Under the pieces are notes generated by a model. It did no database searches. It had not been told where the DNA came from and worked only from the letters and a program-made list of their open reading frames with translations. From Eledone cirrhosa (lineage: Eukaryota), in NCBI GenBank assembly GCA_964016885.1, contig OZ024742.1, forward strand, positions 175,522,001-175,586,000: a stretch of 64,000 nt of DNA. The letters run 5' to 3'. The translations under genes were made by a program, and so were the position numbers. Positions 1-64,000 of the stretch are shown here, in pieces. Position 1 is the stretch's first letter. Every line of letters begins with the position of its first letter.

Positions 1-175
1 TCAACACTGACAAAGGAACGTACTAAGAGTGGGAAATGAAATTTTGTTTTATTTTTTCCGTTTATCGTTTTCGGTGCACCCGGCCGATTAACCCACTCGA
101 TATGCAAATTGGGCTACTCAGCCGTTAATATACATAAGGTAAATATATACGTTCAACAATCTGGTAGGAAACTAT

Positions 176-218
176 ACGTTGCTGACGATAGCTAATAAGC
201 TTGAAACTAGTACAGCGT
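176..218 (+). ncRNA. Minimal type I hammerhead ribozyme
   Basis: ACGTTG-CTGACGA-T-AGCT-AATA-AGCT-T-GAAA-C-TA-GTA-CAGCGT. Stem I ACGTTG/CAGCGT, intact core, palindromic stem III ACTAGT, GUA cleavage triplet. Confidence 0.85.
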
Positions 219-593
219 TCCTTTGTCAGTGTTGAACAAACGAGAAACGATGGTTGCTGGACACTACGGCTTAATACGGGATGTTTGTTTACAAACACAC
301 CGAGCATTATCATAAATGTTCGGTGAATCCATAAGTACATATATATATGTGTGCATGTATGTATATATATATATACATACTACTGTACGTCTGTATACAT
401 ATATGTATGTACGTGTACATACTTATATTTAAGTAACAGCCGTACTAAGAGTGGGAAATGAAAGTTCGTTTCATTTTTTCCGTTTATTGTTTTCGGTGCA
501 CCCGGCCGACTAACCCACTCGATATGCAAATTGGGCTACTCAGCCGTTAATATGCATAAGGTATATACGTTCAACAGTCTGGCAGGAAGGTAT

Positions 594-636
594 ACGTTGC
601 TGACGATATCTAATAAGCTTGAAACTAGTACAGCGT
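594..636 (+). ncRNA. Minimal type I hammerhead ribozyme (second tandem copy)
   Basis: Same as 176-218 with one stem II mismatch (ATCT/AGCT). Confidence 0.8.
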
Positions 637-859
637 TCCTTTGTCAGTGTTGAACAAACGAGCAACGATGGTTGCTGGACACTACGGCTTAATACGGGAT
701 GTTTGTTTACAAACACACCGAGCATTATAATAAATGTTCGGTGAATCCATACGTACATATATATATGTGTGCATGTATGTATATATATATATATATACAT
801 ACTACTGTACGTGTCTGTACGTGTGTATACATATATGTATGTTCGTGTACATACTTATA

Positions 860-876
860 TTTATATATATATATAC

Positions 877-929
<53 letters not shown>

Positions 930-1032
930 CATATACACATATATATATATACACATATATATATACATATACACATACATATACACATATATATACACAT
1001 ATATATACACATATATACACATTTATATATAT
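860..1032. repeat. (TA)n/(TACA)n microsatellite
   Basis: Direct reading; source of the YI-repeat ORFs. Confidence 0.95.
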
Positions 1033-1034
1033 TG

Positions 1035-1365
1035 CCCGCGTGATGTGTTGTTTCCTTGAGCAAGACACTTTATTTCACATTGCTCCAGTTTACTCAGCTG
1101 TAGAAATGAGATGATAGGGCCTGGGCTCCTTATCATTCCAATGTAAAGTGGTCGTGGAGGTGCCACGGCAAAAAATAAACCCTGCCCACACTGCAAAGTG
1201 GACGTGTAGGCACCACGTAAAAAAAAGCACCCAGCACTCAATGTAAATGAGGTTGGTGTTAGGAAGGGCATCCAGCTGTAGGAATCAAGCCAGAATCAGT
1301 TCCCGTCCCACCCTTGCAAGCAGGGAAAAGTGGACGTAAAATGAAATGATGATGATGATGATGAT
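1035..1365 (+). mobile_element. SINE fragment: CORE-like segment plus RTE-LINE-related 3' tail ending in (GAT)n
   Basis: tccttgagcaagacactttatttcacattgctccagt matches 50391-50430. ggttggtgttaggaagggcatcc and the (GAT)n end match the LINE 3' end at 22725-22880. Confidence 0.65.
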
Positions 1366-1371
1366 ATATAT

Positions 1372-1403
<32 letters not shown>

Positions 1404-1479
1404 ATACACATATATATATATACATATATATATATACACACAAATATATACACATATATAAATATACATATATATATAC

Positions 1480-1510
<31 letters not shown>

Positions 1511-1539
1511 CACATATATACATATACATATATATATAT

Positions 1540-3785
1540 TTAAAAGTTAAACAAGGTTCAATGAATACATCAAAGAATGAGTTTTACAATAGATTGGAAG
1601 CACTCAACAGAGAGGTTTCCAGAGTTATTAATATTAATTCAAAATATTAACAAATTAGATATTCTTGTGATCAAGTATATTTTATACATATTTCAGAGGA
1701 ACTGAATTAAGTTCAACAGTACGTTCTCATCAGAAAAATAAGATGATGCATGACATACCCTGACATAGTAGATGGTTAAGATTCAGTCATGGTAGTGATT
1801 AACATATGACAAAACCCAATATTTATACCCTAATATTGAGAACATGTGAAAAATATATAATACAAACAATAGAGAGGCTGCGTGTAATACAGCTTAAAAA
1901 ATACATGGCATCAATACAACAGTTAATAAAAAAATGTTTAATCTACTGAAGAAAGAGGAAAGAAAGGAAAGCATAGAGGAAGAAAACAAATGAGAGATGA
2001 TTAAAGAGAGAGAGAGAGAGAGACAAAGGAGAGTAATTTATGTTCAAGTTTATAGACAAATTTCCATGTATGCAATATACATCCAAACTTACTTAGATGA
2101 CCGTTAATATTCAAAATATTTAATTTAAGTTATTTCAGAGTAATGAGTAATATTTTAGGTTTTAAAAGTTAATAGTTTTAAAAGTTAATATTATATTGTA
2201 CTATCAAGTTTAATTTCTAAAATTCAAATTTTATGAAAACAAAAGGATTTACGAAACACGAGAGAGAAAATATATAATGCTTTAATATCCTCCCGAAGGT
2301 AATCTTTACCAAAATTATTTGACAACAGTTTATATAATATAATTTATAAAATAATTATAGTTACAATTATTAAAGAATTTATTATTAAACAGTTTGAGTG
2401 CCTAAAGGATCAACCGGCCTTATAACTAAACTTAAAGAAGTCTGAATTTTTAATTATATATATATGTTAATCAAAAATGCATAAGATTATAATGTCTATA
2501 GACCTAAGGTGCTACCTTTCAAATATATATAATATAACAAACTACAATAATACAATATAGTAAATAAGTTACTGAAAATATTGTTAAAAAATATATATAG
2601 TTAAAATATATTGTTAAAAAATTAATGTTTTATATCAATTATTTTCATTTAGTTGATATATACTATAAATATATAATTCAAAACTACATGAGTCCTAATG
2701 ATAGGGGCTAGATACAAAATAAATATAAAGATAAAAAATAAAAATAATGGATTGTTTGCGAAACTTAAAAATGCCCAATATTAAAAATATATTATAAAAT
2801 GTAATATGGTTTTAATATAAAGTAGACAAAAAATACGTCTAAAATATTTTAGCGAATGTGATAGAAAGAGGAGCTAAATATTTGAAAAAGCTGAAGGTAA
2901 TCTAAATTTAAATTTAATTAAAATAAATTAAATTACATTAAATTATATTAAATTAAGTAAAAATCACTATATAAATTCTAACTTCCAGGGAATATCAAAC
3001 GCTTATAACAATATAGAGTCATTTGAGTATCTAAATGATTTATAAATGTAACTACGAGTATGTTATTACACTAGATAAACCTATTTGTACAACTATATAG
3101 AGATATTATTATAGGTATTAATGAAACGGTATACATTTAATAAATAAATAATTATAAGTAATGCTATAATTGTAGTTTTACCTCTAGTTCAGTGGAGAAA
3201 AAGATCAATATTTGTCGACTGTTATGGTCTGTTATATTTATACCTAGATATATATAAAAATAAATAAATGCAAATCTAACTTTATGAGTCCCCAAAACAT
3301 ACTCAAAATGAATAAAATATGCAAACGCGTGAATGATCTACAGTTCAATTATAATCGGTAAATTTACAAGTTGAATATCCAAATTATATATTTAAAACAG
3401 AGACAGATACATAAAGATCCGAATCAAAATTATAAATATCTAAAATAATCCTAAGGTGTGCATATTTATCAAGTAAACAAGTTACCAAATAATATGCTTA
3501 TATATCTAAAGAGGATCCTCATAACGGTTTATAAAACTTTAAGAATGCTTTATCTTCTATCATTTATGATAGAATTAATGTTAGAATGAAGGATATAGTA
3601 ATAATAATAATAAGTGTTAAGACTAAAATCGAAAGAGAGCTTGATAAGAATAAATATATATCAAATATATAAGAACCGTAGAGCAAATATTTATTAAATT
3701 AACAGATTAAAGTTTAAGCAAAGAATTGCTGCTTTCACCTGTTAAGCAGCAATTATTTGCTTAAACTTTAATTTGTTATTTTAAT
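1540..3785 (-). mobile_element. AT-rich non-coding PLE-like element between (TA)n tracts, with degenerate HHR near its 3' end
   Basis: Minus-strand HHR core at 1679-1740. Downstream ACTC...GAGTGCTT hairpin resembles the tails at 24965 and 46645. Flanked by TA tracts; boundaries inferred. Confidence 0.5.
1679..1740 (-). ncRNA. Degenerate type I hammerhead ribozyme
   Basis: Reverse complement reads TATTTTT-CTGATGA-GAAC...GTTCCTCT-GAAA-TATGT-ATA-AAAT. Same GAAATATGTATA as the 46534 HHR; stems I and II imperfect. Confidence 0.6.
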
Positions 3786-3793
3786 ATAATATA

Positions 3794-4092
<299 letters not shown>

Positions 4093-5984
4093 TCAATAAG
4101 CAGAAAGAAGAATGGAAAATAGGAAAGGAGCAGTAGGCACATGAGGAGGAGGAGGAGGAGGAAGAGGGGTGGAAAAGCTAATGTAAAATTGATATAAAAA
4201 GAAAGACAAAGAAATAACAGTGAATTGGGTTGCAATGAATGGAAGAATGAAGTAGCCATTTTAACTAAATATATCCAATGAAATATATTTAGACTGTAAA
4301 ATACTTTCAATAATTTATAATTCTGTTAGTTGTGTGGTTGAACCTGTGGCAGTGGAGACTACCAGTGTTCTTGGCTCTTGGACCACGTCTTTACTCACTA
4401 CTATCACGGCAGATGTGGCTATTCATAAGTACAAACTTCACAAGGTAGAATGGCTGTTCTAGCATATCTCCCTCATTATCCTCTGAAGCAATGTCTTCTC
4501 CATCTTGTCTACCAGGACCACGATTTATGTTAATAGATTACTTGATGCAATATTACTCTCACAAGCTAACTGTTTAATGTTTGTTTAGTTTGAGATTTCA
4601 AAGTGTGTAACCATTTTGATATCAACCTGCTTCTAGTTCTACAACACAAAATTCCTCATTTTGAAATGATCTGATTACAAATACATTCTTAACAATAGAT
4701 AAGAATTGTTGGTAAATCCTTCCAAATAAATTGTTGGTAAATCCTTCAAATAAAATATTATGCAATAAAAGGGCTAATATTTTCATTACCATATTTCTAC
4801 TGAAAGACAATGTCTATGATTTCCTATTAATTTAAACTAAATCAAGAATTTGGAAAAACTTAGTAATATAAATAAATTTCTTATTTTGTCCACAGAATAC
4901 AACTGAATAAAGATTCTTAAATAAAATTATGATGGAAGGTTTTTAGATAAATACAAACAAATTTGAAACAAACAGTTTTGTGTAGTAGTACAAAAGGTGG
5001 TTTCAGAGAGTTTAGTAGCAAAAGTGCGAAATAAATACTGTGTGTGTATTTATAGGATATATCATTATTGTTCTATCTTCATTTTCCATGCTGGCATGAG
5101 TTTGATGCGTTACCACATTTAAAGATTACACTGGTCAGAGAATGAAGCCATTCTCATACATTCTATACTTTGGTATTAGTTTTTACAGCTGGATGCCTTT
5201 CATAAAGCCAACCAATTTAGAGGAATTACTTGGTGTGTTTTATTATGTCACCTGCACTACCAATTTACAGTGTGTATTATATTGAAATATTTTAATATAT
5301 CTGGTTTACATTCCATTTGTGGCATGTTTTTTATGACTGGATGTCTTTTCTTAGACCCACCCCCTTTACACATTGTACTGAATGTATTATATCATGACAC
5401 CAATACTAGAGAGGATATGCCTGTGCATTACTACTTTCTGGTTAAGGTGTTAAGAAATATGCTTTGTAATTATGTGGACCTGAGTTCAATCTCAGTGTGA
5501 GGAATCTATAGCCTTGAATACTTGGATAGAGAGAACATATGTGGAAGAGCACTGGATGGATTATACATTTAATTCAAAGTCCCAGTCTTGTTATATATGG
5601 TGTCACAATAATTCACTTTGAGAATTACTCTAAAACTACGCATATCTCTGGAATACTCAACCACTTACATGTTAATTGGGTATGTACACTTCATCAAATG
5701 ACTGAATTCTCATCATTACAAGTGACAGAGTATCCATCATTATCAATATATTCATAAAATACATATTTAGGGTTTAGAAAGTTACTTCAGTTGGGTCAAA
5801 AACATGACAACCTTCCTAATGCTGGGACCATGATAAAATGAACCCAGTACACCCTCTAAAATCGTTGACATTAGGAAGGGAGCATCCAGCTGTAGAAACA
5901 ATGTGAAAAGTGGAATGTATCTGAGACATGGTCCTTGGTCTGTTTAAAGAGGACAATAGCTCCAGTACTGGAATAGTTTTGTTG

Positions 5985-6540
5985 GTCTGTCAATATATAT
6001 CTATGTTTTGCAATGCACATGAATGTTTGTCAATATATAAGATCTTTATTCTGAAATGATTGCATTGATTTGTAATTATACAATAACTATGTACTGGTTG
6101 TGTTATTTTGTCAATATATAATAACTATGTAATAGAATTGCTGTGGTGATTTGTCAATACATGATAACTATGTACTGATATGGTGGTGTAAGATTATCAA
6201 CGTATACTGCTTCTATATGATTGACAATGTATACTACTTACATGTACACATAATAATTTTGTATGGAATTGTCATTATTAATGTTGTGTGGTGTTATCTA
6301 TGTACACATATGTTTTGTGCAGTAATCACTGTATAATAGTGTACACCTATGATAATGTTGTGTGCATTTGCCCATGTGTAATAATTCTGTGTACACATAT
6401 GTTATGTGCAGTTGTAAATGTATAATACTGTTGTATACACATGTTAATATTATGTGCAGTGATCACTGTATATTTTATATACACAAGATAAGTAGTGTGC
6501 ATTTGTCAATGTACAATACTTCTGGGTACACATAATAATG
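5985..6540. repeat. Old degenerate ~35-40 bp minisatellite
   Basis: Recurring ttgtcaatata...taactatgtac and tgtacacat...tgtgca motifs. Confidence 0.5.
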
Positions 6541-7213
6541 TTAATTCTGAAATGATCATAGGGAGATAGTTTATCATAAATGACAGTACAATCTAGAACA
6601 GCATGGATCGGACAGTATTTGTGAGAACATTTTAAGATGAGATGTAATATTCAACAAGGATAATAGCATCTTAACAACATTTAGACCAATTAAGATAACA
6701 TAGCAAGAATTAGTGGAGGAATTTGGTTTGATCAAACCTGATTAAAATGATCTTACCTTGTAATTTGTGAAGAGAATGACAAATTCTGAAAAAAATAAAT
6801 CAGATGATTTATGAATGAAGAGAAAGGTTATGGAAAAAATAGTTTTCTAGATGAAATATATAAGATATGTAAAGAATATTATAAATATTCAAATTGGAGG
6901 TTTTGATGCTAGCATAGAAAGCAGACGGAAAATGATGATGATGATGTGTTAATATGGAATGCGTGTCAGTATTGTGGTATAAGTATTACACTCTGTATGT
7001 TCTTCATCATCATTATCATCATCACAATTAACTGTCCATTTTCCATGCTTATATGGGGTAGATGAGTTGTCGGGTAATGACAGAGATAGGAAATGTATTG
7101 AGTGAATGTTACTGTTTGACAATTTTATATATATATATATATAGAGAGAGAAGGCGAGATAAATACACGCGCAGTGTATTATTATGGTTGATTATTATAT
7201 GTTTGGGGGTGTA

Positions 7214-7402
7214 GGGCAGTGAATTGGCAGTATCGGTGGAGGGTTGGACATGCTTTCCAGCATAGTTACATCCCTTTACGATCTGAGTTCAAATCCTGCC
7301 GAGGTTGACTTTGCCTTTCATCCTTACGGGGTTGATAAAATAAAGTACCAGTAATGCACTGGGTAATTGCTGGCCTTGTGCCTAAAGTAGAAACAATTAT
7401 TA
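7214..7402 (+). mobile_element. tRNA-derived SINE, family A
   Basis: A-box-like TGGCAGTATCGG, B box GAGTTCAAATCC, body ttgcctttcatccttacggggttgataaaataaagtaccag, (ATT) tail; near-identical copies elsewhere in the window. Confidence 0.85.
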
Positions 7403-7478
7403 TATGTTTGTGTAGGTGTAAAAGTGAGACAAACATAAGGAATAGAGAGAGGGCTCTTATATACATAGGTTGCAGATA

Positions 7479-7526
<48 letters not shown>

Positions 7527-8027
7527 CGTGTGTGTGCGTGTGTGTGTATATCTAAACGCACATGCTATATTATTATGGTTGATAACTGCTTGTGTAGATA
7601 TATGAATTATGTTTAAAACAAAGAAATACAATTTAACAGAAAAGTAAAAATGAATATGAAAGTCTTGTTAATAAATCCAATTCAAAAGAACAAAAGGAAA
7701 ACAAAAACAGGATGTTTAAAAGATTGTTTCCTCCCATTGAGATAGATATATGAACTAACAAGAGAATGTTTACATATTAAAACTGTCATTTTCTATCCTC
7801 CAAATTCATGTAGTTTTTATTTTTTTTTATAAAAAAAAAATACTTTGATTTATCTCAGTACATTAATATTAAAATATAGTTGTACAGGCACATATTACAT
7901 ACAGATATATCTTATGTGTAGTATTATGTAGAGTTGTACAAATATATATTATATACAAATATACATCAAGTATTATGTTATCTATTGTATTATATATAGT
8001 TATACACATATATATTACACATATATA

Positions 8028-8865
8028 TAGGGTGTCTATAAAGTCTCTTTACAATTTAAAAAATTATTACAAAAGCAAATGAAAAGACAAATATGTGAAA
8101 ATTGTTACAAAATGAGGAGTAGATATCGAAATTTGTTTCAACTCATTTAATACACCATTAGTTCCATGGAGCACATGAAGACAGTACTTAATTTCTTGCC
8201 ATGTTTGCCTCATCAATGGGAGCAAAGGCTTCAGTGATCTTTTGCTTTAGATCAGTGATGTCCCATATCTTTGTTTGATACACAATAACTTTAACATAAA
8301 GAAGTCCAAGGGAGTGATATCTGGTGAACTAGGTGGTCAGGGAATTGGGCCATCCCTTCCAATCCACCAGTCTGGAAATGTTTGATTTAGGAACCCACGA
8401 ACATACAGTCCTCAATGTTGGGGTGCAGCATCTTGTTAGAAAATGATTGGTGGTTGAAAGTCATGTAGTTGTGGTGCCACATATTTGGTCAAAAGGTCAA
8501 GGTAAACATTTGCAGTAGTTGATGTCTCGTTGAAAAAAGGTGGACCAATAATTCGGTTAAACATAATCCCACACCACACATTGGATCCCTTCCATACGTA
8601 GTTCTGTAGTATTATTGAGACTAAGTATCTGATTTTGTTTCAATAAACCATGACACACATTGTGCCTTTTCTTGAGGAGTAGCCATTTCTAACGGTTCAT
8701 TTAACAGTACCTCTTTCACCAACAGAATACCAGAAATGCACACATGCAGTTTGATTACAAACTTTGATAATGCCTGAGAACATAGAACAAATCTTATTAA
8801 GATATCTCATCAGTTGCCTTTGTAATATATTTTTCAAATTGTAAAGAAACTTTATGGACACTCTG
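8028..8865 (-). mobile_element. Internally deleted Tc1/mariner-superfamily DNA transposon
   Basis: ~55-bp imperfect TIRs (agggtgtctataaagtctctttacaattt / aaattgtaaagaaactttatggacactctg) with TA on both sides. Minus strand gives QDAAPQH and FPDWWIGRDGPIP*PPSSPDITPLDF, matching transposase QDGAPxH and WPPxSPDLxPxD. Confidence 0.9.
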
Positions 8866-9529
8866 TATATTGTATGCAGATTGTGTTATATACAGATATT
8901 CATATTATTTTTTTTTTTTTAGGATCGATCGACTTTCGTCAAATCGGACCGAGGAAACAATGTTTCCATCAGTCTTTCCAGTTGCTAGTACTCTCTATTG
9001 GTCGCAACTCCAGAATGAAGGAGCAATGTGAAATAAAGTGTCTTGCTCAAGGACATAATGCATCGCCCCGCCACGAATCGAACTCACAACCTCAAGATTG
9101 TGAATCCAATTCTCTAGCACTCATATATATATTATATTGTAAAATATACAGTAGTACACATATATATTATGTATTGTATTATATATAATGTATATATGTT
9201 TGGTATTAAGAAGGGCATCCAACCATGAAAAACTTTCCAAACAAATAGTTGAGAAGAGTCTTCTGTTGTTGCCATAGATATGACAACCTCCTTAGTGTTG
9301 GTCTCCCTTACCTTCCTCTATTCTTTCCACCGGGGCTGTGCGGCAGCCAGCACGTGGGACCCCATTTGCTCATAATACAGAGAGATGATGAGGGCAAGAG
9401 AGATGGAGGCAATGACAGTGGGTGTTCGGCTCTTCTGTGTTCGGACCTGGTGTGCAGCATCAGTTGTCCATAGGGAGGTAGTGATTCATACATATATATA
9501 TATATATATATGCCCCCACATCCCCCACC

Positions 9530-9802
9530 ACAAGGTGGTCGTGGAGGTCCCACAGCAAAAAAAGCACCCAGCCCACACTGTAAAGTGGACATGTAGGCAC
9601 CACGAAAAAGCACCCAGCACTCACTGTAAATGAGGTTGGTGTTAGGAAGGGCATCTAGCTGTAGAAATCAAGCCAAATCAGTTCCTGTATGAGCAAGGCA
9701 TGGTCAGCCGTCCAGACACTGCCCACAACAGGACAACCTGTCTAACCCATGCTAGCGTGGAAGAACGGGTGTAAAACGGTGATGATGATGATGATGATGA
9801 TG

Positions 9803-9805
<3 letters not shown>
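9530..9805 (+). mobile_element. RTE-LINE/SINE 3' tail fragment ending in (GAT)n
   Basis: Similar to 1145-1365 and 22600-22880. Confidence 0.7.
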
Positions 9806-9835
<30 letters not shown>

Positions 9836-10180
9836 CCAAAACTATCCTTATTTTTCTCTGATAAACAACAACCCAGTACACTTTTTGAAGTGTTTGCTAA
9901 TAAGAAGGTCATCCAGCTATAGAAAACCTGTCAAACAAAGGGTTGGGGAGACTCTTCCCTAGCATTAGTGCTATGATAAAATGCACACGGTAGAGCATGG
10001 CATTGTATTTCAAGCCTCCAGCCTACATGAAACTCGCTTGAGTACTGACTTGTCCATGAAGAAATGCCCAACCCTTGTTAGCAGGCAAAATGGGTGTCAA
10101 TCTGTGAAGAGGGGGTGGAGGAGAATGAGAAGAAGGGCCGCAGCTGCCGTATTATATACAGTTGCATATATATATTATAT

Positions 10181-10359
10181 AACGAAGGAAATGTGGTAAG
10201 GAACCAGGTGGACCATAACGCACCAAAGTACTCAATACTTGAGGTAGTAGAGTGGGTAATAGGAACCAGTAAGACCCCGACAGCTGAGCTCAAGCCGTTT
10301 CGACGGCTAATTCGTCGAAACGTCTTGAGCTCAGCTGTCGGGGTCTTACTGGTTCCTAT
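10181..10359. mobile_element. Miniature inverted PLE-like insertion (47-bp palindrome plus one-sided tail) in TA-rich site
   Basis: Arms 10259-10305 and 10313-10359, one mismatch, 7-nt loop. Each arm begins CGTCGAAACG, like the 3' half of an HHR. CpG-rich relative to flanks. Confidence 0.6.
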
Positions 10360-10940
10360 ATATTATATATAGATTTATATATATATATTGGAAACTATAC
10401 AGATGTAAACATATATGCTATCTATTATTGTACACATATATATCATGCATTGTAATATATAAACTGATATGTATATATATATCAATGTTGAATAATAGAC
10501 AGTTTTACAGATATATCAGGATTTCTAATTTAGCTACAAGGTCAGAAAATTTTGGGGAAGGGCCTAGTTGATTAAATCAACCCCAGTACTTGACTGGTAC
10601 TTCATTTTATCAACCCAGGAAAGATGAAATTCAAAGTTGAGCTTCCCATGATTAGAACTCAGAACATTGCAGCTTACCTTACTGAAGTATCAAGCAACAC
10701 GCATGAGGAGACTTGATTATTCCAGCTCTTAGCCTCACTATCATCTCCAGTAATATTACAAGTGCCTGGGTTTGCTTCAATAATATTTTAGAAGGTAACA
10801 TCAACATTTCCTGCTGTAGTGTATAATTTCAGGACCCACCATCAATTGAGATAATGCTGTGTTTTAGGTGTCATGTGTGAGAGACCCACTATCAACTGAG
10901 CAATTTTAGAGGGAAACACTAGAATACTTCTTGTAGCATG

Positions 10941-13900
10941 TAGGTGAGAGTGCTACACCAACACTCCTTGCTGTGGTGTGTAAATGAGCCCGCTACACCA
11001 ACACTCCTTGTTGCAAGTGTAAATGAGTTAGCTATGCCAATATTCCTTGCTGCTGTGTGTAAGTGAGAGAGCTACACCAACATTCCTTAGTGTGGTGTGT
11101 AAAGGAGAGTGCTACACCAACATTCCTTATTGTGGTGTGTAAGTGAGAGCGCTACGTGAACATTCCTTATTGTGGTGTGTAAAGGAGAGTGCTGAACCAA
11201 CATTCCTTATTATGGTGTGTAAAGAAGAGAGCTACACCAACATTCCTTATTGTGGTGTGTAAGTCAGAGTGCTTCACCAACATTCATTATTGTGGTGTGT
11301 AAAGGAGAGCGCTACACCAACATTCCTTATTGTGGTGTGTAAGTGAGAGAGCTACACCAACATTCCTTATTGTGGTGTGTAAAGAAGAGAGCTACACCAA
11401 CATTCATTATTGTGGTGTGTAAGTGAGAGTGCTACACCAACATTCCTTATTGTGGTGTGTAAAGAAGAGAGCTACACCAACATTCCTTATTGTGGTGTGT
11501 AAGTGAGAGAGCTACACCAACATTCCTTATTGTGGTGTGTAAAGGAGAGTGCTACACCAACATTCCTTATTGTGGTGTGTAAAGCAGAGAGCTATACCAA
11601 CATTCCTTATTGTGGTGTGCAAGTGAGAGAGCTACACCAACATTCCTTATTGTGGTGTATAAAGGAGAGTGCTACACCAACATTCCTTATTGTGGTGTGT
11701 AAAGGAGAGCGCTGCACCAACATTCCTTATTGTGGTGTGTAAGTGAGAGAGATACACCATGATTCCTTATTGTGGTGTATAAAGGAGAGTGCTACACCAA
11801 CGTTCCTTATTGTGGTGTGTAAAGGAGAGTGCTACACCAACATTCCTTATTGTGGTGTGTAAAGGAGAGCGCTACATCAACATTCCTTATTGTGGTGTTT
11901 AAAGGCGAGCGCTACACTAACATTCCTTATTATGGTGTGTAAAGGAGAGTGTTACACCAACATTCCTTATTGTGGTGTGTAAGTGAGAGCTCTACACGAA
12001 CATTCCTTATTGTGGTGTGTAAAGGAGAGTGCTAAACCAACATTCCTTATTATGGTGTGTAAAGGAGAGAGCTACACCAAAATTTCTTATTGTGGTGTGT
12101 AAAGGAGAGTGCTAAACCAACATTCCTTATTATGGTGTGTAAAGAAGAGAGCTACACCAACATTCCTTATTGTGGTGTGTAAGTCAGAGAGCTTCACCAA
12201 CATTCATTATTGTGGTGTGTAAGTGAGAGTGCTACACCAACATTCCTTATTGTGGTGTGTAAGTGAGAGAGCTACACCAACATTCCTTATTGTGGTGTAT
12301 AAAGGAGAGTGCTACACCAACATTCCTTATTGTGGTGTTTAAAGCAGAGAGCTACACCAACATTCCTTCTTGTGGTGTGGAAAGGAGAGTGCTACACCAA
12401 CATTCTATATTGTGGTGTGTAAAGGAGAGCGCTACACTAACATTCCGTATTGTGGTGTGTAAGTGAGAGCGCTACACGAACATTCCTTATTGTGGTGTGT
12501 AAAGGAGAGTGCTACACCAACATTCCTTATTATGGTGTGTAAAGGAGAGTGCTACACCAACATTCCTTATTATGGTGTGTAAAGGGGAGAGCTACACCAA
12601 CATTCCTTATTGTAATGTGTAAAGTGGAGAGCTACACAAACATTCCTTATTGGGGTGTGTAAAGAGGAGAGCTAAACCAACATTCCTTATTGTTGTGTGT
12701 AAGTGAGAGTGCTACACCAACATTCCTTATTGTGGTGTGTAAGTGAGAGTGCTACACCAACATTCCTTATTGTGGTGTGTAAGTGAGAGAGCTACACTAA
12801 GATTCCTTATTGTGGTGTATAAAGGAGAGTGCTACACCAACATTCCTTATTGTGGTGTGTAAAGGAGAGCGCTACACCAACATTCCTTATTGTGGTGTGT
12901 AAGTGAGCGAGCTTCACCAACATTCCTTATTGTGGTGTGTAAGTGAGAGAGCTACACCAACATTCCTTATTGTGGTGTGTAAAGCAGAGAGCTACACCAA
13001 CATTCCTTATTGTGGTGTGTAAGTGAGAGAGCTACACCAACATTCCTTATAGTGGTGTGTAAAGCAGAGAGCTACACCAACATTCCTCATTGTGGTGTGT
13101 AAGTGAGAGTGCTACACCAACATTCCTTATTGTGGTGTGTAAAGGAGAGTGCTGAACCAACATTCCTTATTATGGTGTGTAAAGAAGAGAGCTACACCAA
13201 CATTCCTTATTGTGGTGTGTAAGTCAGAGTGCTTCACCAACATTCATTATTGTGGTGTGTAAAGGAGAGCGCTACACCAACATTCCTTATTGTGGTGTGT
13301 AAGTGAGAGAGCTACACCAACATTCCTTATTGTGGTGTGTAAAGGAGAGTGCTACACCAACATTCCTTATTGTGGTGTGTAAGTGAGAAAGCTACACCAA
13401 CATTCCTTATTGTGGTGTGTAAAGAGGAGAGCTACACCAACATTCCTTATTGTGGTGTGTAAAGAGGAGAGCTACACCAACATTCCTTATTGTGGTGTGT
13501 AAGTGAGAGAGCTTCACCAACATTCCTTATTGTGGCGTGTAAGTGAGAGTGCTACACCAACATTCCTTATTGTGGTGTGTAAGTGAGAGAGCTACACCAA
13601 CATTCCTTATTGTGGTGTGTAAGTGAGAAAGCTACACCAACATTCCTTATTGTGGTGTGTAAAGAGGAGAGCTACACCAACATTCCTTATTGTGGTGTGT
13701 AAAGGAGAGTGTTACACCAACATTCCTTATTGTGGTGTGTAAAGCAGAGAGCTATACCAACATTCCTTATTGTGGTGTGCAAGTGAGAGAGCTACACCAA
13801 GATTCCTTATTGTGGTGTATAAAGGAGAGTGCTACACCAACATTCCTTATTGTGGTGTGTAAAGGAGAGCGCTACACCAACATTCCTTATTGTGGTGTGT

Positions 13901-14002
13901 AAGTGACAGAGCTACACCATGATTCCTTATTGTGGTGTATAAAGGAAAGTGCTACACCAACATTCCTTATTGTGGTGTGTAAAGGAGAGTGCTACACCAA
14001 CC
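10941..14002. repeat. 40-bp minisatellite array, ~76 copies
   Basis: Unit gctacaccaacattccttattgtggtgtgtaa(gtg/agg)aga(gt/ga/gc); strict 40-bp period; degenerate at the left edge. Confidence 0.97.
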
Positions 14003-15319
14003 TTCCACACTCTAATGTATAATTGTTGTTGCGTATTACTCAGATTAATTTTTATTGATTTATTTCTTTTGTACATCATATTCATTATATAAATTGTGTT
14101 CATGTGTTAAAAGAAAACAGAGATTGTTGATCGTTGATAGAAACTGTGGTTGTTTCCAACTTTTAAAGCAAAAATTATGTCGGTCATTTATGAATTCAGA
14201 TAAGAACTTTATATTTGGCACGCCTCAAACATTTATGGTCAAAGATAACAGAACTGGTCAATGTCAGGGGTGGGATAATGTTATTCTCTTTGATTACATG
14301 ACAGAAAAATTAATAGGAAAAAAAAATAGTAATAAAACTAATAGCAAATATTATATAACAAAACGACTGAGTTCTCTAAACAGTGTATTTTTCTTGAAGA
14401 AATATCTGTCTAGGTTTCAGCTTATGTTTTGAAGTGTGAATTCTAAATATGAAGAATACCTGCAGTGTGGAACGAAAGTACACTTATGTATGGCAGACAA
14501 CACTCAGCAGAGATTAAAAAAAAACATTTTAATTCCTTTTCATGATTTTAATCAGAGAATTTAAGGTGAAGTTATCTCCAAATATTGTGACAATGGTTGC
14601 TAGAAGGGTTAACAATTATATATCATTGACAAATATCACCCTCTAACCTCCAACACTTTAATTATAAACTCACTAAGATAAGCAACCATTCAATTTACTT
14701 GTTATCCATGCTGCCATATGGAGTGTACTGATATTGGTGTGTGTGTATATGGGTTGTGTATGTTTACAAACCAAATAGTTCCACATTGTATCGCTATTGT
14801 AACTTGCCTTTAAAATGCTATATTAGATGGCTGTTTAATATTGCACTAATAGTGACTCATTATTTCTCAATACTGATCAAATGATCATTTTCTAAAGTCA
14901 ATTAATTAGACAACTAAACATTCTTATCTGGAACATACAATTTTCTGTTAGTAATTAGCTGATATGTGTTATTGACTTCTTAAGTGTCTTGCTTTTTCAG
15001 TTGTTATAATAGAAAATATTATGGAAGCCTACTTAATGATATTGAGTGTTAAATTCACAGCTAATAAAAAAAAACAATATAATTTAATGTACAGCAGACA
15101 ACTGTTTTGTCAGACTTTAAACAGAAATGTTTGTATTGATATGTATATATGTGTATGAAATATTAACAGCACTAACCCAGCATGCTTCAGAATAAAAGCA
15201 TATATGGACCCATATATGTTCTAAATGATATGAATGTATTAGATAGGTAGATAGATAGATAGATATAAATAGATAGATCGATAGATAGTGGTAGATATAT
15301 AGATAGGTAGATAGACAAT

Positions 15320-15450
15320 GGTCTTCCACAGTTTCTGTCTACCAAATTTTCATCACAAAGCAATGGTCATGCCAAGGCTATAACAGAAGACACTTGCCCA
15401 AGGGGCCACACAGTGGTACGGAGAACCTTAACCACATAGCCACTTCTAAA
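15320..15450 (-). mobile_element. Degenerate CORE-like tRNA-SINE with (TATC)n tail
   Basis: Reverse complement contains gtggctatgtggttaag...ccttgggcaagtgtcttctg...gtagacagaaactgtggaagacc; related copies at 21255-21395 and 59715-59850. Confidence 0.65.
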
Positions 15451-15992
15451 TGGTCATGAAGTGAAAACATTAAACACATAGCCATGCCTACTTGGTTATG
15501 AAGTTAACACTTTAATTACATAGCCATGCCTACATGGTTATGAAATGAACACTTTAACCACATTTACATGTCTACATGGCTATGAAGTTAATACCTTAAC
15601 CACATTGCCATGTCTACATGGTTATGAAGTGAATACCTTAACCACATTGCGATGTCTACATGGTTATGAAGTGAATACCTTAACCACATTGCCATGCCTT
15701 CATGGTTATGAAGTGAATACCTTAACCACATTGCCATGCCTACATGGTTATGAACACTTTAACCACGTTACCATGCCTACTTGGTTATGATGTGAACACT
15801 TTAACCACATAGCCATGTGTACATGGTTACGAAGTGAACACTTTAACCACATTTCCATGCCTACATGAATAGAAATTAAACACTTTAACCATGTTACCAT
15901 GCCTACTGAGTTAGAAAGTGAACACTTTAACCACATAGCCATGTCTACATGGTTATGAACTGAACACTTTAACAACAAAACCATGTCTACAA
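15428..15992. repeat. 42-bp tandem repeat, ~13 copies, derived from a SINE 5' head
   Basis: Unit ttaaccacatagccatgcctacatggttatgaagtgaacact; continuous with the SINE 5' end. Confidence 0.9.
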
Positions 15993-17004
15993 CCAATTAT
16001 GTTAATGATATTTTCCGTGATCATTTCTTCTGTGCTTTCTCTTTTATTATTATTAATTTCTAATCTAAATTGTTGATAATTTCACTGTTCACTTCATTCA
16101 AATCTCTAAAAGAATGAAAGCATACACCTAAAGCATTATCCATTTGACGTAGCCTAATTTCATTACAATGAAGCAGTTTCCTCATCAAAATCTGTGTTGT
16201 TAAAGGCGGGTTGTGGTAAATCATGCAAAACACAAAACTCGGAACAAACACAGAGTGATTTGAAGCCAAGCAGTAGCCAATGTGAAATAATTGCAGCCTA
16301 AATGCCACTGAACTGAATCTAATTTAAATCTCATTGTGGTTGCATTTATTTTCAATAATTCGCAAATCAAATAACATATAAAAACAAGAAAACAAAACCC
16401 CCCTAAAAAATGTTGGAACAAAAACTACAATTCAAAAAACAAACAAAAAAGCTTTACTAATCAAAAGAATTAAGAGTTTGAACACAAATCTCTACCCACA
16501 CAATACAGACTTTATTTCCATTTATATTTAATTGTTATCATTCATATTTTTGTTGTCGTTGTTGTTGTTTAGATTATCTGATATTGTTTTACTAATATGT
16601 TAGGTCAGGTAGCAAACATATGGGGAATTGATTCGCTTTTGCATGTGATCTTTTCATTATATTATAACAGATTTCTGTGCATTTAAACTGTGCACTATAA
16701 CTAATCTCTAGTTTGAATAGACTGAAGGAAGTTTTATTTTGGTTTTAGTTGAAATATAACTGCAAGTATCCAAACCGAAATATAAATCTATATTCTTTAA
16801 ACAACAACCTAATCAGTAGGTTTCCCCTTGTTAATCTAATTACAGCCAACACTGATTTATTTCGTTATTTTCCTCGTGAGACAAAACTCACAACATCAAA
16901 TAAATATTTATCTCTACAGGAATGAAGGAAAAACATATATATATATATATATATATATAACATATATATAAATATACAGGCATACATACATGTGCGTGTG
17001 TGCA

Positions 17005-17063
<59 letters not shown>

Positions 17064-17864
17064 TGTATATATATATGATATATAGCATATGTTTCAAATT
17101 TAAACAGTTACTCTATACTTTGTTTCTCCAAGAAGCATCCTAACAAATACTCTATACTTCCTTCCAATATTTTTACTATTTACTTCAAAATGCAAAATTT
17201 GGAGGCTATATATGCTTCAGTCCTTCTCTTAAATTGGAAACATACACATTGGATTTTACATGCTACTGCAGAATATGAATATGTAATTGCAAGATGTCTG
17301 TGGTACACCAAGATTCAGGCAAAAGTAGGCCACCAAATTAACATTTTTTTTAGATTTGTATATGTCAAATTTAATTCACTCCTTCTTAGCATACATTTTC
17401 AAACTTAAACTTTAATCTGTACATCGTTTCACATAGAAGCAAACTAATTGAGACTTCATTCCCTCAAGCAGCCCCTGCTGAAAAGCTTCCCCTTATGTGG
17501 GAGTAGGTGAAGTATATATGCATAAAGCCCCTGCACTTATGGAAGGGGTGTAATATAGACACAAATATGTACATGCACATTGCTCCTCCAATCCACCCAC
17601 ACATGATGGTAAATGTTATGCTAGCTACATCAGAGATCAATGACAGTCTATTTGGCTTGTATGCACCCCTGATTTCACACTGCAATGGACCTACCATCTT
17701 GTGGTGGTCCCAGCTGTTGCTGATGCTAGTGGAGATGACCAATATCTGAGTGTTTACATAATACAGTTAACAAAAGATTCTAACATGCATGAGATCCCTT
17801 AATTATCAGCAAGCAGTCATACAATCCTCCTACTTCTCATCTAAGGTCTAAAAAGTCTAAAGTC

Positions 17865-18122
17865 TGTCTTAAGCCAGAAGACTCATTCGGCCGGTGCTTA
17901 TCCTGTTTCATGACATACAAGACTCCCTGCCGGACAGGATGCCAGTCCATTGCAAGGTTAAACCCCCAGCTATTGCTGGCACTCATTTTCAGTTGAGTAT
18001 ACTGGAGCAACATGAAATGAAATGTTTTACTCAAGAAGACAACACGCAACCCAGCCCAGGAATCGAACCCACAACTTTATGATCCTAAATCCAACACCCT
18101 AACCATTAGGCCACGTGCCTCC
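17865..18122 (-). mobile_element. tRNA/CORE-like SINE, family B
   Basis: Reverse complement of the 50311-50575 element (ggcacgtggcctaatggttagggtgttgga...gggttcgattcc). Confidence 0.8.
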
Positions 18123-18180
18123 TCTCAGGCACATGAAAATAGCATGACACACATGCAACCTACTTACCATCAAATACAGA

Positions 18181-19710
18181 ACTTAACATTTGCCTCTATC
18201 AATGTAGAAATGCTGTAAGGTAAATGTGTTGAAAATGTGGAGATAGTGCTGTGTACAAAAAACTGGATGGTGCTTCAGCCAGGCTCATCACAAGCAAGGA
18301 ACAATGGTACACATTCTTCTGGGTGAGTAGCTATAATGGGATGGATGGAGTAGGAACGCTCCTCATTGAGAGATGGGTAGACAAGGTAATTGAGGCAGTG
18401 AAGGTGAGTTTTAGAATAATTAGACTTAGATTAGGCTTTGGTAATACTACATCCACTATACTATCTCCACATAACCCACTAGTTGGACATGTAGATGAGC
18501 AAAAAACAATTTCTACAAAGCCCTCATACAGACTACCTCAATGATAGATGACAGTGATCTCATTATCACAGCTGGTGACTTTAAAGGACATGCTGGGAAA
18601 CATCATGATGTGTTCTCTGGCATATTTTGAGGTTATAGTTATGGCACAAGACATGAGAGGACAAAGCTTATGGAGTTCTGTGATACTCATGGCTTGATGA
18701 TTTGCAACACAAATTCCAGAAAACCAGCCAGCTACCTGATTACCTACAAATATGTGGGGTGGCATACAAACCATATACACTATCCCCACAAAGAAACTGG
18801 ACAGGCAAAATGGTTGTAAATGCCAAAGCCTTTCCTGGGGAGGAATGTACATTCCAACACAGACTAGTTGTTTGTGACCTTAGAATAAGGATTAGATGGA
18901 TTAAGAGACAAAAGCCAGTCTGAAGAAGGGGAGACTTGGAAGCTCAGAAAAACTGTGGTGAATAACAAGTTCAGAGAAATCTTACTTGACACTCATGACA
19001 GTAAGGAAGAGGAGATAGAGACATATAGCATAGAGAAGAACTGGGAATACCTACAGAATAACCTACTGGAACCCACAATCCAAGCCTCCAGCTGAAGCAA
19101 GGTCCCAGCAAGATGGAGGTTGATGTGATGGTGGAATGATAAGTAGATAGAGGCTTAAAAGAAGACAAGCTGGGAGAGACATGGAGAAATGCCAAATAGC
19201 TAAAAGAAAAGCCAGGTGCCAAGTGTACCTAGCAAGAGCCAAGGCAGAAAAGAAGTTTGCATATATTGTGCATTTTCAAGATCAGAGGCATGAAGTGTTT
19301 CAGATTGCAAGTTAGTATGCTAGAGAAAATCGTAATATGGCTGGAGAAAAGTGCATGCAAAATGATAGTGGAGCACTTGCCCTGTTTGATGCCAAAAAGA
19401 AGGAAGCATGACAGACTTACTATGAGAGACTTCTGAATGAAGAGAATAAATGGGGCAGCAAGGAGTTATCCATGCAGATCCAACTGAGGGATCCACTCTA
19501 AAAGTTGACAGCAGTGTGATAGATAAAGCAGTTAAAGACATGATGATAGGGAAGGAACCTGGACGATCTGGTATAGTTGCTGAGGTAATAAAAGCATCTG
19601 GCATGGTAGGATATGTGCTAGTTAGACACATAGTTAATCAAGTAGTACAAGAAGGAGTTATACCCAATGACTAGCACAGTTGTATCATTGTAAATTACTA
19701 CAGAGCAAAG
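18181..19710 (+). pseudogene. Decayed RTE-type LINE ORF: APE endonuclease to start of RT
   Basis: Frameshifted pieces GVGTLLIERWVDKV, ITAGDFKGH, LMICNTNSRKPASYLITY, QHRLVVCDL, AVKDMMIGKEPGRSGIVAEVIKA. Confidence 0.85.
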
Positions 19711-19904
19711 CAGGCTACAGTGAATTCAACTTGATGCCACTATAGTTATTGATAAATATGGAGGTAGACTGATAAATATGTAGCTAGGGAGGTGGGTGTA
19801 TTTATGTAGGTAGGTTAACAGACAGGCAAATAGACAGCTAGATAGATGGATAGATAGACTGATAGATAGGTAGATAGATAGATAATTAAATAGACAGATA
19901 GATA

Positions 19905-20160
19905 AAAGTCGAGGCAGTGCTGATCTTGTTTTCATGGCATAAAGCATCTGAGAATATAAGACTCTCCACTGGGCAGGATGCTAGTTCATCCCAAGGTTAA
20001 ACCTCCAGGTATTGCTGGTACTCATCTTCAGTTGAGTATACTGGAGCAACATGAAATGAAGTGTTTTATTCAAGAACACAACACACAAACCAGTCCAGGA
20101 ATCAAACCCACAACATTAGGATTATAAGTCAAACATCCTTAACACTAGGCCATGCACCTC
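19905..20160 (-). mobile_element. SINE family B, degenerate
   Basis: Aligns by eye with 17885-18122. Confidence 0.75.
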
Positions 20161-21438
20161 AATAGATAGATGATGTAATTATTGTCTGAAGATAGATAGA
20201 TAGGTGCCTAAAGGCAGCTGTCCATGTGAATACTGACTATTTGTCAACACTTCCATGAGAGGGAAGAGTAGGGATGAAGATATCAATTTACCATTTCCAA
20301 ACAAATATTGTACAAAGTGGTTGTCATGTGACTCTTATATGTTACTCTGTCATGTTACAATTTGTGCTATATTGAGATTTGCATGAAGGTTACATGTGTC
20401 TGTGGAATGCTCAACTACACACATGCTCATTTCATGAGCTGGCTGTTCCATTGATCAAACAAGTAGAACACTCATCAGTGGAACTGAAAAAGCTCCAACA
20501 CACACATTACATTATAAATGTATTTACATCTAAAGATAGCCTCTTTCTCAACCTGCTCTAAGCTTTGTTCATGCCATTCTTCACACTCTTCCTCATGCTA
20601 TATCTGCTTTCATCTCGAGTGTTTCAACCATCTAAACAATAAAAACTCATTTTGTTTATGCTCGTTGTTAAAAATAATCTCTCTGTAGTATCTCTCGATT
20701 TGTGAGCTGTCTGTCTGTCACAACTAAACTTACTATTTACATAGTTGTTCTTTGTCTAGTAAGCGCTAGAAATATATAACCATTTATCATTATTCCTAGA
20801 TGCATTAGACAACTGATGAGAGTCTGTTTCAGTTTTCAAAAGCTAAGGCATTGATCAAATAACTTCAACAGTTAGCAAAGATACCCACCCTCTCCCATCA
20901 TTTTCTTCTCCAAAGTAAATATCTGTCAGTTTACTATTTAAAGAAGCAAAAGGCATAATAGAGTAGGGATGTTGGGAATATGTGTAATAATTGTTTCTAC
21001 TTTTGGTGCATGGCCAGTAATTTGAAGGGAAAATGAAAGTCAATTAAATCAACCACAGAGCATTACTGGTACATATTTTATCAAATCCAAATGAATGAAA
21101 TGCAAAGCTAAGATTGTCAGGATTTGAAATCAGAACAAAACTATATAATGCAAAGCTTGTTGTCCAAAATTCTACCAATGCTGCCAAACACCCACCCTAA
21201 TATGTTAATAATAATAATATGAAAAAAATAAAATAACTAACTATATATGATAGGCATAGGAATGGTTGTGTGATTAAAGAGTGTGAGTCTCTCTATGAGA
21301 CAGAATAGGCAATTAAGTGTCTTCTACTATAGCCTCGAGTTGACCAATACCCTGTGAGTGCAATTTGTCAGACAGAAACTGCAAAAGCCCATCACACACA
21401 CATTATATATATAATGTGTGAACACATTATATATTTAA

Positions 21439-21631
21439 GGGCGGTGAATTGGCAGTATCGGTAGAGGGTTGGACGCCATGCTTTGACGCATAGAGTTACG
21501 GCCCTTGCCATTCTGAGTTCAAATCCCGCCGAGGTTAACTTTGCCTTTCATCCTTATGGGGTCGATAAAATAAAGTACCAGTAATGTACTGGATAATTGC
21601 TGGCCTTGTGCCAAAAGTAGAAACAATTATA
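21439..21631 (+). mobile_element. tRNA-derived SINE, family A
   Basis: Same A/B boxes and body as 7214-7402. Confidence 0.85.
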
Positions 21632-21729
21632 TATATAATGTGTGTGTGATGGGCTTTTGCATATATATATCCGTCTAACCCATGCTAGCGTGGAGAACGG
21701 ACGTAAAACGGTAATGATGATGATGATGA

Positions 21730-21770
<41 letters not shown>

Positions 21771-21772
<2 letters not shown>

Positions 21773-22882
21773 TAAAAGATGTAGTGGGATCACAGGTAAG
21801 CTAACTAAGAATATAGAGTTTATATGGGGCCGGTGCTCTGGTGCAATAAGTAGCAGCAAGTGCCCAGAGAATACTAGCTCATGCCATTGCACAGATAGTT
21901 CTATAGAAATAGTGGACACCTTCCATTACCTGGGTGACAAAATCAGCAGTGGTGGAGGGTGCTCTGAAAGTACAGTAGCTAGAGTCAGAACGGGATGGAA
22001 AAAGTTCAGAGAGCTTATACCACTATTGGCCGATAAAGGGTTCTCTCTAAAAATGAAAGGCAGGCTGTATGATGCCAGCATACGAACAGCAATGTTACAT
22101 GGCAGTGAGACCTGGGCCTTGTGTGCAGAGGATATACGCAGACTGGAGAGGAACGAAGCTTGCATGCTCCGCTGGATGTGTAATAGTAATATACGTGAAC
22201 GGCAAAGCATAAATGAACTAAGGGAGAAATTAAGAATAAGAGGGATCAGATGTTGTCTACTCGAGAGAAGACTACGTTGGTATCGTCACGTGATGCGCAT
22301 GAAAGACGACAGCTGTATAAAAAAGTGCAGGGCGATAAAAATAGACGGTAGCCACAGAGTAGGCAGACCCAGAAAAACCTGGGACGAGTTGATAAATTAC
22401 GACTTCACACACTTACATCCTCTCCAAGACAATGTCACTGGACCGAGATCTTTGGTGCTACACAGTAACACAGAAGACCCGCCTTGCCTAAGTACAAAGC
22501 AAAACCTACAGTCAGTAGGTACCTCTAACAAAAATACACCCCGTCCCACTACCCCCACCCCATCCACACCACCCCTTTCAATGTAAATATATGTTGGTAC
22601 CACAACATCCAGTCCTAAATAAATGAGGTCGTGTAGGTGTCACGACAAAAAAACGCATAGTCCACGCTGTAATGTGGCTGTGTAGGTAACACGGTAAAAA
22701 CCTCCCAGTCCACACTGTAAACGTGGTTGGTGTTAGGAAGGGCATCCAACTGTAGAAAACCCGCCAGACAGTCCTATACGAGCAAGACAACCAATCTTGC
22801 CTCAAGTGGGAAAATTCCCGTCCAAACCCATGCAGTCGTGGAAGATGGACGTTAAACGATGATGATCATGATGATGATGGTG
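21771..22882 (+). mobile_element. 5'-truncated RTE-type LINE (RT C-terminal region, 3' UTR, (GAT)n tail)
   Basis: EIVDTFHYLGDKIS, KGRLYDASIRTAMLHGSETW, RRLRWYRHVMR and GRPRKTW are hallmark RTE C-terminal motifs; starts at a (TA)n tract. Confidence 0.92.
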
Positions 22883-22891
22883 ATATATATA

Positions 22892-22951
<60 letters not shown>

Positions 22952-22983
22952 AGATCAAAAGATGGTTAAAGGAGTTCCATATA

Positions 22984-23050
22984 TTTTATTATGCGCATTT
23001 CAAAAACAAACATCATCAAACAATAATATTTGCGTTTTCATCAGATAAAA
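22984..23050 (-). ncRNA. Type I hammerhead ribozyme
   Basis: Exact reverse complement of 24856-24922. Confidence 0.85.
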
Positions 23051-24229
23051 CAGGAGAACATGATATGAAGGCTAAAAAACACTTGTTGATAGTGCAGTTT
23101 TAAATCAACATATGAAAAGTGGTTTTAGATTGATGTGTGATATTGGGAAAAATATTTTATTTAGAGAGGGGGGGAGAAAAGGATGAAAAGGGAAGGAGAT
23201 GAGAGGGAGAGATGGGTGATAGAGAGAAAGAGATAGTTTTTATAACTGAGAGGAGATATATTTTATATAGAGGGGTTGAAAACCGTTGGAAGATACTGTA
23301 TAAATTAAAAATTTTGAAAATTAACGAAGGGAGGATATGTGCGAGGAAAAAATATTTTATTTAGGGAGGGGGGGGTGGAAAGGATGAAAAAAAAAAAAAG
23401 GGGAGGAGATGAGAGTGAAGGTGGAAAGGGAGAGATGGGTGTTAGAGAGAAAGAGATAGTTTTTATAACTGAGAAAAAGATGTAATGTTTTAATATAGAG
23501 AGGTTGGGAACCGTTGGAAGATAATGTATAAATTAAAGGAATTTGAAAATTAACGAAGGGAAATTATGTATGAAGATAGAGAGAAAAAAATAATAATTGT
23601 GGGTGAATATTCTAACGTCAATTTCAAAATTAGCAAAGAGAAAAAAAGTTTATGTGTAGAAGGATTTGAGAAAAATAATGTGAAGTTAAAGTTTGTATAT
23701 TGAATTCATATGTATTAATAATGAGTTCGTTGATGGGGAGAAAAAAATAATAATAAATTAAGGATGAAATTGAGATTAAAAAGATTTATGATAGAGAGAA
23801 AATTATAATGATTGCGGATGAATACTCAAAATGTCAAAAACAAATGTTATTGTTTTACGAGAAGATAGAATGAGGGTAATGAGTAAACGAGTATTATAGA
23901 GTGTATAATGCCCTTTAAAGTAAGGTAGATGGGTATATTTTAAAGAATATATGAGTATATATTAAAAAAAATATAATAATAAATTAAGGATGAAATTGAG
24001 ATTAAAAAGATTTATGATAGAGAGAAAAAATAATAATGATTGCGGATGAATATTCAAAATGTCAAAAACAAATGTTATTGTTTTACGAGAAGATAGAATG
24101 AGGGTAATGAGTAAACGAGTATTATAGAGTGTATAATGCCCTTTAAAGTAAGGTAGATGGGTATATTTTAAAGAGGTGTATGTATATGTGCCTTTGAGAG
24201 AAGATTCTAAATTGATAAAGAATTGAATA

Positions 24230-24502
24230 TTAACTGTATACTTTGTGAAAAGTTCTATGGAATTTATGCAGGCAGATAGAAAACAAATCTGAGCGTCTAT
24301 TTATTATGGATTCTAGGTTAGAGATAATGGTAAATTTTTCATTTAGGCAGAGATTACAGATTTTAGATAGAGAGCTGTTCAAGTATGAGGATGCAGAAGA
24401 AATCTTTTTCCAAAAGATGTTATATTTAATGTTTTTGTCTTTTAAGGACCATATGAGTTCAGAGAGAGCAGTGTTAGTTCTTTTAAGTTTGTATTTGAAA
24501 GA
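24230..24502 (-). pseudogene. C-terminal fragment of PLE GIY-YIG endonuclease
   Basis: SFKYKLKRTNTALSELIWSLKDKNIKYNIFWK...CNLCLNEKFTII...IINRRSDLFSICLH fits the T-x-LS-x-x-IW / W / CxLCxxEK / NxRxE-CxH pattern of PLE endonucleases (recalled, not searched). Confidence 0.8.
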
Positions 24503-24855
24503 TTTTTTTTTTTTTTTCATCCTTTCCAACCCCCCCCTCCCTAAATAAAATATTTTTTCCTCGCACATATCCTCCCTTCGTTAATTTTCAAAATTTTTAA
24601 TTTATACAGTATCTTCCAACGGTTTTCAACCCCTCTATATAAAATATATCTCCTCTCAGTTATAAAAACTATCTCTTTCTCTCTATCACCCATCTCTCCC
24701 TCTCATCTCCTTCCCTTTTCATCCTTTTCTCCCCCCCCTCTCTAAATAAAATATTTTTCCCAATATCACACATCAATCTAAAACCACTTTTCATATGTTG
24801 ATTTAAAACTGCACTATCAACAAGTGTTTTTTAGCCTTCATATCATGTTCTCCTG

Positions 24856-24922
24856 TTTTATCTGATGAAAACGCAAATATTATTGTTTGATGATGTTTGT
24901 TTTTGAAATGCGCATAATAAAA
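24856..24922 (+). ncRNA. Type I hammerhead ribozyme with extended stem II
   Basis: TTTTAT-CTGATGA-[long G-U-rich stem II]-GAAA-T-GCGC-ATA-ATAAAA. Perfect 6-bp stem I, palindromic stem III ATGCGCAT, AUA triplet. Confidence 0.88.
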
Positions 24923-25674
24923 TATATGGAACTCCTTTAACCATCTTTTGATCTTATATTATGCATACTCCAGTCCCACAAACTGTAGAGTGCTTCTTAT
25001 CCGATATCTGCATTGCTTTATTGTACTACAATAAAACTCACCTCCTACATATATATATATATATATATATTCGGATTTCTTTCCTAGAGGGCTTAAAATT
25101 TATTTGTGACTAATCCCGGTTTTTTTTTTTAAAAAACCGCGATAATATTACTTTTGCTGAACTCCTTATATTGTAGAGTTTTTTTCGGAATGTTTTTGAC
25201 TATTGTTTCATGTCTCATTCTGACGTCACCAGCCCTGTCTCTACATGTGCGTTTTTTTTCATAATTACGCATGATGTTGAACTAGCTTGCTTTTAAATTC
25301 CATTTTTGGCATATTATAAACAGTGGAACTTTGGTTATTGTGTCTTTGAGCTCTGCTGATGATCGACTCCAACCGTGACCATCCCCACTGAAAGTTTCGT
25401 GAAATAGTCTTTAAGACTAAACAGAGCATTTGTAGATTTTCCAAATCGAAGGATGAGTATTTTAAACTTTATTTTATTCTGAGTTAAGGCTCTATTGATT
25501 TTTCCCTGGATTTCACCAAATTCTGTGAATGAATCTATATCCTGATTCTTTTTGAATTGAGTTTGAATTATTTTCCCACATCATACGTTAACTATTTTTA
25601 CATTTTGACGCTATAGTCACTTATCTATTATGGAATACTGTTGGCTTCTTTCTACAATAATTTCTATACTTTTC

Positions 25675-25737
<63 letters not shown>

Positions 25738-26639
25738 TGTGTGTGTGTTTACATATATATAACTGTAGAACGCTTGTGAAATAAATGGTTGTGGAGATCT
25801 TCAGTTGTGTTAAAAATGAGACAACCATTACAGTGCTGGTTCCATGATAACTTGCACTCGGTAGAATATGTAAGCAAGATGCAGACATCCAGCCTTTTTG
25901 GGAGGTTAGTAACACCACTTAAGTATTGACTAGTCCTGTGAAGACCTGTCCAACCTTTGCTAGCAGGGAAAGAGGATAGTAAATGATGATGATAATGTAT
26001 ATATATTAATATATATCATCATTTAACTTCTGCTTCCTCTGCTAGAAAGGGTTGGATTGATCTTCACAGATTAAGTCAACACTGAAGTTGGGTTACTGAC
26101 CTCACAAACAGGCTGTCAGTCCAGATATTATTTACATATGGTTTCAAGCTCTTCTAGGTTCATTTTATAATGGCACTAGCACAAGACAGTTTGTAATGTA
26201 TGTATGTATATATGGATGCGCGCATGTACGTATGTGTCTATGTATGTATATATGTATGTATGCATCCATGTATACATGTATGTATGTGTGTCTGTATGTG
26301 TCAGCTGTATTTATTTTTTGTCTGGATTTATGTCCTGTAACTTAGCAGTTAAAAAAAATAAAGGTATTATTAAAATATGTCTCAGGCTTGAAAAAGTAAG
26401 TACTGAGGTCAATAGGATTGACTACATCAATGCTGTGCCCCAGCATAGCAGAAGTAAAAGGATAAATCAACATGTGTATGTGTGTGTGTGTGTGTATGTG
26501 TGTGTGCGTGCATGCATCTGTTTTTCTATAATAGATTCAGAGAAGTATAAGATTATATTGAAATATGAAGTGTCTATCTTTGAAAATATGTCAATGTTTA
26601 TAAAAGTTCTAGTGGATCTGTGCCATCAACAATAACTTC

Positions 26640-27300
26640 AGAAACAATGCCGACTATATTGAATTTATGGAGTCCATGATTGGTATGCCATATATAGCAG
26701 GATATTGGCTTATATGAACAATCATATAAGCTGAAATTTGGATTTTGGATCAAATATAGGTTGGTATTAAAAAACCTTTGAGTTTATATTGATTATTGAC
26801 ATTTTGAAGTAATTAAAGATATGAAAGATACTTTAATGATGTCTTTCTATGAAGTCAAGTTCATAACCACTGTATTCTGCCGTCACCTATGGATCAGAAA
26901 CCTAGAATTAATAGAAAAGCCAGCTCTAAAGCTATAAATAATGTAAAGAGCCCATCAAATGATCATGTTAAAAACCACATGGTGTGATCGAAAAACTGCC
27001 AAATGGATCTTAGAAGACACAAGTTCATGATATCCTATAAAGCTTTAGCAAAGCAGAATGGAAGTGGGTGGGACACATTTCCAGAATAACTGACAACAGA
27101 TGGACTACTTGCAACACATTCTGGACCCAATGAGGCAACACAAGAAACCAAGGCCCCATCAAATAAGATAGTGAGGCAACCTGAAGAAAATTGAAAAGTT
27201 TTGCCCATGAATGGTTCAGGATTACAAAAATGTTACAGCCCACGGAAGGCCTATTTTTAACAACAGACTTTTCAGGGCTCAAGACGATGATGATGACGAT
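26640..27300 (+). pseudogene. Old RTE-type LINE 3' fragment (second family)
   Basis: VTYGSET* at 26882 and KQNGSG/WKWVGHISRITDNRWT at about 27050-27110; ends in (GAT/GAC)n. Confidence 0.7.
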
Positions 27301-27579
27301 TTCTATGATAAAATTACATACTTATTCACCATATATGTACAGATAGCATTCAGGAAAATTAGTAATTTTAGAAAAATAACTGTTTATAGGGACAAATGTA
27401 AGGAACCCATTATCTTGTGATTGCAAAGCAAACTTCTTACTGTAGCATCACGTCTGAGATAGGAAATGCATTGTATGTGTGTTTGAGCATGTACATTTTT
27501 AAGAGTTACAAAAAGATATATATATCTAAATAAATATACAAACCAAGATATTATGGTTGATTGTTATCCATTTGTATGG

Positions 27580-27582
<3 letters not shown>

Positions 27583-27666
<84 letters not shown>
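27583..27666. repeat. (GA)n microsatellite
   Basis: Direct reading. Confidence 0.97.
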
Positions 27667-27668
<2 letters not shown>

Positions 27669-27834
27669 CATGTGTTAGAGACGGCTTCCATTTAAATTAA
27701 TAAATATCATTCTGTGCCTCATAACAGGTGATATAGTTATAAGATCTTGAAATCCATTTGGAATATAATAAAAACCACCACTAGACAGTTCCTCAGTTGG
27801 AGATGATAAATATAATTTTATTTATTCCTCCATA

Positions 27835-28080
27835 TTTCATCTTTACCTCTTTTGATTCAAAACTGCCTGAAACCACCCCTGGTTTTACAATACTCAGCTG
27901 TTTAGATTTATCTAAAAACCTTCCATAATAATTTTATCTAAGGAAATTTATGTTTCAGACACCAGTTTAATAATGAATAAGTTAGTTATCCTCCTAAATC
28001 CCTGCAAGTTATTTTTTGAAAAATTATTTGAAACTCATAGTCAGTGACATTTGTGAGAAATATGGTAATAAAAGGGTTAA
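27835..28080. mobile_element. MITE-like remnant ending AAAGGGTTAA (piggyBac-like terminus)
   Basis: gaaatatggtaataaaagggttaa; the same terminus and body recur at 54140-54305, 54680-54820 and degenerate at 4640-5030. Confidence 0.5.
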
Positions 28081-29863
28081 CAAACAGTAAACTAAAATGT
28101 TTGGAATGAAGTTTATTGTAAATAACAAGAAAACTAATATAATATATGTAAAACAGAATGATATGTGGTATGGACTGATATTGTAGATGGATGTATTAAA
28201 ATATTCCGATAGAAGAATCCTGCAATATTTCTATAGCATTTGATAAAGCCAATGTACATAAAAGTTTTGATATCAAACATATTGCAGATACTGGATTCCT
28301 CTTGCTCTTCGATTTCCCAGCTGAAAATAAGAGATGAAGGTAACAAATTTGAGGTCACACACCTTCCCCAACATCTATAGAAATAAAATCTTGAAGGTTT
28401 GCTCATCCAATATCAAATTGGCTTTTGACAGCTTCTGGTAAATCTTTGTATTGTATATCAATCAAATCTATCATATTGAAAATAAAATGTGCTGAACAAC
28501 TACAAAGCTAGAATACTGATGTTATAAAGTTCCATAACATCATGAAGTAAAATAAATATCTGGAGAGGCCTTCCCCAGAATGTGCGCACAAACAACATTG
28601 GTTAGTGGAGGGAGGCTACATCTTCTTGCTACTTACTATTTCAAGATGCCTTACTTATTATATTTCTAATGAAAAACATTGCAAAGTTTGGAAAGATCTA
28701 TCAATATAATTAACTTTCTCATAAATAAATATTAAGCTTTAATTGCTTGTTTCCTTTTTGTGATGGTTGTCACAGAGACTTCTGGTGTCCTCAATGTCTG
28801 GACTGTCAATTTTCTTCACAAAATCTGAAGGTGGCCATCACAACTGAGGACGATGCCCTGTGAAGTGGAATGGCTGATACAGTAGATAATGCTGACTATC
28901 CCCCATGGCAATGCTTTTGCCCTCTTGTCTTCAAGGTGCAGCTGAGTTATACCACCCAGCCAATGGTATAAACCTTGCTTCTTTCCACCCTCTTTTTTAA
29001 CCAGACCAACAGTTCTTCTTTATCTCAACAGACATTTTACAAAAATGTTGCTAGCTTTCTTATTTAACATTCAAGATAACAGAAACTATATCACCTTCAG
29101 TTTCTCGACTGTAAGCCTACCTAGCTTAAAACTGACAACCTGTCCAACCCACCTCAGCATAGAAATGGACACAAAATAACGATCATTATGATGATTCTCC
29201 CAAAAACATTTGTATGGCTTCCTATGTCTATGTATCTGTTATCATCATCATCATGATCATTTATCTATTTTCTTTGCTAGTAAGGATTGGATGGGTTATC
29301 ACAGGCCAAGTCTCTATTTGGAGATATTAACCTCAGGCCTAGGAGTGTGAGGGCAGAACATTTTATTTACATACATTCTTGTATTCTACACAGTGCACTG
29401 GGTGCATTTTATTATGGCACAAGAAATATAGAGGTTGTCATATCCTCCCAACTCTGAGAACACACTGACTTTACAAACTACATATGCAACTTGAAGTCTG
29501 TTAAAATTATCTCCTATTCAGTGAGCCAGAACTATTTCTACATATATAAATATTAAGATCTTTCTATCTATCACCCTCCTCCTCCTGCTTCTCATATCAC
29601 CCTCCCCCCACTCCTCATCATTCTCCACTCTATCTCCCCAAAATCCAATAGACAGAAAATAATATGCAATAAACTGGAAATTTGTTTCATATATAATGAA
29701 GAATTAAATGCTGTTCTTGAAATAATTCAGCACATTCACTGCACATCAATAAAAAGAAACAATAACAACAACAACAATACAAGCAGTCTTTTAAAGATAG
29801 GGAAAAAAAGAAAAAGAAGCTATAGCAGACAAAACATTAAGCAATTCTATCCTTGACGTCTTC

Positions 29864-29877
29864 GTTGCCATAGTAAC
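29864..29877. promoter_or_regulatory. RFX X-box-like site next to a CRE-like TGACGTC
   Basis: GTTGCCATAGTAAC fits GTNRCCATRGYAAC; TGACGTC at 29854-29860. Motif match only. Confidence 0.35.
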
Positions 29878-30109
29878 CCCGAGTAAAAACAACAAAAACA
29901 TATTAAATTATCTATTTGAACAAAGAAAGTCTTACAAATTACAAATCTACATGAGACATTATATATTGTTTTCCTAACAAGTAAAATCAATAAATCTATC
30001 TGCTATTTAAATTACTACTTCCTCCATACAATTCATATATTACCATTCTGGAGGTGAAATATTGGCATAAATGATAGATCTTCATTCCTCTATAAATTGT
30101 GTTGAAATA

Positions 30110-31790
30110 CTTATGCCGGACTAAAGCCATGTTATTGGTGAATATTGCAGTGGTGGTGTGGAGTGGTGTGGTTTTGATATGCAGGACTAACACCATATTA
30201 GAGCTGTATATTGCAGTGATGGTGTGGAGTGGTGTGGCTATTGTATGCTGGATTAAATTCATATTATTGGTGAATATTGCAGTGGTGGTGTGGAATGGGG
30301 TGGCTTTGATATGCAGGACTAACACCATGTTAGAGCTGTATATTGCAGTGAGTGTGTGGAATGGGGTGGTTTTAATATGCAGGTCTAACATGTTAGTGCT
30401 GTATATTGCAGTGGTGGTGTGGAGTAGTGTGGCTATGGTATGCTGGACTGAAGCCATGTTATAGGTGAATATTGCAGTGGTGGTGTGGAGTGGTGTGGCT
30501 ATGGTATGCTGGACTGAAGCCATGTTATAGGTGAATATTGCAGTGGTGGTGTGGAGTGGTGTGGCTATGATATGCTGGACTGAAGCCATGTTATAGGTGA
30601 ATATTGCAGTGGAGGTGTGGAGTAGTGTGGCTATGGTATGCTGGACTGAAGCCATGTTATAGGTGAATATTGCAGTGGAGGTGTGGAGTGGTGTGGCTAT
30701 GATATGCTGGACTGAAGCCATGTTATAGGTGAATATTGCAGTGGTGGTGTGGAGTGGTGTGGCTATGATATGCAGGGCTGAAGCCATGTTATTGGTGAAT
30801 ATTGCAGTGGTGGTGTGGAGTAGTGTGGCTATGATATACTGGACTGAAGCCATGTTATTGGTGAATATTGCAGTGGTGGTGTGGAGTGGTGTGGCTATGA
30901 TATGCAGGACTGAAGCCATGTTATAGGTGAATATTGCAGTGGTGGTGTGGAGTGGTGTGGCTATGATATGCTGGATTGAAGCCATGTTATAGCTGAATAT
31001 TGCAGTGGTGGTGTGGAGTGGTGTGGCTATGATATGCTGGATTGAAGCCATGTTATAGCTGAATATTGCAGTGGTGGTGTGGAGTAGTGTGGCTATGATA
31101 TACTGGACTGAAGCCATGTTATTGGTGAATATTGCAGTGGTGGTGTGGAGTAGTGTGGCTATGGTATGCTGGACTGAAGCCATGTTATTGGTGAATATTG
31201 CAGTGGTGGTGTGGAGTGGTGTGGCTATGGTATGCTGGACTAAAGCCATGTTATAGCTGAATATTGCAGTGGAGGTGTGGAGTAGTGTGGCTATGGAATG
31301 CTGGACTGAAGCCATGTTATAGGTGAATATTGCAGTGGTGGTGTGGAGTGGTGTGGCTATGGTATGCTGGATTGAAGCCATGTTATTGGTGAATATTGCA
31401 GTGGTGGTGTGGAGTGGTGTGGCTATGGTATGCTGGACTGAAGCCATGTTATTGGTGAATATTGCAGTGGTGGTGTGGAGTGGTGTGGCTATGGTATGCT
31501 GGACTGAAGCCATGTTATTGGTGAATATTGCAGTGGTGGTGTGGAGTGGTGTGGCTATGATATGCAGGACTGAAGCCATGTTATTGGTGAATATTGCATG
31601 TTAGTGCTGTATATTGCAGTGAAATTGTAGAGTGAGGTGGCTATGATATGCCGGACTAAAGCCATGTTAGTGCTATATATTGCAGAGAGAAGGTGAAGTG
31701 ATCATGACATGGAGGACTAAAACTCTGTTAGTGTTGTTTATTGCTGTGAGAAGTGGGTGTAGACTATGATGGAACATATGGCCATGTGTG
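30110..31790. repeat. 63-bp minisatellite, ~25 copies
   Basis: Unit gccatgttat(t/a)ggtgaatattgcagtggtggtgtggagtggtgtggctatg(g/a)tatgctggactgaa; homogeneous centre, diverged edges. Confidence 0.95.
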
Positions 31791-32339
31791 AAACTGTCAT
31801 CAAACAAATGCTCCATCTCAACTCTCTCTGTCTCTTTCAGTTATGAGGGAAACAGATGTTAAACAACCAAAACCCCAACAGCAACTCCCCTCTATCTGCC
31901 AAGGACAAAATATTAGCTGTAACATCATCAATGCTGCCATAATAACACATAGGTCTGGAGACACTGTAAATATGTGGAATGAATATGTAAAAGGAAAAAA
32001 AATCTTAATGCGAGAAAAATTAGAAAGCTGAAAACAATCTATTACAAACCAAGTAAGAAACATTACAGAGAAATACAAATCTCATTTTATTTATACATCA
32101 CAAGTGTAATGTAACATCACTACTTAGTAAAATTACAGACACAACAAAATAACCCAACACAAATTACAATGAAAATAATGTAATGTAGTATGGTAATTTG
32201 TTTGGCTGTATCTATTAATGAATGCTAAGTTAAATGATGAATAACTTGTGAAAACTTAATTCTCTTGTATACGAAGAACACACAACAATTTGTCTCTTGA
32301 AGGGAAATCATAATGCAAGAAAATATTGGCAGGTGAGAT

Positions 32340-32765
32340 TTGAAAAATATGAATCTGACTGACATAAAGACTGAAAAAATTTGGAAGATTGTCTGACAAA
32401 CATAGAATCTGGAACAATTTAGGAGATTGTCTGACTGAAAAAGACTCAGGAAAGATTTGGGAGATTGTCTGATTAACATAGAATCTGGAAATAGTTTGGA
32501 GATTGTCTCAGTGACATAGACTCTGGAAAGATTTGGGAGATTGTCTGATCAACATAGACTCAGGAAAGATTTGTGAGATTTTTCTGACTGACAGAGAGTC
32601 TAGAAAGATTTGGAGGATTGTCTGACTGACATAGACTATGGAAAGATTTGGGAGATTGTCTGACTGACATAAACTCTGGAAATATTTGGGAGATTGTCTG
32701 AGTGACATAGATTCTGGAAAGATTTAGGAGAAAATTCTGACTGACAGCCTTGAAGGATTTGGGAC
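32340..32765. repeat. ~39-bp minisatellite, ~10 copies
   Basis: Unit ggaaagatttgggagattgtctgactgacatagactct. Confidence 0.9.
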
Positions 32766-33250
32766 TAGCTTCAATGTTTTAGGATTTTCATTTAGTTTTA
32801 TAAGCTGCAATCACATGTCAGAAATTTCCTAGAACATTCTAAATTAATTAGATGGGGTGGAGTGAACCTAAATATTTTTATGTTTAATTTGACAGGATAA
32901 TAAATCCAATGAAAGAGCATTACTCAAAAGGTAAATATATATAATTTACAGTAAGAAGGTATTCAATGGACTAGTCAAATTCATTTCTTTAGAGTGTCCA
33001 AATGTGGGAGGCAATATATATAATGGATTCATGAGCAGAAGCAATAGAATACATAAATATGTAACTTTACATACAAGAACTAAGATGAAGGGAAGACACA
33101 GAAATATACTTCCCTGGTAAGGAATACAGGTACAGATTTGTTTGGTTGAGTAAAATTGCTAGAGTTTGTAGTGTAAAAATACAGTTGACAGAAAAGTGAA
33201 TAGATGTAACAACTGAAGTAGTTGGAATATGTGACAGAATAATGAACATT

Positions 33251-33653
33251 TAGTGTCCTGTCCATGCAGGGGCTCCCACAGGAGCACTGAATACAGTGTC
33301 AACTCTGGATATCGGTGAGCATGTCCAGCTAACCTCAGTATCCTTTGTGCTATTTTGAGCTGACTTTTGGGAGGCTCCCATACAACTCTGAGTTCTTCAT
33401 CCTCAGTGTATACTGATTAATGATCAGAGCCATCCTCAGCATTCTCATGTAGCACCCATCCACCATCTGAGTGAGTTTCTTGGATACACTGGTAGAAGAT
33501 CGAGGTTGACATATGTTGATGCCCTAAGGACAGACACTGGTATCTTGAGACGCAGGACATGGCAGCAATAATGAGGGACAGAGACCACTGGAGAGAACTT
33601 GCCCATGGATCTCGGGAATTTTACTTGCCCTAGATAGATAGATAGTGTCCTGT
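33251..33653 (+). mobile_element. Short retroposed insertion with (TAGA)n tail and 11-bp target-site duplication
   Basis: TAGTGTCCTGT at 33251-33261 and 33643-33653; GC-richer body; tagatagatagatag end. Confidence 0.65.
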
Positions 33654-33854
33654 AAAACTGCATTAGAAATTTTTCTCTTGAAAAAGTATAAAATAACACT
33701 ATGACTGCATCAAATTAAAAACTAAAATCTTTAGTTTACTTCGTATTTTCATAACCACCTGCTCACTTATATGTATATACCATAAATGTTTGAATTACCA
33801 AAACTGTTTCTAGTTATTTTCTACTAAACCATTACAAGGTGTCAAGAGTTAAGC

Positions 33855-34000
33855 TTAAACTAAGCACAGGACAAACAACAGCAGCAGTGATCTCAGTCTA
33901 TATGCTGCAATTAAGAATGACAGATGAACAAAAGAACTATTTCTATGAAGCTCTTTTGTAGACTACTTCAATAACAGAGGATAATAACTTCATTATCACT
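33855..34000 (+). pseudogene. Short APE endonuclease remnant of an RTE-type LINE
   Basis: VISVYA and TDEQKNYFYEALL*TTS parallel 18420-18570. Confidence 0.55.
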
Positions 34001-36794
34001 CCTGTTATGGTTACTTCACTCAGTGAATAGGCAGTCATTAGAACGTCAGATAGAATATTTTATAGTATTCATTTTGGCTCTCTGTTCTCAGAGTTGAAAC
34101 CTCACTGAAATCAATTTTGTCTTTCATCCTTTTGAGTTCTATAAAATAATTACCAGTCCTGTACTGGGGTCAATTCTTTCTCTCTAGCTCTCAATTCCTT
34201 TTCTTCACTCTCTGCTTCTTAGAGAAATCAACTATTTTCAGACCTGAAGAGTGGAAGTGCCCTGCCACGTTTAAAAATATCCAAGAAATGCTCTATGCTG
34301 TGACAGTTCCCCGACAACTCCACCTGGAGTTATGGGTCTATCGACATATACAAACATGATGGCTGGAAACTCTGCTAAGAGTATTGCAATCACTTGTCAG
34401 ATTATAGAGTTTGGTGCACTATAATAGTGTTTGCTATGGCCAGGCACATGAACCTGAATCATATCTGGAACATCAATGACTGTGCTTTGAAGGTTTGTTA
34501 AGTGGGAAAGACCTTGCACTCGACCAATCCCACTCTCTGAGCATCAAAAACACTACATGAAAAGGATAACTGGTCAACATCATAGGATGCTTCCGAAGCT
34601 GCAGGTTTTTGTTCAGAATTTCCCTCTCCTAGAAAGGTGTGGTGACAACAACTGCAGGCTTTTCACTCCCAGGTAAAAAAAAAAAATACTATTTGGATGG
34701 CCGTTGACTCTGCTGAGTTCCTCTGCCCTTTGCCGGGTCTTGTATTTCATCCCACAAGGTGTCCAAATATCAACCTCCTCACCAAGCTAGCTTCGTGGGG
34801 TTGCCAGTTTAATCACCGACGACCTGACCAAGAGACATGTTGTACTGGGTTACATGTTACCAGTAGCACTCGAGAGCAACCTGACATAATACATATACAT
34901 TCATACATACACACGCACATACATGCATACTTACATACAATGATTATTTTAAGTTACAGGAGGCCATATATATGGTAGATTATGAAAACAGATCATCATC
35001 GGGTTTTATTGTCAACTTTACCTTCAAGAAACAGACTCTCTTCTTGACCACCTACCACTCAGACAAACATACAAGAAAGATATATGTTATACAGGATAGT
35101 TGTAAATATTAAATCTTTCCTCAGTGAAGAAAATACCAATTAACATAGATTTGTGATTATTGACAACAGAGTAAAACCTTCATGAATCCAAAGAGTAAAA
35201 TGGGTAAATGGTAAAGTATACCTTCGGTTATGAATGATTATTGGTTTTGGTCCTAGAAATTTCCCCTCTGAGGCACAAGTGCAGGCAAGGTGTTTATGTG
35301 GAACAGCAAGAGTCATCCTTCTCCACATCACCAATATTGCCCAAGAGAAAGGCAAAAGTCAATACAGCTTGGCTCCAGTGGTGTCACAATTCTACGGATA
35401 AGTTGACTGACAATGGGAAATAAAGTGTCATGCTTGAGGACACAATACACCACCCAGTCTGGAAATTGAACTCACAATCTCACAACTGTGAACCAAATGC
35501 TCTAATCATTAACTCAGATATCTTCACAAGATAATTTGTCTATCATCGATGAATGCTTCAAATCCCATATTGAAACACCATAATTTAGTTTTTACAAAAT
35601 CTAACAGTCTTCACAGTAGAGAGCAGAGGCTAATAAAAATAGATTATGAGTTCAATTTGAGGAATATGAGAGTAAAGTGGAATTCAGAGCATTTAGATGT
35701 TTTATGTTTTGGTGCACCTAAAGTTTATTACACTGAAGAGAAAATATGATACAAAGTTTATAATATAAATGGCAATAAGGAAACAAAAAAAGAAAAAGAA
35801 TAAAGAAAGAAAAAGAAAGCAAAATTAAACAATGAATGAAAAGAACAGGTAGAGGGAGCAACATAATTAACATTCCAGTCCAGATGGTATGCTTCAGCTG
35901 TCCCACACTACAGACAAAATGGCAAAAGCATTGCCACAAAGAATGGCCAACAAAACCTGCTGTAATTGCAACACCCCTTACCCCCTTCCTCAGACAGGCT
36001 GCTGTCTTTCCGAGGTATACCTGGGGTTTAGACCAGCAGCCAGTGTGAAAAAGGAACAGTCAGTCAAGTTCAGGTATTTGGGTATTTTCTGCTCTGCATT
36101 ACGGGCAGCAGTGTTCATGTTTGTGGCCAAGGTGACAAGATTAGAGAAGGAAATGAGTCACACATGTGGCATTCGAGATTAAGGATTTACCATCCTCAAA
36201 TGTGAAGAGAGATAACACGTCTGGGCATTTATCATGACCATGGTCAAAGCCAACTGGCTCCAGTTGTGCAGGATTTAAACTCTGATCTTCTTCCAACACT
36301 GCCAATTCACCACCCTAGACCACTGCTTAAAATATTCATGGTGAGATTAAATGTATGTATATTATACATAAATATATCGTATATAGATTCATATACACCT
36401 TTATATAATATATTGTATAGAAATTCATATACACGTTATATAATTTATTGTATATAGTGTCATAAACACATTTTGATAATGTATTTTCTATAAACCAGCA
36501 GCAATAGTTAAGTATAAACAACACTTTTCTATGACAATTCTTAAAATAATTAATCTGAAATGTGTAAATATGTTCTCACAGCCACTAGGCAGACTTGATA
36601 TGTAATAAATAGAGTAATATATATGTGACTACCCATATATATGTATTTGTGTATATCTATATATATATATATATTTATATATACACACACACATATATAT
36701 ATATATACATACACAACCATATAAATATGTTCTCAGGGTGACTAGATCAACTTGTTCTTATGTAATAGATACTATCCATATATACAGTGTATTG

Positions 36795-36839
<45 letters not shown>

Positions 36840-36899
36840 TACAAATAGATATATACATACACATGTATATAAACATATAAATAAATATATATATGTGTG

Positions 36900-37640
36900 T
36901 ATCATCATCATCATCATCATCAGGTTTAGCGTCCGTGTTCCACGCTTGCATGGGTTTGGACGGGGGTTTTCCCACTTGAGGCAAGAGTGGTTGTCTTGCT
37001 CGCATAGGACTGTCTGGCGGGTTTTCTACAGTTGGATGCCCTTCCTAACACCAACCACATTTACAGTGTGGGGCTGGGAGGTTTTTACCGTGTTGCCTAC
37101 ACGGCCACATTTACAGCGTGGACTGTGTGTTTTTTGTCGTGACACCTACACGATCTCATTTGTTTCGGCCTGGATGTTGTGGGACCAACATAACTTTACA
37201 TTGAAAGGGGCGGTGTGGAGGTGGTGGGACGGGGGTGTGTTTTGATAGAGGTGCCTACTGACTGTAGTAGGTTTTTACTTTGTATTTAGGTAAGGCGGGT
37301 CTTCTCTATTACTGAGTACCGCCAAAGGTCTCGGTCTAGTGACATTGTCTTGGAGAGGTGTAAGCGTGTGAGGTCGGAATTTATCAGCTCGTCCCATGTT
37401 TTTCTGGGTCTGCCTACTCCGTGGCTACCGTCTATCTTTATTGCCCTGCACTTTGTTATACAGCTGTCGTCTTTCATGCGCATCACGTGACCGTACCAAC
37501 GTAGCCTTCTCTCGAGTAAACAACATCTGATCCCTCTTATTTCTAATTTTTTCCTTAGTTCGTTTATGCTTTGCCGTTCACGTATATTACTATTGCACAT
37601 CCAGCGGAGCATGCAAGCTTCGTTCCTCTCTAGTCTGCGT
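36900..37640 (-). mobile_element. 5'-truncated RTE-type LINE, same family as 21771-22882
   Basis: IRRLERNEACMLRWMC...RRLRWYGHVMR...GRPRKTW...DRDLWR; matching 3' UTR; (GAT)n tail. Confidence 0.92.
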
Positions 37641-37700
37641 ATATATATATATATATATTTATTTAAATATAAACACACAAATATACATATATATATATAT

Positions 37701-38209
37701 ATTCACATTGAGAACACAGATTTTCCTTATCCAATAAATAATGGCATTTGTTCACACAGTCACTAGACAGACCGTTATTATCTAATGATGTTGTATAAAA
37801 CATAACTAACGTGAGAACAATATATTATTTACAAATTCAAGAAATATAACACATATGATTATTTCAAAAAATATGTTTCTTTCCATTGATATTTTTGTTT
37901 AGATTGAAAGACAGGTTTTAATGGAAACATTGGTCCCAGAAATTATCTAGCTAATGTTTGGCATGAAGAATTAGAAAGTTTAACAAATATATATATAATG
38001 TGTTGTGTTATATTACATACATATTGCATCATGTAATATCATATAAATATATATATGATATATATATATATATGATATACCTAACTCTTCCCATGGACTG
38101 AGTGCTCTACCACTACAGATATTACCTTCCAGTGTTCTACCATCTGTAGTGGTAGAGCACTCAGTCCATGGGACGAGTTAGGTATATCATATATATATCT
38201 ATCATATAT

Positions 38210-38252
<43 letters not shown>

Positions 38253-38577
38253 CAATATGTATGTAATATAACACAACACATTATATATATATTTGTTAAA
38301 CCTTCTAATTCTTCATGCCAAACATTACCTAGATAATTTCTGGGACCAATGTTTCCATTAAAACCTGTCTTTAAATCTAAACAAAAAGATCAATGGAAAG
38401 AAACATATTTTTTGAAATAATCATCTGTGTTATATTTCTTGAATTTGTAAATGATATATTGTTTTCATGTTAGTTATGTTTTATACACATCATTAGATAA
38501 CAACGGTCTGTCTAGTGACTGTGTGAACAAATCCCATTATTTATTGGATAAGGAAAATCTGTGTTCTCAATGTGAAT
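37701..38577. repeat. ~880-bp fold-back palindrome with a nested central hairpin
   Basis: Outer arms 37701-38032 and 38247-38577; inner arms 38072-38120 and 38142-38190. Confidence 0.92.
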
Positions 38578-39444
38578 ATATATATATTTAATTTTGACTG
38601 GGCAAATATCAAAGTTCCTCCTGAAATTAATTATTTGACCATTAATTCTAAATGCACGCATGTAACTCATTCCAAACTAGAGCAACATTTAACAGTGTTA
38701 TGTAATTTTTGCAGTATAATATAATTGTTTATACTGTTGGCACAAGGCCAGTGATACCCAGTGTCTTACTGGTACTTTATTTTATCGATCCTGTAAGGAT
38801 GAAAGGTATGATGTAATTTAAATTGCAATAAAAACGTAAGCTATTACCAGGAAATAAATGTAAAAAACTGATCATTTACAATATTGTTTATGGCATCCAT
38901 GTATTTAGATCATCATCTAAAGCATCATTTAATGTCCAATTTCCCAATTTTAATGGTTTGGATGATGTGTCATAGACAAAGTCAGTACTTGATTGAAGTC
39001 ACTGATCTCCTTGATAGGCTGAGAATTCATCTTACATGCATTCCCACATTCTACAGAATGCATCAGGCACTTCGAGATGATTCCAACATTAGAGGGGTGG
39101 TCATGTCCTTGGCACAGCAGAAGAGTCCTCTCTATCCTTTGTTTGGCAGGTTTTCTATAACAGAATGTTATTCTTATCCCCATTCACTTTATAGACTGTA
39201 CTAGGTACATTTTACCATGTCATCAACACTAGAGAGGTTGTAGTGTAAATGAGTTAAGTGTATACAATTATTGCTACAGTGAGAGAAACATATGTAGATA
39301 TTGACATGGTGTTGGAACTGCTCTATGAAAATATTTACTAATTTTATTTTAGCTTTCAATGATATAGTCTATTGTAATATTGTATGTGTAAGCACAGCTA
39401 AGTGGTTAAGAAGTTCGCTTTACACTTGTGTGGCAATGCTGGTT

Positions 39445-39740
39445 AAATGATGGTGATTGTGGTGGTGTAATGATGATGTTTTATGGTGATAGTGGAGATG
39501 TAATGATGCTGGTGATAGTGGTGGTGTAATGATGATGGTGGTGTTATGATGATGATAGTGGTGATAGGGGTAATGTAATGGTGATGGTGGTGTAATAATG
39601 ATGGTGATAGTTGTAGTGTAATGTTGATGGTGGTGATGTGTTATGATGGTGATAGTGGGGGTGAAATGATGAGGGTGTAAAATTGGTGATAATGATTATT
39701 TAATCATAGCAATAATGGTGTAGTGGTGGTGATAGTGATG
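39445..39740. repeat. Degenerate (GGT/GAT)n simple repeat
   Basis: Direct reading. Confidence 0.85.
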
Positions 39741-41719
39741 AATACAACATAAGTGGAGCGAGGAAATGAAGATGACAATGAACTTTGTTGAGAAACTTTA
39801 AATCCCCAAGATAAATTAGCACAACAATAACATATATTATCAGTATAGTGCTTGATAACTTGGGGCTGTGTAACAGTGATGCACTGAGATTCATGCTGTG
39901 TTCTTTGGTTCAGACTACAATAGTATGTGGAATATAATCAGCATTATCAAGGCACATATTTTCAGATTTTGAAACATTTTCTCTTTTAACTTACATCTAC
40001 ACCCAATTTTAAATTCAATAAACTAAAGCATTCACAGAAATTGTTGTTCATAATTCTATTTTCTCTATGATATGCAATTTCAAATTTCATTATCGATTAT
40101 ATTTTGCTCTTGTAATTATAGACAGGAATGGCAGTGTGGTTAACAAGGTCATGTTGCATCTCTGTGGTTTCAAGTTCAGGCCCAGATTGGGATATCAATT
40201 TAGACATGGCCTGGGTTAATACTGACTGAAACCTATCAAAATTAAGTTTTATCAATCATGTCTGACCTGGAGGAAAACAACAACATACTATATTATTGAG
40301 TCATATTTTGCATTTGTTTTTTTTCTTTTGTTCAACTATCATTTGGAAGAAATTCATCATCATCATTACATGTCTGTTTTTCTATGCATGAACAGGTTAG
40401 ATAGGTCGTCTTCAGAACAGCTTGCCTTCACTTGTTGTGTTCCTTCAGAATTTCTTCTGTGAGGTTGAGTGTTCTGAGCTCAAACCTGTCACCTTCCACC
40501 ATTCCTCAATCTTCCTTTTCTGCAGCTTCCTTCCACTAGGATCACTTGGCTCTCCTTTACTCAAATATCAGTATCCTCATCCATCAGGTGTCTAGATGCA
40601 CTGTTTAGTTAGAGACATTTACATTGTGGATCCATAACTAACTAGGTTTGATCTGTACTTTTCCCTTGCTTCAATAACATAACTACCAGTTGAATATTGG
40701 GGATCAATCTAAACAATCATATCCTTCTCCAAATGTTGATGTTGTGTGTCTGTCTGTTACAAATCAATATTTAACATCAATGCAAATTCTGAACATGGGG
40801 TACACGCCACATGGAAAGTGACAAGAGACAATTAGAATATTTTGAGGAACAATTTTTATAAATCTCATATTGAATCTTTTTAACATCAAACAACAAATGT
40901 TTCAAGGCTTTTTTCTTTGCTAATGTAAGGGTTAGCCTTGCAGACCTCATAAAACCAAACATGTCTTTATGTTGAAGGTGAGCATCCCATATTCTAGCTA
41001 TAATATTGAACAGAACAACATACATCTTAAATAGTGAGTGAAGAGTTAATTTAACTCTTAACATCCTGTAGTGATGTACCAGAAAATATCTAAAAGTGGG
41101 TTTGTTAATTCAAATGATTATTTTCTAAATAATAATTTATTCTGTACTAGACACACAGCTGCTGAGAGAGACTCAATACAAACCAAAAGCACATTCTCCA
41201 GGAGATATACAAGCCATTATCTCTTAACTTCCTGTAATGACTTTGCAAAAATATCTTTAGAATGGATTTGTTAATTCAAATATTTATATCTTTACTAATG
41301 GATATATTGTTGTGAACATTTGCAGTAGACTAAAATAAAGACAATAATTTTTTCATGTGATGCAGTCCATAGTGCTGTTTGTTGTTTTGTAATTTCTAAG
41401 AATGTCTTGCTAATGTGGTCTCATTCGGTAAAGGATGTTAAGAGTTAATACATTTGTGTTCAAATAGAGGAATACATTTTAAACTGAGTGATAAACTACC
41501 TGCATCAGTTGTTAGCTGTCAGGATACTGCATCCTTCAAAACATCCATGCTTCCTGAAATTCACCAACACTACACCTGATATTACACTTCCATACACACG
41601 CTCACTTTCTTGACATTTGTACATTATTCTATGTACTATACATGCACATTTGATGATGAGTTGTAGTGCACCTGAGCACTGTACACAATAATTTTCATTA
41701 TTATTATTATTATTATTAA

Positions 41720-42150
41720 AGGATGTGGTTTGGTAGTATCGGTAGAGTATAAAACACCATGCTTTGCAGTGTAGAGTTATAGCCCTTTACATTCTGAGTT
41801 CAAATCCGCTGAGGTTAACTTTGCCTTTCATCTTTACGGGGCTGATAAAATAAAGTACCAGTCACGCACTGGGGTCGATTTAATCGACTTTCCCCTCCCC
41901 CAAAATTGCTGGCCTTGTGCCTATATAAAAGCCATTATTATTAAGGGCTGTGGTTTGGTAGTATTGGTAGAGTATCAGCCACTATGCTTTGCAGCATAGA
42001 GTTATAGCTCTTTACATTCTGAGTTCAAATCTGCTGAGGTTAACTTTGCCTCTCATCCTTAAGGGGGTCGATAAAATAAAGCACCAGTAACACACTGGGG
42101 TAATTGCTGGCCTTGTGCCAAAAGTAGAAACATTATTATTATTATTATTA
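41720..42150 (+). mobile_element. Two head-to-tail SINE family A copies
   Basis: Copies 41720-41943 and 41945-42150, each with B box GAGTTCAAATC and separated by (ATT)n. Confidence 0.85.
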
Positions 42151-44126
42151 AAAGTGGTAAAAGTGTTGGATTCAAGATTATGGTCCATGTGACACATTGT
42201 GTTCTTAAGCAAAATGCTTCATTTCACATTGTTTTTCTTGTACATGGCTCCCTATCATTTGGAATACCCCCAAAAACCTCCCATAAAATGCAACTTTGTA
42301 GGATGCTAGCTAAACCTACATAGGTGTGATCTGTAACAACAACATGATGGAACAACTATCATTAACACTCCTATGAGATACAACCTTAAAACTGGAAATT
42401 TCATTTAACAGGTTACTTCTTTCACCTTAAAAATAATTTTTAAAAATTGATTGTTAGATCGGACTAAGGCAATGATACTTCCATTGATCTTTCCATCGCT
42501 TATATTATCTGCTGGTTTTGCAACTCCTGGAAGAAGTACCAATGCTTTTCACAGGGTGAGAGCATACCAGATTTGAACTCGGAACATCCAGAAATGGAAT
42601 AAATATTGCAAATTTGTTTCTTTAACAATTCTGCTAAACGAGTACCTCTTAACTCATTCTTTATATATCAACCCTGAAAGGATGAATGACACATTTGGCT
42701 TTGCTTGGATTTGATCTCAGAGTGCAGAGTGCCAGAACAAATACTACAGATTTTAATCTGATGCTCTAGCAATTCTGTCAATTTGCTGCCTTTAAAAAAA
42801 ATGAATTATCTAAAGCATTCTAAAATGATCATAAGCAAGGTGAACCTAATAAACGGTTGATGTCTATAATTGTCCACAGATTTCACTGAATCTATGATTA
42901 TATGAATACCATTGCTGAAGTAATTGTTCACATTTACACAGCTTCAGACATTTGTCGGAAGTTTGTTATCAGAAAGTTTTGCTTTTATTATTGTTGTATT
43001 TCCTTTTATAGCCCTCCCTCATCAGAAGAGGGCTCCTCTAGATCAGCAAGAAAAACTTCCAATGCAATGAGATTGATAAGAAATATAGAACTACACCTAT
43101 ATTATCACAGCTCCTAGAAGCCACAGATATTGAAATAAAAAGTATAAAATATCAGCTAATTTTATCCATAAAGAAAAATGTGGGCAGATAATTACTCTCA
43201 GCAGACGTAGTCATTTCTTAATTCAATACCACATAACTATAAAAACAATTTCTTAGCTCAGTTAGTACACATTAGATGGAATTACCAATTACCAACAACA
43301 CACTGTTATTATCATCACTAGATTTTGGTTTTCTGTTACGTAAATATTTTAAATGAAATTACACTTAAGTAACAACTATATTTACAATCAGTAGTTAAGA
43401 AGGAAGCATAGAATGATTAGTTGCTTTGGAAAATAACAAAACTTTGTAGAAAACTTTCAATGATATATCTACTTTTAAATCTATTTTTCTTTTATCTAGC
43501 TTCCTTCAGTTTTATCTACATCTGAGAGGAAAAGAAAAAGAAAGAGAGAGAGAAAGAACAACAAGGAGAGAGAAATAGCAACAAAGCGAGAGAGGGAGAT
43601 AGAAAGAGCAGAGAAAGCATGACAAAGAGATAGAGGGAAAGAGAAAGAAAGAGAGACAAAGAGCGATAGAGAGAGGGAGGGGATGGCTTAAACACACCAA
43701 GAGGACATGGAAAATGCTTTAGTTGGCAGTTAAAAGAAATATACATATATAAATATTCATGTGCCACCAGAATATGTATTTGGATATATGTGTTATCAAC
43801 CTTTTTTTCTACAAACAAGTTCATAGAATTACAATGAATGATAAATATTTATACACACATCTACATAGAATTCAATGTACAAAATTTGGATAAGAGTATA
43901 TAAACCTATAAAAGATTGTTATACTTGGAGAAGACTCAGGACCAGATTTAGAACTTGGAGCTGTTCTGGTTTGATAGGCCCCACATATAACAACACACAT
44001 ACACGCACACACACACACATACTGCTATATATACAGATATGTGTGTCTAAAAGGTAAACAGAAATGACAAAGCAAATGACACAGTACAATGAAGAGATAT
44101 ATTAGTTTCTCCTTGTAGAAAAATGG

Positions 44127-44162
44127 TCTTAACATTTCGGATGCTAGTCCTTCATCAGAAAA
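44127..44162 (-). ncRNA. Decayed minimal hammerhead motif
   Basis: Reverse complement TTTT-CTGATGA-A-GGA-CTAGCA-TCC-GAAA-TGTT-AAGA. A second direct copy at 44777-44812 has GAAA changed to AAAA. Confidence 0.6.
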
Positions 44163-44947
44163 TAGAATGAAAAATTAAAGAAGAAATAGAAAGATAGATC
44201 AGAGTGAGCAGTTGAGAAAGGAAAACAAATTATTTGAGAAACATGTCTATTCAGGTCAGATATGTGTAAGCAGGAAGAGAGAAATAGTAGAGATTGAATA
44301 AAGAGAAAAAGATTTGAATTTCCTCAACTGCATCAGCCCACTATGGAAACAGGTGTTCATTTCAACTGAATATAGGAAATCCTCCATTATGAAGACCTTT
44401 GCTGTCTCAGAAGTACTGTGGTAGTCAGCAGAAGGCTCCTGATTGACCTAGCACAAGAACGTAATGATCAAAAGCTGCTTTGGTCAGTTGAGGCTACCAC
44501 CAACTACGAATACGGAAAAGCAAACCACACTATGAAGTAGCATTATCTTGTCTGATCTCTACTTCCTGTCCCTACAGTCAAAACATCTTAAGAATTTTCG
44601 ATTTGAATAAAGAGCTGAGGAGAGGAGGAAAACAGTTGTATGACTACCACCTATGTGTGTATGAGTGTGTGTGAATAATATATATATATATAAACAAACA
44701 GATAAACAGTAGAGATAAATGATACAATACAATAAAGTTATATATTAATTTAACACTCAATATAGTAGATGAAGAGCCTTAACATTTTGTATGTTAGTCC
44801 TTCATCAGAAAATAGACTGGGGATGAAAGAATAAAAAGAAAGATAGACAAATGTAACAAGAGGAAGAAATAGAAAAACATTTTTGGGAGAGAAAGCATAT
44901 GTGTATTTAGTCAGCTATTTTGGTAAAGTTCAGGTTAGTATATGTGA

Positions 44948-44983
<36 letters not shown>

Positions 44984-45579
44984 AAAGTAAGTCCATAGAA
45001 TCATTTGATAAAATATATAAAGTATTTCTCCTCCCAATCAGCATAATCAACCACATAAAAAAATGAATTAAATGAGGCTATAAGTTTAAAATGTACCTAT
45101 GAAGAAATAATAGATAAATAAATGATAGCTATTTTATCTGCGATCCACAGCCACAGAATATTTATCTAGTATTTCTAATAGCCCGTAGAAATTGACTAGA
45201 CATATAGCTAACCATACACAATTAGGTACAACATCAACGTTAGAAGAAACAATGTACATAAACATACGAAATTATGTTTCTACCCCCGGAGGTTTTATTC
45301 GCTTTTTGGAAATATATGATCATGGATAAATCAACGAGTTTCGAAATCATCAGGAAACAAACTCAATTGGACAAATATTTTTCTTAAATGATCCCCGCCA
45401 TAAACGAATTCAAAATTGCTAAGAATTGTCACATGGACAGTTGTCAAGTCAGAAAGCTTATGATTGGTGCCTGACGGCGGTAGGCTGGTTGCAACAAAGC
45501 GCAGCCGAATACTGCCTAAAGTTTTACTCAACCTTACGGGAGTATATAAAATATATTTATAAATATATATATATATATA

Positions 45580-45798
45580 TTAAGAATATTTTCGAAACAG
45601 CGAGTGGGTTAGAATTTATTCGAAATGTAAGCTATCGCCGTATTTTGACTGAAGAAATTAAAGTAATTATTTAGCCTGATAGTGGGGTTATATATATATA
45701 TATTTATTTATATATTTAATTTATAATAAATTGGAGTGAAAGCGCTTGGTGCGTGTGTTTCTTATTGGCAGCATGACCCTCCCAAAGTATAACAATAT
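45580..45798 (+). mobile_element. PLE 3'-end fragment without tail, same terminus as the 49580-50153 element
   Basis: gtgaaagcgcttggtgcgtgtgtttcttattggcagcatgaccctcccaaagtataacaatat followed by (TA)n. Confidence 0.7.
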
Positions 45799-45808
45799 AT
45801 ATATATAT

Positions 45809-45862
<54 letters not shown>

Positions 45863-45904
45863 GATATTAAACAAATGGAAACTATATTTATAAAACCATA
45901 TTTA

Positions 45905-45966
45905 TTTCATTATACATATTTCAGGGATACCCTATTAAAAATGTGGCATGCCTTGGTCAGATAAAA
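45905..45966 (-). ncRNA. Hammerhead motif with mutated core (CTGACCA)
   Basis: Inverted copy of 46534-46595; catalytic G8 changed to C, so probably inactive. Confidence 0.65.
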
Positions 45967-46533
45967 TACAATATATAAACAGTTTTATAAATAATTTTGA
46001 CGTACCATAATATAAGCGACCATTAAATTAGGAGGCTGCCTTGGTAGTGAAATGTTTATAATTATTTAGTTATAGTGTTAAGCACAGTTAGAAAAAAGAC
46101 GGAGAAAAAGAAGAAAGGAGGTAAAGAAAATCAGCGAGAGAGAGGGGAGAGAGAAAGAAGGAGGAGGTGAAAAAAGAGACGCAACCGTCTTTTCTCTAAC
46201 TGTGCTTAACACTATAACTAAATAATTACTGTACTCTCTCTATATATAGTACTCACTCTCTCTGGAATCTCTCTATTTGTATGGTGAATTATTATTATTT
46301 GTCTGTGGCTTTCGGTTGCCTCTCTTTTTTCCCCTCCTCCTTCTTTCTCTCTCCTCTCTCTCTCTCTGTTTTTCTTTAAATCCTTTCTTCTTTTTCTCCG
46401 TCTTTTTTCTAACTGTGCTTAACACTATAACTAAATAATTATAAACACTTCACTACCAAGGCAGCCTCCTAATTTAATGGTCGCTTATATTATGGTACGT
46501 CAAAATTATTTATAAAACTGTTTATATATTGTA

Positions 46534-46595
46534 TTTTATCTGACGAAGGCATGCCATATTTTTAATATGGTAACCCTGAAATATGTATAATGAAA
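46534..46595 (+). ncRNA. Type I hammerhead ribozyme
   Basis: TTTTAT-CTGACGA-AGG..TGCCATATT-TTT-AATATGGTA..CCT-GAAA-T-ATGT-ATA-ATGAAA. Confidence 0.85.
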
Positions 46596-46746
46596 TAAAT
46601 ATGGTTTTATAAATATAGTTTCCATTTGTGTAATATCGTATATCTACTCCAAAAACTTGTCGAGTGCTTTATATCAGTTATAAAATATTTACTTGTTGTA
46701 ACCCAACAATTTTAAATAAAACTTTTGCATATATATATATATATAT

Positions 46747-46803
<57 letters not shown>

Positions 46804-47048
46804 TTTTGCGAGGTTTTTGATATGAAATCGTGTGTCGAAACAAATATTGTTATACTTGGTGAGGGTCGTTTTTGTGTAATATTGCCAGAATTAATAACAG
46901 AACACACTCACTATTTGGTTGGTTTTCGCTTTCGCTTCTGTGTCTTTTATATCGGTAATCTAATGTATTCGGTCCTCAATGTTGCCATTGACTGACCAAC
47001 GGTCAAAAACACAGATACAATATAGACACAAACACATATATATAGTTT

Positions 47049-47090
47049 ATCAAAGTTCTTTCGTTGCACATCTGCAACATCGTCAGTGGT
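47049..47090 (-). ncRNA. Type I hammerhead ribozyme in PLE 3' UTR
   Basis: ACCA-CTGACGA-T-GTTGCA-GATG-TGCAAC-GAAA-G-AA-CTT-TGAT; perfect 6-bp stem II, weak stem I. Confidence 0.78.
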
Positions 47091-47396
47091 GCTATTGTTT
47101 CCTCCGGTTGCATTGTATTTTCTACGCCATCTTTATTTAGTCTGTTTATATATTTATTTTATTTTTTTTGTCTTCTTTGCGCATGCGTTTGCGTGTGTGT
47201 ATAGTGTTTTGTTTGATGTGTGTTCGTGATTGGGTGACTGTGTATTGGTTAATGTATTCTATCTTTACTAGTGTGTGCTTATATGTGTTTGTTGTTATTG
47301 TGCTTGTGCATGTATTTATTTATTTATCTATTTATTTATTTAGTTATACTTCCCTTAGGTCAGTGTTGTTTGTTTGGGTGTTGTTGTTATTCCATT

Positions 47397-49534
47397 AATT
47401 TTTTCTGTTTAGCCTTGGCCTTCTAAGTTCTATTTCACTGGCCTCTCTGATTTGCCTATCTGCTGGGTCATTTCTATGTTTAGATATTATTCTAATTTCT
47501 ATGTTGTCTATGTTACCGTCGTGTTGTTGTCTGGCATGTTCGTATAGTACTGAACCGTTTTCTCGTCCTTTTAGTTCCCCCAGTGTTGGTCTATCCTTTC
47601 ACCTATGCTACGAGCTGTCGCCTATGTTTGTTGTTGTCATGTTTCTGCAAGTACCCCCTGTACATCTTATGCTATAGACTACGTTTCTAGTTTTTCAGTT
47701 TATCCGGGGGTTTACCTTACATATTATACATTTCCTATTAGTACAGTGGGTTTTCTTAAAAGGGTAGGTTTTTGCTGGCTGATCAGGAATTCTATGGTGG
47801 TTCCTGGCTTTTCTACCACCTTAATCTTTAAGTGGGTCTTTCTCAGGGCCTTTCTACACTGGTTAGCTAATTTCCCACCAGGGGTAGTGTCCACAAACAT
47901 GACATTCTGGTATCTCTGGTTGTCGTACCATGAGGTGTCTTTCCCTATCTTATGTCTAGCCCTATCTAAGCTATTCCATGATTTGCTCCTGTATAATGGG
48001 CAAATTCATTTCATGTCCAGTTCTATGAGGGTCTTATACTTCTCCGTGGCTCATTCGTATACTCTGATTCTGTCTCTTTGGTTGTAGCCAGAGAACTGCA
48101 TGCGGTTGATGAAGTGTTGGATGTGTCTTTTCATTTCTGTTGGGTCGCACATGCGGGACACGTTCTTCATCACTCGTACCAAGTCTGCGATCAGAATATT
48201 AAACTTAGCACTACTGGACATTGCTGAGTTTTTGAGTATCAGGTATTTGGAGGCCATGGGTTTAGCATAGTGTGAGTGGTGAATTTGGGCTCTCTCGTCT
48301 ATAGTGTTAATCCAGAGTTCCATGTCTAATACAGGTAGTCTATTGTTAGGGTGTTTGGAAGGGTAGTCGATAGTTACAGTTATACTCTGGTGTATGGAAT
48401 TAGCTATCTGCTGGATGCTTTCCATTGTGCTACGTTCTAAATCAAACTTGTTAGTGCTCTCTTGTGGGGATGTTCTTATATCTATATTGATATCGTCTAC
48501 GTAACGAGAGTACATGATGAGGTCTATGGAGCTATCATTAAGGAGATCTTTAAGTCTCCTTTCCCACCATAACATAAAATGTTTGGCAACGTCACCAGCT
48601 ATGCTGACGCCAATGGATGCTCCCTCATTTTGGGTGTAGATCTTCTCGTTGAACTTGAATATGTGGCCCTTTGGGGTAGTTTTGATACTAGCCCGTATTG
48701 CATGTGCGATCATTTTTCTTACCTGATCATTGTTTGGGGGGGGTCCGTATAGCTTTGGTCCACCCAATCCACCTCCCCATGGGAGTCTTTTTAGCCATTG
48801 AGGTTATGGTGGGGAGTCTACCTCTTATGGGTCTACTGGGGTAGAAACGTCTAAAGTCATGGCTGTCTAGGTAGTCAGTGTCGTAGGTAAGTCTAAGTAG
48901 GAGGCCCAGTTCGTCTGTGTAGACGTCGCAGATCTCCACCTCACTCTCAATGATCATCTCCACACATTTTTCCACAGAAAAATCAATGTTAATGGATGGG
49001 TACAGTGATACCACATCCATGCTGCCTATTACGCAGTTGGATAGGTTCCTGTTTTTGTTGCACTCACTGATTCGTTGCACTCACTCCTTCTGCTGAGGAG
49101 GTCCTCTGTACTGTCACATACATCTGGGGACATCTTGATTATAGGGCGTATAACCATTGAGAGGACGTAAGAGATCCTGTAGTTGCTAGCTATATTTGCT
49201 CCGCATACAGGTCTTGTTGGTGGTCCTGTTGTCAGGTCGTCGACTGTCTTGTGGTCTTTGTGGATCCCATAGAAGGGTGGTATGCCATTGTTAGACGCCT
49301 GGAAGTTTTTGGCAGTGCGTCTGCCTGGCTTTAGGATGTCGGTCCACATCATCATGTGAGCGTTGAGGATTTTCTCTCTCCCATCATGTATTTGCTGTGC
49401 AATTTCACTCGTGTTGGTGATGTGGGTTCGCATAGCCTTGATGTAGTTCGGCATGTTATCTATTGACATCCTACCAGACTTATCCGTGGGTAGACATACT
49501 ACCTCACCATCCCTTGTGCGCTGCTTGAGGCTAA

Positions 49535-49537
<3 letters not shown>
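47397..49537 (-). pseudogene. Frameshifted PLE reverse transcriptase plus C-terminal GIY-YIG endonuclease
   Basis: PTDKSG, FYGIHKDHK, TRPVC, IGSMDVVSLYPSI, YTQNEGASIG, YSRYVDDI, LPVLDMEL. My translation of 47400-47690 gives RNVVYSIRC...TARSIGERIDQH...SVLYEHARQQH...RQIREASEI..RPRLNRK. Confidence 0.93.
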
Positions 49538-49586
<49 letters not shown>

Positions 49587-49733
49587 ATACTTTGGGAGGG
49601 TCATGTTGCCAATAAGAAACACACGCACCAGTTGCTTTCACTTCAATTTAATTTATTAAATATTTATAAATTTACAAATTTATAAATTTCTGGTTGGTTG
49701 GTTGGTTCCACAACCAGATAGTTGTTTATATAT

Positions 49734-49778
49734 AGTCATAGTTCTTTCGTCACACACTCTGTGACCTCTTCAGTGACT
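49734..49778 (-). ncRNA. Type I hammerhead ribozyme
   Basis: Reverse complement of 49893-49937. Confidence 0.83.
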
Positions 49779-49892
49779 GGGGATTTCGTTCTTCGTTTCT
49801 GTGTCTTTCCTTTCTTCTATCCTACGCCATTTTTCTGAAAATGGCGTAGGATAGAAGAAAGGAAAGACACAGAAACGAAGAACGAAATCCCC

Positions 49893-49937
49893 AGTCACTG
49901 AAGAGGTCACAGAGTGTGTGACGAAAGAACTATGACT
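49893..49937 (+). ncRNA. Type I hammerhead ribozyme
   Basis: AGTCA-CTGAAGA-G-GTCAC-AGAGTGT-GTGAC-GAAA-G-AA-CTA-TGACT; 5-bp stems I and II, CUA triplet. Confidence 0.85.
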
Positions 49938-50150
49938 ATATATATATAAACAACTATCTGGTTGTGGAACCAACCAACCAACCAGAAATTTATAAATTTG
50001 TAAATTTATAAATATTTAATAAATTAAATTGAAGTGAAAGCAACTGGTGCGTGTGTTTCTTATTGGCAACATGACCCTCCCAAAGTATAACAATATCGGT
50101 TTCAACACACGATTTCAGATAAAGAATCTTGCTAAACAAATTCAGAAACG

Positions 50151-50575
<425 letters not shown>

Positions 50576-50797
50576 TATATATATATATATATATCGTGGA
50601 GAAGCAAACCAGACTATGGAGCACTTCCTTTAATTCTTTTTGTTTCCCAAACCCTGCAGCTCAAAAGATCTTGCATACTTCAATGAAAATACAAACAGCT
50701 GTGTTAGGAGGTGGGAACTTGTTATATGACCATCTTGCTTGCTTCGAAGGAACAAGATTATAGTAAAACTATTTGTAGGTCATTATCTAGAACATAT

Positions 50798-50988
50798 TGG
50801 GTGGTGGATTGGCAGTATCGGTAGAGAGTCGGACGCCATGCTTTCCAGCATAGTTACGTCCCTTTACGATCTGAGTTCAAATCCCGCCGAGGTTGACTTT
50901 GCCTTTCATCCTTACGGGGTCGATAAAATAAAGTACCAGTAATGCACTGGGTAATTGCTAGCCTTGTGCCTAAAGTAGAAACAATTAT
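50798..50988 (+). mobile_element. tRNA-derived SINE, family A, young copy with target-site duplication
   Basis: CpGs retained; attatctagaacatattg occurs on both sides (50782-50799 and 50984-51001). Confidence 0.9.
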
Positions 50989-51879
50989 CTAGAACATATT
51001 GAGTTTATGGAAGACTGGTGTAATCATAATAAATAACAATAAATTGAGTTGAATGATGATTAGAGAACAATATAATAAAATGCCTTACTCATGGTACTAT
51101 TAGCTTAGTATCTATTCAGATATAAATATATATATTCTGCTTACTGTAGTCTATTGTATTTCAAAGGATCATGTGCAAAGGGAACAGATAAAATTGTTTC
51201 ATTCTCATATATAAGGCAAAGATAATACACTGTTCCTAATCCTATTTATTTGTGTATCATATTATTGATTATTTGATAGAAAAGTAAGAGCTGGGCAGCG
51301 TTAATTGTATGTTAAAGAAATGTATGTGAGGGGGGGGGGGGGACTCTGTTCCTAACTATGATTGGAATGAAATGTAGAAACACGAAAATGATAAGGACTT
51401 TACACAAGTAAGCCAAATGATAAGAACTTTACATGAATAAGTCAAATGATAAGAAATATAGTTTCTTTCTTTTTCTTCCAACCAATTTATATATTGAGCA
51501 AACTAATATTTTATTATTTTGCTGGTTTCAGCCATCAGATGGTGGTCATGCTGTGGCACTGCCTTGAAGGGATATAGTCAACAATATCGATCCCAATACC
51601 TTTTCAAATCTGGTATTTCTTTTATCAATCTCTTTTTTGTTGAAACACTATGATACCGGTCATAAACAAACATTAACTATAAACACAGGCTCAGGCAGAC
51701 ACATACATATATAATCTTGTACACTCATGTATATATAAAATCCAGCACACATAAACACATAAACATAATTCATATAATATGATTTTCAACAGAAATAAAT
51801 CACTAAATGAGTCTGAGAGAAGGTATGCACACTCAGTTATACAGTACAACATGGAACATTCTTGTTTCTTTCTAAAATG

Positions 51880-52230
51880 TCTTCAGGTAAGCCATGGCAA
51901 TATATAGGTGGTAGTGGGTTTCTCAGTCAAAAATTATAACAGGGATGTTGGTGTTACCTGTTCCCTTTTAAAAACTTGTGAGGCAAGCTAATAGATTCAT
52001 TCACTGAATTATCTCATGTAATATGGGTCCCTCAGTTACAAATTATAACAAAGACGTTGGTGTTTACCTCTAAAATATTTTGAGGCAGCCAAGATATTCA
52101 AGTGATTGTGGATCTCTCAGTTACGCACTATAATAGGGATGATGGCGGTGTTTCCCACTAAAAGGTTTTGAGGGAAGCCAAGACACTTGTGATAATGCTA
52201 CAGGTGATAGTGAGTCTAGGATACAGGAAG
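51880..52230 (-). repeat. Dispersed repeat with ~80-100-bp subunits, homologous to the left flank and unit of the 40-bp array
   Basis: Reverse complement ccatcatccctattatagtgcgtaactgagaga resembles the array unit; aatattttagaggtaaacaccaac resembles 10782-10806. Confidence 0.6.
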
Positions 52231-52494
52231 AGCCAAGCACTGTTGCACACATCAACTAATAATACCTTAGTGAGCCAAGCTGCCATCGATAATAAAAACC
52301 TAATTGTTATGTTTCAAACAGCAGATAAGTAATGAGAAAGTTTTGCTATATTACTAAATTATTACCTGCCAAATTCTTTATGTTCAGAACTATTTTAAAA
52401 TTATGGGCTGAGCCTTTCATTAGAAATATACAAAGATACATCTAAAATACCAAAATCTACCTAAGCTTATCTCAAAGGGTCAAATGAAAGTAAT

Positions 52495-52785
52495 ATACAA
52501 GTTGTTGGATCCTCAATGAGAGTTCCAGTTGTATGAAGAATGGAACAGCCAGCTTGTGACATTAAGAGGTAAGTGGCTGAGCATTCCACAGACACATGTA
52601 CACCTAACAAAGTTTGAAGAGGGTTGCCCTTTAAAATGCAAGTACATCACATTTTTACTGGATGAGTGGACTGGAACAATATGAGATAAAGTGTCATGTT
52701 GAAGGACAGCATTCGACTAGGTATCGAACCCAGGACCTTAAGATTGTGAGCCAAACACCCTAACCATTAAGTTATGTGCCTTCAC
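52495..52785 (-). mobile_element. Degenerate tRNA-SINE
   Basis: Reverse complement has aggcacataacttaatggttagggtgtttggc...gggttcgatacc head. Confidence 0.65.
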
Positions 52786-55646
52786 AGGGTTAATTTACAA
52801 ATACACACACTGACACCAACACACACATATTCAACAATAGCAGAATATTTAATAAAAACAATATATGATGGAGTATTTTAATTAAATAACAATACATTTT
52901 ATTAAATTCATATTATAAATTCTGCACAATCAATGTTTTTTTTCTTTGTATTTCGAGCTGAATATTTCACTTGAAAATTAATTAAACACTAGAAATTCCT
53001 TGACGCTTTGCACATAGCCATTACCACAATCTAATAAGCAGTTGACATTATTATAAATATTTAATAATGTTCCTTTCAATGCAAATATTACTGTCTGTGT
53101 GTTATTATAAAGTTTGACTGTAGAGAATACACAGAATACACACAAGAGAGAAAAGAAGAGAGTGAGAGGGAAAGAGGTAGAGAGAAAATATAACTTTTGA
53201 GTGCTGTCAGTTAAAATGCTAGCGGTTGAGATAGTAGTTATAGTGTTAGTTGTTACAGTGAATGTATCTACAAATCTTAAAACACATACCATACATTATC
53301 ATCATTTATATCCACTTTCTATGCTATCATGTGTTGAATGGTTTGTCAGTCTAAGACCAGATGGGGCAAAGTGACCAATCTTGTTTATTATAATCCACAT
53401 TTGGCATGGCTTCTATGGTTGGATACCCTTCTAACAAAAACCACATGACAGAACATGGTGTACTAGGTGCATTTTTTGTGACCCCAGTACTACCACTTTA
53501 CAAAGTAGACTGGGTGCATTTTATTGTGGCGCCAATACTTTACAGGGTAAACAAGGCACATTTTACTTATAGTCTGTATTTAAGGCACTGTGGTAGATAA
53601 GTCTCACATGTTAATATTTAAGATGTTTCGGTTTTAGCTTTTGACTTGTACATATGGATTGATCATATTTTCACTTCTGCTTACTTAACACTTTGATAAA
53701 ATACACTTTATTTGAATTAATTATAAAGAATAATTAATGGGTTCTTTCTTTATTTATTTTTATTTATTTATTATTATTTATTGATCCATTGTATTTTATA
53801 TATTAAATAATAATAGTTGGCTATTTCTGGTAAAATCACCTGGAAATGGAAAGAATTAGGGACAGATGCCTGCAAGAAAACATCACTGTATACACTTTCC
53901 ATTTATAGTGGTTGTTGATTGATTTATTTAACTATTATTGAATGTAATCTTTTATTCTATAAATTCTTTAATTCTTAAAATAATTTTGAAAATTAGGGTA
54001 TACCAGATTGTCGGAATCTAAAGATAGATATAAAAAGATAGATGGGCTAATAGATACAGAAGAACCTAGACCCACCTGCCCCTCCCTTTTCTTTTTACGA
54101 TACTAACATGTTTATTTCAAAGTGCCTATATATGTCAAGATCTTCCATCATAATTTTATGTCATTGTTAATTTATATTTGAAACAACTTAATAATGTGAA
54201 TACTAGTTATACTACTAAATCTCTTCAAATTTTTCAATATTTTTAAAAGGTTTCAAAAATAATAGGCAGTGTCTTTAATGAGAAATATGGTAATGAAAGG
54301 GTTAAATTATTTATATGTATCTAAAAACCTGCCATCATAATTTTATGAGAAGGGGAAATTCATTTAAATTACGCCAGTATATTACTGGTGATATATTTTA
54401 TCAATTCCCTAAAGATGGAAGGCAAACCTAACCTTGGAGGCATTGAACTCAGAACATAAATAGCAGTAATTATATGCTGCAGAGTATGTTGTCTGACACT
54501 ATAATACTGCCAATCCCTTAATAATGACAATTATAATACAAAATTCTACCAATATAATTTCTACCAATATAATTTCTACCAATATAATTCTACAAAATAA
54601 TTTGAAAATAGTAGGTATTCTTTAATCAGAAATATAGTAATAAAATGGATAAATGATATATACAATTTTATGTAAGAATTTTGTTAAGTTATGTTCAAAG
54701 CCACATCTTAATAAAGGAAGTTATATTACTAAATTCCTCCAATTCTTGATTATTTTCAACATTATTTGAAAATAATTGGCAGTGTCATTCCTTAGAAATA
54801 TGGGAATGAAAGGGCTAAACTGAATGGATGTCAGAATATCTTGTTCAACATAGAGAAGACCAATCAACTATTCAGAACTATTTATTATTAAAGCTCCCTG
54901 AACAGGAAATACTGATGAACATTTGGATAGATATGAATCAACAGGCAATGACTGACAATATCGGTCTAGTTAATAAAAAATTAACTCTTGGATACCAATC
55001 TACTCAAAATTGTCTCTTGTACTGTGAGACAAAATCATCAGTTTCAAAGGGTTCCTATTTTTTTTTAAATTAAACGATTTGATATAAGAACCTTATGTTA
55101 AGTTTAAAATAGCTTTGTGTCAAAGAACTTGGGGCAATTTCGGTCAGTTTTGGTATCAAAATTGTTAAGGTGTTGTTTAGAAAATAATTTAACAAATGTT
55201 CTTACATAAAAAATATAATATATGTTTAGATAAATATAAATACATACATGGCCATGTCAAAGATAGTAGGATCTTCCTAGTGCCATGATAACATATACCT
55301 AGTGCACTCTATTGAGAAAGAGAGAGAAGTCAGTAGCACCAATTAAGTACTGACTTGATCTGTGATGACCTGACCAACCCTTACAAGGAAAGGGAGCGCC
55401 TGATAAATAATGATGATGTATATATTATACATTCATACCTGTTCACAAATAGTATATGGTTTAACTGAAGCTGTGAGAAAATGAGAAAATGTATGTGTAT
55501 ACATACACATTTATGTATATAAACTCATAAATATATATCCTTTGTGGCTTGAAAACCTGAATAACACAATTTGAGTTTCACTCGTAGTTGTGAGCATTAC
55601 CATATACTATCCACATCTCTTGCAATCTATGAAGAAATATATAATT

Positions 55647-55791
<145 letters not shown>

Positions 55792-55934
55792 ATTACAATA
55801 CTGGAGCGTGTTGGAGTTAAACACCCTCTTTGCATTATAAAAATGACAGTAAAAGGTATAGCTCAATGTAATTAAACAGAGCCGAAGAATTAGGAAAATA
55901 AAACAAAGAAGCCTTCAATACATCAAAAGTCTTT

Positions 55935-55979
55935 ATTACCCAATAATGTTTCGTCCTATTAAGGACTCATCAGGGCAAT
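55935..55979 (-). ncRNA. Type I hammerhead motif with altered cleavage region
   Basis: ATTGCC-CTGATGA-GTCC-TTAATA-GGAC-GAAA-CATTATTG-GGTAAT. Confidence 0.75.
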
Positions 55980-58900
55980 CAAAACTACAAGAAGCACTAT
56001 CGGCCAATACAAGCCGAAAACTCCGAAGAATATGGAGTGTACATACACTAAAGTATTGGAAGATTATAGGTAAAAATATATAATAAAAATCACTAAGGAG
56101 GTGGATAACATTTTGAACCATATTACAAATATAGTCCAAAGCAAAAAACTAGAGCTAAACAAAGGTGGTTATATAGAGCGGGAATTATAGTACTATATGT
56201 AATACAATATAATATAATATAATATACTTGTGACAATATTAAAATTAAAATTAAAATTAAAAAGCACAATATACATATGTATATATATATACACACACGT
56301 ACGCACATATACATATACATCAATACACATTTCCATCATTAACAGCACAAATTAAACCTTATTAAGAGTTTAAATATAAATAAGCATAATAGGAATAAAA
56401 ATAAAAATAATACGTATATCTAATATACAGTATAACATGAAGTAATGAAATGATTAAAAGTAACACATATAATATATAATAAACTATATAATGATATAAT
56501 ATATAATATAATATAATAGATAATCTCCGGTTAATTTACACAAACAATATAGATGTCAGAATAACACTATAATAATAATATAATAATATATAATATATAA
56601 TGGCATGTACGTTAACAAATCAATTCATATAGAGTTACAGAGCCGGTGAGAAAAAAATATATATTGTACAATACCAAAATTATGATGGTACAAAAATAGA
56701 AACATCTTACAGGATATATAAAACTTAACATATCATAATGGTACATAAAATCATCGGTAAGTAACAAAGATCAATATTACATTTACAAAGAGTTGAATAA
56801 CAACTTCAATATAAAATAATGAACATAATATAATATATAATTACTTATAATTACAAGGTTGGTAAACAGACACATATGTGAATGAGTGAATAAGGGCCAG
56901 ACAGAAAATACTATGCACAGTAGTATTAATAAAAAAATAAAATCGACCGGAAATCAAAAAGCAAAAACAAATGTATTTACTTAGGTCTCACATGCAGTTA
57001 AGTAAAAACTTAGGAAACAACCCGGATAAATGACTAGAAAACCCTAGTTGATAAATTAATATTGAAAATACTTAAAATACTTAATAAGGCAATACAATAT
57101 TAGCTATGGTTTAAGTAATGAAAATCCCTAAACATTAAGATATCACTATAAATATATATAGAAAGGAATGAAATATTCTACTATCATTTACATAACGATA
57201 TCTAAAAAAACTGACTTTAAGCAGAATTATGGTAGGCTAATGTGGACCGAAAAAAATAAATGTACGAGAATACAAAGGAGCATAAAATCATAATCAATAT
57301 ACTGTATTATATAATAGAAAGGAGCATAAAAAAGGGGATTAAATATAATCATAATATATTTGAAGGGGTTAGCAATAAATGTATGTGTGCATGGGGGTTA
57401 TCCAAAGAAGAATCCAAATGGATACAAATTGTATCCATTAGCTGATATATTCCATTACTTATTTTTTTAGTTTAGGTTCATTTTGTTTACCACCATTATT
57501 ATCATTATTATCATTGGTTTTTGACAAATTTTTATTCTAGCTCTCATAATCTTTTGGCTACTATACCATATCTATCTTCTTACACATTAAATTTTCACTA
57601 TTAACACCTTATGAGTATATATCTGATTATATATTTTATATTATTTTATTTCATTTTATTTTATTTTATTTGGATTCTTTGGATACCCCCCCCCCCTCCC
57701 CCCATGCACACATACCCTTATTGCTAACCCCTTCAAATATATTATGATTATATTTAATCCCCTTTTTTATGCTCCTTTCTACTATATAATACAATATATT
57801 GATTATGATTTTATGCTCCTTTGTATCCCTCATACATTTCTTTTTTTCTGTCCACATTAGCCTACCATAATTCTGCTTAAAGTCAGTTTTTTAGATATCG
57901 TTATGTAAATGATAGTAGAGTATTTCATTCCTTTCTATATATATTTATAGTGATATCTTAATGTTTAGGGATTTTGATTACTTAAACCATAGCTAATATT
58001 GTATTGCCTTATTAAGTATTTTAAATATTTTCAATATTAATTTATCAAATAGGGTTTTCTAGTCATTTATCCGGGTTGTTTCCTAAGTTTTTACTTAACT
58101 GCATGTGAGACCTAAGTAAATACTTTTGTTTTTGTTTTTTGATTTCCGGTCGATTTTATTTTTTTATTAATACTACTGTGCATAGTATTTTCTGTCTGGC
58201 CCTTATTCACTCATTCACATATGTGTCTGTTTACCAACCTTGTAATTATAAGTAATTATATATTATATTATGTTCATTATTTTATATTGAAGTTGTTATT
58301 CAACTCTTTGTAAATGTACTATTGATCCTTACTACTTACTGATGATTTTATGTACCATTATGATATGTTAAATTGTATATATCCCGTAAGATGTTTATAT
58401 TGTTGTACCATCATAATTTTGGTATTGTACAATATATATTTTTTTCTCACCTGCTCTGTAACTCTATATGAATTGATTTGTTAACTTACATGCCATTATA
58501 TATTATATATTATTATATTATTATTATAGTGTTATTCTGACATCTATATTGTTTGTGTAAATTAACCGGAGATTATCTATTATATTATATTATATATTAT
58601 ATCATTATATAGTTTATTATATATTATATGTGTTACTTTTAATCATTTCATTACTTCATGTTATACTGTATATTAGATATACGTATTATTTTTATTTTTA
58701 TTCCTATTATGCTTATTTATATTTAAACTCTTAATAAGGTTTAATTTGTGCTGTTAATGATGGAAATGTGTATTGATGTATATGTATATGTGCGTACGTG
58801 TGTGTATATATATATACATATGTATATTGTGCTTTTTAATTTTAATTTTAATATTGTTACAAGTATATTATATTATATTATATTGTATTACATATAGTAC

Positions 58901-59110
58901 TATAATTCCCGCTCTATATAACCACCTTTGTTTAGCTCTAGTTTTTTGCTTTGGACTATATTTGTAATATGGTTCAAAATGTTATCCACCTCCTTAGTGA
59001 TTTTTATTATATATTTTTACCCATAATCTTCCAATACTTTAGTGTATGTACACTCCATATTCTTCGGAGTTTTCGGCTTGTATTGGCCGATAGTGCTTCT
59101 TGTAGTTTTG

Positions 59111-59155
59111 ATTGCCCTGATGAGTCCTTAATAGGACGAAACATTGTTGGCTAAT
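59111..59155 (+). ncRNA. Type I hammerhead ribozyme
   Basis: ATTGCC-CTGATGA-GTCC-TTAATA-GGAC-GAAA-C-ATT-GTT-GGCTAAT; canonical core and stem II, GUU triplet. Confidence 0.85.
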
Positions 59156-61367
59156 AAAGACTTTTGATGTATTGAAGGCTTCTTTGTTTTATTTTCATAA
59201 TGTATATATATATATATATATATGGATTGTAACATCAAGTTACAGAAGCCGGATGAGCTTTTGATTCCAGAGACAGGCCCAATTGACACAGATTGAACCT
59301 TCAGCTGATCAATTGTGAAATGCGCCTCACACCTTTATAAATGTAATGAATATTTGACATCTCATCCATATTATTATATATATATAACACATGCTAGTGC
59401 AGGAAAATGGACATTAAATGATGATGATGATGATATATATATATGTAAATGGAGTTTGCTTGGAGTATAATGGAAAATGGTTGTATTGGACACTGCTACA
59501 ATGCAAGTGATGTTGTAAATATTAAGAAAACATAATCAGGTAAGGAATGAGACAGGTGAGGTTGAGTGTAGAATTGAAAGAAAATCAAGAATGTTACCTT
59601 GGAAATATTTATTAATCCCAATATATAAGAGAATGTTGGAGAGGACCTTTCTATGCAACTGTGTGGTTTGTGTAATGGGGATAAATATATATGTCTAAGC
59701 TACTATCTATATGACAGGATTCCACACAGTTTCTGTCTATGCAATTTCACTCACAAACCAAATGTGGATTAACCCAAGACTAATGTAATCGACACTATGC
59801 TGGAGGATTGAAACCAAAATCTCATCATTGTGAAATGATTTTCTTGACCCTTCTGCATGCGTGTGTGTGTTTGTGTGCATACATGCATGTGTGAGTGTGT
59901 GTGTTTGTCAATATCTTGTATCAAATCAAAATGCAACACTCAGTCACTTTAGAATATTTCAGTGCCAAAATTTGAGGTCTGTGGATAATGAGATCCTGGC
60001 CTTCAAATTAATTTTGGTCAGCTTCCAATTTCAGTCTCAAACTAAATGTCAATAAATTATTGGCAGTTAGAATTCCACACTGTTGAACTGACCAAGCATT
60101 GGACAATTGGCTAAAGATCAGTCCACTGAAGTGTAAACAGGTACCACGGGTAGATGGAACATAGTAGATCAAGATAACAGATTCCAGGTCTAGGTGGACC
60201 ATACTAGAAAAATATAACATGTACTACAAATAGGTAGACCATACTAGAAAAATAAAATCGGATACAATGAAAAGGTGGATCATTCGAGAATATAAATTGG
60301 TATCTTGTGGTGGTAGATCATACTTGAACAACAAATAAGGACACTGAATAATTTATTATCTTTCAGTGCTGCCGTTAATTTTGATATAAACTTGATAGCA
60401 CAATTGTTCACATGATAACATCCTAATTACATTCATTTTATGTCTATTTTCCATTCTGGCATGGGTTGGATGGTTCATTACAGTCTGATACAAGAGATGG
60501 TCAGATAATGACGTCTTGCTCATGTATCGAATATTGGTATGGTTTCTACAGCTGGGTACCCTTTCTAATGATAAACATTTTACAGTGTTATTTCCACCAC
60601 CACCTCAGAATAGCATAAATAATGTTTTCTTTATTTTTTATTACTCTCTAAAATGTTTGGTTAGCATATAAAAAATGAAGCATGTTTTCTCTGATAGGAT
60701 ACCTTGTTTAAATGCTTGTAATATAATGGACTCTGCTAAAGATGCCCAATGGCCATCTAGCAGTGTTAAACTGCATTAAGGTTTTATGTAAACTACCCAA
60801 AATAGAAGTGGTCCCTGAAACAGGCTTCTACATAATATTTCCTTTTACCAAAATGCTAAAGAGGGTAATTAAAACTGAAATGACAGTTATGAAGCAAAAG
60901 TTTTAACCACACAATCATACCTAATATATTTAAAACAATGGTTCTTACAAAACTATGACACATCCACTCCTTGCAATACCAGGTCTTTTCAATTGTTATC
61001 TACTATAATTTTTTTAATTATCTCTTTACAGTGTTAATTATTAAAATAATGTATTAAGGCAAATTACTTCATTAACGTTTTTGTGAACTGTTAATTTGTG
61101 ATCAACCTAATAACTCAATATTTCATTTTATGCATTAGAAGTGGCACTAACAAAGCATTGTTACATCATAGATGTACAATACACGCACAATAGTGTTGCA
61201 ATGAATTATTTTAAGATGTGATCTTTTCACAGCTATGATCACAGGTTTTTAAATATTCATAGCTAGACACTTGTATGCTTCATCATCATCATCATCATCA
61301 TCACCGTTTTACGTCCGTTCTTCCATGCTAGCATGGGTTAGACGGTAGAGCATGGGTTAAATGATTA

Positions 61368-63169
61368 TCTATATATATACTGAGGATGTCTGTCTGTGAG
61401 TGTGTGTGTGAGTTTGAATCCCTAAAACTCGAGAAGCACCCAACCGATGTTTTCAAACTTTACACATGTAATACTTATGTTCCAGGGAGTGTTCTGAGCA
61501 ACAACAAATTCGGATTTTCAATGCCCTAGGGACAGCTTTATAATTCTTAGTATTTCTCTTTTTAGATAGATACATACATATAACGTCGCGCCCTTATAAT
61601 ATCAGTCTGTATGTCTGGCTGTCTGCATTACGTTACTTCCGACAATTCCCTCTGCGTCCAGAACGCACTCTTATAATATCTGTCTATATGTCTGGCTGTC
61701 TGCTGCCTGCGGTTATTCTGCCACCCTTGCTCAAGACAAATCTCACACTCATTCCCCAAACAGTTGGTAAGTGCACACAACTTCTTCCTCACATGTTAAG
61801 CCACAGTGTTGCTTACTTACGTACCACCAGACCATTACTTCTTTACCAGCCGTGGTTGTGGAAATACTAAGCTTAGCTAAGGCGGTTATATATTTCACAC
61901 AACACTAAAAAGGAAAGCCGGTAACTATGTATTAGTCAATCTCTTCTTCATACCGTGAGCAAAGAAAATCCAACTTTTATTGGAGCGAGTGAAATAAAGT
62001 CGATCCTGCTATTACCTGAAATATATTTTCCCTCGGCTTCAGCTGAATACCTTTAGAGATGGACCTTCTGCTTCGCACTCGGCGCGTCAATGTATGTCTG
62101 TTAAATGAACCGCGAACGCATTCTGATTCATTCTAAAGGCTACAAGTGGAAGCAACCGTAACACCCTCCTTCAAATGTCAGAGAACGCAGTCAAAGTCAC
62201 TATTAAGAGCTACAAGTGAACGCTCACATGGCCCTTTTTAAGGCCATCATTTGAAATTTTTAATGGTTACCCCTCCTTACTGGAGTGTCAGTGAACAGCT
62301 TACACGGCCCTTTTAAGGGCCCTTGAAATAGCTGATGGCGAACTTTCATTTAGGGCTGCCAGAAAACGCGCACACGCCTCAGGGCCCATTTTATTACACC
62401 ACAGTTTGGTAAACGTTTGTTCAGTTGCGTTTAATTACTAAGGTGTAGTGGACTCCTTCGAGAAGGCTCCACATGCTGTCCCATTGCACGTCATGCCTTG
62501 CTCAAGCATTGCAGACTTCCCTCTCACATAAGTGGTGACATCTGTCCTGCTGACTCATGCCACTTTATTAAAGTACAAAAGCACCAAGCCGATTTTCTCC
62601 ACGTAGAAGGAGAAGCATACCTAATACTAATTGCATCAGAGTATTCGGTTTATTTCTTTACATATTGTCCAGGCATGCAGTTTTTCAACTTTTTGGTCGC
62701 ATTAGGTGAAAAACTGCGTTTTTTCAGCATTTTAGGGTTTTTTTGAGGCGTTACGTTAGACCGATTTCCTTGAAACTGTAACTATGTATTAGTCAGTCTC
62801 TTCTACATACCGTGAGCAAAGAAAATCCAACTTTTTTATGGTCTAGGGCCCGCATTAGGTGAAAAACTTCATTTTTTTTAGCTTTTTAGGGTTTATTTTA
62901 GGCGTTACGTCTTGCCGATGTTTCCGAAATTTCAAGGCATATTATGCACATAAACAATTCATTTTCCTGATGTCCTAAGGCCCGCATTAGATGAAAACCT
63001 GCATTGTTCCTGATTCATCGAGGAAAATCTTAAAGATTATCCAGCCATCAGAGTATTCGGTTTATTTTCTTTACATATTGCCGAGGCATGCTTTTTTCCA
63101 CGATTAGGTATGTTGGTGGCCCGCGTTCCAAAATACCTTATCCCCTACAACGCCGGGTACCACTGCTAG
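61368..63169 (+). mobile_element. Non-autonomous Helitron-like element
   Basis: 5' A|TCTATATATA, 3' caacgccgggtaccactgCTAG|T, no TSD. Short (TCTG)/(TG) run near the 5' end; internal duplications (61921-61980 vs 62779-62835; 62635-62710 vs 63046-63110); CpG-rich. Confidence 0.75.
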
Positions 63170-63233
63170 TACACTATATAGGCATATTAGTATATTGTGT
63201 ATGTATACATAAATACATACATACATATATATA

Positions 63234-63299
<66 letters not shown>

Positions 63300-63307
<8 letters not shown>

Positions 63308-64000
63308 TAACAAGCAAAGAATCGCTGTTTCACACTTAACGGGATCTTCTGAAACTAACAAAGTCAATCTGTGAACGGAGAAGTGAATATTTCAAAAAAC
63401 GTTGCAACCGGAGGAACACAGGAAGACGATACTTTGGTTCGGAATAGGAGCAATTCCTTCCAGCAGCACCTGAAGAATAGAATTCGTTCTATTAAGGATT
63501 CTAATGCCGTGTACGTCCATTCCGACAAAACTGGCAATCTATATCAAGTGGAGCGCAGTACTTACCATCAACTGCTACATAATGCTGTAACTAAGGATTA
63601 CCGTAATAATTATCGGAGCGTCATTAATTAAATCAACGATGCTGGGTTTTAAATCACCTCTGATCTCAACATCCTGGACTGGACTGAAACTCTGGACCCT
63701 TTTTCTCCACACTTTACCCTGAAGGATCACAAATCCAATTTTCCGAACAACCCCTCTATTCAGCTTAATAACGCTACGAAGTCCGATTTAGGTAGACTTA
63801 GTAAAAGGATTCTTGATAGAATTAAACCTGAAATTAGAAGTTTGGTCCCTCTTGCACTGTGGAACAATTCTTTCGCGGTGATTGATTGGTTCAACGGCAT
63901 ATGTAACAAGGAACATTGCCGTTTTATCCAATTCGACATCACCAATTACTACTCCTCCATGACTTTACCACTTCTCCTTAGAGCTATCAATTTCGCTAAA
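63300..64000 (+). pseudogene. PLE reverse transcriptase N-terminal part, running off the window
   Basis: VYVHSDKTGNLY...AVTKDY, then past stops FTLKDHKSNFPNNPS..TKSDLGRLSKRILDRI..VIDWF..FIQFDITNYYSS (RT motif A); follows a (TA)n tract. Confidence 0.88.

What the first reader, a model, noticed from the sequence alone, without database searches (positions are those of the whole stretch)
10181..59201. Repeated insertion architecture: inverted arms, 3' ends outward, tail on one arm only, inside (TA)n
Seen in five unrelated elements (10181-10359, 22944-25048, 45859-46728, 49580-50153, 55788-59201). One arm runs ~55-100 nt further (tail); the other stops at a short TAT/ATAT/TAAT that merges into the TA tract. 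Known: PLEs form inverted pseudo-LTR insertions with a 3' tail, and some clades prefer microsatellites. Inference: both target strands are primed, one at the true RNA 3' end and the other at a fixed internal TA microhomology just upstream of the tail, and the two truncated cDNAs are then joined.
Basis: partly seen in the sequence, partly recalled or inferred. Interest (0 to 1): 0.75.

Follow-up and report, generated by a model that had tools for sequence, protein, structure and literature searches.

The report
Twin-primed Penelope insertions, two fixed starts
These five mirror-image inserts in TA repeats are pieces of Penelope-type jumping genes whose two arms almost always stop at two fixed, different points, which is likely because both cut DNA ends start copying the same RNA molecule at two internal sites, a model that would explain a long-unexplained layout of these elements.

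Summary
Observation confirmed. All five elements are head-to-head arms with 3' ends outward in (TA)n, one ending at a short site (S), the other 56-100 nt further (T). They are truncated copies of five Penelope-like families (RT plus C-terminal GIY-YIG; four Hydra-like, one Neptune-like by motifs) with thousands of ends each. Of 166 insertions, 156 pair S with T, 3 T with T, none S with S, 7 had one unassigned end. Either arm can be longer (39 vs 31), which excludes simple fold-back. Two A-to-G hyper-edited patterns each occur only twice in the genome, in both arms of one insertion, pointing to one RNA template. Inverted arms, one-sided tail, TA targeting and two internal start sites are published; the strict S/T pairing, stems and barcodes I did not find in print. 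This scan noted the same features before, on other DNA of this genome and in another genome.

The parts
10179..10313 (-). E1 (family 1, Hydra-like PLE) tail arm; tail 10179-10258
   Evidence: T end, 55 nt upstream of S plus 80-nt tail
10230..10253 (-). E1 stem 1 (RCTC...GAGY type) a few bases 3' of the S site
   Evidence: read from sequence; family alignment; not the minimum-energy fold
10313..10359 (+). E1 short arm, ends at S; holds the 3' half of a hammerhead-like fold
   Evidence: full motif upstream seen in L211
22944..24503 (-). E2 (family 2, Hydra-like) short-end arm, 1560 nt, reaches into the GIY-YIG coding region
24511..25050 (+). E2 tail arm (452 nt plus 88-nt tail 24963-25050); hammerhead-like core about 24854-24924; stem 1 24967-24991
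   Evidence: core and stem read by eye
45703..45798 (+). lone family-4 arm ending at S, pointing into the TA tract that holds E3
45796..45861 (.). left TA tract of E3; carries the same CA-type interruption as the right tract 46730-46799 (possible long target duplication)
   Evidence: read directly
45857..46183 (-). E3 (family 3, Hydra-like) short-end arm, 327 nt
46185..46734 (+). E3 tail arm (460 nt plus 90-nt tail); hammerhead-like core about 46532-46597; stem 1 46646-46665
   Evidence: core and stem read by eye
46800..49537 (-). 5'-truncated, broken Neptune-like PLE related to family 4 (RT, linker, GIY-YIG, tail-type end), single arm between two TA tracts
   Evidence: translation; weak RVT_1 (E 0.069); similarity to E4 tail
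49579..49833 (-). E4 (family 4, Neptune-like) short-end arm, 255 nt
49838..50156 (+). E4 tail arm (259 nt plus 60-nt tail 50097-50156); hammerhead-like core about 49893-49937
   Evidence: core read by eye
55788..57419 (-). E5 (family 5, Hydra-like) tail arm (1533 nt plus 99-nt tail); stem 1 55861-55882; hammerhead 55935-55979
57426..59201 (+). E5 short-end arm, 1776 nt; hammerhead 59111-59155

Best explanation
Each insert is two head-to-head truncated copies of a Penelope-like retrotransposon that end at two fixed internal sites of the element (short site S and tail site T), and it likely forms when the element's enzyme, probably as a dimer, nicks both strands of a (TA)n tract and the two DNA ends prime reverse transcription on one RNA molecule, one at S and one at T. 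Shown: family identity, two sharp end positions, near-strict S/T pairing, T internal to the transcription unit, 1-6 nt TA microhomology at both sites, a repeated small stem just 3' of both sites in the four Hydra-like families, overlapping arms with either one longer, private A-to-G clusters in both arms of two insertions. Inferred: the stems position the two enzyme subunits; the self-complementary TA primer pairs with the nearest U/A word 5' of each stem; the downstream enzyme displaces the upstream cDNA so the same RNA stretch is copied twice; both cDNAs run to the RNA 5' end or drop off, are joined with 0-2 nt of overlap, and template each other's second strand; staggered nicks duplicate part of the tract.
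For: Pairing: 156 S+T, 3 T+T, 0 S+S, 7 with an unassigned end among 166 insertions; 18 S+T and 2 with an unassigned end among the 20 from unselected sequence; independent choice would give half like-with-like. T internal: native run-through into the ORF in all five families. Arm length: S longer in 39, T longer in 31, equal in 68 of 138 simple insertions. One RNA: the edited pattern of L231 and of L228 each match exactly twice in 3.0 Gb, once per arm; the L228 arms differ at 3 of about 33 edited sites (G/T, G/A, G/A), as separate readings of inosine could give; in L231 the T arm mirrors the internal, not the terminal, pLTR. Common 5' stop: 57 of 68 family-1 arms end 52-65 nt upstream of S, about 30 nt behind a TATA-like box; 24 of 70 family-2 arms end at 168-174. 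Stems: CTC/GAG-type stem 2-6 nt after S and T in families 1, 2, 3, 5, by eye clear in 6 and partial in 2 of 8 further families, one with a compensatory change. Target duplication: tract interruptions recur on the other flank in 55 of 149 cases against 19.2 in shuffles and 18 of 147 in reverse orientation. In vitro a PLE protein cuts and extends both strands, starts at two internal sites bounding the tail and is predicted dimeric (PMC11167929, main text read).
Against: No RNA, protein or biochemical data here. Only two private barcodes; the third edited pattern (L121) matched 69 times and is uninformative; gene conversion between arms is not formally excluded. Three T+T insertions exist, and one S+S locus was dropped by the coverage filter (L235, coverage 0.62; five S+T pairs were dropped likewise). 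Stems are weak: in the minimum-energy fold at 6 of 10 sites plus one partial, z from +0.42 to -2.14; family 4 lacks the motif yet pairs as strictly. PMC11167929 reports no homology between start site and target and no strand difference in start-site use. The centre-junction test was noisy: 59 of 105 came out as apparent insertions. Shared flank interruptions can predate insertion in compound tracts. 122 of 461 S or T ends had no detected partner, so single-arm outcomes or missed partners are common.
Confidence: 0.68

Rival explanations
1. One reading: the tail arm is primed at the true 3' end of the RNA (processed at T, or read through into the flanking TA so that it carries (UA)n), and only the short arm starts internally.
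For: T ends are as sharp as S ends; family 5 has as little as 1 nt of microhomology at T; PMC11167929 saw RNA-seq read ends at the initiation sites; many genomic copies end T-(TA)n and could be transcribed.
Against: Sequence continues through T into the ORF in all five families and a second stem lies beyond T; in L231 the T arm comes from the internal pLTR, 4 kb upstream of the S-primed end; in vitro the product did not change with added 3' sequence (PMC11167929).
Confidence: 0.08
2. One cDNA folds back and copies itself (self-priming), or the hairpin is made on an antisense template as proposed for rotifer Penelopes.
For: 68 of 138 insertions have arms of equal reach and some centres are near-perfect palindromes; shared private edits are also expected; proposed in PMC3846280 (passages read).
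Against: A T-first fold-back needs the T arm to reach at least as far 5' as the S arm, but S is longer in 39 cases, including E2, E5 and the edited L228; an S-first fold-back cannot make the tail. Shared edits are A-to-G on the sense strand. Arms differ at edited sites in L228.
Confidence: 0.08
3. A dimer carries two RNAs, one per subunit, with asymmetric subunits using S and T.
For: Explains overlapping arms without strand displacement; most shared variants could come from a common source locus (L121 case).
Against: Two genome-unique hyper-editing patterns are shared by both arms.
Confidence: 0.08
4. Ends are set after synthesis by endonuclease cuts that resolve a longer intermediate at S and T, not by priming there.
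For: Suggested for the tail in PMC8557442 (passages read); both sites are AT-rich like the target; family 4 has the same 7-nt word at both sites.
Against: PMC11167929 maps RT starts onto the tail boundaries; reiterated short units occur at 5 of 50 family-5 S ends and 0 of 50 tail-bearing rows (counted by eye), which suits slippage at initiation.
Confidence: 0.07
5. Assembly artefact (fold-back reads or collapsed repeats).
For: Long palindromes in AT tracts are hard to assemble; no read spanning a whole window element was obtained.
Against: Arms differ by 0.4-7%, ends are family-specific and asymmetric, centres differ among copies; independently assembled contigs of public runs show tail-to-TA ends and head-to-head family-4 joints at many offsets, with short sides of 20-28 nt.
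Confidence: 0.01

Closest known systems
Insertion units of EN+ Penelope-like elements (Craig et al. 2021, PMC8557442: passages and section 11 read; Arkhipova et al. 2013, PMC3846280: passages read)
   Same: Partial tandem pLTRs, adjacent inverted 5'-truncated copy, tail often at one end only, hammerhead in the pLTR, (TA)n targets for Hydra and Naiad.
   Different: Tails here are 56-100 nt, not 30-40; the one-sidedness is shown to be near-strict per insertion; those papers invoke EN resolution or self-priming, which the arm-length data here do not fit.
Poseidon of Anolis carolinensis in vitro (Frangieh et al. 2024, PMC11167929: main text and part of methods read, supplements not seen)
   Same: Both strands cut and extended, two internal RT start sites that bound the tail, AT-rich target, predicted dimer, start in a stem-loop.
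   Different: That paper reports no homology to the cut DNA and no strand difference, and does not address inverted arms or one-RNA use; here both sites have short TA microhomology, lie before the ORF start, and are used one each per insertion.
L1 twin priming (Ostertag and Kazazian 2001, as described in review PMC10760644: passage read; original not read)
   Same: Second priming at the target, two cDNAs joined, inversion with 3' ends outward.
   Different: In L1 (recalled) the first primer uses poly(A), the second site is variable and the two pieces cover largely different RNA stretches; here both sites are fixed and internal and the arms overlap, and the outcome is common rather than occasional.

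Membership tests
EN+ Penelope-like elements | Single ORF with RT and C-terminal GIY-YIG endonuclease | tested here: met
   Long copies of all five families, e.g. 786-aa open frame in L211; motifs read by eye. Pfam gave only RVT_1 E 0.00089 for family 4 and nothing relevant for the others; 661 unnamed homologues for family 1.
EN+ Penelope-like elements | pLTRs from partial tandems, inverted 5'-truncated copy, one-sided tail | tested here: met
   Units of 3118, 3673, 4091, 4151, 4671 nt with tandem and inverted arms.
EN+ Penelope-like elements | Hammerhead ribozyme motif in the pLTR | tested here: met
   RF00163 in both E5 arms just under the gathering score; cores in families 2-4 and a variant core in family 1 read by eye; cleavage not tested.
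EN+ Penelope-like elements | RT groups with PLE/TERT clade in a tree | not tested
   No named reference sequences were fetched.
Hydra clade (families 1, 2, 3, 5) | DKT in place of DKG; CxCX5C linker; no CCHH; CxxC and CxH around catalytic E and N; (TA)n targets | tested here: met
   Read in translations against section 11 of PMC8557442: DKT in 1, 2, 5 (DKS in one family-3 copy); linker, CxxC, CxH and a single Cys inside GIY-YIG in all four.
Hydra clade (families 1, 2, 3, 5) | RWK motif; length generally under 3 kb | tested here: inconclusive
   RWR in families 1 and 3; units are 3.1-4.7 kb; the paper gives both as general, not strict.
Neptune/Nematis (family 4) | CX2-5CxxC linker and CCHH with two Cys inside GIY-YIG | tested here: met
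   Translations; Neptune versus Nematis not resolved, no tree.
L1-type twin priming | First cDNA primed on poly(A) at the RNA end; variable second site; pieces mostly non-overlapping (recalled) | tested here: not met
   No poly(A), two fixed internal sites, overlapping arms. It works like twin priming but is not the L1 process.

The most novel reading that the evidence does not exclude
Penelope-like elements integrate by a dedicated, programmed twin-priming reaction: one enzyme dimer docks on two repeated RNA stems, primes both target strands on a single RNA, copies the same stretch twice by strand displacement, sometimes stutters telomerase-like at the start site, and lengthens the TA tracts it hits. 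This would be a third general integration route among eukaryotic retroelements and would account for the inverted arms, the one-sided tail and part of the genome's microsatellite load.
Probability: 0.4. Interest if true: 0.82.

Novelty: new variant of a known kind. Interest (0 to 1): 0.6.

Why it matters
How PLE tandem/inverted structures and tails arise is named as open in PMC8557442, and PMC11167929 leaves the steps after initiation unvalidated. The per-insertion S/T rule, the stems and the editing barcodes turn this into concrete predictions for the existing in vitro assay (move a stem, mix two RNAs). PLE RTs are sister to telomerase, so structure-positioned internal initiation bears on telomerase origins. 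For annotation, tens of thousands of short TA-flanked hairpins in this genome are PLE stubs, not MITEs or miRNA precursors.

Tried and rejected
DNA search of the own genome with the E4 arm found nothing because common words are skipped. Rfam miRNA matches on E4, E3 and microsatellites are below gathering scores and reflect the palindromes. Contigs of public runs could not show empty sites or bridge a window element; runs X1 and X2 had small shares and gave no usable orthologous site; no long reads were available. The L121 edited pattern was a spread subfamily (69 matches). One degenerate search for further edited copies matched nothing, my spacing being wrong; how many private edited pairs exist genome-wide is left open. 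Idea that the second primer blocks the first cDNA: 12 of 100 listed family-2 ORF starts (215 in all) break within the 52 bases around T, 88 read through; against my rough hand estimate of 4% this is at most a weak effect, and L121 did not fit it. Idea that all TA is added by the enzyme: paralogous empty sites already hold TA (L057 host repeat 50-104 nt; L213 host 11 nt versus 30+31 after insertion), so tracts pre-exist and may grow. Centre microhomology: 17 of 46 resolved junctions had 2 nt or more against 15% expected, but 59 of 105 were unresolved. Automatic alignment did not register the stems, so no covariance model was built. Literature searches found no paper applying twin priming to PLEs or reporting the pairing rule, stems or edit barcodes; the library lacks most subscription papers, and supplements of PMC11167929 and PMC8557442 were not seen and may bear on this. 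10.64898/2026.07.22.740005, PMC13282606 and PMC9977147 (passages) and PMC10877575 (abstract) added nothing decisive.
Full report
Setting. The window is G000:C3:175522001-175586000 of a 3.0-Gb animal genome; earlier notes of the scan call it an octopus (not checked by me). I examined the window, 600 kb of unselected neighbouring and distant sequence and about 250 loci picked from exact-pattern searches, merged to 200 stretches of 1.34 Mb. When choosing pairs to fetch I had seen their end classes in the listings; I took nearly all close pairs of families 1 and 2 and subsets for families 3-5, including the visible exceptions.

The observation. All five elements are inverted pairs in TA tracts with a tail on one arm. 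Their end patterns occur 2,251 to 26,134 times, reversed controls 0. Of 491 ends mapped on family references, 241 lie at S, 220 at T, 12 run on into the ORF and 18 lie elsewhere, several of these being diverged relatives. Ends more than about 45 nt upstream of S would have been missed by the anchor. A family-blind scan of 664 kb found 27 one-sided tails among 43 TA-flanked inverted pairs, from at least eight further families.

What the elements are. Long copies of each family carry RT followed by GIY-YIG and form partial tandems with units of 3.1-4.7 kb. Families 1, 2, 3, 5 show the motifs listed for the Hydra clade in PMC8557442; family 4 has the linker and CCHH of Neptune/Nematis. These labels rest on motifs read by eye, with no tree. 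Hammerhead cores lie upstream of S and read outward (for E5; by eye for the rest), fixing the sense strand.

Pairing. 173 outward-facing pairs were found; one duplicate and six with under 70% family coverage (five S+T, one S+S) were dropped. Of 166, 156 are S+T, 3 T+T, 0 S+S, 7 have one end not assigned. In unselected sequence 18 of 20 are S+T and 2 have an unassigned end. The two priming events are therefore coupled. 122 of 461 S or T ends had no partner detected.

T is internal. In tandem copies the tail continues into a short leader and the ORF start in all five families. Both S and T end on 1-6 alternating A/T bases that merge with the tract, while equal or better words nearby are unused. 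In the four Hydra-like families a small stem (RCTC paired with GAGY, two-base bulge, variable inner hairpin) begins 2-6 nt after both S and T; it is clear in 6 and partial in 2 of 8 other families, one with a compensatory pair (by eye). Folding support is modest. Family 4 has instead the same 7-nt word at both sites. Most short insertions end at a common 5' boundary (57 of 68 arms in family 1, 24 of 70 in family 2), best read as the RNA 5' end; this is inference.

Two cDNAs, one RNA. Among 138 simple insertions S reaches further 5' in 39, T in 31, and 68 are equal within 40 nt. Fold-back of one cDNA cannot give both. Three insertions carry dense sense-strand A-to-G clusters shared by both arms, the signature expected of ADAR editing (established knowledge). 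Two patterns occur exactly twice in the genome, in the two arms of one insertion; the third belongs to a subfamily of 69 matches. In L228 the S arm is the longer, the T arm has the tail, and the arms differ at three edited positions. In L231 the S arm is full length plus an upstream partial copy, and the T arm mirrors that upstream copy, so the two primers can use pLTRs 4 kb apart on one transcript. Across all pairs, 296 private variants are shared between arms and 318 are not, and A-to-G is 90 of the shared against 35 of the unshared (counted per arm), which argues against routine conversion between arms but does not exclude it.

Target. Paralogous empty sites show that TA pre-exists and can be longer after insertion. 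Tract interruptions recur on the opposite flank in direct orientation far above shuffles (55 of 149 versus 19.2; 9 of 67 versus 0.8 for islands of 8 nt or more), and L225, L264 and E3 look like duplications of tens of bases; compound tracts that predate insertion can explain part of this.

Mechanism (0.68). Staggered nicks in (TA)n; two 3' ends primed at S and T on one RNA held by a dimer through two signals; the same stretch copied twice by displacement; head-to-head joining with little overlap. Rivals are T as true RNA end (0.08), fold-back (0.08), two RNAs (0.08), ends set by later cuts (0.07), artefact (0.01).

Relation to what is known. Inverted copies, a tail at one end and TA targeting are described (PMC8557442; PMC3846280). 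Two internal start sites bounding the tail, extension of both strands and a predicted dimer were shown in vitro (PMC11167929), with no homology to the target and no strand bias reported. Twin priming is an unvalidated model for L1 inversions (PMC10760644). My searches found no paper with the pairing rule, the twin stems or edit barcodes. Earlier notes of this scan report the same features on other DNA; I had reached the pairing, stems and barcodes before opening them, and they are not independent support.

Verdict. Real, a known class of element and a partly known layout, with new quantitative constraints that make the mechanism testable. Interest 0.6; new variant of a known kind.

Noticed in passing
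window 37702-38577: Sixth palindrome with TA at both ends and no tail (91% arms). Its outer arms had no other copy in 1.34 Mb; its centre is two inward-facing tail-like pieces with the same stem motif, matching a small fold-back family seen at several places in G000:C1. Unexplained.
   Followed up: partly
L197, L200, L239, L247 and G000:C1:75235947 (family 5): An 8-10 nt unit is reiterated up to six times at the S end in 5 of 50 short-end rows and 0 of 50 tail rows (by eye), as if the enzyme stutters at initiation.
   Followed up: partly
L121 pattern, 69 genomic matches: A hyper-edited family-2 copy seems to have become a source element and spread its A-to-G marks.
   Followed up: partly
window 21639-22586 and 36839-37702; L211, L216, L231 flanks: 5'-truncated RTE-like LINE fragments abut TA tracts at one end and short ATC-type repeats at the other, so they share TA tracts with the PLEs (label recalled from motifs, no call).
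   Followed up: no
window 45703-46870: Three PLE ends from different families converge on one TA tract; TA tracts behave as repeated insertion hot spots.
   Followed up: partly
L211 upstream of 3887 (family 1): Hammerhead-like fold with U and A in place of the usual C3-G8 pair and a long loop II that holds the TATA-like box and the arms' common 5' boundary (by eye).
   Followed up: no
window 10908-14022, 15425-15991, 30112-31762, 32354-32764: Long tandem arrays (periods about 20, 42, 66 and 76 nt by self-alignment); the 66-nt array is open for 534 codons on the minus strand.
   Followed up: no
G000 unselected blocks: A further TA-targeting family has a short one-sided tail of 30-37 nt, like the published length, and another has a 149-nt tail.
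   Followed up: no
L235: S+S locus in which about 300 nt of flank beyond S is also duplicated in inverted orientation; may be a larger inverted duplication or flank capture.
   Followed up: no
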